From: Nitrosopumilus sp.
GTDB taxonomy: Archaea; Thermoproteota; Nitrososphaeria; Nitrososphaerales; Nitrosopumilaceae
Length of the DNA: 64,000 nucleotides
Assembly: GCA_965206745.1 (NCBI GenBank)
Contig: OZ242220.1
Location: forward strand, 1,568,001-1,632,000
Direction: 5' to 3'
The position numbers and the translations under genes were made by a program. Under the pieces are notes generated by a model. It ran no database searches. It saw only the letters and a list, made by a program, of their open reading frames with translations, and was not told where the DNA came from. Below, one piece after another: positions 1 through 64,000 of the stretch; position 1 is the stretch's first letter, and each line of letters begins with the position of its first letter.

Positions 1-3000
1 CTGGTACCAGTTGTATGTTGAACTCCCCATTGCTAGAGTCGTAATTGCGTGGTGGACATAGTGTAGCGCTGGAAGGTTCGCATGCTTCAAACTGAAACTC
101 GACGACATTCAAAAGAATGTCACGCACCAAGACTGGGTTGTCATCAGGCCCCATGGCTCTTGCAGTATTAAAAGCAGGCAAACCAGGTGGAAGCTCTTCT
201 GCACTGAGTGGAAGGTGCAGTAGACCGTCACCTGCAACATTAGTTACACCAAGTACCAATGGATTTGTTTGAGCGGCACTATCAGTAGGGGGGACCATTA
301 TGTTAAAGTCTACTGCAATATTACGTGATCGTTCCGTAAATTCTGGACTGCCTACAATCTGGTCTTGACACTGGTCAGCAAAACTCTCCTCTATAGTCAC
401 ACACTGTTCTCTAATAGTATATGGTGATTGTGGGACTCCATCAATAAGAGTTCCTTCGATTACATCCGTACATATCTCAACTGTCTTGAAAGACACATCA
501 CGACATATTGGCTCACTTAGGACTGCATCGACTCGTATTTTACATGATTCAGACGAATCATAAGATGCACCATTACATCGTTGTTCAGCTAAGACTGCTC
601 TTGTGTCAGTTGTATTCTGTATTATTTCACAACTTTCTCTTACCCTATCGTTCGGATCCACACATGCTCTTAGAACTGATGTATCGACACTCAGGTCATC
701 ATATAGAACCAGAGTGATATGGCATATTTTGCCTTCATCTTCTACAGTTGGAATCCACGAGAATTTACCACCCAGAATATTGGCAGTATCTATGTTACAG
801 TCATCATTTTCTAGGAACCACTGAGCGTCACGGGTAATGGTGTTGACAGGTGTAAATGTAAAATTAAAGGGATCTCCTACGTTAGCTTGCCTCTCCAATG
901 TAAATCTAAATGGATCTGGCAACAATATGGCCAGGTCATTTGTACCAGTCACCAAGTCATCGTCACTATCAATTACTGTTATTATACCAGACTGGGTTGA
1001 TATCTCAGGCGCTCTTACTCCAGGTAATTGTCTAGGTACGTCGCTAGGGGATTCTATATTGTCACAGAGGCCGCTGCGGGTGTCGAACGTTTGGCATGTA
1101 CGGTCGGGAAGATCTGTTGTAAATGCAGTTCTTAGTCTTGTTACTGGATTACCTTCTTCATCTAGTACTGGATTAAGTACTGGATTAAGTACTGGATTAC
1201 CTTCTTCATCTAGTACTGGATTACCTTCTTCATCTAGTACTGGATTATCTTCATCTAGTACTGGATTACCTTCTTCATCTAGTACTGGATTATCTTCATC
1301 TAGTAGGATATCGGATATGATATCACCGTTTTCATCTAGTACGTAGACTATGCCGGGGTTGCCAACAGTATACGTAAAGGTGTATGTTTTAGGACCTACT
1401 GGATTCGTTTTAGAACCTTCTGGATTCGTAGTGTCGTGTCGGAAGGTGGCTGAGAAATCACCGCTTGCCGTATCAAAAGAGTCTGTGATGTATGTAGGCA
1501 GATTGCCACCAATGATGTCGTATACGTACAAATCATCTCCAACATCTGCTGCTGCTCTTGAAAGACTAGGAAGGTCTGCACCCTCTGAGACTGTCAGTTC
1601 GTATGGGGAAAATGGTATGTGTGGATTGACAAATAATGCAAAGATCCTTGTTGCTACAAATGACGTCTCAGGGTCGTTTGGATCAGTTGATGGCGCAGTT
1701 AGGGAGATGGCGACCTGACATATTGCGCCTCCATCAGTAGGAGCTGGGGTCCATCTGAATGTTCCATTGTCTGCATCAATTCCGCTTGCACCCACTTGAT
1801 CACAGCTATTAGTCAAGAGTCCAAACTTGAAACCTGTGGGATCTGCAACGATGGGTTCAAATACAAATCGGAATGGCTCATCTACGCTCTTTGTTCTGTC
1901 CGAGTCCTCAAATGCAGATGGCAGTTTTATGAGATGTGGTACCGTGAAATTCTGAGATATGGTAGTAAATATTGATGATGTAAAATTCTGTATTCTTGAG
2001 GGATCATCAGAATAAGTTCTGGAATCTGTCACTCCAAATTTGAATTGTAATATAGTGTCATGATCTTGCAGACGAGGAGTCCAAGAGAATGCTTGAGTGC
2101 CTTCATCAAATGTTGCACCCGAATCATCGACTCCAAGACTTGCGAATACTCCAGCTAGACGGATGATGATGTCAGAATTATCAGGTAGCGTAATAGTTGT
2201 TCCTGCAGCATACACGACTTGGTCTATACCTCGTCCGTTGTACAGAGCTGAATCGGCATTGTAGGATAATATGTATTGGTATAGTGATTCTTTTTCTGCT
2301 GCTGATAGGAAAAAGCCCCCTATGTCTCGAGGTGTGGGATTTGTTATAATGACTGCACTATCGCCTGGAGCAGAAGGAGGTTGAATAAGTAATACTGATT
2401 TTTCAGCAAGTTGAGTAGCGCTTCTGATATCTCCGATGCGCCATGTTAGCTCATCGCCATCAGGATCAGAGCCTCTCAGGGTGAATGCTACGAGTTCACC
2501 CACGCGAGGTTCTGTATTGACAGTATCTGAAATAGGATCTATTGTTGGAGCCCTGTTAGGAGTGGTAAATTCATGATATACTGGGTCTGATTCCACTCCA
2601 TACTGATCAGTTAGTAGAAATTCAAACCTGACGCCATTGTTGATATCAGCTTGAGTTGGGGTCCAACTGAATCGTCCGCTGTCTGCATCAATTGTTCCAT
2701 CCGTAGGAGGATCAGATGTCACACTCCACGTGAGAGTATGGCCGTCAAGATCAGAGCCACTCAGGGTGAATGCTACTAGTTCATTTGCGTTAAGCATGTC
2801 AGGGAGAACGTCTGGGCCAATTACTTGGATTTTTGTAGGCCCTTCTACGAATGTACCGATCTCTGTTGTACATACACCGCTGGGGTCACGGTCTCCGTTT
2901 TCTAGTGTTGGACAGGTAAGAACATCTCGTGGTACTGAAACGGTCTCTGTTGTACATACACTGCTGGGGTCACGGTCTCCGTTTTCTAGTGTTGGACAGA

Positions 3001-6000
3001 CAAGGACATCTTGTGTTATTGAAACGGCCTTTGTTTCACATTCACCGCGGGGGTCACGGGCTCCGTTTTCTAGTGTTTCACAGACAAGAATATTTCGTGT
3101 TACTGATATATTATCACTTGAAACGGTCTCTGTTGTACATACACCGCTGGGGTCACGGTCTCCGTTTTGTAGTGTTGGACAGACAAGGACATCTTGTGTT
3201 ATTAATGCAGGATCATTTGAAACAGTCTCTGTTGTACATACACCGCTGGGGTCACGCTCTTCGTCTTGTAGTGCTGGACAGACAAGGACATCTCGTGTTA
3301 TTGATACACTTGAAACGGTATCTATTACCGGTGCCCTGTTAGGTATGACAAACGCAACAGATACTGGTTCAGACCTTGCTCCTCCATCGGGACATTGTCT
3401 GCTAGTACTGGCAGGTGGTAAAGTATCTGTAGTATCAGGAGGACTAAGTGTACAATCCGCTTCAGGATCTACACCGGCAGGTATGTTTCTGGGCTCACTT
3501 AGGTAGAAGGTGAACGTGATAGCGGCATTGCGATGCTCAAATAGACCATTATCGACAGGCATTGTCCTTTGGACGTGCTCTGGACCTGGCATCCATGTGA
3601 ATACTCCGCTGTTCTGATCAATCCTTGCACCCACATCATCAACAGTACTAAACCACCTAGCGTTCACATTGTCAATACCATCATTTCCGATATTAGCATC
3701 ATCAATGAAGCTTGTGACGTTAGTTTCTACACTCCATTCCAGATCAGCATTGTTATCAGGATCAAAGCCTTCCAGGGTGAATGATACAGTTTCACCTGCG
3801 GAAAAATTCCCAGGGATGTATGAAAAACTCTTCACAGTTCCATCTGGTAGAGTGACTGTAGAAGGTTCGAGTTGAATGGACGTTAGATCTTCACCCACCA
3901 CGAATGTTGGATTATCAAGAAGGATAGAAGGTGCAGGACGAACCCTACCAGTATCAGGGTTTACACGTGTACCTGGTTCATTGAACCTTAGATCAAATGT
4001 TGAAGTGACGAGGTTGAGAGCCTCTATGAGTTGAGTTAGGCGTTCCTCGGTAAGGGTTTCCGTAGGGATGTCTATTACCGGTCGTTCGTTTCTATGCAAT
4101 ACTGTGATGAATGCAGGCTGACCTCTTGACACGCCACCATGTTCATCACTATACTCCCAAATAAAGAAAAAGACCTTGGCCGCATCTCTAACGGTCTCAC
4201 CAGGGCCAGGAGGATCCACGGTATCAAGTGGGAATGGGACTGCAAAGTGACCGGTATCATCCAGGCCATCTATAACATCACTCCTATCATCCCTAGTCAG
4301 ATTTGCAATGATGGCAAAAGCTGTAGGATCTGAATCCAGAACAGCCTGCTGTTCACGAGTGAGCTCTACGGGTGGAAGTATTCGGTATTGAACACCGGTT
4401 GGTATGGGGTTTTCAGGACGGTTTGTAACTGCATCAGAAAGGGGCGGAATAGCAGAAATGATTCCACCATCAGGAGCCCTAACATAAGGAAGGACTGTAC
4501 CATCAAGACTGAATGATTGAGGATCAACGATCACACTATCAGGATGCGGGATGAATCTGCCATCAGAATCTGTGAAGGGTGTATTAGGAGGATACGTGAT
4601 GTATGTGCCATCACGAAGCATGATGATTCTACCAGTAGAATCTGTGAAGAGTGTGCCGTCAGGCAGTGTAACGAGAAAAACGACTTCATCAACATCAGAC
4701 TCGAATACAGTTGCGCGGTATTCTCCAAATTCTGGCAGACGTGGATTTGGACCAACATACTCTGGATCATCAGGATGTGCAAATACAGAGCCGTCATCAT
4801 TGCTCACCCTTACCTGGGAAGGGCGATCATAGAAGGTATCGCCAATATGGTACCTGAAAGTAAAATCAAAGATCTCTATTTCTTTAGGGGTGTCAAATAC
4901 TGCAACAGTATTATTCCTTCCAAATTCATCACGAGTGGTTACTATAGTGAAATCTCCCTTGGTGTTGTCAGCTATGGTAGTAACTGGGAATGTGTTTGCA
5001 AGTGAACCACCCAGTACATTTGTATCTATATTTCCAAACGAACCATTGTTTGCATATAGAGAATTTCTGATATGGTCAGGCAGGGTTCCACCAGATCGGA
5101 TTTCAAATCTGAGATCGAAACTCGTTGGCTCTAGTCCGAAAGGATACGATACAGCTTCGCCAAGGGATGGAACTATCTGTCCCTCAACTACCGCCATATC
5201 ATATATGGTGAAAACCGGGTCAAATACCGTTAATGCATGGGACAGGGTGGAGCTCAAAAGGTCAGAATCAGTGGCAGTAAATGTAAAGTCAACTAGTGCA
5301 TTGCTATGCTCTGAACCCGGAGTCCAGGTGAATACTCCAGTGTCTGGAGCAATTACTGCATCTACAGGAATGTCATTACGAATTGTAGGTATGGCTCCAA
5401 GTACCTGTTCGGTTATGATCGTGCCATTTGGATGGCGGGCTGGAACATTTCGATCATCACTAGTATCACCAGGAGTGCCATTATCATCAAGTGTGAAAAC
5501 TGTCTTCTCAATCAAGCCTTCTGTAAAGGTAGTCACAACATAGTCCAGACTCCATGTTACACCCCGATCCTCAGGATCATTGGCCACCAGGTCAAGCTGT
5601 ATTGGTTGACCCACAAAAGTTTCACTGAGTTCAATAAGTCTAGTGGTGTCACTTGAAAGTGGCTCTATTATCGGAGGATCGTTTCTTTCTAGTATATTAA
5701 ATACATAAGATACGAAATCAGTCCCAGTTACACCGCGTATGGTACTCCCAGGTATCAAATCCCCATTTGTATCACGTGTGCCAAATCCAGGTAGAAGACC
5801 AGGGAGGTCATTTAGTTCAAACTCAAATATGAAAGTCCTGTCAATCATATCTATTGTGGGCGTCCATGTGAATGTCGTGGTTGCTCCGATAGTCGGATCA
5901 AGGGTTGCACCCAAGTAATCATCATCATGACGGACTATTTCAAGATCAAGATTATGTGCAGTGACGATAGCAGGATCATTTGCAGGATTTGTACTAGGCC

Positions 6001-9000
6001 TCCCCTCTCCAATGTTGGCGATAACCTCGGTGGTGTTACTTATACGCCATGATAAATCACTATCACTACCGTCAGGATCAGAAGCTGTCAGGGTGAAGGT
6101 TATCGGTTCAATAGGTGTAACCTCATTTATGAAGTGATCACCAGCAATAACTTGCGTAGGAATACCTTCTACTATTTCAGGAATATCTTCTACTGTTTCA
6201 CATACAGAGTCTACAAGAGTTAAATCACTCCTTTCTACAGTCGAGAATGTAATCACAATTTCGCCATTTACTGTCTCTTCAGTCCGCTTTATGAATACAA
6301 TTTGGTCGTCTATGATTTGAAGGCAGGCATCAGTGAAAGTATTTGAAGGCTCTATTACAGGAGGCTCGTTGCCGTTACGTACTATTAATCTGCCAGTATA
6401 GTTGACTAGTGGCTCGTTTGGATCAAGGGATCCTCTTGTATTATCATCCTCATACGTCCAAGCAAAGAGATATGTTATTACATCATTTTCATCCACATCT
6501 CCATCTCCATCTGCATCTGCATCCCCTATCAGATCATATGGGAATGAGACTGTTGTGTCAAAGTAACCATTTGATGAATTCAGGGAATCAATGATGTAAT
6601 CAGGCAATACTCGGGTGTTGGGGGGTAATGGTATTGCCGGATTGGGTAAGGTAAAGTCAGGTAGGATTTGAATGTCGACATTCAAATCACGGATCTCCTC
6701 TAGCAGGATATCAGGATCGGAATTAAGAGGAGGATTGTATCTAATCAAGGGATCAGCTGGATTAAAGAAACTAGGAATTAGCGCACCCTCGCTTGTTACT
6801 TCATTGTATAGCCTGATTTCTGGCAGGCCGCTATCATGTACTGTTAGTGTGGCAGTAAGAGGAACTGATGTTGCATTGGCACTAATATGCCTCCAAGTAA
6901 AGGTATAGTCTACAGGATTCCCTCCAAGTGGTACTGTGTCATGTGGGACTAGGAAAGATCCAATTGTCGGATTAAAGCGGGCTGCGAAACTAGGAGGAAG
7001 GCCTCCAATATCTACGAGCTCATAGCTGACATCAAACAGGTCTGCATACGAGGTCACATTGTCTATTCTATCAAACCCACTCTCGCTCAGCAGGAATATA
7101 GGATTTTGGACTGGTGGTCCATCTGGATTAAGAACCTCATCAGCAGATCTTGGTGTATAATCATCACCTGTTGGTATCAGTGTAGGAGGAGTAACTAAGC
7201 TAGAAAAGAATACAGTTTGGTTTCCTTCGATTATATCCTCATCGTATGAGTCAAATGTTGGAAGGATTTCAGAGCTGGAAAATATTGGCAAGTCGTAAAA
7301 TATGTTCGAATCTGCACCCCTAGCATCAGTCGCGTTAAATTGGAATCTCATCGATTTGGCGATATCACCATTACCGGCATCGCCATCATTTGGAGTCCAT
7401 CTGAATGTTCCATTGTCTGGATTAAGATTTGATTGCAAGGCAGCAGTTCGATCATCATACGTAATTATGAAATTTCTCATTCTTTCTTCGGTTATGGTTG
7501 TGCTGACTGTGTTTGTGGTTATGCCGTTTATGACTGTGGTTGTAGTTGTGACTGTGGTTGTGGTTCTGGCTATGTCGTCTCTGGTTGTTGTAGTTGTGAT
7601 GCTTGGGGTTGCAGTTGCACCGTTTATGGCTACAGTTGTACCGTCTAGGGTTATGATTGTGCCGTCTATGGTTACAGTTGAACCGTCTTTAGCTATGGTT
7701 TTGCCGTTTATGGTTGCAGTTGTGCCGTCTATGAGTGTGGTTGAGCCGTCTATGACTGTGGTTGAGCCAGTTGTGGTTATCGTTGTGCCGTCTATGACTG
7801 TGGTTGTGACGTTCAGATGGTGTGTAGTTACATTCCTAATATTAGCCGGATCGGTATTAGGTGTGAATGTGAACAGGGTGGCATTTAAGAGCTCCCACTC
7901 TAGAAGAGGATCACCATCATCATCACTATATTCCAAATTAATTGATAATGATGTATCAAAGCTCAAGGTATCTGGTTCAAATAATGCAGGTATATCGTAA
8001 AGTGCTGCAGGGGCATCATCTGGAACTGCTATTGTTGGGGGGGTGTTTGGCTCGCTTATGACAAACTGGTGCGATACAGTAGAGGCAGAAGATACTGTAA
8101 ACAGACTCTCATCAATGTTAGGAGTGTCAAGATCATTAGGTACAGGATCATCAGGTACATTGTCTGTCAAGTCAGTACCAAATGGGTATCTCAAAGTCTC
8201 ATTAAGAACAGTCGTAGGATCATCCTGACGAATGGTATATGCTGCAAACTCAAATGTGTAAATTTCATCAACGTGCTCTGCTTGTGGGGTCCAAGTGAAT
8301 ACACCACTCGATTGACCAAGTGTCACACCCAAGTCGGTAAGCATTTCATTCAATCGGGTAGTGTTTTGAGGATATACAATCTCATGATCAAACGCAGTAA
8401 TATCAAGCGGATTCTCATTATTTACATCAAGCGCACTCGGCCCTATCTCTCCAAGTATACGCGCCACAGAGCTATTGGTTATATGCCACATTATATCATC
8501 ATCATCATCAGCATCCGTGCCGTTGAGGGTAAATCGTACTTGTTCACTCGAGTCAATTTGTGTACGGAAATTAATTGGGCCTATTACTGGGGGTTGGTCA
8601 GTGTTTACTACTGTAATTGTGGCATCAAAGTCACCATAAGTGGTAACGCCATCAGTGTACCTCCAAGTAAAGGTAAATACCCTATCATCCCCGTTAGTGG
8701 TGTCAAATGGGAATTGAATTGCTGAATGGCCTGAAGTAGTTCCAATACCAAAGCTACCATCTGTAGAGTTAAACCTGGCATCCCTAGCGTTAAAATCATT
8801 ATCAGTACCAGGAACTCCATATAGGGCATCTAGGATATTCTGAGGCAGGTTTCCATTAGATACGATGCGGTATCGAGAATCAGTTTGTGGGGAGTGGTCA
8901 TTAGGTAAATTAGCTACACTAGAAAGACTGGGAATTTCGCGCTGCTCAAATACCACCACATTGTATGGATCAAAGGTTACTGTAGTAGGTGATGATGCAT

Positions 9001-12000
9001 CAGGGTCTGGACGATCACGCACTAGCAAGTGAGCACCGAATTGCACCAGATCATTGTTATCATCCTGATATGTCCAAGTGAATGCATAAGCTTGACCATT
9101 TGATCCAGGATCTGTGGTATCAAATGGGAATGTTACTCCAAATTCACCAGTCGAATGATCCAGAGAATTTATGATGGTCTGAGGCAGATATGCAGTCCTG
9201 TTGATGCGACCTGGCTCTGGAGCCATAATGTCATATCTGATACCACTTGGAAGAGCTCCAGAATGATCAACTTCAAGGGAGAGAGGAGGAATTGTAGAAC
9301 CCTCATTTACATCTCTGTTGTATGGGTTGATATCTGGGAGAGTGATTGAGTTTACCACCGTAATCTCAAGAGTTGTCGTACCTGTCCTACCGGTACTATC
9401 AGTTACAGTAAATGTAAAGTCATGAACACGTATATGGTCTTCCGTAGGAGTCCATCTGAATATTCCATCTGAATCAATGCTGGCACCCAGAGCAGTATCA
9501 GGATCCACACTAAATGTTAAGACCTCGTTATCATCAGGATCAGAGGCAATCAAACGAACGGATACCGCAGTACCGTTAGTAACTTGTATAGTAGCAGGAG
9601 ATAAAAGGGTAATTGTTGGATCGTTTGGAGTGTCAGATATAGTTAGTCTGGCAGTCTGTTCTGTCTCTATTCCATCAATCGTATAACTCCAGGTATAGTC
9701 ATAGACTACATTGGGTGCTCCAGATTCTATGACATCAGATGGGACAGCGTTGACAAGAAGTTCCGGAATTATCAAATTAACAGCATCAGAGCCAAGATAT
9801 GCAAAGTTTCTAAACGTACCATTGTTTGTATACAGGGAATCTTGGAGGTATCGGGTCAGATTAAAGTCGCCTCGAAGAGTGCCTGTAGTCACTTCACCAG
9901 ACACTATGCGGAATGTGAGGTCTGAAGGAACGAAGGAAAATACGCTAGATAAATCAGTAAGTGAATCGCCCTCAGATACTGTGCTATCCAATGACGATGG
10001 GGGAATAGTTACAAAGATGCTATGAGGTGCCATAGCTGTCGTACTGGAACTATCAGTTACAGTGAATGTAAACTCGTGGAGGCCGATATCCATTGCAGTT
10101 GGGGTCCATGTGAATACTCCACTTGAATCAATGGCGGCATTGCTCGGTTTAGGGTCCACATCATACGCCAAGGTATCACCAGTGCCTCTCAAAGTAATGG
10201 TTACCATCGAACCGATATTAATTTCTGAAAGAGCATCAGATGGAACGGTAACTGTTGGAACGGTAGCTGTTGGACCGACTGGAGTGTCAGATATAGTTAG
10301 TATGGCAGTCTGTTCTGTCTCTATTCCATCAATCGTATAACCCCAGACAAATTCATAGACTAGACTGCCTGTTCCAGCATCACTTAGAATATTAAATGGA
10401 ATGCCTACAGTACCATCTGGAAGCGCAGCGAGACTAAAACTACCATCGCTTGTAGATAGGGAATCTATGAGATACTGGGTCAGATTGAAGCTGCCCTCAA
10501 GATTACCTGTAGTCACTTCGCCAGATATTATCCTGTATGTGAGGCCTGAAACAGAATGGGAAAATACGCTAGATAAATCAGTAAGTGGCTGGCCCTCAGA
10601 GACTGTGTGAACAAATGGCGTTACATCGACTACAGTAATCTCATGAGTTACCGAGTCTGTATTATCAGTATTATCAGTTACAGTAAATGTAAATTCAAGT
10701 GGACCTGGCGACTGCGTTGAATCAGGTGTCCATGTGAATACCCCAGTGGTAGGATCAATTGCGGCATTGCCCGGAGTACGGTCCACACTATACTCCAAAG
10801 TACCACCATCAATATCAGAGGCGTCCACATCAATGGTTATCGGGGAATCAACTATGACAGTCATAGGGGCATTAGATGGAACGGTGATTGTTGGAGGGGC
10901 TGGAGCGTCAGCTATACTTAGTCTGCTAGACACTTCTGTCTCTATTCCATCAATCGTATAACTCCAGATATATCCATACTCCACTGTGTTACGAATTCCA
11001 CGATCATCTATTCCAGATTCTACGACATCAAATGGGATAGCATTGACAAAAAGTTCCGGATTTATCAAAGGATCACGCTCTAAATTTGCAAAGTTTCTAA
11101 ACGTACCATTGTTTGTATACAGGGAATCTATGAGGTACTGGGTCAGATTAAAGTTACCTAGAGTATTGCCTCTAGTCACTTCACCAGACACTATGCGGAA
11201 TGTGACGTCTGCAAGGGATGATTCAGAGAATGCTTGAGATAAAGGAGGAATTTCGAAGCCCTCTGCTAGTATGTGAGACATACTCGTATCAAAAGGGGGA
11301 AGAGTTACAAAGATGCTATGAGGTGCCGTAGCTGTCTGACCGGCACTATCAGTTACAGTGAATGTAAACTCGTGGAGGCCTATATCATCTGGACTTGGAG
11401 CCCATGTGAATACCCCAGTGGTAGGATCAATTGCGGCATTGCCCGGACGAGGATCCACCTCATACGAGACAATAAAACTACCATCACCATCAGTGCCTAC
11501 CACTTCAATGGTTATCGTGGAATCAGTGGTACATAAACTGGTACACTCAGGAATGGAACTAGATATGACAGTTGAAGGAGCATCAGATGGAACGGTAACT
11601 GTTGGAACGACGTCAAGGTTGTTTATAGTTATTGTGTCAGTATACTGTCCGATCATTTGAGCACCAATATCAAAAATTTGCCATTCAAGGTCAAAGACTA
11701 TGCGATCGTCTGCAGAATTTACGATAACAGGTGGAATGAGGCTAGTATCGCCTGCAGGATTTACGGGAAATGCAATGCCGTTAGTACCTCTTGGAAGCTG
11801 ATCGAAATTAAAACTACCATCACTTGGAACTAGGGAACCTGTGAGGTACTGTAGCAGATTAAAGCTGTTTTGAGTCGAGCCTTCAGTTATGGTAACACTT
11901 CTTATATTGGGCGAACCCGAGAGTGGAGTAAATAGAGACAAATCAATAAATGGACCACCCTCTGATACTTCGAAATTCAATGACGGTCGTTGGGGGTTGT

Positions 12001-13960
12001 TCTTTACTATCAGTGTGCTCGATATTGGATCAGATTCACCATCGGAATTAGTATACTGCCACTGAAAATTGAGTGTTCTACTAGTTGATGCATCACCGAC
12101 AAAGTTAAAGCCAAACGGAATACCAAATTCACCACTGTCCCCATTCAAACCATCCTCAACATATCCAGGGATGCCACCGCGATCAATTATGGTGTATTGG
12201 ATGCTTCCATCTGATATATCTCCAATATCACTAACTATAGAGGAGAGGCTTGGGATTGGCTCACCCTCAAATATTGAATGTGAGTAATCAGCAAGAACAA
12301 AATCAGCAAATCGATCAGAGCCGGTACGTACTACTGTCATGTCATTTATTTCAAAGTTGACTGTCAGAGGAACGTCGCTTGCTTGTCCATTGGTGTCAGT
12401 TGCAGTAAAATTAAATTGGACTGTAGTACCGCCATCCTCCGAGTCTGGAATCCACACAAATAATCCAGAATCTGGATTAAGCGTTGCATCAGCAGTACCG
12501 GTGGAGTTATCGACGAAACTCCATACTAGAACCTCATTTGCATCATCAGCATCCGTGCCGTTGAGGGTAAATGTTATGATCTCATATTCATCATATGCTT
12601 TGATAAATCTGTCTAAAAGTGGATCTACTACAGGGTGGTTGTTTGCACCATCTGTCTGTCCGGATACTGCCCTTTCTTCAGCTACCAACGGCAATGTTTT
12701 AGTATCCAAGACCACGTTTCCTCCACTGAAACCAGCATCTGTCCTTGCTGCAACTCTGTACGAATATTCCGTATCAGGGTTCAAACCATCAACTTCATAG
12801 AAAGTGCTACTTGTAATATCAAGTAACGATCCTCCTGGAGGAGGGCCATGCGGTGTCGTGGATGTTATTCGGTATAATCCGAGTGCCGAACCGTGAAGGT
12901 CTGGCTGTGTCCATTCTAATCTTAGTGTGGTTTGTCCTATATTTGTCGCAGTTAAATCATCAACTGAGCTTGGCTTTACAGCAGTTGTTGTAATACCGAT
13001 GATGCCACCTAGTGGGCTTGCAGCACCATTATCAGTTATTGTTCTTACTGCAAAGAAATAATCAATGCCAGGGTTCAAACCTGTAACGGTATAGGTGGTC
13101 TCTGACGTTCTGCTAGTATCTACAACTGTACCGTCTGATAGAGTAGATACGACTTCATAAGCATCAAGGGTTTGACCGTGTAGTTCTGGCACAGTCCATG
13201 AAAGGGTCAGTCCAGTGTTTGTAATAGCAGTGGCTGCCAAATCATCAATTGGATCAGCTGTTACCAGGGATGCTGTGCTAGTTCTGAGGAGATTACTTGG
13301 TAGACTTTTACCGCCAGTAGTTACTGTTTGTACTGCAAAGACATAAGCAGTATCAGGGTCCAAATTTTGAACAGTAAGTTCGGTGGCTGACGTTCTGTGA
13401 ACAAGCGTACCCTGTATGATTTCATAAGTGTTCAAGGTTCCACCGTTCAGGTTTGGTTGTGTCCACGATAAGGTTAATGAATTGCTTGTAACATCAGAGA
13501 CGGATAAATCAGTAATTGGTTCAGATGGTACACCGACAGTAATATCTGGCAGTGGCAGTGGAGGGTTAACAATCCTAAGTTTCACCTCTGGGAATCCTGA
13601 TGTGAGATGATTAGAATCAAGCTTCTCCACTATGTCGAATTCTAGCACATACGACCCAGTGTCAAAACCCGTAGGATCCCAAGCCAGAACACCATTATCG
13701 TCAATGGTTATTGTGAAACCATCATCATAAAAAAAAAGAGAACCATCATCATTATCGAGTAGCCGATAAGGCGACCATAAATAATCAGAGGCGGTACCGC
13801 TACCGGCAAATTCTAACTGATGTGTGGTGGTTCCACCTAGTACGAACTCGAGGGGTTCATCGGGAGTGGTATAACTATGGTCAGCAAACGCAGAAGGAGC
13901 CACAACGACAAGCGAAAATACAACAAATAGTGCAAAAAGCAACACCAATGCATTGTTCAT
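1..13960 (-). CDS. Giant secreted surface/adhesin protein (>4650 aa, 3' end outside window): signal peptide, 3 fibronectin type III domains, many Ig/cadherin-like (He_PIG-type) domains
   Basis: ATG at 13958-13960 gives MNNALVLLFALFVVFSLVVVAPSAFA-DH (signal peptide), then FN3 motifs (PITDLSVSDVTSNSLTLSWTQP...YEI...LDPDTAYVFAVQTV) and Ig-like motifs (ATLNPDSGLFVWIP...FNFTATD). The same frame is still open at position 2. The ORF track lists no long minus-strand ORF here, as expected if the frame has no stop inside the window. Confidence 0.9.
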   Translation of the reverse strand, partial: MNNALVLLFALFVVFSLVVVAPSAFADHSYTTPDEPLEFVLGGTTTHQLEFAGSGTASDYLWSPYRLLDNDDGSLFFYDDGFTITIDDNGVLAWDPTGFDTGSYVLEFDIVEKLDSNHLTSGFPEVKLRIVNPPLPLPDITVGVPSEPITDLSVSDVTSNSLTLSWTQPNLNGGTLNTYEIIQGTLVHRTSATELTVQNLDPDTAYVFAVQTVTTGGKSLPSNLLRTSTASLVTADPIDDLAATAITNTGLTLSWTVPELHGQTLDAYEVVSTLSDGTVVDTSRTSETTYTVTGLNPGIDYFFAVRTITDNGAASPLGGIIGITTTAVKPSSVDDLTATNIGQTTLRLEWTQPDLHGSALGLYRITSTTPHGPPPGGSLLDITSSTFYEVDGLNPDTEYSYRVAARTDAGFSGGNVVLDTKTLPLVAEERAVSGQTDGANNHPVVDPLLDRFIKAYDEYEIITFTLNGTDADDANEVLVWSFVDNSTGTADATLNPDSGLFVWIPDSEDGGTTVQFNFTATDTNGQASDVPLTVNFEINDMTVVRTGSDRFADFVLADYSHSIFEGEPIPSLSSIVSDIGDISDGSIQYTIIDRGGIPGYVEDGLNGDSGEFGIPFGFNFVGDASTSRTLNFQWQYTNSDGESDPISSTLIVKNNPQRPSLNFEVSEGGPFIDLSLFTPLSGSPNIRSVTITEGSTQNSFNLLQYLTGSLVPSDGSFNFDQLPRGTNGIAFPVNPAGDTSLIPPVIVNSADDRIVFDLEWQIFDIGAQMIGQYTDTITINNLDVVPTVTVPSDAPSTVISSSIPECTSLCTTDSTITIEVVGTDGDGSFIVSYEVDPRPGNAAIDPTTGVFTWAPSPDDIGLHEFTFTVTDSAGQTATAPHSIFVTLPPFDTSMSHILAEGFEIPPLSQAFSESSLADVTFRIVSGEVTRGNTLGNFNLTQYLIDSLYTNNGTFRNFANLERDPLINPELFVNAIPFDVVESGIDDRGIRNTVEYGYIWSYTIDGIETEVSSRLSIADAPAPPTITVPSNAPMTVIVDSPITIDVDASDIDGGTLEYSVDRTPGNAAIDPTTGVFTWTPDSTQSPGPLEFTFTVTDNTDNTDSVTHEITVVDVTPFVHTVSEGQPLTDLSSVFSHSVSGLTYRIISGEVTTGNLEGSFNLTQYLIDSLSTSDGSFSLAALPDGTVGIPFNILSDAGTGSLVYEFVWGYTIDGIETEQTAILTISDTPVGPTATVPTVTVPSDALSEINIGSMVTITLRGTGDTLAYDVDPKPSNAAIDSSGVFTWTPTAMDIGLHEFTFTVTDSSSTTAMAPHSIFVTIPPSSLDSTVSEGDSLTDLSSVFSFVPSDLTFRIVSGEVTTGTLRGDFNLTRYLQDSLYTNNGTFRNFAYLGSDAVNLIIPELLVNAVPSDVIESGAPNVVYDYTWSYTIDGIETEQTARLTISDTPNDPTITLLSPATIQVTNGTAVSVRLIASDPDDNEVLTFSVDPDTALGASIDSDGIFRWTPTEDHIRVHDFTFTVTDSTGRTGTTTLEITVVNSITLPDINPYNRDVNEGSTIPPLSLEVDHSGALPSGIRYDIMAPEPGRINRTAYLPQTIINSLDHSTGEFGVTFPFDTTDPGSNGQAYAFTWTYQDDNNDLVQFGAHLLVRDRPDPDASSPTTVTFDPYNVVVFEQREIPSLSSVANLPNDHSPQTDSRYRIVSNGNLPQNILDALYGVPGTDNDFNARDARFNSTDGSFGIGTTSGHSAIQFPFDTTNGDDRVFTFTWRYTDGVTTYGDFDATITVVNTDQPPVIGPINFRTQIDSSEQVRFTLNGTDADDDDDIMWHITNSSVARILGEIGPSALDVNNENPLDITAFDHEIVYPQNTTRLNEMLTDLGVTLGQSSGVFTWTPQAEHVDEIYTFEFAAYTIRQDDPTTVLNETLRYPFGTDLTDNVPDDPVPNDLDTPNIDESLFTVSSASTVSHQFVISEPNTPPTIAVPDDAPAALYDIPALFEPDTLSFDTSLSINLEYSDDDGDPLLEWELLNATLFTFTPNTDPANIRNVTTHHLNVTTTVIDGTTITTTGSTTVIDGSTTLIDGTTATINGKTIAKDGSTVTIDGTIITLDGTTVAINGATATPSITTTTTRDDIARTTTTVTTTTTVINGITTNTVSTTITEERMRNFIITYDDRTAALQSNLNPDNGTFRWTPNDGDAGNGDIAKSMRFQFNATDARGADSNIFYDLPIFSSSEILPTFDSYDEDIIEGNQTVFFSSLVTPPTLIPTGDDYTPRSADEVLNPDGPPVQNPIFLLSESGFDRIDNVTSYADLFDVSYELVDIGGLPPSFAARFNPTIGSFLVPHDTVPLGGNPVDYTFTWRHISANATSVPLTATLTVHDSGLPEIRLYNEVTSEGALIPSFFNPADPLIRYNPPLNSDPDILLEEIRDLNVDIQILPDFTLPNPAIPLPPNTRVLPDYIIDSLNSSNGYFDTTVSFPYDLIGDADADGDGDVDENDVITYLFAWTYEDDNTRGSLDPNEPLVNYTGRLIVRNGNEPPVIEPSNTFTDACLQIIDDQIVFIKRTEETVNGEIVITFSTVERSDLTLVDSVCETVEDIPEIVEGIPTQVIAGDHFINEVTPIEPITFTLTASDPDGSDSDLSWRISNTTEVIANIGEGRPSTNPANDPAIVTAHNLDLEIVRHDDDYLGATLDPTIGATTTFTWTPTIDMIDRTFIFEFELNDLPGLLPGFGTRDTNGDLIPGSTIRGVTGTDFVSYVFNILERNDPPIIEPLSSDTTRLIELSETFVGQPIQLDLVANDPEDRGVTWSLDYVVTTFTEGLIEKTVFTLDDNGTPGDTSDDRNVPARHPNGTIITEQVLGAIPTIRNDIPVDAVIAPDTGVFTWTPGSEHSNALVDFTFTATDSDLLSSTLSHALTVFDPVFTIYDMAVVEGQIVPSLGEAVSYPFGLEPTSFDLRFEIRSGGTLPDHIRNSLYANNGSFGNIDTNVLGGSLANTFPVTTIADNTKGDFTIVTTRDEFGRNNTVAVFDTPKEIEIFDFTFRYHIGDTFYDRPSQVRVSNDDGSVFAHPDDPEYVGPNPRLPEFGEYRATVFESDVDEVVFLVTLPDGTLFTDSTGRIIMLRDGTYITYPPNTPFTDSDGRFIPHPDSVIVDPQSFSLDGTVLPYVRAPDGGIISAIPPLSDAVTNRPENPIPTGVQYRILPPVELTREQQAVLDSDPTAFAIIANLTRDDRSDVIDGLDDTGHFAVPFPLDTVDPPGPGETVRDAAKVFFFIWEYSDEHGGVSRGQPAFITVLHRNERPVIDIPTETLTEERLTQLIEALNLVTSTFDLRFNEPGTRVNPDTGRVRPAPSILLDNPTFVVGEDLTSIQLEPSTVTLPDGTVKSFSYIPGNFSAGETVSFTLEGFDPDNNADLEWSVETNVTSFIDDANIGNDGIDNVNARWFSTVDDVGARIDQNSGVFTWMPGPEHVQRTMPVDNGLFEHRNAAITFTFYLSEPRNIPAGVDPEADCTLSPPDTTDTLPPASTSRQCPDGGARSEPVSVAFVIPNRAPVIDTVSSVSITRDVLVCPALQDEERDPSGVCTTETVSNDPALITQDVLVCPTLQNGDRDPSGVCTTETVSSDNISVTRNILVCETLENGARDPRGECETKAVSITQDVLVCPTLENGDRDPSSVCTTETVSVPRDVLTCPTLENGDRDPSGVCTTEIGTFVEGPTKIQVIGPDVLPDMLNANELVAFTLSGSDLDGHTLTWSVTSDPPTDGTIDADSGRFSWTPTQADINNGVRFEFLLTDQYGVESDPVYHEFTTPNRAPTIDPISDTVNTEPRVGELVAFTLRGSDPDGDELTWRIGDIRSATQLAEKSVLLIQPPSAPGDSAVIITNPTPRDIGGFFLSAAEKESLYQYILSYNADSALYNGRGIDQVVYAAGTTITLPDNSDIIIRLAGVFASLGVDDSGATFDEGTQAFSWTPRLQDHDTILQFKFGVTDSRTYSDDPSRIQNFTSSIFTTISQNFTVPHLIKLPSAFEDSDRTKSVDEPFRFVFEPIVADPTGFKFGLLTNSCDQVGASGIDADNGTFRWTPAPTDGGAICQVAISLTAPSTDPNDPETSFVATRIFALFVNPHIPFSPYELTVSEGADLPSLSRAAADVGDDLYVYDIIGGNLPTYITDSFDTASGDFSATFRHDTTNPEGSKTNPVGPKTYTFTYTVGNPGIVYVLDENGDIISDILLDEDNPVLDEEGNPVLDEDNPVLDEEGNPVLDEEGNPVLNPVLNPVLDEEGNPVTRLRTAFTTDLPDRTCQTFDTRSGLCDNIESPSDVPRQLPGVRAPEISTQSGIITVIDSDDDLVTGTNDLAILLPDPFRFTLERQANVGDPFNFTFTPVNTITRDAQWFLENDDCNIDTANILGGKFSWIPTVEDEGKICHITLVLYDDLSVDTSVLRACVDPNDRVRESCEIIQNTTDTRAVLAEQRCNGASYDSSESCKIRVDAVLSEPICRDVSFKTVEICTDVIEGTLIDGVPQSPYTIREQCVTIEESFADQCQDQIVGSPEFTERSRNIAVDFNIMVPPTDSAAQTNPLVLGVTNVAGDGLLHLPLSAEELPPGLPAFNTARAMGPDDNPVLVRDILLNVVEFQFEACEPSSATLCPPRNYDSSNGEFNIQLVP
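1141..1345 (-). repeat. In-frame tandem repeats encoding (PVLDEEGN / PVLDEDN / PVLN)n inside the giant protein
   Basis: Repeated agtactggattaccttcttcatct units of 24, 21 and 12 bp, all multiples of 3. Confidence 0.9.
2850..3320 (-). repeat. Five Cys-pair peptide repeats (DVLVCPTLENGDRDPSGVCTTETVS) inside the giant protein
   Basis: Repeated tgtacatacaccgctggggtcacggtctccgttt...ggacagacaaggacatc units. Confidence 0.9.
7490..7830 (-). repeat. Thr-rich low-complexity segment with (T/V)IDG(T/S)T repeats inside the giant protein
   Basis: Translates to TTTVIDGTTITTTGSTTVIDGSTTLIDGTTATINGKTIAKDGSTVTIDGTII... Confidence 0.8.
9400..11620 (-). repeat. Three to four internally duplicated Ig-like modules of roughly 650-700 bp
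   Basis: Near-identical stretches recur, e.g. gcaaagtttctaaacgtaccattgtttgtatacagggaatct at ~9800 and ~11090, and tctgtctctattccatcaatcgtataac at ~9660, ~10315 and ~10935. Confidence 0.8.
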
Positions 13961-13980
13961 ACAATTAACGCAATGTATCT

Positions 13981-13990
13981 CTATATAAGC
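13981..13990 (-). promoter_or_regulatory. Archaeal TATA box upstream of the giant gene (probably leaderless transcript)
   Basis: GCTTATATAG on the minus strand about 21-30 nt upstream of the ATG. Confidence 0.55.
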
Positions 13991-14904
13991 TATTTGTGAG
14001 AATTACACCCAAAAAACGGTTTAAAAAAATAGGCATACACACCCCAACACTATTTGATCTGTACATCATGCCTAAAATCAGAAAAATCAAGACACCCATG
14101 TCTGAAAATCGCACCACCTCACAAAAAACCCTCTGGGATCCATCCACAATATGGGATCAATCTCCCAAAAAAAGCCACATCTCCCGATCAAAATTGTACA
14201 ATTCCACAAAAAAAGGGGCGTTACAGAATCCCTCCACGCCTATCCCATAAAAGAGACCTGCCTTTGCAAAAAAACCCCTTAATACAGAACCTTCAGCGCA
14301 GGCAGTCACCATACAAAAAAACACAAAAACAGCATTGAAACAAAGAGATCCCTAAACCTCACCCGACACAAGAACCAACACCTACAGTGACAAAATTACA
14401 CAACAGACCCATGATGCAGTTTCTGAGACACCAGAGCATAATATTTTAAAAAAATCTCAAAACAGATTCAAGTACAAAAAAACCAAGGGTGACAAATCAC
14501 TCAAGATACCAGAACATTACAAAGCCGGCAAAGAACATCAGAGAACCAAAAGACACCAGAGCAAAAAATACGTGACCTGACAATCCTACCAAACCCGGCA
14601 GCAGTGAGACTACTCACCTGACAGGCAGGCCGGTGTGGGAAAGGAAGAATTTTTCCAGACGCAACATACCGCAGATTACCACTGCGTCCGCACAGCTATA
14701 TCACTTGCAACATCGTAAAAAGGATGGGGCAAAAGCAGGATTTCTCGACATGGATGATGAAGATTGCCTGCACACCGCGATGAAATTTGTTAACATTCTG
14801 GCACATGCCGGAGATCCGGTGACGACATCGACTATTCACGGACAGGACAAACAACATGAAAAGAGTTCGGCGTTTGGAGAGAGACCTTGCGAGGTATAAA
14901 AAAT

Positions 14905-15639
14905 ATGAACAGAAAAACTCAAAGCAAAAAGATCCAAAAAACCACAATTCATACAGTACGAAACTACCTTGAGCAGATGCTTGAGACCCGGGGCAAAAGA
15001 TGCAACATAAGATACGTCACAGCAGACTCTAAAACAGCATTCAGGCTGCAGGACGGATTCGTAGGTACCATGCACAAAGACAGGCTCTCATTTTGGAGCA
15101 GGCCCATCAAAAGACTCGGACACAAAAAGCCGCAGAACACCAAAAGGATACGTGTCAATTCCATCCGGATCCAAGAGGCCACCTGCTGCAAAAAATGTCA
15201 CACATGGAGGAGTCCGGCAGCGATAAGCAGGTGCAGCTGCGGAGGATACCTTGTCCCAAGAAAGAGGTTTCACACCGGAACACTAGAGTCCTGGGATGCA
15301 GAGTATCTCGAGGTCCGGTCGGCACAGAGGGATGCTAAAATGGCAAGGAGAATAGAGGGCACCCCAAGAAAGCAGAGATATTCCCCAAGGGGAATATCAG
15401 GCATGCTTGCAGGAATCTCATCAGAGCAGACAGAAACAGACTGCACCGGAGTGGCCCTTGTGCCAAGGGGCAACAGGATAGTGAAGGTCCCAGAAAAAGA
15501 GGATGTAAAGAGATGCAGCCTCTTCTTCAAGGCTACAATGTATCGCAAAGGCAGGAGACTTGCAGCAGCAGAGATACGGGAGATTCTCAGTCCTGACCAA
15601 GGGAGGACAGATCAGATGCAGGGACTCATCCCCAGGTGA
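14905..15639 (+). CDS. Hypothetical basic protein with CxxC...CxC zinc ribbon
   Basis: Open frame of about 244 aa from ATG 14905; CCKKCH...CSCGG; no family recognised. Confidence 0.45.
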   Translation: MNRKTQSKKIQKTTIHTVRNYLEQMLETRGKRCNIRYVTADSKTAFRLQDGFVGTMHKDRLSFWSRPIKRLGHKKPQNTKRIRVNSIRIQEATCCKKCHTWRSPAAISRCSCGGYLVPRKRFHTGTLESWDAEYLEVRSAQRDAKMARRIEGTPRKQRYSPRGISGMLAGISSEQTETDCTGVALVPRGNRIVKVPEKEDVKRCSLFFKATMYRKGRRLAAAEIREILSPDQGRTDQMQGLIPR

Positions 15640-16007
15640 TTAATACCAGAAATTCGAGTCCCCAAAACCCTGCAAAGAACCAAGATTTGCCTGAAACCCA
15701 TCAGATATAACAGACCAGCACCGAATACAAGGCAGACCAGGCAAATTTGACTGAGCCCAGGCAATCCAAACCCGCAATACTGCAGCAGTGCAGCCGACTC
15801 AGCGGACGGGTGTGAGATTGACAGATCACAGGATCAAGTTCCCAGCCAGCTGTACAGTGTCATTCAAAGAGTTTCACAGGACAGATGGCAGCAGGGGAAT
15901 CGTACAGCTGGAGACGTTACTACCAGTATCAAGGAGGTTGATGCCCAAATGGCACAACAAAACACAGACACCGCACCGCGTGCGGATTATACAGGGACAG
16001 GACTGTA

Positions 16008-16967
16008 ATGGGATACACCCACTACTATTACGTCTCAGGAGAGTTTGACGCAGAAGCATTTGGCAGGGTGACATCTGATTTTATAAAGATGCTCCCACCG
16101 CTAAGGCACCTCGGCGTGAGACTGGCTGACGGACTGGGCATGGGGGATCCCACCATATCCCAGACTGAGATAAGGTTCAACGGACCAGAAAAATGCGGAC
16201 ACCAAAAGCGGCAGCTTGGGATCACGTGGCCTGCAAAGTCAGCATCAGGGATTGCTAAAAACAGCATCCGGTGTACACTAGAGGAGCTGACAAGCTCGTC
16301 ATGGTTTGCAGGCGCAGAACTACAAAGCAGGGCGTGCGGAGGGGACTGCTCGCATGAGACCTTTGCACTTGAGCAGAAACTTGACACCCTCATGCAGAGA
16401 TACGACGGCAGCACCTACGAACTGCAGGCGCAGGGCAAATACAGGGGATATGCAGACCCTGACGGGACCCACCAGAGGAATCCTGCAGACGAGGTGGGAA
16501 AGTACTTTCAGTGCACAAAGACGGCATACAAGCCCTATGACCTGGCAGTTACGGTATGCCTTGTGATTGCAAAGTACCACCTAAAAGAGTCGATTGTTAT
16601 CCACTCTGATGGCACCATGGAGAACTGGGAAGAGGCAATGCAGCTGTGCCAGCACTTTCTGGGGTACGGCAGGGACTTTTCCCTGGATGAGGACCCTCCA
16701 GATGAGCAGTACATCCTCTACTCTGATCCGGAAAAATCATGGCTGAGGGTGACGTATCAGGAACTGAAATCACTGGGAATAGCAGATGCCATCTCAGGGA
16801 ATAGTCACCGCAAAGAAGAGTACGCATACCTTGCAGGGGACTGCGATGCGAGACTCTTCATTGCAGCAAAGGCCAGGGCAGATGCCTCATTTGATCCGGC
16901 AAGGCACATTACAGGGTCTCACACCGATTCAGAATCTGCAATCAGGGGATACAGGGGATACAGATGA
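16008..16967 (+). CDS. MGE/phage-type hypothetical protein (N-terminal MGYTHY...CxKTAxKPYD...SDG domain fused to a second phage-type domain)
   Basis: Motifs MGYTHY, HETF, FQCTKTAYKPYDLAV, IHSDG; C-terminal SDPEKSWLRV...LGIADAIS...AYLAGDCDARLF; ATGA overlap with the next gene. Confidence 0.7.
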   Translation: MGYTHYYYVSGEFDAEAFGRVTSDFIKMLPPLRHLGVRLADGLGMGDPTISQTEIRFNGPEKCGHQKRQLGITWPAKSASGIAKNSIRCTLEELTSSSWFAGAELQSRACGGDCSHETFALEQKLDTLMQRYDGSTYELQAQGKYRGYADPDGTHQRNPADEVGKYFQCTKTAYKPYDLAVTVCLVIAKYHLKESIVIHSDGTMENWEEAMQLCQHFLGYGRDFSLDEDPPDEQYILYSDPEKSWLRVTYQELKSLGIADAISGNSHRKEEYAYLAGDCDARLFIAAKARADASFDPARHITGSHTDSESAIRGYRGYR

Positions 16968-17755
16968 ACTCCAAAAAGGCAGAGGAGGTTCTAAGGGGAG
17001 TAATACGCCTCTTCTCAGAGAAGCAGTTCCCAGAGACGTGCGCCAAGGCATTCATTGCAGCCCCGGAGGTGCCCTCGTCATCCTGGTCGCTTGGAAACCA
17101 GATACTGATGCTCTCATCTGGAACATCAGATGCTCGGGGGTACCGCCAGTGGAATAAGGTGTACAGGAACGTCAGGAGGGGTGCCAAGGCAGTCTACATC
17201 CTGGTTCCAATGAGAAGGAGAACAACGGATGAAAAGACAGGGGAAGAAAAGACGATAACTGTCGGGTTTGGCGCAGTGCCTGTATTCCGCTACGAGGACA
17301 CAGAGGGAATGCCACTTGAGCAGTACCGGCCCAAGAGGCTTCCCCCGCTGTTTGGACTTGCAGAGAGAAACGGCATCAGCGTGCAGTGGGCAAACTCGCG
17401 CCACGGGGAGTACGGCTCTATAGACCTTGCAGGGGATGCGATAACCCTCTCAACGGAGTCCGCTGACACGTACCTGCACGAGCTGGTACACTGGTATGAC
17501 AACAAAAACCAAAAGCTAAAGGCAGGACAGGATTCCAAGCAGGAGACGGTGGCGCAGCTCGGCGCATGCGTCCTTGCCAGCATGTACGGGCATGACGCAA
17601 GGGAATACACGTGGAGTTATATCTCCTCGTACTCTGGCACGGACTCGCCTCAAAAGATAGGACAGACGTGCATGAGGGTCCTCTCAAGGGTGCAAAAGGT
17701 GATCAATGCAATCATTGCAGATGCCCAGGAACTGGAGGGGCAAAATGCGACATGA
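16964..17755 (+). CDS. ardC: ArdC-family antirestriction protein (ssDNA-binding N-domain plus zincin-like HExxH domain)
   Basis: WSLGNQIL...RGYRQWNKVYRNVRRGAKAVYILVP...VPVFRYEDTEG, then LHELVH and ETVAQLGA...SYISSY. Confidence 0.8.
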   Translation: MNSKKAEEVLRGVIRLFSEKQFPETCAKAFIAAPEVPSSSWSLGNQILMLSSGTSDARGYRQWNKVYRNVRRGAKAVYILVPMRRRTTDEKTGEEKTITVGFGAVPVFRYEDTEGMPLEQYRPKRLPPLFGLAERNGISVQWANSRHGEYGSIDLAGDAITLSTESADTYLHELVHWYDNKNQKLKAGQDSKQETVAQLGACVLASMYGHDAREYTWSYISSYSGTDSPQKIGQTCMRVLSRVQKVINAIIADAQELEGQNAT

Positions 17756-17864
17756 CTGCGGCAACTGCCGGCATGACAGGCACATGCACATACTTGGCAT
17801 CGGCGGGTGCCTGCAAAAGGGGTTCGAGGGCAGATACTGCAGGTGCGAGAAATTTGAGGCATGA
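17745..17864 (+). CDS. Small Cys/His zinc-finger protein (39 aa, not in ORF track)
   Basis: MRHDCGNCRHDRHMHILGIGGCLQKGFEGRYCRCEKFEA; overlaps the ardC stop and has an ATGA overlap with the next ORF. Confidence 0.6.
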   Translation: MRHDCGNCRHDRHMHILGIGGCLQKGFEGRYCRCEKFEA

Positions 17865-18064
17865 TGTGTATCAGGACAGATGGTGCAGGATGGCCGGGCA
17901 TCTCACATGTCATCAGGGGATATCTGCGCTTTCTGCAGAATCATTCCTTGGGAACCATGACGTCTCATCTGGATCTGTCCCCGGTATCAGAATGGTACAG
18001 CAGGGCATGTCACCTCATATGGTTGATGCCGATGGTGCGACACGATACAGATGAATGCAGATGA
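17861..18064 (+). CDS. Hypothetical protein (67 aa)
   Basis: Overlaps both neighbouring ORFs, consistent with an operon; no motif recognised. Confidence 0.35.
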   Translation: MMCIRTDGAGWPGISHVIRGYLRFLQNHSLGTMTSHLDLSPVSEWYSRACHLIWLMPMVRHDTDECR

Positions 18065-18467
18065 CCGAGGGGATATTCCCCGTCTAGGCCAGACAGACGG
18101 AGTCCCCTTTGATGAGAAGACAATCCACCAGATATGGACAATCCCGTCTGTCGGATTCATCTGGTGTGTTGCAGAACTGGACCATGAAACCGGCAGGGCA
18201 TTTGGGTATGCCAACCTGGGTGATGACCAGATGGCAGAGTGGGGGTATATTGACACAGGCGAGATCAGGGAATGCGGGGCAGAGAGGGTACCTGCAGACC
18301 CCATGCCATTTGGAAAGGTACGGAGAATAGTCAGACCAAGCGATGGGTGCCCCAGATGCGGATCCTGGCAGTACGGATTCCAGAGTATGACAGAGTCCGA
18401 GAATACACCAAGGTCGTGGGTCTGCAGAAACTGCCGACACACTCCACTGAAGGACACCGGATCCTAG
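18051..18467 (+). CDS. DUF2958-like protein with C-terminal zinc ribbon
   Basis: FIWCVAELDHETGRAFGYANLGDDQMAEWGYIDTGEI resembles the DUF2958 pattern (W..E.D....FG...LG....E.GY); CPRCGS...WVCRNC. Confidence 0.7.
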   Translation: MNADDRGDIPRLGQTDGVPFDEKTIHQIWTIPSVGFIWCVAELDHETGRAFGYANLGDDQMAEWGYIDTGEIRECGAERVPADPMPFGKVRRIVRPSDGCPRCGSWQYGFQSMTESENTPRSWVCRNCRHTPLKDTGS

Positions 18468-18485
18468 ATCAACCATTCAGAGATC

Positions 18486-18518
18486 AGAGTCGGGGGATCA
18501 TGACCCCCGGCTGACTCT
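18486..18518 (+). terminator. GC-rich hairpin after the ardC cluster
   Basis: agagtcgggggatcatgacccccggctgactct, an imperfect inverted repeat 18 nt after the stop. Confidence 0.4.
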
Positions 18519-19200
18519 ATGACATGGAGCATGATACCATTGATGAGAAAAAAGGTCCAAATACACCCCCCAGTGTATTTCCATCTGAAGCATTTGATGA
18601 AAAGGCTTCAATCTGAGCCATCCTTTGCGCTATTTTAATTTTTAATAGGGCGCAGATGGGCAATTTTTGAATCAGGGCAGGAAACGTATCCCAGGTCTCT
18701 CCGACTAAACTCGAAGACCAGTCAGATATGGTAGGATAACCTCCAATGATACTTGAAATGCCAACATTACACCAGTTGATGCATGCAGCAGGGTTTGGCA
18801 GTGTACCCGCAGTACGCTGCCGGCATCTTTTATCTGAGATGGGAGACAGATACAGCAGGTGGCAGCAGACCTTTGGATGCCTCATATTCTGAAGATTCAG
18901 CAGGACAAGGGATTACACCTGCCGGTTCCCTTACTGTATATCTTTTACACCAGGAAATCCCCTGAGGCACCCTGCCAGCAGTCAGATAGTGATTAAAGGT
19001 ATCATGCGCAGCCGATCAGAATAGTGCAACTGCAGGCATCTCAAAGGATAAAACAAGAACACAGTGTGACGATTCATTATCAGTGTGAGAATGCCTCTGA
19101 TATTATCTTGCAGGTTTTGTACAGTTGGCTTGGTGAGAGTATATCATGGAACAGGTGAGGGGATTCTTTGGGTGCCGTCTCCCAGTTGTATGGTGCATCC

Positions 19201-19247
19201 GGTTCGGGTCAAATGTTGCAAGCAGAATCATCATGTGTGGACAGAAC
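19201..19247 (+). repeat. Palindromic ~47-bp intergenic repeat, copy A
   Basis: GGTTCGGGTCAAATGTTGCAAGCAGAATCATCATGTGTGGACAGAAC; 32/36 identical to copy B. Confidence 0.8.
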
Positions 19248-19345
19248 AATATTCAAAATGGCAAATGACGGATTCTCTAATTTTATTGGTTTGAGATATA
19301 GAAGAGATTCAAAATCAATAAATGCTAGTATTACAATAATAAAAT

Positions 19346-19564
19346 ATGGAATCTGACAATAATCGAAAATTTACTATTATAGTTGAAAATGAGGATGATT
19401 GCTGGTATAGTGGTCAATGCTTGGAAGTTCGAGAAGCTACAAGTCAGGGCAGTTCATTAGATGAGTTAAAAAAGAATATGAAAGAGGCTATACAATTATC
19501 TTTAGAATATTTAGAAGACAAAGCCAGAAAAGAAAACAAAGAGATCATCGAGATCTCGGCATAG
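19346..19564 (+). CDS. hicB: HicB-family antitoxin (type II TA)
   Basis: FTIIVENEDDCWYSGQCLEVREATSQGSSLDELKKNMKEAIQLSLE, typical HicB partial RNase-H fold pattern. Confidence 0.85.
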   Translation: MESDNNRKFTIIVENEDDCWYSGQCLEVREATSQGSSLDELKKNMKEAIQLSLEYLEDKARKENKEIIEISA

Positions 19565-19600
19565 CCAAACCTTGAAAATCATAACTGGCGTGTTTGGTGA
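19565..19600 (+). pseudogene. Possible 5' stub of the cognate hicA toxin, cut off at repeat copy B
   Basis: Reads PNLENHNWRVW* straight after the hicB stop and ends immediately before the repeat. Identity as hicA is inferred mainly from position. Confidence 0.3.
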
Positions 19601-19601
19601 G

Positions 19602-19648
19602 AATTCGGGTCAAATGTTGTAATGAGAATCATCATCTGTAGAGCCTCA
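19602..19648 (+). repeat. Palindromic ~47-bp intergenic repeat, copy B
   Basis: AATTCGGGTCAAATGTTGTAATGAGAATCATCATCTGTAGAGCCTCA. Confidence 0.8.
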
Positions 19649-19682
19649 ATTTCTTATATGGCACCAGAACAATAATGCAAAC

Positions 19683-20183
19683 ATGACAAAGATTACGGCA
19701 TACATTGCATCTAGTCTGGACGGATTTGTTGCAAGAGAGGACGGCAGTGTCGACTGGCTCCCAGATACAGCCGGAACAGGATATGACGCATTTTACAAGT
19801 CAGTGGATACCGTGATTATGGGCAGGGTCACATATGAGCAGATTCTTACATTTGGAAAATACCCATACAAGGACAAAAAGTTACTTGTTTTTACCAAGAC
19901 CAGTCAGAGTAAAGAGGGTGTGGAGTTTGTCTCAGACGTTGAAAGTTTTGTGAGGACAGGCTTTCCCAATGCGGGGGAGAATATCTGGCTGGTTGGAGGG
20001 GCACAACTCTTCTCATCCTTTCTCAAGGAAGAGGCAGTCGATGAGATAATCATATCAGTCATTCCAGTCATCTTGGGCAAGGGAGTGCCCCTGTTTACTG
20101 GTATGAAAGAGATAGAGCTTGAACTGGTCAAGACCAAAGAATACGGGCAGCTGGCAGAGATACATTACAGGGTTTTAAGGTGA
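19683..20183 (+). CDS. Dihydrofolate reductase family protein (RibD C-terminal domain)
   Basis: YIASSLDGFVAREDGSVDWL, VIMGRVTYE, IWLVGGAQL, VDEIIISVIPVILGKGVPLF. Confidence 0.9.
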   Translation: MTKITAYIASSLDGFVAREDGSVDWLPDTAGTGYDAFYKSVDTVIMGRVTYEQILTFGKYPYKDKKLLVFTKTSQSKEGVEFVSDVESFVRTGFPNAGENIWLVGGAQLFSSFLKEEAVDEIIISVIPVILGKGVPLFTGMKEIELELVKTKEYGQLAEIHYRVLR

Positions 20184-20223
20184 TGTTTGATTTCAGAGAT
20201 CATTGGCAGAGTTCAGCTCAGGT

Positions 20224-20270
20224 GGCTTGAGTCAGATATGGTGATCAGAATCACCATCTGTACGCAGAAG
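20224..20270 (+). repeat. Palindromic ~47-bp intergenic repeat, copy C
   Basis: GGCTTGAGTCAGATATGGTGATCAGAATCACCATCTGTACGCAGAAG; core inverted repeat ATGGTGAT-CAGA-ATCACCAT. Confidence 0.75.
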
Positions 20271-20661
20271 GGTTATTTCACAGAGAATTGATCAATGCCA
20301 CACAGGTTCAATGAATTTGAGGAGAACTGAAACTTTGGCATATGCATCGGAGAAACCCGTGCCAGTATGACTGAGTAAAAAAATATAGGTGAGGCTTTTG
20401 TCTATTCGCCCTGATATTCATCATTGTTTGGATTCAATTGATCACTATGATTGTCGTTATCGGATTGTTTATCCATGATTTGCATTGGTTGGTTTAACTT
20501 AAAATGATTACGATCCAAAGCTCTGTCAATGTGAATCTATAAAGATGATCCAGACAGTATCTGGCAATCACAGCAGTTAATTTTCTGAGCACCATTTTGC
20601 TGCAAATAGAAAATATCTGTCAGAGTCACCAAGATACAAACCCGAATCCTGACTTGGCCTA

Positions 20662-23600
20662 TCAGCAGGTAGTAGTCATGTTGTATGCGCGTATCAGGTC
20701 CAGCGTATCGGCATACGAATCTGAGGACTCGTCAAGGGACTCGATTAATCCGCACACCTGCACCTGGTCGTACTGGGATATTTGCAGTGAGAGCTCCTGA
20801 AGCGGTGTCAGCTGTGCATCTGCCTCGATGATACTTCTAGATGGCAAAGGTTCCGTACCGAGATAAAAGTTGTCAAAGGACGTCTTTTTGCCCCAAGGGT
20901 ATATCCAGGGATCAGAAAGGTAGAGTTGTACCGTGATATCGTCTTGTCCTGATACGTACTGTGAAATGTCTTTACTAAATGTGCGCCATCCAGAATCAAG
21001 TGTGCCACCTGCAATCATGTATGTATTGTACAGGGAGTTGCCGTCAGTATCCGTTATTTGCAGTATGGCATTAGTTACTGTTGAAATAGTACCTAGTGAG
21101 GTTGCCCTGTAATCGACGCTGAGGTGCAGTGAATCATCCGGATCATGGTTCTCAAGGGAGATGTCTCTATTAATTCCGGCATCTGCTCCAAACCCGTTGC
21201 CTCTAATCAGGGCAGATGATGCGGGATTGCCGTCAGTTGCAGAGAGTTCAAGTATGTAATTGTTGTAACGCACGTGGCCTTGCCATGTGGGGGGACTGTG
21301 TATTGATTTGACAAACTCCCAGGAATCAAGGTTTGCAAAGTCATCAGTTATGCTTGCAAATATAGCGGCATCAATTGTAACTGAGAAGGAGTCCTGTACA
21401 AAGTTGTCGTTTGCATCAGTTGCAGTGCATGTGACTAGAGTGCTGCCGACAGGGAAAGAATCTCCCGAATCATGACTACACAGTATGGTGACTGGGAAGA
21501 CGTCAGTTACAGTCGGAGTTTCAAACTCGACAACATCACGATTCGCATGCGTCAGGGCGATATCATCTGGGAAACTGGTAAAGACGGGCTTTGTCGTATC
21601 CTGAACCCTCACAGTCTGGGTATCATTGGTAACATTATCTGAATCATCAGTTGCAGACCATGTAATAGTAGTCGAGCCTAGAGGGAAGGAGTCAGGGGCA
21701 TCATTGGTAACTGTAACATCAGAATCTACAATATCGCTGGCAGTCGCACTGCCAATATCCACGGGGGTTAATTCATCTGTAGCCTCTACAATGAGACTGT
21801 GAGGTACTGTAACTATTGGGCTTGTCGTGTCCCGTATGGTGACTGTCTGTATGGCAGTTGCCGTATTTCCAGAGATGTCCATGGCAGTCCACGTAACTCT
21901 AGTCTCACCTAGTGGAAAAGAGTCGGGGGAATCATTTGTTGCAGTTATGGTATCAATATTGTCTGTGACTGCTGCAGTTCCTATATCAACAAGAGTCAGC
22001 GCACCTGTGGCCTCGGCTATAACATCAGATGGCAGAATCAGCATGGGTTCTGTCGTATCCTGTATCGTCACTTTCTGGGTATCAGTTGCAGAATTATCAA
22101 AGAAATCAGTTGCAGTGTAGGTTACTATGGTGACACCAATTGGGAAGGAGGTCGGGGCATCGCTGGTGATGCGGGGTGTAGGATCAACTAGGTCAGTTGC
22201 AGTTGCGACACCCAGATCAATCATGGTAAGCAGGGTGTCAGTCTCGATGGTAATATCATCAGGGGCTGTAATGGTTGGATTTGTGCTATCATCAATGACT
22301 ACAATTTGGTCATATCGAGCCGTATTTCCGGAACTGTCTCGGGCAGTCCAGATGACAAAGGTTGCAGCAATTGGAAAAGAGTCAGGTGCGTTATTGGTAA
22401 CTGCAACATCAGGGTCTGCAATATCATGTGCAGTTACAGTGTCAATCTCAAGGGGGGTAAATCTTCCTGTGGCCTCTGCAAAGACGATGTTGGATGCCGG
22501 AATGTCAAAGTACGGGTCTGTAGTATCCCGTATGGTGACTGTCTGTATGGCAGTTACCGTGTTCTCAGAGATGTCAGTTGCAGTCCACGTCACCAGAGTG
22601 TCACCTACGGGGAAGGAGTCAGGCGCGTCATTTGTTGCAGTCAGGGTATCAATATTGTCTGTAACTGTCGCAGTTCCTATATCCACAGGGGTCTGTACAC
22701 CTGTGGCCTCTACGGTAACATCAGATGGCAGAACCAGCACAGGCTCTGTATCATTTATGGTTATCGTTTGCGTGGCAGTAACAGAGTTGCCAGAGTCATC
22801 AGTTGCAGTGTATGTCACTATGGTTATGCCGATTGGAAATGAGTTTGGGGCATTACTGGTAATAGTTGGCATTGCATCTACTGTATCTGTTGCAGTGGCT
22901 GCTCCCAGATGAATCATCGATATCAGGCTGGTGGCCTCAAGTGTGACATCACCTGGTGCCGTAATTACGGGATCTGTCGTATCCTGTATGAGAATGGTTT
23001 GCGTGTCATTTATGATGCCTCCTTTGTCGTCCCGGGCAGTCCATGTTATGATGGTGGTGCCAAGTGGAAACAGACCAGGTGCGTCATTTGTGACTGTGGC
23101 ATTACGGTTGATGGAGGCAGTGCCCAGATCAACTAGGGTCAGCTCCCCTGTAGCCTCCAGAGTCAGGCCATCAGGGGCGGTAATCTCCAGGGGTATGAAT
23201 TTGGTTATCGTAATGTCAAATGAGGCACTTGCCACATTGCCTGCCATATCCTGAGTTGTGCAAGTTACAATAGTGGTACCAAATGGGTGAATCACGCCGC
23301 TTGGAACATTGCATTCCACTGCAATTTGACCATCCAAGTTGTCAACTGCTGCCGGTCTGGTAAAAGGGACAACTGATGGACGGAGTAGATCCAGCACTAT
23401 ATCCTCAGGTACCTCTGATATTACAGGCTTTGCATCGTCCATTGTCTTTGCAATTAGTTGTACTGCATCAATCTGGATGGTGCCTTTATCCCCCTCAAGT
23501 AGCGGTGTTAATCTGAAGAAAAAGTCATTGCCTGCAAACTCGTCCAAGTTTACCGTAACTTGGAACCATCGCTGGTATGTCGACTGGCCCACGATTATAG

Positions 23601-24321
23601 CGTGCTTGTTCTCCCAGGTGCCATCTGGAGTCGCTGCGACCTCGAGGTTCAGCGAGTCCGTACTTGCAATCTGATCTCCAAACCAGACCCAGAAGACAAG
23701 GTCTGCACCGTCATATGTGGATAGATCCACCATGTCTGTAAAGTGCAGGGGACAGGAACCGTTGCACTCTTTGATGCTGATGATGCGGTTGTTGGTATCG
23801 ACAGGCAACATGTCTGTGGATCTCTGTATATTCCACTGGCTGGATAATATCCATCCGTCAGTACCATCCCACTGCTGCTCAAAGAATATCATCTCTTCAA
23901 CTCCAGGTGTCGGTTCCCGTGTGGGTATGACTATGGGGGACTTTGTAGTAAGTGTCACTGGAACATCAATTGTCTTGCCGGCATTGTTATCTCCATCAGT
24001 GACGTTCACTGAGAAGGCAAGGGTTGTGGCCAGCTCCCTTACTATATAGGGCACCCGAAAAGATGCCGTACTACTGTCTGCATTTTGCAGCATCACAGCA
24101 GGTGCATCACCGTCTGTCTGGGACCATGAGAATGTCAAGGGATTATCACTAGTTGCACTGGCAGTCAGTGTCACTATGTCATCGCTCTGGTAACTTTGGC
24201 TGACAGGTGCAATGGAGAGATTCAGATCTGCATCTGAACTGTCAGGTGTTCCAACTTGAGCTTCTGCGAGGCCGACTGGGACTAGCATGAAAATAAATAA
24301 TAAGAACAGTGTTTTGTTCAT
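20662..24321 (-). CDS. Secreted HYR-repeat surface protein 1 (PKD/REJ-like N-domain, jelly-roll/MAM-like insert, ~9 HYR repeats, C-terminal beta-sandwich and Cys-pair tail)
   Basis: Signal peptide MNKTLFLLFIFMLVPVGLAEA; HYR motifs DTTxPxITAP...FPxGxTxVTWTATDxSGN; ATG at 24319-24321. Confidence 0.9.
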   Translation of the reverse strand: MNKTLFLLFIFMLVPVGLAEAQVGTPDSSDADLNLSIAPVSQSYQSDDIVTLTASATSDNPLTFSWSQTDGDAPAVMLQNADSSTASFRVPYIVRELATTLAFSVNVTDGDNNAGKTIDVPVTLTTKSPIVIPTREPTPGVEEMIFFEQQWDGTDGWILSSQWNIQRSTDMLPVDTNNRIISIKECNGSCPLHFTDMVDLSTYDGADLVFWVWFGDQIASTDSLNLEVAATPDGTWENKHAIIVGQSTYQRWFQVTVNLDEFAGNDFFFRLTPLLEGDKGTIQIDAVQLIAKTMDDAKPVISEVPEDIVLDLLRPSVVPFTRPAAVDNLDGQIAVECNVPSGVIHPFGTTIVTCTTQDMAGNVASASFDITITKFIPLEITAPDGLTLEATGELTLVDLGTASINRNATVTNDAPGLFPLGTTIITWTARDDKGGIINDTQTILIQDTTDPVITAPGDVTLEATSLISMIHLGAATATDTVDAMPTITSNAPNSFPIGITIVTYTATDDSGNSVTATQTITINDTEPVLVLPSDVTVEATGVQTPVDIGTATVTDNIDTLTATNDAPDSFPVGDTLVTWTATDISENTVTAIQTVTIRDTTDPYFDIPASNIVFAEATGRFTPLEIDTVTAHDIADPDVAVTNNAPDSFPIAATFVIWTARDSSGNTARYDQIVVIDDSTNPTITAPDDITIETDTLLTMIDLGVATATDLVDPTPRITSDAPTSFPIGVTIVTYTATDFFDNSATDTQKVTIQDTTEPMLILPSDVIAEATGALTLVDIGTAAVTDNIDTITATNDSPDSFPLGETRVTWTAMDISGNTATAIQTVTIRDTTSPIVTVPHSLIVEATDELTPVDIGSATASDIVDSDVTVTNDAPDSFPLGSTTITWSATDDSDNVTNDTQTVRVQDTTKPVFTSFPDDIALTHANRDVVEFETPTVTDVFPVTILCSHDSGDSFPVGSTLVTCTATDANDNFVQDSFSVTIDAAIFASITDDFANLDSWEFVKSIHSPPTWQGHVRYNNYILELSATDGNPASSALIRGNGFGADAGINRDISLENHDPDDSLHLSVDYRATSLGTISTVTNAILQITDTDGNSLYNTYMIAGGTLDSGWRTFSKDISQYVSGQDDITVQLYLSDPWIYPWGKKTSFDNFYLGTEPLPSRSIIEADAQLTPLQELSLQISQYDQVQVCGLIESLDESSDSYADTLDLIRAYNMTTTC

Positions 24322-24426
24322 CAATTAATTAGGATCACGTGGTATATAGATAATTCTAACCAGTTGCGATCTGCAAACTATTGGGATAAAATGTGAAATA
24401 ATTACCAAATAAAGTGCAATTTTTTG
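24322..24426 (-). promoter_or_regulatory. Promoter/upstream region of HYR protein 1, duplicated at 28391-28495
   Basis: caattaattaggat..c..ggtatatagata.ttct...cag.tgcgatctgcaa..ta...ggg.taaaatgtgaaataattac is shared by both paralogs and includes a TATA element. Confidence 0.7.
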
Positions 24427-24751
24427 AATTTTTCAATCCACAGTTGTCGCTCAGATGATGCAAAAATGGATTTTTGACAGTTATCGGTGCTGTACAAATC
24501 AATTTGGAGCTAGATAGGGTGATAATATGATCGTATGAATTTTAGATATACTTGGACTGCAATCAATAGGAAGAGACGTATGAGAGTATTACATTGATCT
24601 GAGGGATCAAAAGGTGACACAAAACAGGCATGTCTTTTGACTATCCATAGATGTCATAAGACATGTCAGATGAATGCAGGAATTCCAGATGATCACATTA
24701 TAAAATTAATAAAAAGATCAGCCCAAGTGCAAATCCTGACTTGCGTATCTA

Positions 24752-27700
24752 TCAGCAGGCAGTGGTCATGTTGTATGCGCGTATCAGTTTTAACGTATCG
24801 GCATAGATATCTGCAGACTCGTCAAGTGACTCGATTAATCCGCATACCTGTGCCTGATTATATTGTGAGATTTGCAGGGACAGTTCTTGGAGTGGTGTCA
24901 GCTGCATATCGGTATCACTGCTGATGTTTCCAAATGGAGGAGGATTCACACCGAGATAAAAGTTGTCAAAGAATGCTCTCTGCTGCCAGTCTTGATTCCA
25001 GGAATCATAGAGGTATAGTCGTACCCTGATACTATCTTGTCCTGATACGGACTGGGAAATATCAGTACCAAGTGTGCGCCATCCCGAATCCAATGTGCCG
25101 CCTTCAACTAGGATTATCCGGTCCAGGAAATAGCCATCTGCATCTATTATCTCAAGCCCGGCATTGGTTATGGTTGAACTACTAGACAGTGATTGTGCCT
25201 TGTAATCTACGCCGAGGTATAGCGGACCACCTGAGGTATAGTTTACAAGGGAAAAGTCTCTAATAATTCCGGCAATGGCTCCAAACCCGTCACCACTAAT
25301 CAGGGCAGATGATGTAGAGTTGCCGTCAGTTGCTGCGAGTTCAAGTGTGTAGTTGTTAAAGTGTTTAAATTCCACAGGGGTGGGTAGTAGTTTGACAAGC
25401 TCCCAGGAATCAAGGTCTGCAAAGTCATCAGTTATGGTTTCAAATATAGAGGAACCAACTGTTACTGAGAAAGAGTCCCGCACAGAGTTGTCGTTTGCAT
25501 CAGTTGCGATACATGTGACTAGCGTGCTGCCAATAAAAAATAAACCGCCTGAGTCATGACTACACAGCACGGTTACTGGAAAGATGTCAGTTGCAGTCGG
25601 AGTTTCAAACCTTACAAAAGTGTCATTTCCAGATATCACGGTGATATCATCTGGAAAGCTGGTAAAGACCGGCCTTGTCGTATCCTCAATGGTGACTGTC
25701 TGTATGGCAGTTGCCGTATTTCCAAAGATGTCCATGGCAGTCCACGTTACACGAGTCTCACCTACTGGAAACGAGTCAGGTGAGTCATTTGTTGCATTTA
25801 TGGTATCAACATTGTCTGTAACTGTGGCAGTTCCAATATCCAACGTGGTCAGCACGCCTGTGGCCTCAGATAGGATGTTTAATGGCAGAATCAGCACAGG
25901 TTCTGTCGTATCCTGTACCGTCACCCTCTGGATATCAGTTGCAGAATTGTTAAGGAAATCAGTTGCAATGTATGTTACTATGGTCGTACCGATTGGAAAG
26001 GAGGTTGGGGCATCGCTGATGATGCGGGGTGAAGGATCAACTAGATCAGTTGCAGTTGCAACACCCAGATCAATCATGGTAAGCAGGCCGTCAGCCTCGA
26101 TGGTAATATCATCAGGGGCTGTAATGGTTGGACTGGTATTATCACTAAGAACTATAACTTGGTCATACCGAGCCGTATTTCCAGAGTCATCCTCAGCTAT
26201 CCAAGTGACAAAGGTCGCACCAAGTGGGAAGGAGTCAGGTGAATCATTTGTGACTGTGACATCTGGGTCTGCAGTATCATTTGCAGGTATGGGGTCAAGC
26301 TCAAGGGAAGTCAATATTCCTGTGGCATTTACAAAGAGGACATTGGACTCTGGGATATCAAAGTATGGATTTGTAGTATCCTGAATCCTTACAGTCTGGG
26401 TATCACTGGCAGTATTGTTTGAGTCATCCCTTGCAGTCCATGTAATAATAGTCTCGCCTACTGGGAAGGAGCCAGGTGAATCATTTGTGACTGTGACATC
26501 AGGGTCTGCAATATCACTGGCAGTGGCATTGCCAATATCTACGGGAGTCAGCACGCCTGTGGCCTCTACTGTAACATCAGATGGTAAAATCAGTGTAGGA
26601 TTTGTCGTATCCTGTACCGTTACTCTCTGAATATCAGTTGCAGAATTGTTAAAGCTATCAATTGCAGTGTATGTCACTATGGTCGTACCGATTGGAAAGG
26701 AGGTTGGGGCATCGCTGGTGATGAAAAGTGCCGGATCAGCCAGATCAGTTGCATTTGCGACACCCAGATCAATCATGGTAAGCAGGCCGGTAGCCTCGAT
26801 GGTGATATCATCAGGGGCTGTAATGACTGGATTTATGATATCATTAATGACTACAATTTGGTCATATCTAGCCGTATTTCCAGAATCGTCCTCGGCTATC
26901 CAAGTGACAAAGGTTGGGCCAATTGGGAAAGAGTCAGGTGCGTTATTTGTAACTGTGACATTAGAATCTGCAATATCATTTGCAGGTATGGGGTCAAGCT
27001 CAAGTGGGGTAAATACTCCTGTGGCATTTGCAAAGATGAGATTGGACTCTGGGGTATCAAAGACAGGGGCTGTCGTATCCTGAATGGTGACTGTCTGTAT
27101 GCCAGTTGCCGTATTTCCAGAATTGTCCCTTGCAGTCCATGTTACTATAGTATCACCTACTGGAAACGAGTCAGGTGCGTCATTTGTTGCATTTATGGTA
27201 CCAGCATTGTCTGTAACTGTGGCAGTTCCTATATCTACAGGAGTCAGGACGCCTGTAGCCTCTGCTGTAACATCAGATGGCAGAACCAGCATGGGTCCTG
27301 CCGTATCCAGTACCGTTACTCTCTGGGTATCTGTTGCAGAGTTGCCAGAGTCATCAGTTGCAGTGTAGGTTATTGTAGTTGTACCAATTGGGAAGAAGGC
27401 CGGAGCATTACTGGTAACAGTCGGCATTGCATCTACGGTATCTGTTGCAGTTGCAGTACCCAGATCAATCATGGTAAGCAGACCCGTAGCCTCAAGTGTG
27501 AGATCAGCTGGTGCCACAATTACGGGATCAGTCGTATCCTGTATGGTGATAATTTGCGTATCATTTGCTATGCCTCCTATGTCATCCTGGGCAGTCCATG
27601 TTATGGTGGTGTTGCCAAGTGCAAACAGGCCAAGTGCATCATTTGTGATTGTGGCATCTCTGTTGGTAGTGGCATTGCCCGGATCAACTGGGGTCAGCTC

Positions 27701-28390
27701 CCCTGTAGCCTCCAGAATCAGGTCATCAGGGGCGGTAATCTCCAAGATGAATGAGTTTAGCGTTACATCAAATGAGGCACTTGCCGTATTGCCTGCAGAA
27801 TCTTGGGCCATGCAAGTTACAGTAGTGGTACCAAATGGATAAGTCGCCCCACTTGGCGGATCACACATCACTGCAACTGTACCGTCCACATTGTCAACTG
27901 CAGTAGGCTGGGCAAAGAAGAGAAGTAACGGGCGGGAGCTAATCCGTATTATGTCTTGAGGCACATTTGAGATTACAGGCTTTACATCATCCCCTGTATC
28001 GGGAGTCAGTGTTACTGGAACATCAATAGTACCTATGACATTATTCTGTCCATCAGTGATGCTGACTGAGAATGACAGAGTTGCATTATGCACACTCGTT
28101 GCAAAAGGTACATTAAAAGAGGCCACATGCATGTCTGCATTTCGCAGGGTTACTAGGGGAGCTCCGTTGGATATCTGGGACCATGAGAACATCAAAGGAC
28201 CAGTATTACTGAATGCACTGGCATTGAGACGTACTAGTTCACCACTTTGAAAAGTTGGGTTGTTAGTAGATAAAAAAAAGGCAATCAAGTCTGCATCTGT
28301 ACCATTGCCAGGTGTTGCCTCCTGTGCCTCTGCGAGGCCGACTGGAACTAGCATGAAGATAAATAATAATAGAAAAGGTGTTTTGCTCAT
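24752..28390 (-). CDS. Secreted HYR-repeat surface protein 2 (~11 HYR repeats), tandem paralog of 20662-24321
   Basis: Near-identical signal peptide (FIFMLVPVGLAEAQ) and C-tail (LTPLQELSLQISQY.Q.QVCGLIESLDES...Y.DTL.LIRAYNMTT.C). Confidence 0.9.
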   Translation of the reverse strand: MSKTPFLLLFIFMLVPVGLAEAQEATPGNGTDADLIAFFLSTNNPTFQSGELVRLNASAFSNTGPLMFSWSQISNGAPLVTLRNADMHVASFNVPFATSVHNATLSFSVSITDGQNNVIGTIDVPVTLTPDTGDDVKPVISNVPQDIIRISSRPLLLFFAQPTAVDNVDGTVAVMCDPPSGATYPFGTTTVTCMAQDSAGNTASASFDVTLNSFILEITAPDDLILEATGELTPVDPGNATTNRDATITNDALGLFALGNTTITWTAQDDIGGIANDTQIITIQDTTDPVIVAPADLTLEATGLLTMIDLGTATATDTVDAMPTVTSNAPAFFPIGTTTITYTATDDSGNSATDTQRVTVLDTAGPMLVLPSDVTAEATGVLTPVDIGTATVTDNAGTINATNDAPDSFPVGDTIVTWTARDNSGNTATGIQTVTIQDTTAPVFDTPESNLIFANATGVFTPLELDPIPANDIADSNVTVTNNAPDSFPIGPTFVTWIAEDDSGNTARYDQIVVINDIINPVITAPDDITIEATGLLTMIDLGVANATDLADPALFITSDAPTSFPIGTTIVTYTAIDSFNNSATDIQRVTVQDTTNPTLILPSDVTVEATGVLTPVDIGNATASDIADPDVTVTNDSPGSFPVGETIITWTARDDSNNTASDTQTVRIQDTTNPYFDIPESNVLFVNATGILTSLELDPIPANDTADPDVTVTNDSPDSFPLGATFVTWIAEDDSGNTARYDQVIVLSDNTSPTITAPDDITIEADGLLTMIDLGVATATDLVDPSPRIISDAPTSFPIGTTIVTYIATDFLNNSATDIQRVTVQDTTEPVLILPLNILSEATGVLTTLDIGTATVTDNVDTINATNDSPDSFPVGETRVTWTAMDIFGNTATAIQTVTIEDTTRPVFTSFPDDITVISGNDTFVRFETPTATDIFPVTVLCSHDSGGLFFIGSTLVTCIATDANDNSVRDSFSVTVGSSIFETITDDFADLDSWELVKLLPTPVEFKHFNNYTLELAATDGNSTSSALISGDGFGAIAGIIRDFSLVNYTSGGPLYLGVDYKAQSLSSSSTITNAGLEIIDADGYFLDRIILVEGGTLDSGWRTLGTDISQSVSGQDSIRVRLYLYDSWNQDWQQRAFFDNFYLGVNPPPFGNISSDTDMQLTPLQELSLQISQYNQAQVCGLIESLDESADIYADTLKLIRAYNMTTAC

Positions 28391-28495
28391 CAATTAATTA
28401 GGATTACATGGTATATAGATAGTTCTGATCAGCTGCGATCTGCAAGTTATCGGGGTAAAATGTGAAATAATTACAAGATAAAATATAATTTTTTG
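28391..28495 (-). promoter_or_regulatory. Promoter/upstream region of HYR protein 2 (duplicate)
   Basis: Colinear similarity to 24322-24426. Confidence 0.7.
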
Positions 28496-28771
28496 CCAGT
28501 TACTCAGATGGTACACCATTCAGGAGGCAGACTGATTTTGGGCCAGGCATAAGTTTCCAAAAATTTGCATGTTTCGCTGAAAGAATTATCGGCATTATAC
28601 AGATAGTATTGTGACAAAACAGAGCAGATGCTTGCATTCTCCAGATCGGCACACTACAAAACTCAACAGGATGATATGTCATATCTGACACCCAAACCAG
28701 GCACAAAGACACCCCGGATGGCAACTTGCATGACCCCATACCTTGTATAGTGTGACACGAAATACAATCAG

Positions 28772-29665
28772 TTGAACTATGAGGAACTCGAGCATTTCAT
28801 TTCAGAAAAGATGTCAATGACGCACGTCTACCAGCCAGTCATGATAAAGACCCTCCTAGAGTCAGATAACTGTGCCACAGTGGATGATATTGCAAAAGAG
28901 TTTATCAACTGGGACTACTCGCTGCTGGAATACTACAAGAGGAGGGTCATGGTATGGCCAAAGAGGACGCTGACAGGACACAAGATAGTCAGTTACAGCA
29001 AGAATGTCTTTACTTTACTACTTGATGATGACGTCACACCAGAGCAGAAGAGACACCTAGTCGAGATATGTGACGGCAGAACAGACCAGTACGTTGAGAA
29101 CTATCCTGACCGCCTTGGTACAAAGGCCAACAGGGATGCAACACTCCAGATACAGCGGTATGATATAATGGCCAGGGCAAAGGGGATATGTGCGGCATGC
29201 GGATGCAGAGACAAGGCCCTTGATGTCGACCACATCCTTCCGGTGAACAAGGGCGGGACAGATGAGGCCTCCAACCTGCAGGCCCTGTGCTTTACGTGCA
29301 ACAGGCAGAAGAGGGATCGTGACAAAACGGACTTTGTCATGTGGGCAAAGCGGCTCAAAGACAGGGATTCTGAATGTGCGCTGTGTAACGTGGAACCGAT
29401 AAAATCAAATGAGCTGACATCTACTGTTCGTGCCGTGCAGCCACGCTCCAAGCTGCACTCGCTGGTATTTCCAAAGAGGCATGTGGGTACATTCTTTGAT
29501 ATGATTCCTGCAGAAAGGAACCACTGCCTTGAGATGGTATCTGAAGTGAGGGAGGAGATCATGGAGAGGGACAATACAGTCAGGGGATTCTGCGTAAACT
29601 TTGACTCTGGAAACATTGCAGGCAAGCACCAGCACTGTCATATCCATGTCGTTCCAAGCTACTAG
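28772..29665 (+). CDS. HNH endonuclease fused to a HIT-family nucleotide hydrolase
   Basis: CAACG...DVDHILPVNKGGTDEASNLQALCFTCNRQK (HNH); CALC...HSLVFPKRHV...HCHIHVVP (histidine triad). Confidence 0.85.
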   Translation: MNYEELEHFISEKMSMTHVYQPVMIKTLLESDNCATVDDIAKEFINWDYSLLEYYKRRVMVWPKRTLTGHKIVSYSKNVFTLLLDDDVTPEQKRHLVEICDGRTDQYVENYPDRLGTKANRDATLQIQRYDIMARAKGICAACGCRDKALDVDHILPVNKGGTDEASNLQALCFTCNRQKRDRDKTDFVMWAKRLKDRDSECALCNVEPIKSNELTSTVRAVQPRSKLHSLVFPKRHVGTFFDMIPAERNHCLEMVSEVREEIMERDNTVRGFCVNFDSGNIAGKHQHCHIHVVPSY

Positions 29666-29777
29666 AGGTACGGGTTGGGTCTTTGGATTTTTGAGTGTCA
29701 TTAATGGAGGATAGATTTCATCTGCAAGGATATTCCGGGGAAATTAGCTTGTATGATTAGGATTGATATCAGGGGTT

Positions 29778-30251
29778 TTAGAAATTTTGAGGCTTGCTAG
29801 AGCCAAGAACTGCAAGTGCGGGTTCAATGTCATCACTAGAGTGCCATGCCTCAAAGATATCCCTGTATACCACCATGTTGCCTGGTAATTCGGCTAGTTC
29901 CTCCACATCCTGGGATTTGTTCTCTGGAGTGTCCTTTGACAAATCAAAGAATACCCTCATCACGCTGTGTGGAATGGCAGGATATTTTTGCCCTAGCCGC
30001 TCAAGGTTTTTTGGTGCACTCCATTTTTGCATGAATGCGAGGATTTTGGAATTTCTCCCTGACTTGAGGGTGCTCACCTCAATTATGAACAGGCAGTCCT
30101 CAAATGTAAACAACAGGTCAATTTCACGGGCAGGTTCTGCAACTGACTTTTTAAATTGGGATCTAGAGTCCACAAAGGAGAAACCGATCCTCTCAAGGAA
30201 GACTGCAACCTTGCGCTCATTCTCGTCATTTATTGCAGATGTTTCCAACAT
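29778..30251 (-). CDS. Small PD-(D/E)XK / NERD-like endonuclease-fold protein
   Basis: E.KVAVFLERIGF...REIDLLFTFEDCLFIIEVSTLK. Confidence 0.6.
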   Translation of the reverse strand: MLETSAINDENERKVAVFLERIGFSFVDSRSQFKKSVAEPAREIDLLFTFEDCLFIIEVSTLKSGRNSKILAFMQKWSAPKNLERLGQKYPAIPHSVMRVFFDLSKDTPENKSQDVEELAELPGNMVVYRDIFEAWHSSDDIEPALAVLGSSKPQNF

Positions 30252-30486
30252 CAGAGTTTGGTGTGAGGTGTGTTAAATTACTTTATAATTTGAGAATTTT
30301 TCTTTGATCGGCGTTTTTCTTTAGCGTATAGAATTATCGATGCATCTTTGATTAAACATGAATGAGTATTATTACAAAAATTTGTGCTTAGTTTTTTAAA
30401 TGTCTGATGTTATATCGAATTTTGTCGTAAAATACAAAAAAATCCACACATCCCTATCTGACAACATAGCGATCAGGATTATTTTC

Positions 30487-30676
30487 GGTTCTGTAACATT
30501 AACGGGGGCTAGGCACAAGTAGAAATATGGATCTTATTCCGATTCGCTGAGACCCAGTTACTGCATGTAAAACACCAAATACGGATCTTCGAATTCAAAA
30601 AAAACCCTTCAAATTTGAGATTTTATCAAGTTATCGAGTGTTTAGCACGAAATACGGATATGACTTCTCATAAAAT
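30487..30676 (+). repeat. Left end: TIR plus three subterminal AAATAYGGAT(CTT) repeats
   Basis: agaaatatggatctt (~30521), caaatacggatctt (~30576), gaaatacggata (~30649). Confidence 0.85.
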
Positions 30677-30716
30677 CAGTAAAGTCTAAATCAGGCTAAT
30701 AAAACACATTTGACAC

Positions 30717-32507
30717 ATGCAAGCAAATTATGCAAATATAGCAAAAAAAGGATTAGAGAAAAATCCATCTGAAGGTCAAGTAGAAAAAGATGTGTTATTA
30801 CCATTATTGGAATTAATAGGATATTCCAACATCAAATCCAAACCAACAATAACAACACAGGCAGGTAGAAAAAAACATAAAGGAACCCAAGCTGATTTGG
30901 TTGCATATCAAACTATTGATAAATTACCTACATTGGTAATAGATGCAAAATCACCTAAAGAAGGAATATCTCGGGCAGATCTGCCACAAGTGCAATCGTA
31001 TGCAATAAGTCCAGATATCAAACCTCGTGCAAAATTTGTAATGCTGTCCAGTGGATATGCAACACAAATTTATCCAATAAATTCTGAAGATCCTCTTTTT
31101 ACATCTGATTTACTCTCATTATTTGATAAAATTGAAGAAATTAGAAATATTTTGACTGGAAAAATTTCAACTACTTTAAAACTTGAACAAATTGATATAG
31201 ATAATTTTTTTAGAAATACTCATGATCTAATGTATAGTCAAGATACGATCAAACCTACCCAAGCTCTAATAATTATGACTAAACTAATGTTAATTAAAAT
31301 ACAAGAAGAAAAAGGATTAACAATATCTAGACTGGGATCTATTTTAGATCATAAAAAAAATTATTTTGATTCTACAAAATCATTAAAAGAAAGGAAAGAA
31401 ATTGAAGATAAAATACGAAGTTATGTTAACAACTTACTAACGCATATCAGTACAGATTTACTTCCTAAAGATGATAGATCTATAGGTAGTCACATCAGTA
31501 TGCCCGTTTTGTTTGAAATTGTTGATGGATTATCAAAACATCATATTGGTTCTGTAAAAGCAGATGTTCAAGGTCGTGCTTTTGAGGTATATCTTGGTAA
31601 AACAATGAAGGGAAGAGAACTTGGTCAATATTTTACGCCTAGACAAATTGTAGATTTTATGGTTGATGTAATAAATCCAAACTACAATGATTTAGTAATT
31701 GATCCTTCATGTGGAACAGGTGGTTTTTTAAAACAGGCTTTTTTAAAAATTAGTGATAATCTAGAAAAAGAAAAAATGATTATAGGAAAAGATGCATATA
31801 TAAAGAAAAGAGATTTTTTGCATAAGGAACAGATCTATGGAATAGATAAAGATCCTTTGGGTGTACAATTATCAATGATCAATATGTTCATGTGGGGCGA
31901 CAGTCATTCTCACATTCATAAACATGATGGGTTAATAGACAAAGACAATGAAATTGTTGAAGAGAAATTTAGCATAGTGTTAACTAATCCTCCGTTTGGA
32001 AGTGCATCTGATGTAAAAATTAAAGCCGATAAAATCCCATTGAATTATGATTTGGGTTACAAGTGGAAATTTAATTGTCAAACTAATCTTTATGAGAAAA
32101 CATCAGTAAAACAATCACAAGATGCAGGTATATTATTCTTAGAAAGATGTGTAAAACTTATTGCTCCTAATGGTAAAATAGGGATTGTATTACCGTCAGG
32201 GGTTTTTAACAATAAAACAACCGAATATGTGCGTCAATGGATACAACAGAATATTGATGTCAAATTAGTTGTTAGTTTACCAATTCATACTTTCAAACTA
32301 ACAAACGCTAATAATTTCACAAGTATTCTATTTGGAAAAAGAAAAATTAAACCTAATAACAATATACCAACATATGCTGTATCTATTGCTAATGACATAG
32401 GGTTTGATGATAAGGGAAATACAGTAGATAAGAATAATAATAAAATACATTCTGACTTGGGACAAATTAAAGACTTGTTTTTCAAAAAAGTTGGGTGGGA
32501 AAATTGA
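30717..32507 (+). CDS. Fused restriction endonuclease / N6-adenine methyltransferase (HSDR_N plus N6_Mtase; type IIB/IIG, BcgI-alpha-like)
   Basis: N-terminal ADLVAY...LVIDAKSP nuclease motif; LGQYFTPR, IDPSCGTGGFL (SAM binding), LTNPPFG (catalytic). Confidence 0.9.
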   Translation: MQANYANIAKKGLEKNPSEGQVEKDVLLPLLELIGYSNIKSKPTITTQAGRKKHKGTQADLVAYQTIDKLPTLVIDAKSPKEGISRADLPQVQSYAISPDIKPRAKFVMLSSGYATQIYPINSEDPLFTSDLLSLFDKIEEIRNILTGKISTTLKLEQIDIDNFFRNTHDLMYSQDTIKPTQALIIMTKLMLIKIQEEKGLTISRLGSILDHKKNYFDSTKSLKERKEIEDKIRSYVNNLLTHISTDLLPKDDRSIGSHISMPVLFEIVDGLSKHHIGSVKADVQGRAFEVYLGKTMKGRELGQYFTPRQIVDFMVDVINPNYNDLVIDPSCGTGGFLKQAFLKISDNLEKEKMIIGKDAYIKKRDFLHKEQIYGIDKDPLGVQLSMINMFMWGDSHSHIHKHDGLIDKDNEIVEEKFSIVLTNPPFGSASDVKIKADKIPLNYDLGYKWKFNCQTNLYEKTSVKQSQDAGILFLERCVKLIAPNGKIGIVLPSGVFNNKTTEYVRQWIQQNIDVKLVVSLPIHTFKLTNANNFTSILFGKRKIKPNNNIPTYAVSIANDIGFDDKGNTVDKNNNKIHSDLGQIKDLFFKKVGWEN

Positions 32508-33958
32508 GTAGAGAATTAGTATTTGTTATATCGAAACCCACATTTCTTTATGAAAAAATGGATGCAAATTTCCTTCATCCAGAAAGAATAGAAACTATCA
32601 AAAAATTACAAGATATGGAAAAAAATGGAATAATTGAAATGAAACAATTAACGAAAATTGTAAAAAATATTAAAAAAAGGAGTCCTGAAAATGAAAAAAT
32701 AATATTGCCATGCATAGAATTAGCAGATATTCAACGTGATTATGGTCTCATTAATGTAAAACAGAGAACCATTAAAGATGCTGGAACATCTACAATATTC
32801 TGTGAAGGCAACAATATTTTGTTTTCGCGTTTGAGACCATACTTGAACAAAGTTGCATTAATTCCACCATCTATCAAACAAGCAATATGTTCAGGAGAAT
32901 TTTTTGTTTTTTCTAGAATAGACAAAACAATTCCTTTAGGTTATCTTTGGTTAGTATTACGATCTAATTTTATATTGAATCAAAGTATTCATTTGCCAAC
33001 TGGTTCATTACGCCCACGCATAGATGAAGATGATCTAAGTGACATAATAGTACCGCTTATTGTAGATAAAAAAAGGATTAAGGAGATTGATACACTTGTA
33101 CAAAAAGGACTTGGCGATTATTTTTCTGCTTCGAAAAATCTTAATACAGTAGAATCAAATTATTATAATTCAATTTCATTACCACCTCTATCAAAACCCC
33201 CAAAATTATTTTTTGCCATGTCAAATCTACCATCTGATTGTAAAAGACCATCCTATAGAATGGATCCATTATTCTTTCACTCACATTATTACGATAATTT
33301 GAAGCAAATCTTACATAAATGGGCAAAAGATCAAAGTGGTGAAATAAAAGAATTAGAGGATTTAGCAATTTCTATTGTAAGATGGAAATCTAAAGTTAGA
33401 GGTAAGATAGGCTCAACACCTAGATTAGGAGTTACTAACGTTACTAATCGAGATATTTTATGGGATTGTGATTATGTGGATGTGGAATTTCATCAAAATA
33501 ATTTTATGTTGCAGAAAAATGACTTATTGATTAGTTCTACAGGAATAGGTTCTACATGTAAAGTAGAAATTTATGATGAAAAACAACCAGCTATAACCGA
33601 TGGACATATAACAATTATACGACTAAAACCAGACATTGATCCTTATTTCTTGTTAGTTTATTTACGTTCTGAATATGGACAGAGACAATTAGCAAGAATG
33701 GAACGTGGTACAAGTGGTCAAATTGAAATTTATGCAGATGATGTAAAAAAACTATTGGTACCTTTTCATAAAAATAAAAAATTCATTTCCAAGGCTAAAC
33801 AAGAAATAAAAAATATGTCAAGCACAATTATTAATGCAAAAAAGAAATTGAATGAAGCAATGTATTTACTTGATGCATCATTTAAGAATGAAAAACCCAT
33901 AGATTTCAAAAAATTAGATACAGCTATTCCTAAAAAAGAATGGAGAATTTCACGATAA
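32495..33958 (+). CDS. hsdS: Restriction-modification specificity (S) subunit with two TRDs
   Basis: ILFSRLRPYLNKVALI...CSGEFFV, YRMDPLFF, NDLLISSTGIGS...GHITIIR...PYFLLVYLRS..GQ.Q; overlaps the RM gene stop. Confidence 0.85.
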   Translation: MGKLSRELVFVISKPTFLYEKMDANFLHPERIETIKKLQDMEKNGIIEMKQLTKIVKNIKKRSPENEKIILPCIELADIQRDYGLINVKQRTIKDAGTSTIFCEGNNILFSRLRPYLNKVALIPPSIKQAICSGEFFVFSRIDKTIPLGYLWLVLRSNFILNQSIHLPTGSLRPRIDEDDLSDIIVPLIVDKKRIKEIDTLVQKGLGDYFSASKNLNTVESNYYNSISLPPLSKPPKLFFAMSNLPSDCKRPSYRMDPLFFHSHYYDNLKQILHKWAKDQSGEIKELEDLAISIVRWKSKVRGKIGSTPRLGVTNVTNRDILWDCDYVDVEFHQNNFMLQKNDLLISSTGIGSTCKVEIYDEKQPAITDGHITIIRLKPDIDPYFLLVYLRSEYGQRQLARMERGTSGQIEIYADDVKKLLVPFHKNKKFISKAKQEIKNMSSTIINAKKKLNEAMYLLDASFKNEKPIDFKKLDTAIPKKEWRISR

Positions 33959-34011
33959 ATATTGCATTGAGAAATTGCTACGTGTCTTCACTTTCTCGTG
34001 GGCATTTTTAA

Positions 34012-34058
34012 GGCTCTGATCAAATATGGTAATCAGATCACCGTTTGTGACCCGAACC
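34012..34058 (+). repeat. Palindromic ~47-bp intergenic repeat, copy D (inside the IS6 element, just after the R-M cargo)
   Basis: GGCTCTGATCAAATATGGTAATC-A-GATCACCGTTTGTGACCCGAACC; 34/38 identical to copy G. Confidence 0.85.
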
Positions 34059-34084
34059 AGTAGATAAAATATCAGTTAACTTGT

Positions 34085-34255
34085 TCATATTCCGCTCTTC
34101 ACGATAATCTTTTTCCCATCTATTACAAACTGAACAGAGTCAGGGTTATCCAAAAATTCCAATATGGGTTTTGGTACTCTGCAAATTGTACTATGCCTTC
34201 CATCATCAGACAGTTTTACAGAAAATATGGTTTCATCTTTTTTCCAGCGTGTCAA
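34085..34255 (-). CDS. Small AbrB/MazE-like DNA-binding protein (56 aa, not in ORF track), divergent from the transposase
   Basis: TTG start; (M)TRWKKDETIFSVKLSDDGRHSTICRVPKPILEFLDNPDSVQFVIDGKKIIVKSGI, swapped-hairpin-like xPKxI...V.F...G.KI.V pattern. Confidence 0.65.
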   Translation of the reverse strand: MTRWKKDETIFSVKLSDDGRHSTICRVPKPILEFLDNPDSVQFVIDGKKIIVKSGI

Positions 34256-34355
34256 CAATTCAACGAATATTCAATATTATAAAAATTAACCGATCGCTTA
34301 GTTTTGCATACGGTTAACAGTAAGCATTAAATAAGCATACGGATAATATAACTAC

Positions 34356-34499
34356 ATGAAGCAAAGAGCGAGACAAACAATGAAGAAGACAAAAAATTCA
34401 GAGGGAAATTCACTCCCAATGATGAATCTGGCGTTACCCGAGTTCTTGAATCTCTTTGCTTTTTCCACTTTATTAATTTTCAAGAGGTCTTACGCATGA
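34356..34499 (+). CDS. 47-aa leader ORF translationally coupled to the transposase
   Basis: MKQRARQTMKKTKNSEGNSLPMMNLALPEFLNLFAFSTLLIFKRSYA; its stop overlaps the transposase ATG (ATGA); TATA-like ttaaata at ~34327. Confidence 0.4.
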   Translation: MKQRARQTMKKTKNSEGNSLPMMNLALPEFLNLFAFSTLLIFKRSYA

Positions 34500-35629
34500 A
34501 CAAAAGAGCTCGAAGAGCAAATCAGATCATGGAACTGCCAAACTTATTTGTCATACTCAGGAAAGGGGAGTATCAGGTAAGATCACAGTTTAATCATGAT
34601 TTATCCTACATTGTAAAAAGCACAGGTTTGGGTCTGGTGTGTGAGTGTCCAGATCACCAAAGACGAAGGTCCGACTGCAAGCACATCAAGGTGGTTCTAT
34701 GTCACATCAAGGAAAACAAGATTGAAAACAATGCCTTTAGAATGATGGAGAGAAACGAGGTAAAAATATGCAGATACTGTGATTCTGGAAACATCAAGAA
34801 AAATGGTATTGCAAGAAACAAATTAAGAAATATTCAGATGTTCAAATGCAGAGATTGTGGTAAGAAATTCCGAGATAATCTTGGATTTGAGAGAATGAGG
34901 CATGATCCAACTGTTATAATTCAAAGTATAAGAAAATTGAACTCAAAAATGTCCACAAGGGCAATAGCAGATGATTTTGAGCAGGACAATAGGACTCTAT
35001 CTCATATGAGTGTGTATCGCTGGATAGGAAAATATTCTAATCTGATATTTGATTATGCAAGAACAATAACCCCAAGACTATCTGAAAAATGGAGAACTGA
35101 TGAATTGTACGCAAAATTCAGCGGTAAGGGAAAATGGGTCTATACCATGATGGATGATGAAACCCGATTCATGATTTCCCAACAAATTTCAGATACAAAA
35201 TATACAGAAGATGTAACCCCCATGTTTAGGGATGCGAGTAAATGGGCAGGTATGATTCCCCATACTTTGATTTCTGATGGAGCTCCAAACTTTCACAACA
35301 TATGGAAATTGGAATGGAGACAAAAAAATCAATATCGAAAACTGACTTCACATATTCGTCATATTCATCTTGCAGGAGATATGAACAATAACAAGATGGA
35401 AAGACTGAATGGAACAATGAGGGATTGGGAACAAACCAGACGAGGTCTGAAAAAGATGAATAGTCCCATGTTCAAGGGATTTATGATTTTTTATAATTTT
35501 GTCAAGAAACATGGGGGACTGGATGGAAAAACACCGGCAGAAGAAGCCTTGATTCACGTTATTGGGAAAAATAAATTACTGACCCTGATTCAAAATGCAA
35601 GTTTGGAGAAAAGCAGAAATGCCTTTTAG
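34496..35629 (+). CDS. tnp: IS6-family (IS240-type DDE) transposase with N-terminal SWIM and zinc-ribbon domains
   Basis: CECPD...CKH (SWIM); CRYC...CRDC; SHMSVYRWI (HTH); WRTDELY...WVYTMMD...ISDG...NNNKMERLNGT (DDE). Confidence 0.92.
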   Translation: MNKRARRANQIMELPNLFVILRKGEYQVRSQFNHDLSYIVKSTGLGLVCECPDHQRRRSDCKHIKVVLCHIKENKIENNAFRMMERNEVKICRYCDSGNIKKNGIARNKLRNIQMFKCRDCGKKFRDNLGFERMRHDPTVIIQSIRKLNSKMSTRAIADDFEQDNRTLSHMSVYRWIGKYSNLIFDYARTITPRLSEKWRTDELYAKFSGKGKWVYTMMDDETRFMISQQISDTKYTEDVTPMFRDASKWAGMIPHTLISDGAPNFHNIWKLEWRQKNQYRKLTSHIRHIHLAGDMNNNKMERLNGTMRDWEQTRRGLKKMNSPMFKGFMIFYNFVKKHGGLDGKTPAEEALIHVIGKNKLLTLIQNASLEKSRNAF

Positions 35630-35870
35630 ATGTCGAATTTGCCTCATAGGCTATGATGATAGTCAGAAGGCAGATAGCCTGGTGGTCATGGGAATTCTAA
35701 CTCACAGATGCAAGGAGTGTGTGAGAACAGGCAACACAGAAGCAAATACAACTCATTGTAGATTTTGTGATGAAAAACACAATAATCTACAAGATTTTGA
35801 TTGTGGAGAGAATATTGTACCTCTTTGTAAGAGATGTTATGATGAAGAAACCGTGAAACTTGGAAAATAA
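35619..35870 (+). CDS. Small zinc-finger protein with four CxxC motifs
   Basis: MPFRCRIC...CKEC...CRFC...CKRC; overlaps the transposase stop. Confidence 0.65.
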   Translation: MPFRCRICLIGYDDSQKADSLVVMGILTHRCKECVRTGNTEANTTHCRFCDEKHNNLQDFDCGENIVPLCKRCYDEETVKLGK

Positions 35871-35894
35871 TTAATTCTTGTTTGAGAATCGATT

Positions 35895-36093
35895 TGAGGC
35901 AAGATCCGTGTTTGCAGAACCAGTCTCATCTCATATCAACTTGACAGAAAATCCTCGATTTTAGGATTTTTTGAATTAGAAGAAGATCCGTATTTGGTGT
36001 TTTACATGCCATGAGTTGATTAATTCAAGGATTTGAATTGGAATAAGATCCGTATTTCTACTCATGTCTAGCCCCCGTTAATGTTACAGAACC
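35895..36093 (-). repeat. Right end: three inverted subterminal repeats plus TIR
   Basis: aagatccgtgttt (~35901), aagatccgtatttggtgttttacatgc (~35983), aagatccgtatttcta (~36045). Confidence 0.85.
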
Positions 36094-36137
36094 TTATTTT
36101 CAACAACTTTAAATCTTTGAAGGTAACTTATACTAGT

Positions 36138-36458
36138 ATGAGTGATTCTGAAGGACACAAAAATAGAGCAAAGCATTTTTCAGAACAAGTAAAGGCTAAA
36201 CTTGAAAATGAATTTGGCTCCAAAGTTGATTGGGAGGGTGATTCTCCGCCAAGTCTACAGTTTACCATAAAGACTGGCAAAAGTTATGAGATGAGACTAG
36301 AATACAATCAAACCGAAGACTCGTTTGAATTATATGATAAAGATGCCAAAACTCAAAGAAATGAAACACTTGGCAAGTTCTCACCTGCAAATGTCACAGA
36401 TCCAAAAGATACAACCGCCTCAGATGTTGTAGAAGCAGTAAAGAAACATGCAATTTGA
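36138..36458 (+). CDS. Hypothetical protein (106 aa)
   Basis: ORF from ATG 36138 (MSDSEGHK...). The longer track start at 36081 lies inside the IS TIR. Confidence 0.6.
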   Translation: MSDSEGHKNRAKHFSEQVKAKLENEFGSKVDWEGDSPPSLQFTIKTGKSYEMRLEYNQTEDSFELYDKDAKTQRNETLGKFSPANVTDPKDTTASDVVEAVKKHAI

Positions 36459-36586
36459 AGAATATTTTTTTAGATTTAAAAAATTATAGACATTATCATC
36501 CATGATCCATTTTATGAAACCGTTGCATGCTGGAATTTCCCTTCACAACATATCAAGATATTAGTCATTAGTGTCTGAAAAAAACG

Positions 36587-37438
36587 ATGCGCAGGCACTC
36601 CAAACATCCTGAATTTGTAAATTTGGAGAAGATTGTCTGGGAGGGCCTAAACAACATCGGCAGGACCATACCGCAAATAGAAAAACAAGAGGATAAAACT
36701 ATCAAAATCAGCCCTGAGCAGAAATCATCTATAAACGACCCAATCTGGCACACCAAGCCCGAGTTGGATCAGTATGTCGCAAAAGAACTGGGATTGGTAT
36801 TAAAGGACTATGGAGATAACACAAAGACAAACGCGCTTTACAATGCAGTCGTATCTGAAGTGCGCAGATTACGAAAATGCAACATCCTCATAGACTGGCA
36901 TCTGACTGAAAGCAAGAAAAGAGGAATGGGCTTGTGGAGATTGGACAAAACAAAGCTTGAAAAATTTGTACACCGGCGCGCAGATCAAGAGATGAGGGAG
37001 AGCAACTTTTATTCGAATGGCAAGACCTCGATGATCTTTGTAAGGCAAAAGCAGGTCGCCTTTAGAAAAAAGTTGCTTGGAGAATATGGCAAGTGCGCAT
37101 TATGCGGATTCAAGCTTCCAGACTACATGATTGGGGCCCACATCGTACCCTATTCAGTGATGAGAAGAGAGGATGCGGCAAATGCAATGAATCCTGCCAA
37201 CGGGCTGCTGCTGTGCAGACTCTGCGATGTCGCATTTGAAAAGGGATCCATAACACTAGAGTCGGATTTGGGAATAACAATATCTGACTATCTGGCTGAG
37301 CAGGAGAGTCCTGCTGTAAGGTCCTGGCTTGGGCCGATTCCGGCAGAACTGCGCATCAGGGCAGATGCAAAGTATCCTCCGGATCCCAGCTATCTGAAAT
37401 GGAAGAAGAGGTTGCTTGCCAGTGCATGCTTGAATTAG
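36587..37438 (+). CDS. HNH endonuclease (HNH_2, type IV restriction-like)
   Basis: RQKQVAFRKKLLGEYGKCALCG...GAHIVPYS...NPANGLLLCRLCDVAFEKG. Confidence 0.85.
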   Translation: MRRHSKHPEFVNLEKIVWEGLNNIGRTIPQIEKQEDKTIKISPEQKSSINDPIWHTKPELDQYVAKELGLVLKDYGDNTKTNALYNAVVSEVRRLRKCNILIDWHLTESKKRGMGLWRLDKTKLEKFVHRRADQEMRESNFYSNGKTSMIFVRQKQVAFRKKLLGEYGKCALCGFKLPDYMIGAHIVPYSVMRREDAANAMNPANGLLLCRLCDVAFEKGSITLESDLGITISDYLAEQESPAVRSWLGPIPAELRIRADAKYPPDPSYLKWKKRLLASACLN

Positions 37439-37529
37439 AACGGATTTTGGTGAATCTTTGGAATGTGCGTTTTTTGTAGGGTACAATAAAATAACTCTTA
37501 ATAATATATGAGCGTCTGATGAATCGTGT

Positions 37530-38531
37530 ATGACCTCGGATTTGGATGAGAAAACAAAATCCTTGAATCAAAGTGGGGCGTTTTTACAACTTCATGTGAT
37601 AAATCAGCTAGAAAAATGTGGTTGGAATGTATTATCTGAATATCCAGTGCGCATCTCTCCATTCATAGATTCACCTGAAAATGATGATACGATAAAGCAG
37701 GGCTTGGAAAATGATGCAGGTGTTGAACCAAACAGTTTTGTGAGGACAGTCAGAAATTGCATGGATAAAACAACAGTAAAAGAGACATCTATTGATGTGA
37801 TTGCAGCCAAATACGCACATAGGAGACAAATGCATACCCTATGTATCGAATCAAAGAAATTACATCCTGATTTTGTGGATTGGGTGTTTTTCAAGCAAAC
37901 GCAATCTGATGGAAAACTGCGACTTTTAGTTAAAAGTGAGTGCGAACCGGAGGTTCCACTATTTACGACGCCAAAAACCACAAAATATGAAAAAACACAT
38001 CTTGAAATATGCACCATTAAAGAATTCTCAGGTTATGAGATATGCGATTTTGGAATATCACTAAAAAATAAAAAAATAGATAATGAATATTACAAATCAG
38101 ATAAGACAAAAGTTGATGATGCAACTCGGCAGATAATGGAGGGAACGTACGGATACATTGTAGATAAAATATTGCAAAATATACAACAAGGTGAACCAGA
38201 TCTTCAGAATAATGATATAGAGTGCTTTTTTCCAATAGTTGTAACAAATGCAAATTTATTCGTATGTGATGTTGATAAGAATAAAATAGATCCACAAAAA
38301 GGGACTATAAATGAGAATCCAGAATACATGCCAGTTGATTCTCTGATTTACGAATGTCCTACACCAAGTACCATCCAATTCCCTGAACCGTTTAAAGCAA
38401 TCCTTGATTCAGATAAAAATCGTGCAATAAAAAAATGGCATGTATTAGTATTATCGCCAAAAGGTTTTGCTGAATTTCTAGATATACTTGACAAATCACA
38501 TATTTCTAAAATAACCAAGAATCCATTTTGA
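37530..38531 (+). CDS. PD-(D/E)XK restriction-endonuclease-fold protein
   Basis: LNQSGAFLQ...W....EYP...SIDVIA...LCIESKK...WVF...PIVVTNANL. Confidence 0.7.
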   Translation: MTSDLDEKTKSLNQSGAFLQLHVINQLEKCGWNVLSEYPVRISPFIDSPENDDTIKQGLENDAGVEPNSFVRTVRNCMDKTTVKETSIDVIAAKYAHRRQMHTLCIESKKLHPDFVDWVFFKQTQSDGKLRLLVKSECEPEVPLFTTPKTTKYEKTHLEICTIKEFSGYEICDFGISLKNKKIDNEYYKSDKTKVDDATRQIMEGTYGYIVDKILQNIQQGEPDLQNNDIECFFPIVVTNANLFVCDVDKNKIDPQKGTINENPEYMPVDSLIYECPTPSTIQFPEPFKAILDSDKNRAIKKWHVLVLSPKGFAEFLDILDKSHISKITKNPF

Positions 38532-38550
38532 CTGTAATTGAATCACAGTG

Positions 38551-38574
38551 ATGAGAAAAATCTCATTCAGATAG
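38551..38574. repeat. Short palindromic repeat ATGAGA-AAAA-TCTCAT, copy 1
   Basis: atgagaaaaatctcattcagatag; 23/24 identical to 41934-41957. Confidence 0.7.
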
Positions 38575-38616
38575 TACCATTATTGTCCTTATGACTTCAA
38601 ATTAAGAATAAAATTG

Positions 38617-38661
38617 TGTCTTATGCAAAATGATGATCAGATTATCAAAATATACTAAATC
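38617..38661 (-). repeat. Degenerate copy F of the ~47-bp palindromic repeat
   Basis: Core AAATGATGATCAGATTATCAAAAT matches the reverse complement of copy E at 22/24. Confidence 0.6.
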
Positions 38662-38726
38662 GATATGAATTTAATTTCTTCTGCATATAAAAATAACATT
38701 ATATTTGAACAATACCATGTTTTTGC

Positions 38727-39302
38727 ATGGATTTTAATCTCATATTTTCAGTTTTGATACCCGTAGGTTCTGCTATTGCTATTAGTCTATTTTTCAAATA
38801 CAAATTACGATCGAAAATTGAAAAAACATTTGAAAAGAATAGAGATGAGGCATTGGCTAAATTATCTATTTTATTGTTTGAGTATGATTCTAAATTCGGG
38901 TATTTCTATGAGTTTTTTGAAAAAGAATTTTTTGTTCTAACAGATAATAAAGTAGAGTTTGAACTAAAACCACAACAGAGAGATAGATTGGATCAGGCTT
39001 ACAAAAATTATAAAACTCCCATCAAGGGAATTTTTGATGAATTTGAAGATTTGAAATATTTGAGTGATTTTGTAGGCTTGGATATACTCAAAATCATTCG
39101 GTACTATTTTTCTACTTCTCATAATTATTGTCAAAGTTTATCACAACAAATGAATGATATTTATTATTTAGAGCAGAGATCACAGAGTGCTGTAAATCTG
39201 ATAGTTTGCATAAAAAAAGAAGGCATTCCTAAAGGAAATTTAGGATATTTTCTAAATGAATTTGTATCTAAATGGGAAAACAGGTTAGGCTACATCATTT
39301 AG
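38727..39302 (+). CDS. Hypothetical protein with N-terminal transmembrane helix
   Basis: FNLIFSVLIPVGSAIAISLFF followed by a helical domain. Confidence 0.65.
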   Translation: MDFNLIFSVLIPVGSAIAISLFFKYKLRSKIEKTFEKNRDEALAKLSILLFEYDSKFGYFYEFFEKEFFVLTDNKVEFELKPQQRDRLDQAYKNYKTPIKGIFDEFEDLKYLSDFVGLDILKIIRYYFSTSHNYCQSLSQQMNDIYYLEQRSQSAVNLIVCIKKEGIPKGNLGYFLNEFVSKWENRLGYII

Positions 39303-39634
39303 ATTTCATTTTGTTACACAACTCTTAATTTTTTTGCAGTAAAAAGATACCAGATGAAAACTAGCCTCCAGCAGACATCATGTCGGCAAGATATAAGATT
39401 TGGCGCAACTCTGCCGAACTTGAAAAACATGCGGGCCAGTCTATTGCAGAAATGAGGCATTCTTCAGGTTTATCAGTATGAGATAAGAGTAACATCCTGT
39501 TTTTTCAAAGACATCTCCACTTTTGATCAGTTCTTTTTAGTTTTTTGTCGGATCTGCTAACATCTTGTTTTACCAGTTTGTGGGGGGTTTATGGACAACA
39601 CATATGCAGACGTATTATTAGATAGGCCAGACCA

Positions 39635-41659
39635 CTAGGATGGTTGTGGGTTTGCCAATCGAATACATTCTTTGAAAATTTTTTCAAAGATTTGTAATTT
39701 TTCAGCAGACACTATTTTTTCTGCAAAACTGTATGCAATTGCCGGTTTTGATGATTTATTTTCTCGTTTAGCCTCAGAATATGCATCGGAATCAATACGT
39801 TCCATCAGATCTTCCAAATCCCCACCTTCTATGACTAAAACAGGACCATCTGGACATACATCGTCTTTAGAGATGGTTCCACTTGAATCAAAAAGGTCTT
39901 TTGCATCATAGTCAGCTATAATCAAGTATGGAATTTCAAAACTTGCCATTAACTTTTCATACTTGGCAAAACCATCCTTTCCGCCAACTTGTGTAATTAT
40001 TATATCGTTTCCAGTAATATCAGCACCCTTTGAACGAGATTCCAAGAAATTAGAGATTCCAATCAAGAGATTTTTATCAGAATCACCTTCGGTAAAAATA
40101 ACACCTTTACTAAAAAATATCTGCGTATCTAGTTGATGTCTTAGCCTATGACGATTTTCATTAAACCATGTCTCTGTTTCCCCATCTAGTTTTTTTACAA
40201 CTGTATGTTGGTCCGTCTTGCGTAAATATAGTATGTCAGATTTCTCTTCAAAAATTTCATGGCTTGTAAGTTCAGGGGAATGTGTAATTACAATAAATTG
40301 ATTGGTATTATCCGAATTTTGCAATGATCTGGTCAGTGATTTCATTAAATTTGGGTGTAGGTTGACTGATGGTTCATCCAACAAGATGACAGAGTTGCTT
40401 ACTCCATGTGCTAACGTTAGGAGGTAGATTACCTCCAATATTCCAGAACCCACTTGATTAGTTGGAAATTGTCTTTCTAACTTTTTATCAACGATCATGA
40501 TGGCAGGTATTTTGGGTTTTGGAGGATTCAAATTTCCCACAAGATCATAGTCTGGACGATGTCTAGATTGTAATAATACATCAAAATCTAAATTGTTTGT
40601 TTCAAATATATCATGAAATTCATTTTTAATTTTAGAAAATTTGATTCTGGCATTTTGTTTTGGAGAATTTTTCAGACTAAACAGAAATTGTGTCAAATTA
40701 CTCCCATCAGATTTTAACATATCATCAAATTCAATGACTTTATCAAGTGCCCGTTGATCTAGTACTTTATTAAAATCATTTCTTGTTTCCCCATCAACAT
40801 TTACTTGTTGTGTATATGGAATTTTCAAAAAATGGGCATAGTCCAAAAGAGTTAGAGATGGATTAGATCTGTTACCTGAAGAATGAATAATGCCTTTTTG
40901 GAGAATTTGCCCCAGTATCTCTAGAAAACTTATGCTGTTACTATATCCAGGATAAAGTTCTAGATAAGATAACAGTTCTGTTAGAGTTTTTTTTCCCACA
41001 TCATCATACTGTTCATGTTTTCCTGCTTCAATATTTGATAAAAAAATGCTTGTTTGAATTTTATCATCAAAAATATGATCGATATGCTCAACTGTGTTTT
41101 TTATTTCAGTTATTCCATCAAGTATATTAAAAAATTTGATTTTTTTTTCCATTGTAGTTTCAATATTTTTTGCTGGAAATTTATTTGATATTTTGAAACT
41201 AGAAAATGAATTATTAAAAAATTTCAAACCACTTTTAGGAAAATTAATTTTTATAAAAGAGTCAGATTCATATCCCTTTACTACTTTTTCCCATGACAGA
41301 TTGATTGTCATTTCATCAAATAATTCTAGTAAGATTTCTCTGTTCTCAAAATGATGATATTTTACTCGGTCAGTTACTGTGTCAGTATAAAAACCGAAAC
41401 AATCTATGATTTTTTGAGTTTCATCAGTTGAAAGTTTTAGAGATATTTCTAGAGATGGATTGAGATGGCCGATTGAAATCTTTGAATCATCTAAAGAAGA
41501 TCTGTGTAATGTATCAGTTAAAAGCTTCAAAAGTCGAAATATATTTGATTTGCCAGAATTGTTAGGTCCTACTATTACCATGTTATTTGTAAATTTAAAA
41601 TTAATCGGTTTGTAGAAAGAATACAATCCTTCGCATCTAAGATGTTGCAGACATACCAT
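39635..41659 (-). CDS. OLD-family ATP-dependent endonuclease (ABC ATPase plus TOPRIM)
   Basis: VIVGPNNSGKS (Walker A), GSG, ILLDEPSVNLHP (Walker B), ITHSP, FFSKGVIFTEGDSD...DYD (TOPRIM). Confidence 0.9.
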   Translation of the reverse strand: MVCLQHLRCEGLYSFYKPINFKFTNNMVIVGPNNSGKSNIFRLLKLLTDTLHRSSLDDSKISIGHLNPSLEISLKLSTDETQKIIDCFGFYTDTVTDRVKYHHFENREILLELFDEMTINLSWEKVVKGYESDSFIKINFPKSGLKFFNNSFSSFKISNKFPAKNIETTMEKKIKFFNILDGITEIKNTVEHIDHIFDDKIQTSIFLSNIEAGKHEQYDDVGKKTLTELLSYLELYPGYSNSISFLEILGQILQKGIIHSSGNRSNPSLTLLDYAHFLKIPYTQQVNVDGETRNDFNKVLDQRALDKVIEFDDMLKSDGSNLTQFLFSLKNSPKQNARIKFSKIKNEFHDIFETNNLDFDVLLQSRHRPDYDLVGNLNPPKPKIPAIMIVDKKLERQFPTNQVGSGILEVIYLLTLAHGVSNSVILLDEPSVNLHPNLMKSLTRSLQNSDNTNQFIVITHSPELTSHEIFEEKSDILYLRKTDQHTVVKKLDGETETWFNENRHRLRHQLDTQIFFSKGVIFTEGDSDKNLLIGISNFLESRSKGADITGNDIIITQVGGKDGFAKYEKLMASFEIPYLIIADYDAKDLFDSSGTISKDDVCPDGPVLVIEGGDLEDLMERIDSDAYSEAKRENKSSKPAIAYSFAEKIVSAEKLQIFEKIFKECIRLANPQPS

Positions 41660-41933
41660 TGTTGTATGATGTGTGATTAGAGTTTAAAATGATTCGATTC
41701 ATTTTGTACAAGAATTTGTGTGTATGATAAATCTCAACATATTCTGAAAAGAAAAAGATAATAAAATTGCTCAGGGAAGACCGTACAGTGCAGGTGATAT
41801 AAGAAGAATAAAAGACAATGGAAGAAAGGACAGAACTATAGTGATAAACAAAAGTTTGTTGAAGTGGATCTAATTGTTTGCCTTAAGGGAAAATAGTAAA
41901 GATGGAGGCAAATTTTTGATCGATACTATAGTT

Positions 41934-41957
41934 ATGAGAAAAATCTCATTTAGATAG
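41934..41957. repeat. Short palindromic repeat ATGAGA-AAAA-TCTCAT, copy 2
   Basis: atgagaaaaatctcatttagatag. Confidence 0.7.
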
Positions 41958-42017
41958 AAAGTATTGTATAAAATAAAAAATAATTGGAATAACAATGAAT
42001 TTTTGATCATGACTACA

Positions 42018-43157
42018 CTATGATTCCATGATAGAATCAGCTAGTATAGAATAAGAATTTGTCAATTCTATAATTAATTTATCATATAATGCTTCGAAAT
42101 TTTTAGTTGTAATTTCTAGTCGCTGGTAACAAGATTCTAGTCGTTTTTCCTTTTCAGATTCACTTATCTTATGATCTAGTAAATTTCTGAAATCAGAAAG
42201 AACAAAAAATGGATTAAGAATATTTTTATCATTTAAAGATTTTAATCGTAACTCCACCCATATTTCTAAACATTTTAATCCTTTTTTGTCCTTCACATCA
42301 ATATCGACATTTAATTTATTGATCTGGGTTTTGAGATTTTTATTATAGATTGATTCGACACACAGTTTTGTAAGAGAATTAATTATGTATATGACACCTT
42401 GCTCATTCCAATTTACGGGTCTTAGTAATTTTCCTAAAAATTCATAATCATTTTTTTCATAATCAAAAATTTGAAAACAGTCATGATCTTTACAGGATTT
42501 TCCAAATTTATTTCGTTGTTTTAATAGTTTATTTTCATTAGATAGATCCGAGAATTCTGCTTCTATTTGTCCAGCATAAAATTCTGAACCTACATCATGA
42601 TCTGAAGGTATATTTTCAGATCGAAGATAATATTTTTCGTTTTGTGGTATATCTTCTAGGTCTCCAAGCCAGCAAAATACTTTATCATTTCTATTTATTC
42701 CATAATCTAAAGATTGTTCGTCTTGGAAAAAAATTGTTCCATATGTATTTCCTGCCACATGAATTTCATATTCATTAAAACAAAGATATTTGTGTAGAAT
42801 TTTTTTGTCAAAAAATACAGGAGTAAAAAATCCTTTTTTGCAAAGTTGTCCATTTAAGCCAGGAATGAATAGACAGTCATTTGGATCATAACGAAATTTT
42901 AATTCTTTACATATTTCATAACGCGGATTAGATGATTTTTGAAGTTTAAAATCAAAGCTAGTCCGATTGTTTTTTTTACACACATCTATTATTGAACAAA
43001 TAATACCATCTATTGGATATTCTTCTTGGCAGTCATGGCATACTAATATTGGCATATCAAGTGCAGAGATATGAATTTCTTTAATTATTTCATCAAATTT
43101 TTTATAAATTAATTTAAGCCAACCATTACAATTATCACAATGAAGTGTTTGAACCAT
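42018..43157 (-). CDS. Zn-ribbon protein with C-terminal HEPN-like domain
   Basis: CDNC...CHDC at the N-terminus; FTPVFF...GIN....FCWLGDL; C-terminal DFRNLLDH (Rx4H). Confidence 0.6.
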   Translation of the reverse strand: MVQTLHCDNCNGWLKLIYKKFDEIIKEIHISALDMPILVCHDCQEEYPIDGIICSIIDVCKKNNRTSFDFKLQKSSNPRYEICKELKFRYDPNDCLFIPGLNGQLCKKGFFTPVFFDKKILHKYLCFNEYEIHVAGNTYGTIFFQDEQSLDYGINRNDKVFCWLGDLEDIPQNEKYYLRSENIPSDHDVGSEFYAGQIEAEFSDLSNENKLLKQRNKFGKSCKDHDCFQIFDYEKNDYEFLGKLLRPVNWNEQGVIYIINSLTKLCVESIYNKNLKTQINKLNVDIDVKDKKGLKCLEIWVELRLKSLNDKNILNPFFVLSDFRNLLDHKISESEKEKRLESCYQRLEITTKNFEALYDKLIIELTNSYSILADSIMES

Positions 43158-43190
43158 GTGTATACCTCTAGATAATTGTAAAATAGTATT

Positions 43191-44354
43191 TTATTTATTT
43201 AATTCCATTTTGCTATAATTACCATCATCATCAAAATAATGACACTTCCATAAACCACAATTATTAAACACTTCATCCATTATTGATGAAGTTATTTTAC
43301 TAAAATCACTTTGAAGTTGCTCTACATTATATTGCCTTTTAATTGCAATATGATTATTTTCTGATTTGAAAGTAGAGCCAAACAATCTACGAGGAGATTC
43401 GATGCATAATTTTCTGGAGGTATTTTTCAAACAGATGAAAATTTCTACCTCATCAAAATAATTATGTTTTGATAATATAACATATGCAAACTGTAAAACA
43501 TGCATGATTCTTATTGCTAGGAGTGAATCTCTTATGTATACACCAACCAGATCATCATCTCTAAAATATCCCAAATCAGCACAATAATGAATGCAGCCAT
43601 TTCTATGAATTTCTAGGTTCGCTCTATCATCTTTATGTATCACACCATGTTTACTAGGTATTGAATGGGAGGGTAAAAAACTATGATGTGGTGCAAAGCT
43701 AAAACCAGCAGGTTCAAAATTTATTCTGTTAGGATCAAGCCAGTCAAATTCTTCAGGATTAGTTGTTTGTATCAATTGCTTATCTATAATAGATGGAATA
43801 ACAACAATTTGTAGTAAAACTTTTTCATGATTATAAATATCTGTAATTTTATCAAGATATTTTTTTGTATTTTGAAGTAAATAAGATCTATTTTTGTACA
43901 TTGAAGATATTTCTTGTTCGGACATTGGTGTTGATGTAAATTCAAAACGTTTGTAAAACTTGTTGTTCTTATTGTTGTAATGTGGTTTATGACCGCTGTC
44001 AGGTACTTGAAGAATTAAGAAAAGATTGTCATTTTGTTCATTTTCTATTGTATGTATCTTTACATGAAGCCGTGGCTGGATGTTAGACAATATTATTTGC
44101 TCTATTCTTTCTTTATTGATGGGAGCTTTGATACCCTCTGTTGCTATCGGATGACCGCCCTTGCCTGATTCTTTAATACCAAATACAATATAACCACCAC
44201 GAGTGTTTGCAAATGCACTTACATGCTTTACTAGTGCATCATCATCCATCATCTCTTCCTTGTAATCAAGCATATCACTTTCTGGAATTTTATCATTTAG
44301 GAGAAATTGCACATCATTGTAATCTAAATCATCTATATTTTTTTGAAATATCAC
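43191..44354 (-). CDS. Schlafen/AlbA_2 domain protein
   Basis: ESDMLDYKE...KHVSAFANTRGGYIVFGIKE...KPH...FYKR. Confidence 0.88.
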   Translation of the reverse strand: MIFQKNIDDLDYNDVQFLLNDKIPESDMLDYKEEMMDDDALVKHVSAFANTRGGYIVFGIKESGKGGHPIATEGIKAPINKERIEQIILSNIQPRLHVKIHTIENEQNDNLFLILQVPDSGHKPHYNNKNNKFYKRFEFTSTPMSEQEISSMYKNRSYLLQNTKKYLDKITDIYNHEKVLLQIVVIPSIIDKQLIQTTNPEEFDWLDPNRINFEPAGFSFAPHHSFLPSHSIPSKHGVIHKDDRANLEIHRNGCIHYCADLGYFRDDDLVGVYIRDSLLAIRIMHVLQFAYVILSKHNYFDEVEIFICLKNTSRKLCIESPRRLFGSTFKSENNHIAIKRQYNVEQLQSDFSKITSSIMDEVFNNCGLWKCHYFDDDGNYSKMELNK

Positions 44355-44493
44355 ATATGATCATATACACACGGATAAAAAAATGTTTTACTTGTGTTGC
44401 TGAAACGTTATAGAAATTAGAGAGAAATACAATATTTTATTCAGATTCATATTTCACCAAATCAGTAGATATAACAAGCCATGTATTGAATTA

Positions 44494-45246
44494 CTAGGGA
44501 TTTGTTGTATTACGTAATCTTATAATTCTCAAAATGTAAGAATAAAAAAATGGTTTTATGGATTCTATTTTTTCTACACATTGAAGCCAAATTTTCCATT
44601 GATACTCTGAATTGTGATTATATTTAAGATCTTCAGCAATGAGACTATTTATCATAGCTTTTCGATTCAAAACAGAAGAGAAAATATTTTTTAGAGGAAG
44701 GGCAGGAATAATCTCAAATCCATATTTTCTATGATTATATTTTACCATTCCTTTAAATCTACCCATCTTATCATATACAAATAAAACATTACCATGTAAT
44801 CTATCCATATTTTTGATTCTTAGTTTTAACAGTTTAGCAGGATGAATATCAAAAATATTTCTCAAATCAACAGATATACTAAGAAATTGTTTTGAGTTAG
44901 GATTTACAAAAAATAATTTTTTCAAAGACTTTGAATTGTAAGGAAAAAATTCTATATCAGATGCTGGTTTTATGTGTTTTTTGATTACTTTTTTTATTGT
45001 TTTTGATGAAATTTTTAGTATAGATTTATGATTTTTTTTGCCTTTATTATCACTAGTCAAATGTAAATCGAGTCTTTTTTTTGAAATAGATAATGTAAGA
45101 TGTTTTTTTAATTGTTTAAGAGGAAAAATAATTTTCCTATCTATTTTTGATGATCCTCCACATTTAAAATAATAATCACCTACATACACCTTAGAGTTTT
45201 CATTATACCAATCAAAACGAGCCCAAGAAAAGAATATCATACACAT
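44494..45246 (-). CDS. Hypothetical basic protein
   Basis: 250-aa AT-rich ORF; no motif recognised. Confidence 0.55.
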   Translation of the reverse strand: MCMIFFSWARFDWYNENSKVYVGDYYFKCGGSSKIDRKIIFPLKQLKKHLTLSISKKRLDLHLTSDNKGKKNHKSILKISSKTIKKVIKKHIKPASDIEFFPYNSKSLKKLFFVNPNSKQFLSISVDLRNIFDIHPAKLLKLRIKNMDRLHGNVLFVYDKMGRFKGMVKYNHRKYGFEIIPALPLKNIFSSVLNRKAMINSLIAEDLKYNHNSEYQWKIWLQCVEKIESIKPFFYSYILRIIRLRNTTNP

Positions 45247-45290
45247 TAATTAAATTTTAAGATATTTGAAATTATCGCTAGCTAATTTAT

Positions 45291-45340
45291 TGTGTTATAT
45301 GAGAACCGATGAGATGCAGATCTTATTTCGATTCAAAAAA
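45291..45340 (+). repeat. Dispersed copy of the IS6 subterminal-type repeat
   Basis: tgtgttatatgagaaccgatgagatgcagatcttatttcgattcaaaaaa, colinear with 60715-60762. Confidence 0.65.
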
Positions 45341-45445
45341 TCACTAGTCTATAGATTCAACCCAGTGGCATATTCATGAAAAATTATTTTTAAAATATGT
45401 GAGATATTGTTCAAAATCAATTAAACTTTTACATGATATACAAAA

Positions 45446-46318
45446 TTATTCACTCATATAGTCATCTAACCGTATTTTTCCTTCTTCCTTTTTCAAAATA
45501 TCATAACATGTTTTGCGTAGATTAGATATGGCAATAGTGTTTGGTTTGGTACTACTTTGTATTGTTCGTATTTGATCTGCAAATTTGGGATATGTGGATT
45601 TTAAATCTTTGATTATTTCTGGGATTAAATTTTTCAGGGAATTTTGATGTTCTTTTGATAATATTTTCCACATTTTATGAATTCGTGACAAAATAACTTC
45701 ATTCAAAAAAGATTGAGGATCTGTCAAGTCAACATGATTTAGTTTTCTATTCATGAGAACTGAAATCATGGCACGCAAAACATGGGGCGTTATCACTCTA
45801 CGATCATCTGATTCGGAAAATGGATAATATGAAATTGGTGGTTTCAAAGATTTTATAGAAATGGGACTAGCAAACTTTGCATCCAATTCTTTTTTAGAAA
45901 AGTTATTGTGTTTTTCTAATGAAATATTAGAAATGGATAATATAGGAAAACTGATTTTGCTAATAATTGATTTAAGATTTTTTGTGAAATTAAACACACA
46001 TACATCATGAGAGTAGTTATCAGAAATGCGCACATCGACCCATCTCAAAAGATCAGATGGTGTCAAATCCTCATATCGTAAAATTTGGTCATCAGATATT
46101 GTTGTTCCTCCCTTACATTCAAACACGACAGAATGAGTGGTTTTGTTAGAAGTTGCAACGACATCAGGTTTAACAGATTTTCCTGATTCTGTACGAATTG
46201 TTTGCTCAATTAGCTGCGCCTTGTAACCAAGATCTGCCAGAGGATGAATCCAGGAATCACTTTTTTTGCAAAAACCAATTGCGCAGTTTATCAAGATGGT
46301 ATGAGGTGAAGGATTCAA
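45446..46318 (-). CDS. PD-(D/E)XK nuclease-fold protein, second gene of a two-gene operon
   Basis: VKPDVVATS...SVVFECKGG...DQ..RY. Confidence 0.7.
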   Translation of the reverse strand: MNPSPHTILINCAIGFCKKSDSWIHPLADLGYKAQLIEQTIRTESGKSVKPDVVATSNKTTHSVVFECKGGTTISDDQILRYEDLTPSDLLRWVDVRISDNYSHDVCVFNFTKNLKSIISKISFPILSISNISLEKHNNFSKKELDAKFASPISIKSLKPPISYYPFSESDDRRVITPHVLRAMISVLMNRKLNHVDLTDPQSFLNEVILSRIHKMWKILSKEHQNSLKNLIPEIIKDLKSTYPKFADQIRTIQSSTKPNTIAISNLRKTCYDILKKEEGKIRLDDYMSE

Positions 46319-46327
46319 AAGACTACC

Positions 46328-47437
46328 TCACATTAATTGTGGACAATGTATTTTAGAGTCAAAAAATCTCTGAAGATTAACAAATAGTCGTGTAATTACA
46401 TTGCCGCAGCTGCCCTCAGGCAGATAGATTCGAAATAGATTGTCCATTACTTCTATATCCAGCGGATGCCCTGTGTGAGCATCCACCCCCAGAACACGGT
46501 AAAACCCTTCCCCAATTTTGCTTGTAATTCCCCATATTCTAAACGGATCCTTGGCATTGAAAATACGAGTCAGGAAGAAATTCCAATCATCCACTTTTCT
46601 CTCAAAGACAAAATCAAAAGGCTTGCCTTCAACTGACTTTGTATTACTATCACCATAAATTCTGAATTTCTCTATCTCTTGTACCTGTTGAGAATAGTCA
46701 TCCTTTACCATGTTCACCAGGCTGATGTGATCATCAACAGATTTTCCCTTAACCACTCTGAATCTTCCAGAATAATCTAGATCGTCGATAACTCCAAGAG
46801 TGCTTGTTCCCCTGCCAATAGTTATCCTGTCATATCCCATTATCTGCTTTATCTCTGCATCATGTTCTAACAGCTGCAGAATTTTTTCAGATTGTTTTCC
46901 AGAGATATCCATACGTGAAAACGTAGCTGGTGTGATTGGCTCATCGTCTTCTGTTTGCTCATGTTGGAAATAATCAGTATGATTTACACTAAAACCATGA
47001 TCTTTGTTACCGGATTTACTTGAAATGTTTTTCAGCGAGTCAGTAGATAGCCAGGCATTGTCAAATTCAACTGTTTGGGAATTAATAAGGCGTTTGATCA
47101 TAGGCTTTACTTGGTTAGCAAGATCAAATGTGTGGAATACCAAAAAACGTTCATCTGTTTTATCCAAGTAAAATTGCACGCTATCATTAGATTTTTTCTG
47201 GTCAGCTAATGTTAAAATTTTAACATGGTCCAATCCTGTCTGATCTATTTTAACTTGCAGATCTTCGGTGTGAAACTCTTGGAGTAATTCTGTATTACTT
47301 TCAATAAGAAAGGTTTTCAACTCTGTTGGTTTGCCTGCAGTTGAACCCTCTTCCGTAGGTATTCTAGGAGGATTAATTCTATCATGCAATACATCCATGA
47401 ACTCTTTTTGAGTCTGAACTTTGGGTAATTGTAACAT
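46328..47437 (-). CDS. Conserved-looking hypothetical protein, first gene of a two-gene operon
   Basis: 369 aa; ELKTFLIE, PFRIWG, GVDAHTG, RIYLPEGSCGNVITRLFVNLQ; 9-bp gap to the nuclease gene. Confidence 0.7.
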   Translation of the reverse strand: MLQLPKVQTQKEFMDVLHDRINPPRIPTEEGSTAGKPTELKTFLIESNTELLQEFHTEDLQVKIDQTGLDHVKILTLADQKKSNDSVQFYLDKTDERFLVFHTFDLANQVKPMIKRLINSQTVEFDNAWLSTDSLKNISSKSGNKDHGFSVNHTDYFQHEQTEDDEPITPATFSRMDISGKQSEKILQLLEHDAEIKQIMGYDRITIGRGTSTLGVIDDLDYSGRFRVVKGKSVDDHISLVNMVKDDYSQQVQEIEKFRIYGDSNTKSVEGKPFDFVFERKVDDWNFFLTRIFNAKDPFRIWGITSKIGEGFYRVLGVDAHTGHPLDIEVMDNLFRIYLPEGSCGNVITRLFVNLQRFFDSKIHCPQLM

Positions 47438-47757
47438 TAGTTGTGGCCTCCTTTGAACATAGGTATCGGATTTTGAGAATTATTATATAATTCTATCATC
47501 TCATGACTCATGCAGAATAATGCGATCACTATTATAAAGATCTATTCGGTTATCTGCCCTTCGTAATCTGCTTTGTTGAGAGGTTTGGCAACAGTCATAC
47601 TAATGGCTTTGATTTTTGCTTTTTATTGCCCTTGCATGGTTTTGATTTTAGGCATGATAATTCATTGATGTCTTTATGGTTTAAGAAATGCAGACCAGAA
47701 GGAATTAGAGATATTGTCAACTTGCACTTTAAATCATACCAGAATTAATTATATGAC

Positions 47758-49128
47758 ATGTCTATTGAGACTGACAAATCATTATCGTCAACCATAGATG
47801 ATTTAATTTCATTGATTCAAGATACAATAAATGAAGGAAAAAAAGATGGACGATTAATTCCTCAAAAAATGTTTTATCAAAAATGGATTTTAAATAATTT
47901 CAAGTATACAGATAATGGAGTTGAATATGGTGGTGCAGGAACTCAACCTTTTACAAGAAATGAATGGAGCCAAGCTAAATTAGTATTAGAAGACTACTTG
48001 AAAAAATCTCAGAAATATCAAGCGTTATGCTCCAAACTCAAATCCATGATCAATGGAAATTCTGAAAAATTATTTCATATATTTGCATCAAAACTAATGC
48101 AAAAACTACTTGATGGTAAATCCTCTTCAGATATTCAACAATTAAAGACCATATTCATAAAGGAAATCAAAAATAAGCCAATAGTTACTAGAGTTAGTAA
48201 TGCTTTGGTTGGTATTGTTATACGTTCTCCAAAGATTGTAATTAATGACTCAATTTCATTACGACAGGTACAAAAAGATGATCTGGAAACAGAAACTGAC
48301 ATTTACATGAACGGATTTATGTACAGACATCCACGTCCTTCTGCATTCTTAGAAATAGAAGGATATACAACTGATTCTAATCTATACAAAAAAGAACAGT
48401 TATCAATAGTGATTCTACGGTTATTCAAAGTTGGAAGCGTGAAATCAATACAATCAAAGAAATATAGTGAACATCTTGCACAAGGCCTAGAAACATCTTA
48501 TTCTAATGTCTCTACAGCCATATCAAATGTGATGTTAATTAAAGAAGATGAAGAACAAGCATTACGACATTTCTGGCAAAGTATTGAAAATTACATACCA
48601 AAATCATTTGTAGAATATTCATTTTCTGATTCTAATTTCTCGGATATTGCTCATCGTAGGTATATAGATGCATTATTGAAAGCTGACACTGAAGAATTTA
48701 GAATTGCTAATACCATGATGGGATTGGAAAGTATCTTTCTGAAAGATGACGGGGAATTACAGGAATTATCCTATCGTCTCAGGCTACGTGTAGCTAAGAT
48801 TATGAGCAACTTTGGATATGATCCATTTGAGACTTCCAAAATCATCAAAGACGCATACCAGGTAAGAAGTAGTTTCGTTCATGGAGGTTTGTTATCCTAT
48901 AAAAATAAAAAGAAACTTGTGGAAAAATACAAAAGTATGAATAATTTAATTGAAAAATTACTAGACTTTTTACGCTTATCCATAATCACATCTATAACAG
49001 TTAATGTGAGCAAGGAGGAATTAATCGATACAATAGATGATTCCTTTTTGGATTCCAAATCTCAAGAGAGACTAGCTGCTTTAACATATTATGCAAAAGA
49101 CGTGATGTCTTTGAATAAAAACAGATAG
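47758..49128 (+). CDS. ApeA-like HEPN domain protein
   Basis: MGLESIFL...ELSYRLRLRVA...IKDAYQVRSSFVHGG (Rx4H). Confidence 0.8.
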   Translation: MSIETDKSLSSTIDDLISLIQDTINEGKKDGRLIPQKMFYQKWILNNFKYTDNGVEYGGAGTQPFTRNEWSQAKLVLEDYLKKSQKYQALCSKLKSMINGNSEKLFHIFASKLMQKLLDGKSSSDIQQLKTIFIKEIKNKPIVTRVSNALVGIVIRSPKIVINDSISLRQVQKDDLETETDIYMNGFMYRHPRPSAFLEIEGYTTDSNLYKKEQLSIVILRLFKVGSVKSIQSKKYSEHLAQGLETSYSNVSTAISNVMLIKEDEEQALRHFWQSIENYIPKSFVEYSFSDSNFSDIAHRRYIDALLKADTEEFRIANTMMGLESIFLKDDGELQELSYRLRLRVAKIMSNFGYDPFETSKIIKDAYQVRSSFVHGGLLSYKNKKKLVEKYKSMNNLIEKLLDFLRLSIITSITVNVSKEELIDTIDDSFLDSKSQERLAALTYYAKDVMSLNKNR

Positions 49129-49232
49129 CAGGCAGACCTATTTGATTATTTTACAATACCATATGCTTGTTCAGTTAATGAAAAAATAGATTCCAGAGTC
49201 AAATTTAATAATATCAATCAAAATCATACAAC

Positions 49233-49523
49233 ATGGTAAAAAATTATGGAGACGGAGGCATTACCATGATAGGTTTCAAGAAAATGCACGGTGTTAGAAC
49301 TGAAAACATGTCTACATCATACAATTCTAATGAAAAGATACCTGCATTTGATATGAGAATAAAAGCTAATGAAGATGATTTGTATGTGTATGTGCGAGAT
49401 ATAGATGATGATTGCCACATATTCAATATTCCTAAAGGTAATGAGATGTTTGTAAAAGGTACTTTGTTGATCTTTGATTCATCAAAAATCAAAACAGAAT
49501 ATAAAGACGGTAAAATATGGTAA
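49233..49523 (+). CDS. Hypothetical protein
   Basis: 96-aa ORF, co-oriented with neighbours. Confidence 0.5.
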   Translation: MVKNYGDGGITMIGFKKMHGVRTENMSTSYNSNEKIPAFDMRIKANEDDLYVYVRDIDDDCHIFNIPKGNEMFVKGTLLIFDSSKIKTEYKDGKIW

Positions 49524-49559
49524 GAAATAATAAATAACATCAGTCAGATCTAACTAGCA

Positions 49560-49946
49560 ATGAGTGATGATTGTAGTGAGTTAAGAGAAAAGTTAAACCA
49601 ATACATAACAAAAAAGGAAACAAGTACACTTGAAGATGATTTGTCACCTCAAAATATTTTATCATTGTTTTCAAACAAAGCAAAATGTCTATCCAATGAC
49701 AAAATAAGTGATCAATATGTAGGTTGGCAAAGTAACAGCGGATGGATAGGATTAAGTATTAAGATAAAACGTCAACCGTACAATTATGTCAGTTTTTCAC
49801 TACGTACTACAGAATCAGATACTATGGAGATCACTTCTAGGAACGAATTTTCAGGGTTTACTTGCAAGGAACACCATAAATTTTCTGAATTTGATGATGA
49901 TTTGGTAACTCAAATATTTAGAAAAGCCATGGATGACTTGACATAA
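49560..49946 (+). CDS. Hypothetical protein
   Basis: 128-aa ORF. Confidence 0.55.
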   Translation: MSDDCSELREKLNQYITKKETSTLEDDLSPQNILSLFSNKAKCLSNDKISDQYVGWQSNSGWIGLSIKIKRQPYNYVSFSLRTTESDTMEITSRNEFSGFTCKEHHKFSEFDDDLVTQIFRKAMDDLT

Positions 49947-50064
49947 GATAAAACTGGACATCGATTGGATTCCATATCATATGAAAAGTATTAGAATCTG
50001 TATGACTCTAATTTTAGGCATGCCATGCAACAAGCCTCAACTGCATACCATTACAGATCCTAAT

Positions 50065-51078
50065 TTAGGAAAATAATGCGTGTATGTAATCTAGATACTC
50101 TGTATCATATTGGTAAAAATCATCGTCCCAATCCATATCAATTTCAGAAAGTACTCTCCTATCCTCCATGTATCCTTCATAATGCATCACTTTGTCACCA
50201 GGATTGTAAATTAGTACTTTGGAGAGTGCTCCCACATTACAGGAATTGCCTTTACTGTACCATGTGTCATCGTTAATCTCTTCACAGCCAGGATAATAAG
50301 ATCCTTTTCCCTCATTAAAAAATTCTTCATTATCTGTTTCGTATGGAAGTATGAAAATTTGAAAACTTGCATTATGATCTGGTACATCAACATAGTAGTA
50401 CTGTTCCCCGTCATTGCAGAAATCAATTTGTTCATACCAATTGGGGGGCAATGTTCCATTGAAATCTCGGTCCTTTTTGAATTGTGTCTCTCCTGATGGA
50501 TACATGATGTTATCCACTTTGTCACTGTGCCCGTATCCTAAAACGTGTCCTATCTCATGCCAAGTGGTTTGTGTGATTGACCAGTCCGTCAAATGCTGCC
50601 ATGTACCATCACAACTTGTTGCACCTAGGGATACTGTTGCTATGTTTCCACTATATGCCACTCCCAGATATTCAGGTCCGTAATCTTTTACCCACATTAT
50701 TGTAAAGTCAGCTTGTGACTCATCGTAAACCCTAGTTAATTTTATTCCTTGTTCATATCTTCCGTCCAAAAATTCATCGAAATGCGAGATGTCATAAGTT
50801 GAGTAGAATGGTAATGGATCCACATAATAATTAATTTCACCGTAAATTATGCCTCTTAAAACCGGATTTGTGAAAGATTCTTGATGAGCTAATTGTATTT
50901 CTAGGTCTTCGATGGCATTCTCTAATTCCCGAATATAGGACTCTGTTTCTATAACGTATGATTCGTGATATTCTTTCCATTCATAAACAAGTTCTTCCCA
51001 GCTTTGGGCATAAGCTGATCCTGCCCCCATTGTAGCAACCAAAGATAATGCCAGAATCGATAAAATGATCTTGTTCAA
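50065..51078 (-). CDS. Secreted matrixin (M10-like) zinc metalloprotease
   Basis: Signal peptide; HEIGHVLGYGH zinc motif; Met-turn NIMYP. Confidence 0.88.
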   Translation of the reverse strand: MNKIILSILALSLVATMGAGSAYAQSWEELVYEWKEYHESYVIETESYIRELENAIEDLEIQLAHQESFTNPVLRGIIYGEINYYVDPLPFYSTYDISHFDEFLDGRYEQGIKLTRVYDESQADFTIMWVKDYGPEYLGVAYSGNIATVSLGATSCDGTWQHLTDWSITQTTWHEIGHVLGYGHSDKVDNIMYPSGETQFKKDRDFNGTLPPNWYEQIDFCNDGEQYYYVDVPDHNASFQIFILPYETDNEEFFNEGKGSYYPGCEEINDDTWYSKGNSCNVGALSKVLIYNPGDKVMHYEGYMEDRRVLSEIDMDWDDDFYQYDTEYLDYIHALFS

Positions 51079-51446
51079 TGAATTTCAGAGATGTTGTAGT
51101 TTTAAAAGAATTGCTGATTATTTGCCTTAATTTGTCAATTTTTTTGTAATGTCTGGGAATGCCCATTTACCATTAAATACAAGAAATAATCATTGATAGT
51201 CATGGCAAAGAGAACCTTTGAGGAAAAAGTTCAGAGGTTGATGAAGGAGTGCAATTATCCCAGAATCATGGCAGAGAACGAAGTCAGACGCTGGTCTTAG
51301 AGACACTTTCATTTTTCAGGAATTTCAAAATCCCTCACAGTATTTTCCAGTCCCTACAGAACATCCCGGCTCAGATGCACACATTAGATGCCACCCTTGT
51401 AACCTGCTCCAAACTACAGACAACACCAAATGACTGCTGGACCAAT

Positions 51447-51773
51447 CTACCACTTTTCCCAATCATGGTTCAATAGATCATCCCAGGAACCAGATACCTG
51501 CGGCTCAAACTGCTCATCAGGGCCCTCCTGTACATCTGCCTGCTCCCTCCGAATCTGTCTGTCTGCCTTTACCCTCCGAGTATCATTGAAGGGCTCAGGA
51601 GCTGCTGCACCTCCAGAGAGGGCACGGTACGAGTGGGTGATTCGTTTGAACTGCTCTGTAGTATCAGATTTATTTCTGTCAGGGTGCATCCTCAGTGCCA
51701 GCTCCCTGTACCTCTGCTTTACCTGATAGGGGGAGGCATCCCTTGGCAGGCCCAGTATATCGTGATGGTTCAT
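51447..51773 (-). CDS. DnaJ (J-domain) protein
   Basis: HDILGL...VKQRYRELALRMHPDRN...FKRITHSYRAL. Confidence 0.88.
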   Translation of the reverse strand: MNHHDILGLPRDASPYQVKQRYRELALRMHPDRNKSDTTEQFKRITHSYRALSGGAAAPEPFNDTRRVKADRQIRREQADVQEGPDEQFEPQVSGSWDDLLNHDWEKW

Positions 51774-52174
51774 TGGCGTAACTTGGCAAATGCGCTTATA
51801 GCCTTGCGTGATAACAGTATAACCTGCACATTATTAGGATAGACTGGTGTGACTCTGAATTTTTTGGCACTGGTCATAAATACTGCAAGATCTTGAAAAC
51901 AAGTTCACCGGGAATGGATTTATAAAATTTGACTAGGCAAAGCCGTCGCCCCTTCGGATAAATCCTATGTGCAAAGACGCGGATTGACGGACTTATTTGC
52001 GTACTAGTATATTATACATAATATGATAAAAAGGATTTGGTCTGACTCCCGCATGGATAAGTCACATGTGTCGTTTGGTCAGATGATGCAGATTACAGTT
52101 TAGAGTCTTTGTGCCTGTAGCATGCAGAGAATGCCTTGCAGTCTGGTTTTAGTTATTAATAATTCATGGGTTTT

Positions 52175-52675
52175 TTACGGTTTGGGCACTAGTGAAAGAC
52201 AGGTATCGTAATCTGTACATTTGATCTCAGCTGCCAGTCCTTCCACTGCACCTGCATCAGATTCTGCGACCAAGAAACTATAGATATATCCAGGACACCC
52301 ACATCCTTCACAAGTAAGATAATCCACATCTTTTCCTACTGCATCATAAAGAAAAATCCCATAATTCTCAAGATACTTTTGTGTTGTGTATTTTAGAGGG
52401 TTGAGTTCTTTTGTCAGATAGGCAGACGGTTCAAATGGATTATCTGGATTAGGTGTCTCCTCTTCTTGATGATAATATCTCCACGGCGGATGTCCATCAC
52501 ACTGTGAATACGTGATGTTAACCCAGACTGGAAGTGGATCTGTATCTTGTGTGTTGAAGAGTGTAGTGGGTGGTGAGTCTGTGGTATTAACTGGAATTAG
52601 TGGCAAACCAACCAGCCAAAATACTCCAAGCCCCAACCCGACTGCAACCACAATGACATATGCCAGTCTCCTCAT
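52175..52675 (-). CDS. Membrane-anchored extracellular protein with CEGCGC motif
   Basis: N-terminal TM helix; TCEGCGCPG. Confidence 0.65.
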   Translation of the reverse strand: MRRLAYVIVVAVGLGLGVFWLVGLPLIPVNTTDSPPTTLFNTQDTDPLPVWVNITYSQCDGHPPWRYYHQEEETPNPDNPFEPSAYLTKELNPLKYTTQKYLENYGIFLYDAVGKDVDYLTCEGCGCPGYIYSFLVAESDAGAVEGLAAEIKCTDYDTCLSLVPKP

Positions 52676-52830
52676 CAGACATCTAATCTCATGCCTTGGT
52701 ATTTGTACTTGTAGAGATATCTCATGGCCATATCACAGTGTTGGAATAACCCATAGCCGCATCTACCAATTATACATAATATAATTAATAATGGCATACG
52801 ATTACCAAATCCATGTGGAGAGTCTAATTC

Positions 52831-53025
52831 ATGGTTTCAATAAAATATGATGAAGAAGCAGGGGCACTTTACTTTCATATGAGAAAAGGCAAGATTGCAA
52901 GAACAATATCTCTTGGAAAGGACCAGTTTCTGGATGTAGACAAAGATGGAAAGATGGTAGGCCTTGAAGTTTTGCTGTCTGATAAAATTCCAGCTGGAGC
53001 AAAAAAAGTAATTTCAAACGCATAG
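52831..53025 (+). CDS. DUF2283-family protein (putative antitoxin)
   Basis: IKYDEEAGALYF...LDVDKDGKMVGLEVL. Confidence 0.8.
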   Translation: MVSIKYDEEAGALYFHMRKGKIARTISLGKDQFLDVDKDGKMVGLEVLLSDKIPAGAKKVISNA

Positions 53026-53085
53026 TTCCTGCAAGGCTGCTCAAAAATAATCAAATAAATATCGTTTTGGCACATCAAAATACTA

Positions 53086-53850
53086 ATGGATACCGGCTCG
53101 TTTGATGGCATCAGAAGAAACGATGAGAGGTACAGGTGGCAGGTGATGGCAGACCATGCAGGGCTGGTCGGCAAGGCCAAGGAGGCAGTCCGATACCAGT
53201 ATGAGCTGCACGGAAGGCTTGTCAGGCGCCTAAATGAAAAGCTGCAGAACCGTGACCTGCAGGAGATGCCTCCGGCAAAGAGGAGGATGGTCATCTCGCA
53301 CTCGCTGTATGTAAAGAACTGCAGGGCAATCCACTCGTCGTACGAGCTTGTCTTGGGCGGGAAGATATCTGCATCCTATGCGCTTCTCAGGGACATACAC
53401 GAGGCAGTACTGGCACAGTACTATATTGGACTGTGTGAGGAGACAGAGTTTTCCAGGTATGCAAAGCTGCACCAGTGGGAGCGTGCCGGGTCAGACCATG
53501 ACTTTTACAGGCAGAGGCTGTATGTGTATGACGCCCTTGATGCTGCCTCCCGTGCATACTCGAAACTCTGCCGTCTGGCCCATCCGGGCTGGGATGTGCA
53601 GCTTGTCGGCTTCCAGTATGATGCAGAGGTGGTATCAGATTCCCTTTGCTGCCTGCTGTCAAGTTCGCTGTATAATGTGATGGCGCATTCTCAGGCCTGG
53701 ACGTTCAATGAGGGATTCATGCCCGAACTCTTGGGGATGGTCCGGCCGTTTGTTGAGCGGTATCTGCATGATTTGGATTACAACATGGAGGGGATGTTTC
53801 CAAACCATCCGGATGTGGCCAATAGGGTTTTGTGGAAGCCTTTGGGTTGA
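53086..53850 (+). CDS. Hypothetical protein, DUF5677/HEPN-like
   Basis: SAS.ALLRDIHE...AYSKLCRLAHP pattern; visibly GC-richer than flanks. Confidence 0.55.
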   Translation: MDTGSFDGIRRNDERYRWQVMADHAGLVGKAKEAVRYQYELHGRLVRRLNEKLQNRDLQEMPPAKRRMVISHSLYVKNCRAIHSSYELVLGGKISASYALLRDIHEAVLAQYYIGLCEETEFSRYAKLHQWERAGSDHDFYRQRLYVYDALDAASRAYSKLCRLAHPGWDVQLVGFQYDAEVVSDSLCCLLSSSLYNVMAHSQAWTFNEGFMPELLGMVRPFVERYLHDLDYNMEGMFPNHPDVANRVLWKPLG

Positions 53851-53868
53851 TTTGTTTCTTAGATGGGG

Positions 53869-54273
53869 TCACTTGAGATTTGCAACCGGGATTCCAGCCT
53901 GTCCTGACTTTTCAGCATGCTTGAGGGAACTCTCTATCTTTTTCATGTATATGGCACAGTTGTGGCACAGGATGCGGAAATTTCTATCTGGGCTTTTTCC
54001 GTGAATTATTGTTTCTCCAACTAGCGTCTTTGCGTATTTTGAGTCATTTTGCTTTGAATTTTCAATGCGGTAGATGGTGAGAAGCTCCTCATGTTTTTCA
54101 CTACACACCACGCACCTGCCCCCCAGGATCTCCATCATGCTTGCCGTAGGCGTGCAGTCTTGATTCTCAGGCGGATTGGTCCTGTCATCTACCACCCCGT
54201 ACATATCGTCATGGTCATATAGAATCTCTTGTTTAACTTGGGCATCAGTTGCAAAACTATTGTCATATGACAT
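53869..54273 (-). CDS. Degenerate HNH-like zinc-binding protein
   Basis: LGGRCVVC...LTI...FRILCHNC; the usual HNH DH motif is missing. Confidence 0.5.
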   Translation of the reverse strand: MSYDNSFATDAQVKQEILYDHDDMYGVVDDRTNPPENQDCTPTASMMEILGGRCVVCSEKHEELLTIYRIENSKQNDSKYAKTLVGETIIHGKSPDRNFRILCHNCAIYMKKIESSLKHAEKSGQAGIPVANLK

Positions 54274-54522
54274 TGTATGTTTTGTGTGCCGGAGATCTAT
54301 AGATCTTGTGGTTTAAAATATCGTCGTTTCTCTGCAGAAAAATTGACAAGATTTTGTCTGCAAGTTTGGTTATACATGTCCAAGATTTGATTGGTGGCAG
54401 ATTTTGCTCAAAGATGCAAGTCTGACCAGTTCTTGAAGATGCCTATCCTCTCCAAATCAGTTCTTTGAATGTGGAGGATAGAAAGATCCTTGTAAAAAAT
54501 GGCTGAAGACAAGTGTGTAAAT

Positions 54523-54569
54523 GACCATACTCACAAACGGGGATCTGATCACTATATTTGAGCAGAGCT
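54523..54569 (-). repeat. Palindromic ~47-bp intergenic repeat, copy G
   Basis: Reverse complement AGCTCTGCTCAAATATAGTGATCAGATCCCCGTTTGTGAG; 34/38 identical to copy D. Confidence 0.85.
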
Positions 54570-54706
54570 GGTAAAAATAATCATGCACATTCATTTCCAT
54601 CAAGATTTGATGTATAATGGCTATTCATGCCACCTGTATTTTTCTATCATGGGCAGTTTCTAGCTGTTGATCATAACCTAAACTTTGATAATGTCTATAG
54701 TTCCAA

Positions 54707-55147
54707 TTATGGAAGCAAAAAATTATAGATAAATGAAAGTGATCCAAACACAACTCCAGCAATATATCCCACATATTGAATTATTGGACCTAGCGGTCTT
54801 AGATCCTCAGAAAAAATATCTATATCAGGATTTTCTTCTTGATATGTTGCTAATGCACGTTTGAATGTTCTGGGCTGTCTTATCTTAAGATCCCATTTGT
54901 GTCGATTAAACTTGTATCCAATTTGCACTTTTGATTCGGTCAAATCCTCTTGTAATTTTAGCATTCTCCGTAAATTATCACACATTACAGCATCCAATGT
55001 TTTATCTTTTAAATTTAATCGTAATCTTATATTCGGAATGCCTGGAAATAGTTTTCGCCTAGTTTTTTGTAGTGATCTGGATACTTTGGACTTTTTCTTT
55101 ACATTTTTGGAAGATTTCTCTGGCAACTTTTTCTTTTTCTTGTTCAT
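54707..55147 (-). CDS. Hypothetical protein with C-terminal TM helix (true start probably downstream of the track start)
   Basis: C-terminal IIQYVGYIAGVVFGSLSFIYNFLL; the N-terminal ~30 codons overlap the upstream ORF. Confidence 0.5.
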   Translation of the reverse strand: MNKKKKKLPEKSSKNVKKKSKVSRSLQKTRRKLFPGIPNIRLRLNLKDKTLDAVMCDNLRRMLKLQEDLTESKVQIGYKFNRHKWDLKIRQPRTFKRALATYQEENPDIDIFSEDLRPLGPIIQYVGYIAGVVFGSLSFIYNFLLP

Positions 55148-55304
55148 TTTCTAATTCTAATTTTGCAGATATATCAAAAGATGGCGAATTAGCAAGATCT
55201 TTTAAATCGGTAAATCCTAAACCCTCTAAAACACGTTTCACTTCAGGACATGCCTGATGCGTATTACAAAGTATCTTGAACTCGACCTCTGTTTTCAAGA
55301 GCAT
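55059..55304 (-). CDS. Small hypothetical protein, possibly ACT / Lrp-AsnC ligand-binding-like fold
   Basis: 81 aa with a beta-alpha-beta-beta-alpha-beta-like pattern (..FDISAKLELENEQE..). Confidence 0.45.
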   Translation of the reverse strand: MLLKTEVEFKILCNTHQACPEVKRVLEGLGFTDLKDLANSPSFDISAKLELENEQEKEKVAREIFQKCKEKVQSIQITTKN

Positions 55305-55601
55305 GATTTTAAATTTTGACCTCCAAGATATATTTTAAATAACAATAATCTATTATTGAATAACTACTATAAAATATTATATTTTATTATATTTTATTAT
55401 TATTCAATAATTATTTAGTATCTCAGAGTAAAGAATTGTATGAGGGCTAACAACTCAAAAAACTAGGCATGGAAATATTTTCGACAATGGTAATTCGTGC
55501 CTAACCAAAAGAAAGTAGCGATCTCATACGTTTTGTCTCTCTGAAAATACAGATTCCCAAATGGAACTCTAGTACACGCATACATCTAAGGACGGAAAAT
55601 A

Positions 55602-56441
55602 TCAGTCAAATACTGACCATTTTTCCGGATATCTTTCTCTTAATTTATCATACATTGCCTCTAATTTATCAGACTCCATACCGTGATCTACGATTCTGCG
55701 AATCTCCCTAAAATCATCATAATAAGAGGTAAAGGATTTATCGGATTCGCTAGTATTTTTCCTTGCATCAGCACGTCCTTTCTTATCTTTTTTTAAATTG
55801 GCATAGGCATAATTCTGACCTGCCAACTCATGGCTTAAATCAATACATTTTCGATAAAGAAAATTTAGACATGACCCAATTTTATCATGCAGTTCTGGAT
55901 ATTGTTTTTCAACTTTAGAGAGGATTCGATCATACTCCTCATGCATCAATGTTTGCCTAAACATGGCAATGGCAGAAGTATTGGGCATCGTGTGGTTTGC
56001 ATAAGATTCCAACTCCTCAGACAGATGCTCCAACAGATCAACTAGATCAGTTTGGAACTTGTGAGGGTGTCCTTTGAATGTCTCCTCTATGCTACTAGCT
56101 GATTCTGTTATGCGCTTGGTTATTTTTTTCAAATCATCGGTCAGCTCCTCAGAGGTCTTTGATGTGGTTGGGATCCATTGAATATTTTTTCCCGATTCGT
56201 CATATTTGATTTTTTTATCCTCTACAAGGTCATCACAGTATTTTTTCAATGTTTTTCTGTCACACATATCATCCACAATACAGAGTTCCTTGCGCAACTC
56301 TACATCAGATATACCATGTATCGACTTGACTGTACGACATATTCTGTCCTTGATCCTTTTTTCCGTATTTATACCCAAGATATGGACACTTTTACCAGTG
56401 CCGTATATTATTTCTTGGAATTTTGTCCTTGTTGAATCCAT
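55602..56441 (-). CDS. Winged-helix DNA-binding domain plus helical/coiled-coil protein
   Basis: Likely start MDSTRTK at 56441; RICRTVKSIHGISDVELRKEL...DRKTLKKYCDDLVEDKKIKY..SGKNIQW. Confidence 0.6.
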   Translation of the reverse strand: MDSTRTKFQEIIYGTGKSVHILGINTEKRIKDRICRTVKSIHGISDVELRKELCIVDDMCDRKTLKKYCDDLVEDKKIKYDESGKNIQWIPTTSKTSEELTDDLKKITKRITESASSIEETFKGHPHKFQTDLVDLLEHLSEELESYANHTMPNTSAIAMFRQTLMHEEYDRILSKVEKQYPELHDKIGSCLNFLYRKCIDLSHELAGQNYAYANLKKDKKGRADARKNTSESDKSFTSYYDDFREIRRIVDHGMESDKLEAMYDKLRERYPEKWSVFD

Positions 56442-56469
56442 GTATAACGGAAAGAGCTTGGTACAATAC

Positions 56470-56583
56470 ATGAGCAAAAATGTTCAATCAGCATCCCGTG
56501 CTGGAAAAGGAAAAGGAGGAAAACCTTCTGGCACAGGCAAGCCCTCTGGTGGCGGACGAGACAACAATCCACTAGGAAAATAA
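56470..56583 (+). CDS. 37-aa Gly/Lys-rich micropeptide
   Basis: MSKNVQSASRAGKGKGGKPSGTGKPSGGGRDNNPLGK; followed directly by a strong terminator. Confidence 0.65.
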   Translation: MSKNVQSASRAGKGKGGKPSGTGKPSGGGRDNNPLGK

Positions 56584-56591
56584 GCCCATAT

Positions 56592-56625
56592 CCTGCTAGG
56601 ATTATTCCTAGCAGGGCTTTTTTTT
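56592..56625 (+). terminator. Intrinsic terminator (10-bp stem plus T8)
   Basis: cctgctagga-ttat-tcctagcagg-gc-tttttttt. Confidence 0.8.
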
Positions 56626-56832
56626 AATTTGTAGCAGATCAACTGTACTGTAAACTCGTGACTGAAATTATCAGTAATGATTTGCAGATGGAAATCTAAT
56701 TGGATTTGCTCCCAAGATAGTTAGTATGAGTCAGAACAAGATTCAGTATTTCAAGTCCAAGACTGCACAGGACCTAGATTTTTGATTGCAAGTCTATTCG
56801 TGGATTCTGAGATACGCTAGATGATTTTGATA

Positions 56833-58641
56833 TTATCTTAACCACCAAAACCAATCAAATTTAGATAATGCAGGTGTGGAATCAGATTTGGAATGAGTAT
56901 TTTGTTTTTGAAATTTTGTATTTTGAATCTTCTTGAGAATATCATCTAAATGTGTTTTTTCAGAAATAATTTTCTTGGTTAATTTAGAATTTACATCATC
57001 TGCTCTAAAGTCAGATAGATGATTAAGGCAAATAGTTAGTTCGTCTAATATATCAAAAGATATGTTTTGGAATTGATAAAAATCTAAATCAGAATTCCAT
57101 AAAAGTTTCAATTTGTCATTTTTGACTATATTTTCTTCAAGAAAATTGTCTATGGGTGTTGAAAATGTCTTAGTTAATGCAAGGATTAGTTCTGGTGGGG
57201 CATCATTACAAAATACAGGATTTGGATAAATTTCATGGACAAGTTTTTTAATATGTTTTAAATTATCTAAAGAAGATATTGTCAAGTTAATTCTAGTGAG
57301 AATATTTTCTAATAATTCAAAATTATTGTTAATACATAATTTTATCACCATTTGGATCTTTTTTTCATAATTAATGTTTGGAAAATCCTCTAGTTTCAAA
57401 AATTTTATAATTTGAGGATTTAACCTCTTTGTAGTTATAAAAATTTTAAAAATATTTTCTTGATATTTAGAACGTGAACCGGCAACTTCATCCAGAAATT
57501 TGACTCCTTTTTCTTTAACCTCGTTCTTTCTTTTATTGAGAATATTCTTCAATACCTTATTTATTAAATAAGGATCTTGTTTTTCTACCTGCTTTAAAAT
57601 ATTTTCAATTGGATACAAGCCCAAATGGTAATCTTCTGTACTTTGAAGCAGTTGCTCAGTATTAATTTTTGCAAGTAATTTGGGATTTCTTGGATCTCCC
57701 GCATATTTTTTTGCGTTATTGAGATACACGGATGCTGATTTCAAATGCAGTTTACTTGCAGCTTTTGCACATTCCAAGTAATATCTTGCTTTTTTTGTCG
57801 ATTCAGTTGTTTGTTTTGAAAGATTTTCATAATTTAATAATTTAAATTTGTCAAATTTAGATTCTCCTTCAATTTTATTAAATTCTGTATTGAATTCATG
57901 AATTTTGGATTTATTTTTTGTATAAATAATATGTGAAAAGTATGTTACATCTTTGAATCTAATATATGAGTCATCTTTGTTTGAAAATCCAACCACGGTC
58001 CATCGTTTATCTGTAAGATCAATTTTATCATAAGGAATTTGAATAAAATCATATGTAGTTTGTCTTTTTGTATCTGTAACCAGTGTTGAAAATGAAAGTA
58101 ATCTCATAGGCATAGGCAATGCAACTAAAAGATTTTGAATGGCAGATATTGACTCAATATTAGCATAAGCAATTTTTTTCTTTGAAATTATCCCATGAAA
58201 AATTTTATTCAAAATCCCTTCTGAAATTCCAGAAAAAGCACTAAAATCAATTGGGACAGGTGAAGACTTGATTTGTATGGGTTCTAATTTTCCAGATAAA
58301 TTAGAATCTTCTATAAAATAATTATCAAATATTCTTGAATCATTTTCAATTTTTTCAAAATCTTCTTTATCAAAAATAAACGTGTGATTGTACAACGTTC
58401 CACGTCTAGCATCATAACCGACGCCGATATTTTTAATGATGCTATAAGCAATTTTATTCTTGAAAATTAATTGAGAACGTGATTCTTGAAATTTTTCTAA
58501 ATTTGTTCCAATTGGATAATAATATCCTGATAGTTCAGAAAGTATCTCATTTGAAATGCCGTTGCTTTTTGCTATAATTTGATAACCTTCTTTTTCATCA
58601 GTCTTTGCCGACGTATAAATAAAATGATCACATGAAAACAA
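56833..58641 (-). CDS. GAP1-N2-like domain protein (GTPase-associated protein 1) with helical C-terminus
   Basis: HFIYTSA....GYQIIAKS.GI...IGVGYDARRGTLYNHTFI resembles the GAP1-N2 pattern; 2-bp gap after the GTPase gene. Confidence 0.7.
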   Translation of the reverse strand: MFSCDHFIYTSAKTDEKEGYQIIAKSNGISNEILSELSGYYYPIGTNLEKFQESRSQLIFKNKIAYSIIKNIGVGYDARRGTLYNHTFIFDKEDFEKIENDSRIFDNYFIEDSNLSGKLEPIQIKSSPVPIDFSAFSGISEGILNKIFHGIISKKKIAYANIESISAIQNLLVALPMPMRLLSFSTLVTDTKRQTTYDFIQIPYDKIDLTDKRWTVVGFSNKDDSYIRFKDVTYFSHIIYTKNKSKIHEFNTEFNKIEGESKFDKFKLLNYENLSKQTTESTKKARYYLECAKAASKLHLKSASVYLNNAKKYAGDPRNPKLLAKINTEQLLQSTEDYHLGLYPIENILKQVEKQDPYLINKVLKNILNKRKNEVKEKGVKFLDEVAGSRSKYQENIFKIFITTKRLNPQIIKFLKLEDFPNINYEKKIQMVIKLCINNNFELLENILTRINLTISSLDNLKHIKKLVHEIYPNPVFCNDAPPELILALTKTFSTPIDNFLEENIVKNDKLKLLWNSDLDFYQFQNISFDILDELTICLNHLSDFRADDVNSKLTKKIISEKTHLDDILKKIQNTKFQKQNTHSKSDSTPALSKFDWFWWLR

Positions 58642-58643
58642 GA

Positions 58644-59636
58644 TTAGTCATTTAGGTTTTCATCTAACCATGAAATAAATTTAACATATTCATCTTCGCT
58701 GTAGGACAACGGTATTTTGACTTTATACGTAAATTCTTGTTTTTTTACTTCTGAAGTGCCAGCTGGTGGAGTAATTAAAGTAGGCTTTCCAGAACGTGTA
58801 GAAGCCTTTGCATTGTATAGAGAAGGATATGGAGTGCCTGATTCTATCTTAATTTTAATTGGTTTATTATCTGAACCACGTTCCACATCCAGATATACCT
58901 TAAAAAATCCAACATCTTTTGTAACCATTCCTTTCATGTGACGATAAAATTCTGGCATGTGTTTTTTTAGTAAATCTTCTGCAGTCAGTATTCTATTTTT
59001 TTCATCAAGAAGATCAGTTTTTGTGAACATGATTGCAATTGGATTGTTAATTTTACCATCCTTTGATTCATTGATTGATTGTTTTAATGCAAGAATTTTA
59101 TTAAGTAAAATCATATTATCAAAAGATTGGTCTTTCCACAATTCGATCTTTTGACAATCAATTAAGAGGACATATACTTTCGAAAAAATCAGAAATGAGT
59201 AAGGGCTAAATTTAGTACCTTTCTGTTTTTCATAATTGATAATTCTAGTAGCTAATGAGGAGGCATCCATCTCATTAGTAAAAAAATAATCATTTAATTC
59301 TCCTGCAAAATCATTTAATCTAAGTTCAATTTCACCACCACTTGCTTTCTTTTGTTTAAGAATCATTTGAACTTGTTTGATTTCGGATTCTGCAGTCTTT
59401 TCTGGAAATTTCCCTCCTTTTAATGACATACTGTTTGCTTTCATATGTTCAATTCCATTTTTTATTCTAAAATCATATTCTGGATGATCTTCAAGAAATT
59501 TGTTAATTATTGTATCAAGTAATAAAGCTCCAACGATTGTTTTGCCAGTTTTTAGAGAACCAAGAATTGAAATAATTTTTTGGTTTTCAAATGATTTTTT
59601 AGCAATATCCAAAGAAGATATATTTTCTTTACTCAA
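58644..59636 (-). CDS. TRAFAC-class P-loop GTPase of the GTPase/GAP1 conflict-system type
   Basis: IISILGSLKTGKT (G1), FPEKT (G2), LNDFAGE (G3), LLID, IMFTKTDLL (G4). Confidence 0.85.
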   Translation of the reverse strand: MSKENISSLDIAKKSFENQKIISILGSLKTGKTIVGALLLDTIINKFLEDHPEYDFRIKNGIEHMKANSMSLKGGKFPEKTAESEIKQVQMILKQKKASGGEIELRLNDFAGELNDYFFTNEMDASSLATRIINYEKQKGTKFSPYSFLIFSKVYVLLIDCQKIELWKDQSFDNMILLNKILALKQSINESKDGKINNPIAIMFTKTDLLDEKNRILTAEDLLKKHMPEFYRHMKGMVTKDVGFFKVYLDVERGSDNKPIKIKIESGTPYPSLYNAKASTRSGKPTLITPPAGTSEVKKQEFTYKVKIPLSYSEDEYVKFISWLDENLND

Positions 59637-59674
59637 ACAATATCAATTCCATTATGTGTTTAATAAGGATTAAT

Positions 59675-60664
59675 TTATTTGCTTATCATTTCTCTGTATT
59701 TTGCTATGTCTCGAACATAGAAACTTTTGCTTTTTTTATCCTGATTATCAGTAATTGCGATACTGATACGAATCACCCCTACTCCATCATATTTTTTTCC
59801 AAATCTTGAAGGTGCAGGATTCGCTTTCTCATATTCTACAAATGCATTAGTGCCTTTTATGATGGCATCATCAATTTGTTTTATCGTAGAATATCCTAAT
59901 TCTTTCAATTGCTGAGTAATTTCTAAAATTGACGATGGTATAGATTCAGGTCGACTAGTAAATTTTTGTTTGATATATTGAGTTAACGGTTCTAATTTGC
60001 AAGGTTGACCAAGAAGATCTTCACCGATATCAATTTTTAATTTTTGCTCTTGTGAATTATAATATGTGTCAAATCTTTGATCAACAAAAAAGAATAAACT
60101 ACTAATTGCATACATTTCTCTACGGAAATTTTCATTTAATTCAACTTTTTTGTATAGAGTATCATGTGAAACATTAGCCCATGCATGCATTAATTCAGTT
60201 CGTATTTGGATTTCACATTGAGTTTTCAATATATCTGGCCAAAGAAACAGATCTGATTTTGAAACAGAATTATTTGATAATTTGAGAATATAATGATCAG
60301 ATCGATAGCCGGATTCACTTACTCTTTCAGAAAAACTATGTTGTTTTTTTTGAATTACATTGAAGTTATCTTCAATTAATTTATCAATTTCTTCCAACTC
60401 TGAATAATACAAACAAATTACACGAATTCCAATAAAATCTTCCATATTGATGAAATAATTATTATTTATTTGCTTACGTATAATTTTATTATAAAATGAT
60501 TCAAAACTTTTTATTCTTTTTCGTAAATTAAAATTTTTAATATTTGTTAAACCAATTTTAGCAGTAAGAATTTCTTCAACTTTATTCATAGCTGGTTCGA
60601 ATATTTTTTTTTGTTGATTATATTCATCATTCAGAGATTGTTCATCTGGAGCACTAAAACCCAT
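59675..60664 (-). CDS. RelA/SpoT-domain nucleotidyltransferase (small alarmone synthetase-like)
   Basis: RIKSFESFYNKI...MEDFIGIRVIC...GYRSDHYI...CEIQIRTELMHAWANVSHDTLYK. Confidence 0.88.
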   Translation of the reverse strand: MGFSAPDEQSLNDEYNQQKKIFEPAMNKVEEILTAKIGLTNIKNFNLRKRIKSFESFYNKIIRKQINNNYFINMEDFIGIRVICLYYSELEEIDKLIEDNFNVIQKKQHSFSERVSESGYRSDHYILKLSNNSVSKSDLFLWPDILKTQCEIQIRTELMHAWANVSHDTLYKKVELNENFRREMYAISSLFFFVDQRFDTYYNSQEQKLKIDIGEDLLGQPCKLEPLTQYIKQKFTSRPESIPSSILEITQQLKELGYSTIKQIDDAIIKGTNAFVEYEKANPAPSRFGKKYDGVGVIRISIAITDNQDKKSKSFYVRDIAKYREMISK

Positions 60665-60714
60665 ATATTTTTCAATAGTGCCAATTTTTTAAATTTATCT
60701 TTTTTCGATATTAC

Positions 60715-60843
60715 TGTGTTTATGAGAACATGATATATGGATCTTATTTCAACTCAAAAAAACTCGCTCACCCTAGAATTTCTATCAAAAGGATTAACTT
60801 GTCGTGTGTTAAACACTAGATACAGATCCTCTTCTGATTCAAT
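60715..60843 (+). repeat. Relic of the IS6-element subterminal region (two repeats) without TIR
   Basis: Colinear with 30571-30676: atatatggatcttatttcaactcaaaaaaa...tatcaa...ttgtcgtgtgttaaacactagatacagatcctcttctgattcaat. Confidence 0.7.
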
Positions 60844-60847
60844 TACT

Positions 60848-60894
60848 GATTCTGGGAGATTTTGGTGATCTGATCATCATTTGTGACCAGAGCC
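60848..60894 (+). repeat. Palindromic ~47-bp intergenic repeat, copy E
   Basis: GATTCTGGGAGATTTTGGTGATC-T-GATCATCATTTGTGACCAGAGCC. Confidence 0.8.
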
Positions 60895-60920
60895 TAGATT
60901 TTTTTTAGCGTAATGAAAGA

Positions 60921-63900
60921 TCATCGTAACAAATCTCTATAGTCATAACTTGATCGTAATAGATGATCGATGATTTTCTTGCAAATATCTCTAACGCCAT
61001 CATGATTATCTTTCAATAATGATTCTAAGAGATTTTTAATTTCTGGTTTAGGGATGTATGCACTATTTCGTTTTTCAACAAGCAATTTTAGACATTCAGC
61101 CACAAGTATAGAATATTTGGGAATATATTTTTCCAATTTTGAGAATTTGATATAAATTAAGTTGAATTTTCCTTCATAACGCTCAAGGTAATCACGATAT
61201 AATTTTATCGTAGTTTCGTCATCTAGAGGGCTGTTTGTAAACCATTCATATAATTGAGCATGTTTTGAAAATGATTCATGATTCCAAAGTTTTTTTAATT
61301 TTTCTTTATTAAATTTCTGATCATTCTTTTTACCTTTAATTACATTAGCTATTTGGAATACACAGTGTTGAATTGGTGCCTCGTAATCATTTTCCTCATC
61401 TGTTATCTCTTTGTTCTCTACTAAAAATTGTTCAAAATATGCATCGACTTTATCAAAATCATAAAAATATGCCAAAATCATGTGATCGATTGTGGAATTA
61501 TACGCAGCGTGTGCTTTGTTATCCCTTAACAAATCAGAATTAAGCATTTTTGCATACCACGTAGGTATTTTCTTAAAAATATCAGTATACAATTTGTTAT
61601 AACGCACATAACACTCCCAAAAAGCAATCTTTAATTTTTTATCGGATTCAATTTTCTCTAATATTTGATCAAATAATTCTTTATCCAAATAATAAAAACT
61701 CGGCAAATACAAACCAAATACTGCATGACGTGAAATTGTCTGTCTGATAAATTTTTTATCAAGATAATTATCCAGAATCTGCTTTATCCTTGGCTCTATG
61801 AATTTTTTGCCATCACTATGTTTGCGGTGCCATAATAAATAATTGGCAAGTATATGAAAAGATACACCATCCATACCATTAATACAGACTGTTAAAGCAT
61901 CATCCGCAAAATTTTCTCCTAGATAATTATCACTCGATGGGTTTTTTGTCCCAATCTCTACAATGCATTCTAAGATTGACAACAATCTATCCTTATGGAT
62001 AAAATCAATGTAATCTTCTTTTAATGCAGTTTCCAGCAATTGAGAAAATTTCAATATTGGATCATATGATGTTGATCTATACTTTTCATCATCATGGTTT
62101 TTGATCAGATATTTGATTAACGATAATATCCCATCCCAATTAATTTCATTTTTATCTTTAAGGGCATTTTTTATGTTAGAAAAAAATTCATAAAGCAAAT
62201 AGGGCGCTATGTCCTTTAGCTCAATTGCTCTCTTTGAGCATTCCAAGGTATTATTTTTTACATAATCTCCAAAATTCACAGCTCGTATATCATCACGTGC
62301 ATATATTCCAGAATTTAATTTCAAAGTTTTGGCAATCTCAAACACATCATCTACTGATTTATGTCTAAAATCATCAGATGGTTTAGGTGGTTCCATAACT
62401 GAGACTCTTACAGGAGGATGTAAAGATTCAGGCGTATCAATCGATCCAAGTTCTTTTTCTAATTCATCAAATATTTGTTTGTGTTTTTTATCAAGATATT
62501 TTTTAATCGATGTTAGTTGTCTTAATTTACAGGATTTTTGTAGGTATATCTCTTCTTCAGCAAATTTGATCTTTTTTGGAATTTCTTCATCAGAATATCC
62601 ATCAATGATCATCTCAAGAATTTTCTCTCTGATACAATTAGAAACATTGCCAAACATCTTTTCAATTAGATTGTAATACTCGTGATATGCATCTATATTC
62701 TTAAAATATAGTAATAATGACAGCTCTATCTGAGGTTTAAACGCATCAGGAAATACTGAAAATATATGCAATTCAATTCTTCGGTATATCAGATATTTTT
62801 TTCCATTTAGTATACTCATACAATTTTTTAAGATGGAAATGTCTTTTTTGCCAAGTTCTACAAGGCATATCCGGAGTTTGCTGACAAAGGGGGATTTTAT
62901 ATCGGTATTCCTGTTCTGTTCGTCATCTTCAATTGCAGATCTCCAATATGTGACAGACATTTGTGCATCCATTCCAAAATGATCTATATCAAGAGCCTTT
63001 TCCAACAGATCGGAGATCAATTTAATGGTTAATTTTGGATGTTTAGAGGATATGTCAGATATTAAATCAGAAAAATACTCGTTATACCAAAATTCTGTAA
63101 ACGGATAGATTGCTTGCTTAGAATTAGGTTGTTCCCAAAGATCTGAAGACGTCTCCGATGAGATGGGATTAAAAATGAGTTCAAATATCTTTGTTGCAAG
63201 ATCTGATTCATTTTCTAAAAATAATTTCTTTACAAACTGTGAATATTTTTCAGTAAACAAATGATCTTGCGTATAGCCAGATTGGATAAAATCATACCAA
63301 TTCTCATCTAGTGATTTTTGGGCAATTTTTAATGCATGAGTAATTGGCAAAGTAATTGCACATGAAAGAAAATCTTCATAGATTCTAGGGTTACGTTTCT
63401 TTTTACTTTTAAATTTACAATCTAAAATTATCTGTGTGACTAGATCTGGATATTCTTTTACACATTTAATTAAATAAGCAGATGGGGCCCAAAAATAATA
63501 AACAAGTTTGCCATCTTCAGAAATAGATCCTGAGGGATTATCAAAAAATCCAACCTTTTTTAGAAATTCTAACCACTTTTCAGATAGTTTATCAAACATA
63601 TGAATAACTGATGCATAAGGCACAGCAAGATGTTTTAATTTCTCGGCATCTTTTATGGAAGGCGAATGCGTGATAATCTTATCAATTTCATCAAAAATAT
63701 CTGTTGGGGGTTGAACTAGTTCTGCTATAATTTTCCCAACATCGTCAAGTTTTGATATTAAATCATCTTCATCATCTATTGTACCATGATGTACAATACC
63801 ATTAAGGTAGCGATATTCATTAACTAACCTATCATAACGAGAATCATTTGAAATAGATCCCTGTCCTTTTAGATCTATAACCTGTTTGAGCAAGAATATA

Positions 63901-64000
63901 CGTTCACTATGATCTATTGGTTTTCTTCGTTCACCTGAATTCGTCATATTTTTCTTTGTCAACAAATCAATCACTTCACGCAACGAATGTGCAAAATGAA
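60921..64000 (-). CDS. Large alpha-helical defence-type protein (>1020 aa, 5' end outside window)
   Basis: Frame is open to the window edge (...HFAHSLREVIDLL); N-terminal AHSLRE...LNGIVHH; internal WRSAIEDDEQN. Confidence 0.75.
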   Translation of the reverse strand, partial: HFAHSLREVIDLLTKKNMTNSGERRKPIDHSERIFLLKQVIDLKGQGSISNDSRYDRLVNEYRYLNGIVHHGTIDDEDDLISKLDDVGKIIAELVQPPTDIFDEIDKIITHSPSIKDAEKLKHLAVPYASVIHMFDKLSEKWLEFLKKVGFFDNPSGSISEDGKLVYYFWAPSAYLIKCVKEYPDLVTQIILDCKFKSKKKRNPRIYEDFLSCAITLPITHALKIAQKSLDENWYDFIQSGYTQDHLFTEKYSQFVKKLFLENESDLATKIFELIFNPISSETSSDLWEQPNSKQAIYPFTEFWYNEYFSDLISDISSKHPKLTIKLISDLLEKALDIDHFGMDAQMSVTYWRSAIEDDEQNRNTDIKSPFVSKLRICLVELGKKDISILKNCMSILNGKKYLIYRRIELHIFSVFPDAFKPQIELSLLLYFKNIDAYHEYYNLIEKMFGNVSNCIREKILEMIIDGYSDEEIPKKIKFAEEEIYLQKSCKLRQLTSIKKYLDKKHKQIFDELEKELGSIDTPESLHPPVRVSVMEPPKPSDDFRHKSVDDVFEIAKTLKLNSGIYARDDIRAVNFGDYVKNNTLECSKRAIELKDIAPYLLYEFFSNIKNALKDKNEINWDGILSLIKYLIKNHDDEKYRSTSYDPILKFSQLLETALKEDYIDFIHKDRLLSILECIVEIGTKNPSSDNYLGENFADDALTVCINGMDGVSFHILANYLLWHRKHSDGKKFIEPRIKQILDNYLDKKFIRQTISRHAVFGLYLPSFYYLDKELFDQILEKIESDKKLKIAFWECYVRYNKLYTDIFKKIPTWYAKMLNSDLLRDNKAHAAYNSTIDHMILAYFYDFDKVDAYFEQFLVENKEITDEENDYEAPIQHCVFQIANVIKGKKNDQKFNKEKLKKLWNHESFSKHAQLYEWFTNSPLDDETTIKLYRDYLERYEGKFNLIYIKFSKLEKYIPKYSILVAECLKLLVEKRNSAYIPKPEIKNLLESLLKDNHDGVRDICKKIIDHLLRSSYDYRDLLR

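What the first reader, a model, noticed from the sequence alone, without database searches (positions are those of the whole stretch)
19201..60894. A dispersed ~47-bp palindromic site brackets single cargo genes: candidate cassette recombination site (attC/pdif-like) in an archaeal defence island
Seen: at least 7 copies at 19201, 19602, 20224, 34012, 38617(-), 54523(-) and 60848. Approximate consensus is GGYTCKGRTCAAATATGGTRATC-W-GATCAYCRTTTGTGACCMGARCC, an imperfect inverted repeat with offset unpaired bases. All copies are intergenic. Copies A-B-C form a direct array: [A] hicB [B] DHFR-like gene [C]. The hicB unit is visibly AT-richer than its flanks, and its presumed hicA partner stops right at copy B. 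Copy D sits between the R-M cargo and the core genes of the IS6 element. Inference: these are recombination or insertion sites that delimit one- or two-gene modules, like integron attC or Acinetobacter pdif sites. No integrase is visible in the window, so the enzyme could be the IS6-type transposase or a host tyrosine recombinase.
Basis: partly seen in the sequence, partly recalled or inferred. Interest (0 to 1): 0.85.

Follow-up and report, generated by a model that had tools for sequence, protein, structure and literature searches.

The report
Tiny IS6-type palindromic mobile element
The repeated 47-base palindrome is a miniature transposon made only of two IS6-type end repeats; in this group of ammonia-oxidising archaea, pairs of it can carry single genes around, so it is not an integron-like recombination site.

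Summary
The repeat is real. Six of the seven window copies are solid and copy E is degenerate. The genome holds 41 significant copies, none in coding sequence, and 24 lie in 10% of the chromosome.

It is not attC- or pdif-like. The 99.6%-complete genome has no tyrosine or serine recombinase, RAYT or TnpB. The arms show no compensatory changes, and most copies no longer fold.

Each 23-bp arm follows the IS6/IS26 terminal-repeat motif (GG tip, CTGnT, CAAA), with the tips facing outward. The same 23+1+23 design occurs in 17 of 100 other sampled genomes of the genus, in up to 43 arm hits per genome.

In relatives, two gene-carrying pairs of palindromes have 8/8 and 7/8 target duplications, and one solitary copy has a perfect 8-bp duplication. 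The G000 copies are old (mean pairwise identity 72%) and show no duplications.

The arrays at 1.686 and 1.705 Mb are tandem paralogue duplications. A-hicB-B-DHFR-C is a local subfamily.

Best reading: an IS6-derived, repeat-only MITE that forms small composite transposons. The mobilising transposase was not identified. The window's IS6-like transposase is the only candidate in this genome.

The recombination-site analogy is not.

The parts
19201..19248 (+). Palindrome copy A. It belongs to a local subfamily with an extra A at the centre.
   Evidence: nhmmer E 8.9e-9; sequence
19346..19564 (+). 72-aa ORF between A and B, a weak HicB-like antitoxin hit. The unit has 31.9% GC.
   Evidence: Pfam PF15919 E 0.0042, below cut-off; GC
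19603..19645 (+). Palindrome copy B. It is the closest relative of A, and its right outer arm is disrupted.
   Evidence: nhmmer E 1.7e-5; alignments
19683..20183 (+). 166-aa RibD_C/DHFR-like gene between B and C.
   Evidence: Pfam PF01872 4.3e-16, PF00186 7.6e-9. Homologues in G015 and G012 sit elsewhere and have no palindromes beside them.
20224..20269 (+). Palindrome copy C. It is the only window copy that still folds well.
   Evidence: nhmmer E 3.4e-9; DNA fold z -3.4; present with 2 differences in run X4
30487..36093 (+). 5.6-kb IS6-like transposon. It has imperfect ~130-bp terminal repeats that start GGTTCTGTAAC and is flanked by the 8-bp duplication TTATTTTC. It carries R-M genes (30717-33958), copy D and the transposase.
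   Evidence: ends and duplication
34012..34058 (+). Palindrome copy D, inside the transposon between the R-M cargo and the transposase gene.
   Evidence: nhmmer E 4.7e-15. The related strain in run X4 appears to have the IS without the R-M genes and without D: there is a joint 34460/36036 and no depth over 31007-33674. This is inferred.
34496..35629 (+). 377-aa DDE transposase (DDE_Tnp_IS240/rve). It is the only IS6-type transposase in the genome.
   Evidence: single genome hit for PF00665 and PF13610; the family occurs in 207 of 401 sampled genomes of the order
38617..38663 (-). Copy E, a degenerate relic. The central GATCAGAT region is kept and the outer arms are lost.
   Evidence: E 0.11 with the refined profile; sequence
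54524..54569 (-). Palindrome copy F. Its right outer arm is degenerate.
   Evidence: nhmmer E 5.6e-11
60848..60894 (+). Palindrome copy G. Its left arm is diverged.
   Evidence: nhmmer E 8.7e-12

Best explanation
The 47-bp palindrome is a miniature non-autonomous transposable element (MITE). It consists only of two 23-bp IS6/IS26-type terminal inverted repeats, with tips outward and one base between them. The two arms differ at a few fixed inner positions, so the element has an orientation.

A DDE transposase supplied in trans cuts at the GG tips and inserts the element with an 8-bp target duplication. Two copies can move the gene or genes between them as a small composite transposon.

Direct arrays such as A-hicB-B-DHFR-C arise secondarily. 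Possible routes are IS26-like cointegrate or translocatable-unit events, or ordinary duplication and unequal recombination between copies.

Shown:
- The family exists and has a patchy distribution across the genus.
- The arms carry the IS6 terminal-repeat motif.
- Three 8-bp duplications occur in relatives.
- Gene-bracketing pairs and arrays occur in several genomes.

Inferred:
- Which transposase acts on it. The window's IS6-like enzyme is the only candidate in G000.
- How direct arrays form.
- That most G000 copies are old relics and no longer move.
For: 1. Arm motif. The arms read GGCTCTGGTCAAATA.. and GGCTCTGGTCACAAAT... Relatives have GGTTCTGGTGCAAAATGGTGATC. The IS6-family repeats are described as a GG tip plus cTGTt plus caaa (PMC7986276, passages). 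Printed examples are GGCTCTGTTGCAAA for IS6100 (PMC10470526) and TGGTTCTGTTGCAAAGT for an IS431-like element (PMC10581047).

2. Distribution. The same 23+1+23 design occurs in 17 of 100 other sampled genomes of the genus, with controls near 0. Arm hits: G521 43, G002 35, G501 30, G518 28. The copies sit in unrelated contexts. A patchy distribution with lineage-specific expansions is typical of a mobile element.

3. Target duplications in relatives.
- G521 PAL-231-aa ORF-PAL is flanked by GCGCCTGA on both sides (8/8).
- G521 PAL-3 ORFs-PAL is flanked by ATTTGTAC/GTTTGTAC (7/8).
- These are 2 of 10 adjacent pairs examined. Both units lie between genes whose G000 orthologues are neighbours.
- One of 20 solitary copies (G225:1309930) is flanked by a perfect CCCTTGAT.

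4. Link to IS ends. Six G000 copies are fused at a fixed junction to a ~57-bp IS-end-derived repeat that begins GGTTCTGTAATC. A seventh lies in the 860-bp insertion at 1,371 kb. G306 holds a 1261-bp IS and one 50-bp palindrome made of that IS's two ends.

5. Related full elements. Those carrying the 377-aa transposase family have GGTTCTGT.. ends and 8-bp duplications.

6. No hairpin selection. 72.3% of cells pair, but 424 of 500 shuffles do at least as well.

7. No other candidate enzyme. No tyrosine recombinase, serine recombinase, RAYT or TnpB was found.
Against: - No G000 copy shows a target duplication. 0 of 38 reach 6/8 at zero offset (null 0.16), and the mean is 2.05 matches against 2.12 for the null. 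None of 15 adjacent G000 pairs has outer duplications.
- In relatives only 3 of 30 tests (10 pairs and 20 solitary copies) are positive.
- No full-length IS whose ends equal the arms was found. Six transposase loci in palindrome-rich genomes lack arm-type ends within about 2 kb. Ten palindrome loci in relatives lack this transposase family within 1-3.5 kb.
- The window transposase's own ends (GGTTCTGTAACATTAAC..) match the arms only over the first 7 bases.
- The transposase family is also multi-copy in genomes without palindromes, such as G067, G256 and G017.
- An 8-bp duplication is not unique to IS6.
- The arms have CTGGT where the family motif has CTGTT.
Confidence: 0.6

Rival explanations
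1. Cassette recombination site (attC- or pdif-like). A site-specific recombinase exchanges one- or two-gene cassettes at the palindrome.
For: - Direct array A-hicB-B-DHFR-C lies in an AT-rich island.
- A G521 array holds unrelated cargo: protease, GNAT and DprA.
- Half copies end exactly at the centre at 1705891 and 1709754.
- An LL-type copy (1303716) and an RR-type copy (1339995) exist, and the palindrome is flipped relative to one paralogous flank.
Against: - No Phage_integrase or Resolvase hit in a 99.6%-complete genome; the controls ring in 14 of 14 and 12 of 14 reference genomes.
- No covariation.
- 5 of 6 window copies do not fold better than shuffles.
- The element has constant length and conserved sequence, unlike attC.
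- The two centre-truncated copies are duplicates of a single event.
- Target duplications in relatives point to transposition.
Confidence: 0.06
2. Binding site of a host protein (operator or nucleoid protein), or a two-way transcription stop, spread passively.
For: - The conserved symmetric core GTGATCWGATCAC and the termini are kept across species while the mid-arms vary.
- All copies are intergenic.
- Slightly more copies lie near 3' ends: 14 against 10.6+/-2.8.
Against: - Absent from 83 of 100 sampled genomes of the genus.
- No fixed distance to start codons, and fewer copies near 5' ends than random: 8 against 13.3+/-2.8.
- Not positionally conserved between species.
- No Rfam family matches.
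Confidence: 0.12
3. A repeat that is not itself mobile, multiplied only by segmental duplication and gene conversion in a flexible region.
For: - The arrays at 1686-1688 kb and 1705-1712 kb are tandem paralogue duplications (small membrane proteins and serpins) that carry the palindrome.
- A, B and C share private changes.
- No target duplications in G000.
Against: - 28 loci more than 5 kb apart have unrelated flanks.
- Insertions relative to relatives occur at 203 kb (+190 bp) and 1371 kb (+860 bp) inside conserved gene order.
- Target duplications occur in relatives.
Confidence: 0.15
4. REP-like element mobilised by a RAYT (HUH) transposase.
For: It is a short, dispersed, intergenic, imperfect palindrome.
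Against: - No Y1_Tnp hit in the genome.
- No hairpin conservation.
- 8-bp duplications in relatives are not a RAYT signature (based on general knowledge of REP/RAYT systems, not tested here).
Confidence: 0.02

Closest known systems
IS6/IS26-family MITEs (two are listed in ISfinder, 227 and 336 bp; MITEBth2 and MITEHarch3)
   Same: Non-autonomous. The ends follow the IS6 terminal-repeat motif, and the target duplication is 8 bp (PMC7986276 passages; PMC6807381 passages).
   Different: - Only 47 bp, with no internal sequence at all between the two repeats.
- Found in ammonia-oxidising archaea.
- CTGGT in place of CTGTT.
- Most copies lack duplications.
- No parent IS was identified.
IS26/IS6100 pseudo-compound transposons and translocatable units
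   Same: Directly repeated copies bracket cargo genes in arrays. Flanking duplications are frequently absent. An example is IS6100-hp-erm(56)-IS6100, which has a circular form (PMC10470526 passages; PMC7986276).
   Different: Here the bracketing units are 47-bp repeat-only elements without a transposase gene. The two units in G521 that do have duplications are bracketed by inverted copies, not direct ones. No circular forms were seen.
Integron attC sites / archaeal integrons
   Same: An imperfect palindrome lies just outside small cargo ORFs, and arrays share one orientation (bioRxiv 10.1101/2022.02.06.479319; seen only in the search listing).
   Different: No IntI. The sequence, not the structure, is conserved. 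The length is fixed. Transposition-type duplications occur in relatives.
Acinetobacter pdif modules (XerC/XerD)
   Same: Short sites flank one- or two-gene modules, including toxin-antitoxin genes. This comparison is recalled, not read here.
   Different: No Xer-type recombinase in the genome. There is no 11-6-11 architecture.
Hairpin-centred, IS6-related MITEs noted by this scan in a Woesearchaeota genome (e1-1108877)
   Same: Short archaeal intergenic palindromes that were read as IS6-type MITEs.
   Different: Different DNA and a different phylum. That family was reported with covarying stems; this one has none. Not checked here.

Membership tests
IS6/IS26-family derived MITE | Terminal inverted repeats with a GG tip and cTGTt and caaa motifs | tested here: met
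   Arms read GGCTCTGGTCAAATA / GGCTCTGGTCACAAAT; relatives have GGTTCTGGTGCAAAAT. Compared with the motif and printed repeats. One deviation: G replaces T after CTG in most copies. G002 copies have CTGTT.
IS6/IS26-family derived MITE | 8-bp direct target duplication | tested here: inconclusive
   Met in 3 cases in relatives: G521 8/8 and 7/8 among 10 pairs, and G225 8/8 among 20 solitary copies. Not met in any of 38 G000 copies or 15 adjacent G000 pairs.
IS6/IS26-family derived MITE | A cognate IS6-type DDE transposase available in trans, with matching ends | tested here: inconclusive
   G000 has one PF13610/PF00665 transposase. Its own ends share only GGTTCTG with the arms. No IS with arm-type ends was found around 6 transposase loci.
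IS6/IS26-family derived MITE | No coding capacity, multicopy, intergenic | tested here: met
   47 bp; 41 copies; 0 of 41 in coding sequence
Integron attC | IntI-type tyrosine recombinase in the genome | tested here: not met
   PF00589: 0 hits in G000; the controls ring in 14 of 14
Integron attC | Conserved folded structure with variable sequence and length | tested here: not met
   No covariation: 424 of 500 shuffles are at least as paired. Only 1 of 6 window copies folds with z below -2. The length is fixed at 47 bp.
pdif module | XerC/XerD-type recombinases and 28-bp 11-6-11 sites | tested here: not met
   No Phage_integrase hit. The site is 23+1+23.
REP/RAYT | RAYT (Y1 HUH transposase) present | tested here: not met
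   PF01797: 0 hits
IS26-like pseudo-compound transposon / translocatable unit | Circular unit with one element copy, and insertion next to an existing copy | not testable with these tools
   Only assembled contigs of public runs were available, and they drop rare forms.

The most novel reading that the evidence does not exclude
In this genus of ammonia-oxidising archaea, repeat-only 47-bp IS6-type elements act as portable transposon ends. Any gene that comes to lie between two of them becomes a mobile one- or two-gene module that an IS6-like DDE transposase moves in trans. This would be a cassette-like gene-shuffling system built on transposition rather than site-specific recombination. It would seed flexible islands with defence, toxin-antitoxin and other accessory genes.
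Probability: 0.35. Interest if true: 0.65.

Novelty: new variant of a known kind. Interest (0 to 1): 0.5.

Why it matters
Mobile elements of ammonia-oxidising archaea are poorly charted.

What the literature searches found:
- A survey of integrated elements in Thaumarchaeota lists IS families but does not use the word MITE (PMC6563490, term search).
- A 2024 review of prokaryotic MITEs names no member of this phylum among its archaeal examples (PMC10969869, passages).
- No paper in the held library combines 'miniature inverted' with 'Nitrosopumil'.
- Supplementary tables of these papers could not be opened and might list such repeats.

A 47-bp element made only of two IS6-type repeats would be far shorter than the two IS6 MITEs in ISfinder (227 and 336 bp).

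If pairs of it really ferry single genes, that explains how small accessory modules enter otherwise conserved gene order in these streamlined genomes. It also gives a simple marker for flexible islands.

Tried and rejected
- Right-half pattern in 40 relatives: 0 hits. I first read this as 'species-specific'. That was wrong, because the pattern was too strict. The architecture pattern later found the family in 17 of 100 genomes of the genus.
- Exact-pattern scans of viral, genome and metagenome contigs gave only single chance matches without a full palindrome.
- Terminal repeats of the window transposon compared with the arms: only the first 7 bases agree.
- Internal palindromes in six related IS elements: none alike.
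- Pattern GGYTCTG-N25-45-CAGARCC across 120 genomes of the family: background level, apart from single abutted-end palindromes in G306 and G201.
- Arm-type ends around six transposase copies of palindrome-rich genomes: none.
- Empty-site search for the G521 composite: the closest genomes are only 77% identical and the intergenic region is not alignable.
- Orthologous-site comparisons in G000: palindromes often sit where gene content differs from relatives. However, intergenic length differences are also common at junctions without palindromes, so this is not specific.
- Public runs: no RNA holder is listed.
- Contigs of X1 show a minor variant with skips at 19565-19634 and 20249-20270 'between: not known'. 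These cannot be told apart from divergent sequence.
- Rfam: no family in the window.
- Earlier scan notes by sequence and by place: nothing.
- My regex palindrome finder failed; I used the positions instead.
Full report
**1. Observation**

I read all seven sites. A profile built from them and iterated once on the whole 1.86-Mb genome gives 41 loci at E<1e-3. The window is G000:C1:1568001-1632000. Of the 41 loci, 38 are full length and 3 are half copies.

- Six window copies are significant. Copy E (38617-38663) keeps only the centre and scores E=0.11.
- The consensus is GGCTCTGGTCAAATAYRGTGATC-A-GATCACCATTTGTGACCAGAGCC.
- It is a 23+1+23 palindrome with two fixed mismatched positions, 12:37 and 14:35, unpaired in 36 and 30 of 38 copies. 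These give it an orientation.
- With my own crude gene caller (1992 calls), 0 of 41 centres are in coding sequence, which makes up 85.7%.
- 24 of 41 lie in C1:1.587-1.772 Mb, which is 9.95% of the genome (P 2.5e-14). Counting only loci more than 5 kb apart, the figure is 13 of 28 (P 8e-7).
- Copies are not promoter-locked. Eight have a 5' end within 80 bp, against 13.3+/-2.8 for random intergenic points. Fourteen have a 3' end within 80 bp, against 10.6+/-2.8.
- Mean pairwise identity of the 38 copies is 72%, range 50-91.5%. The family in this genome is therefore old.

**2. Not a structured recombination site**

Across the 38 copies, 72.3% of arm cells pair, but 424 of 500 column shuffles do at least as well. 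Compensatory changes are not enriched. The symmetry belongs to the ancestral sequence and decays independently in each arm.

Folded as single-stranded DNA, only copy C of six window copies beats shuffles (z -3.4). The others have z from -1.4 to +1.1. Two near-consensus copies elsewhere fold well, with z -6.8 and -3.1.

The genome is 99.6% complete and gives no hit for the following families:
- Phage_integrase
- Resolvase
- Y1_Tnp/RAYT
- the TnpB zinc-ribbon domain

The only transposase genes are the 377-aa DDE_Tnp_IS240/rve protein in the window and a DDE_Tnp_1 fragment at C1:1757813-1758190. Rfam finds nothing in the window.

**3. What the 'arrays' in G000 are**

- The five copies at 1686-1688 kb separate tandem paralogues of a ~90-112-aa two-helix membrane protein. 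The same gene-plus-palindrome unit recurs at 1707, 1711 and 1771 kb.
- The copies at 1705-1712 kb follow, 37 bp after the stop codon, a tandem array of five serpin paralogues that are 70-82% identical. The two half copies there are duplicates of one event.
- A, B and C share private changes: an extra A at the centre, and ATCTGT/ATGTGT. A and B may share some flank as well (ambiguous). They are local derivatives of one another.
- The window stretch 12000-21000 has no conserved gene order in the five closest genomes. Only the DHFR-like gene has homologues, and these lie elsewhere without palindromes.

**4. Link to IS6**

The window transposase lies in a 5607-bp transposon at window 30487-36093. 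It has ~130-bp imperfect terminal repeats that begin GGTTCTGTAAC, and an 8-bp duplication TTATTTTC. It carries R-M genes and copy D.

The transposase family occurs in 207 of 401 sampled genomes of the order. That tally includes G000 and three genomes flagged as unpublished. Complete copies in G052, G067 and others have GGTTCTGT.. ends. One copy each in G052 and G067 has an 8-bp duplication, CAAGATTA and AAATTAAC; their sister copies have none.

The literature describes IS6-family ends as a GG tip plus cTGTt and caaa motifs, with 8-bp duplications. It lists only two MITEs, of 227 and 336 bp (PMC7986276, passages). Printed repeats are GGCTCTGTTGCAAA for IS6100 (PMC10470526) and TGGTTCTGTTGCAAAGT for an IS431-like element (PMC10581047). 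The palindrome arms fit this motif with their tips facing outward. The palindrome is therefore a left end plus a right end with nothing between them.

Six G000 copies are fused at one fixed junction to a ~57-bp repeat derived from an IS end, which starts GGTTCTGTAATC. G306 holds a 1261-bp IS and one 50-bp palindrome built from that IS's two ends.

**5. The family is genus-wide**

My first search, with a right-half pattern, found nothing in 40 relatives. Exact scans of public contig collections found only chance hits.

An arm pattern then hit G002 (19 arms), G018, G225 and others. An architecture pattern, GGYTCTG-N10-RTGATCWGATCAY at up to 2 mismatches, hits 17 of 100 other sampled genomes of the genus. 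Controls are 0, apart from single hits in two genomes. Arm hits per genome: G521 43, G002 35, G501 30, G518 28, G225 8, G007 6.

- The plus and minus hits lie 17 bases apart, which means full 47-bp palindromes.
- The termini (GGTTCTGG) and the core (GTGATCWGATCAC) are conserved. The middle of the arms differs between lineages and between the two arms.
- The flanking contexts are unrelated.

**6. Evidence of transposition in relatives**

- In G521, PAL-231-aa ORF-PAL is flanked by GCGCCTGA on both sides. It lies between orthologues of G000 genes 58182-58646 and 59442-59702.
- Also in G521, PAL-three ORFs-PAL is flanked by ATTTGTAC/GTTTGTAC. It lies between orthologues of G000 genes that are neighbours in G000.
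- These are 2 of 10 adjacent pairs examined. In both, the palindromes are inverted and the same arm type faces outward.
- Of 20 solitary copies from G518, G521, G225, G007 and G504, one (G225:1309930) is flanked by a perfect CCCTTGAT.
- A G521 array of four direct copies plus a fifth carries a ClpP-like protease, a GNAT and a DprA gene.

In G000, no copy or pair shows a duplication.

G000 does have insertions relative to relatives inside conserved gene order:
- +190 bp at 203 kb.
- +860 bp at 1371 kb. Two genes that are 13-18 bp apart in G012 and G017 are separated here by a left-arm half, an IS-end fragment, a full palindrome, two small ORFs (homologous to a unit elsewhere in G017) and a second left-arm half.
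- At 813 kb, relatives have a ~250-aa gene where G000 has only the palindrome.

Length differences are also common at junctions without palindromes, so coincidence with breakpoints is not specific.

**7. What remains open**

- No IS with arm-type ends was found.
- The transposase family is also abundant in genomes without palindromes.
- One G052 palindrome sits ~110 bp upstream of an unrelated HTH+rve transposase.
- Public runs gave only contigs. A minor variant in X1 differs at B and C, but the skipped parts may simply be divergent.
- The related strain in X4 keeps copy C. It appears to carry the IS without the R-M genes and without D (inferred).
- Flip and flop orientations on one paralogous flank, and the LL and RR copies, show recombination or conversion between arms. 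They do not identify an enzyme.

**8. Verdict**

This is an IS6-derived, repeat-only MITE family of the genus. It is expanded and mostly fossil in this genome, and it can form small gene-carrying composite transposons. The attC/pdif mechanism is not supported.

I found no description of MITEs in this archaeal group. This scan earlier read IS6-type MITEs in a Woesearchaeota genome (e1-1108877); I did not check that note.

Noticed in passing
window 30487-36093: An intact-looking 5.6-kb IS6-like transposon with an 8-bp duplication TTATTTTC. It carries an N6-methylase/Eco57I-type R-M gene pair as cargo (30% GC). A related strain in run X4 seems to have the IS without this cargo.
   Followed up: partly
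G000:C1:1704014-1713589 (also 151501, 223505, 227298): A tandem array of five serpin paralogues (437-577 aa, 70-82% identical), plus three more copies elsewhere. This is an unusual serpin expansion for an archaeon.
   Followed up: partly
G000:C1:1686682-1688354, 1707868, 1711553, 1771388: A family of ~90-112-aa proteins with two hydrophobic helices and conserved PFCY / C-WEI motifs. They have no Pfam hit and are multiplied in tandem together with the palindrome.
   Followed up: partly
G000:C1:115363-115738: One IS-end-plus-palindrome composite (106 bp) is flanked by 134-bp direct repeats that are 95.5% identical. This is far longer than any normal target duplication and is unexplained.
   Followed up: no
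whole genome G000: No tyrosine recombinase of any kind was detected in a 99.6%-complete genome, so no XerA-type enzyme either.
   Followed up: partly
window 20662-28393: Two adjacent ~1215-aa proteins with 8-9 HYR domains each, ~76% identical at DNA level over long stretches. Public-run contigs show many alternative joints between them.
   Followed up: no
G000:C1:200137-201672, 1688514-1690163, 1699587-1701152: Three paralogues of a ~510-550-aa signal-peptide protein without a Pfam hit, found only in G000 among the genomes searched by DNA. Each lies next to a palindrome region.
   Followed up: no
G002:C1:1471786, 1474646, 708592, 1207520: In G002, the same left arm (GGCTCTGTTCAAATATGGTGATCT) is followed by a different shared sequence (..GYTCAAAAGWG..) instead of the right arm. 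This suggests a second, longer element type. One copy directly follows an IS6-like end.
   Followed up: no
window 59675-60664: A 329-aa protein with a RelA_SpoT domain lies beside copy G in the flexible region.
   Followed up: no
window 19001-20700 in run X1: A second, related strain is present at about one eighth of the main depth (~66 against ~500). It is collinear over hicB and DHFR but differs at copies B and C.
   Followed up: partly
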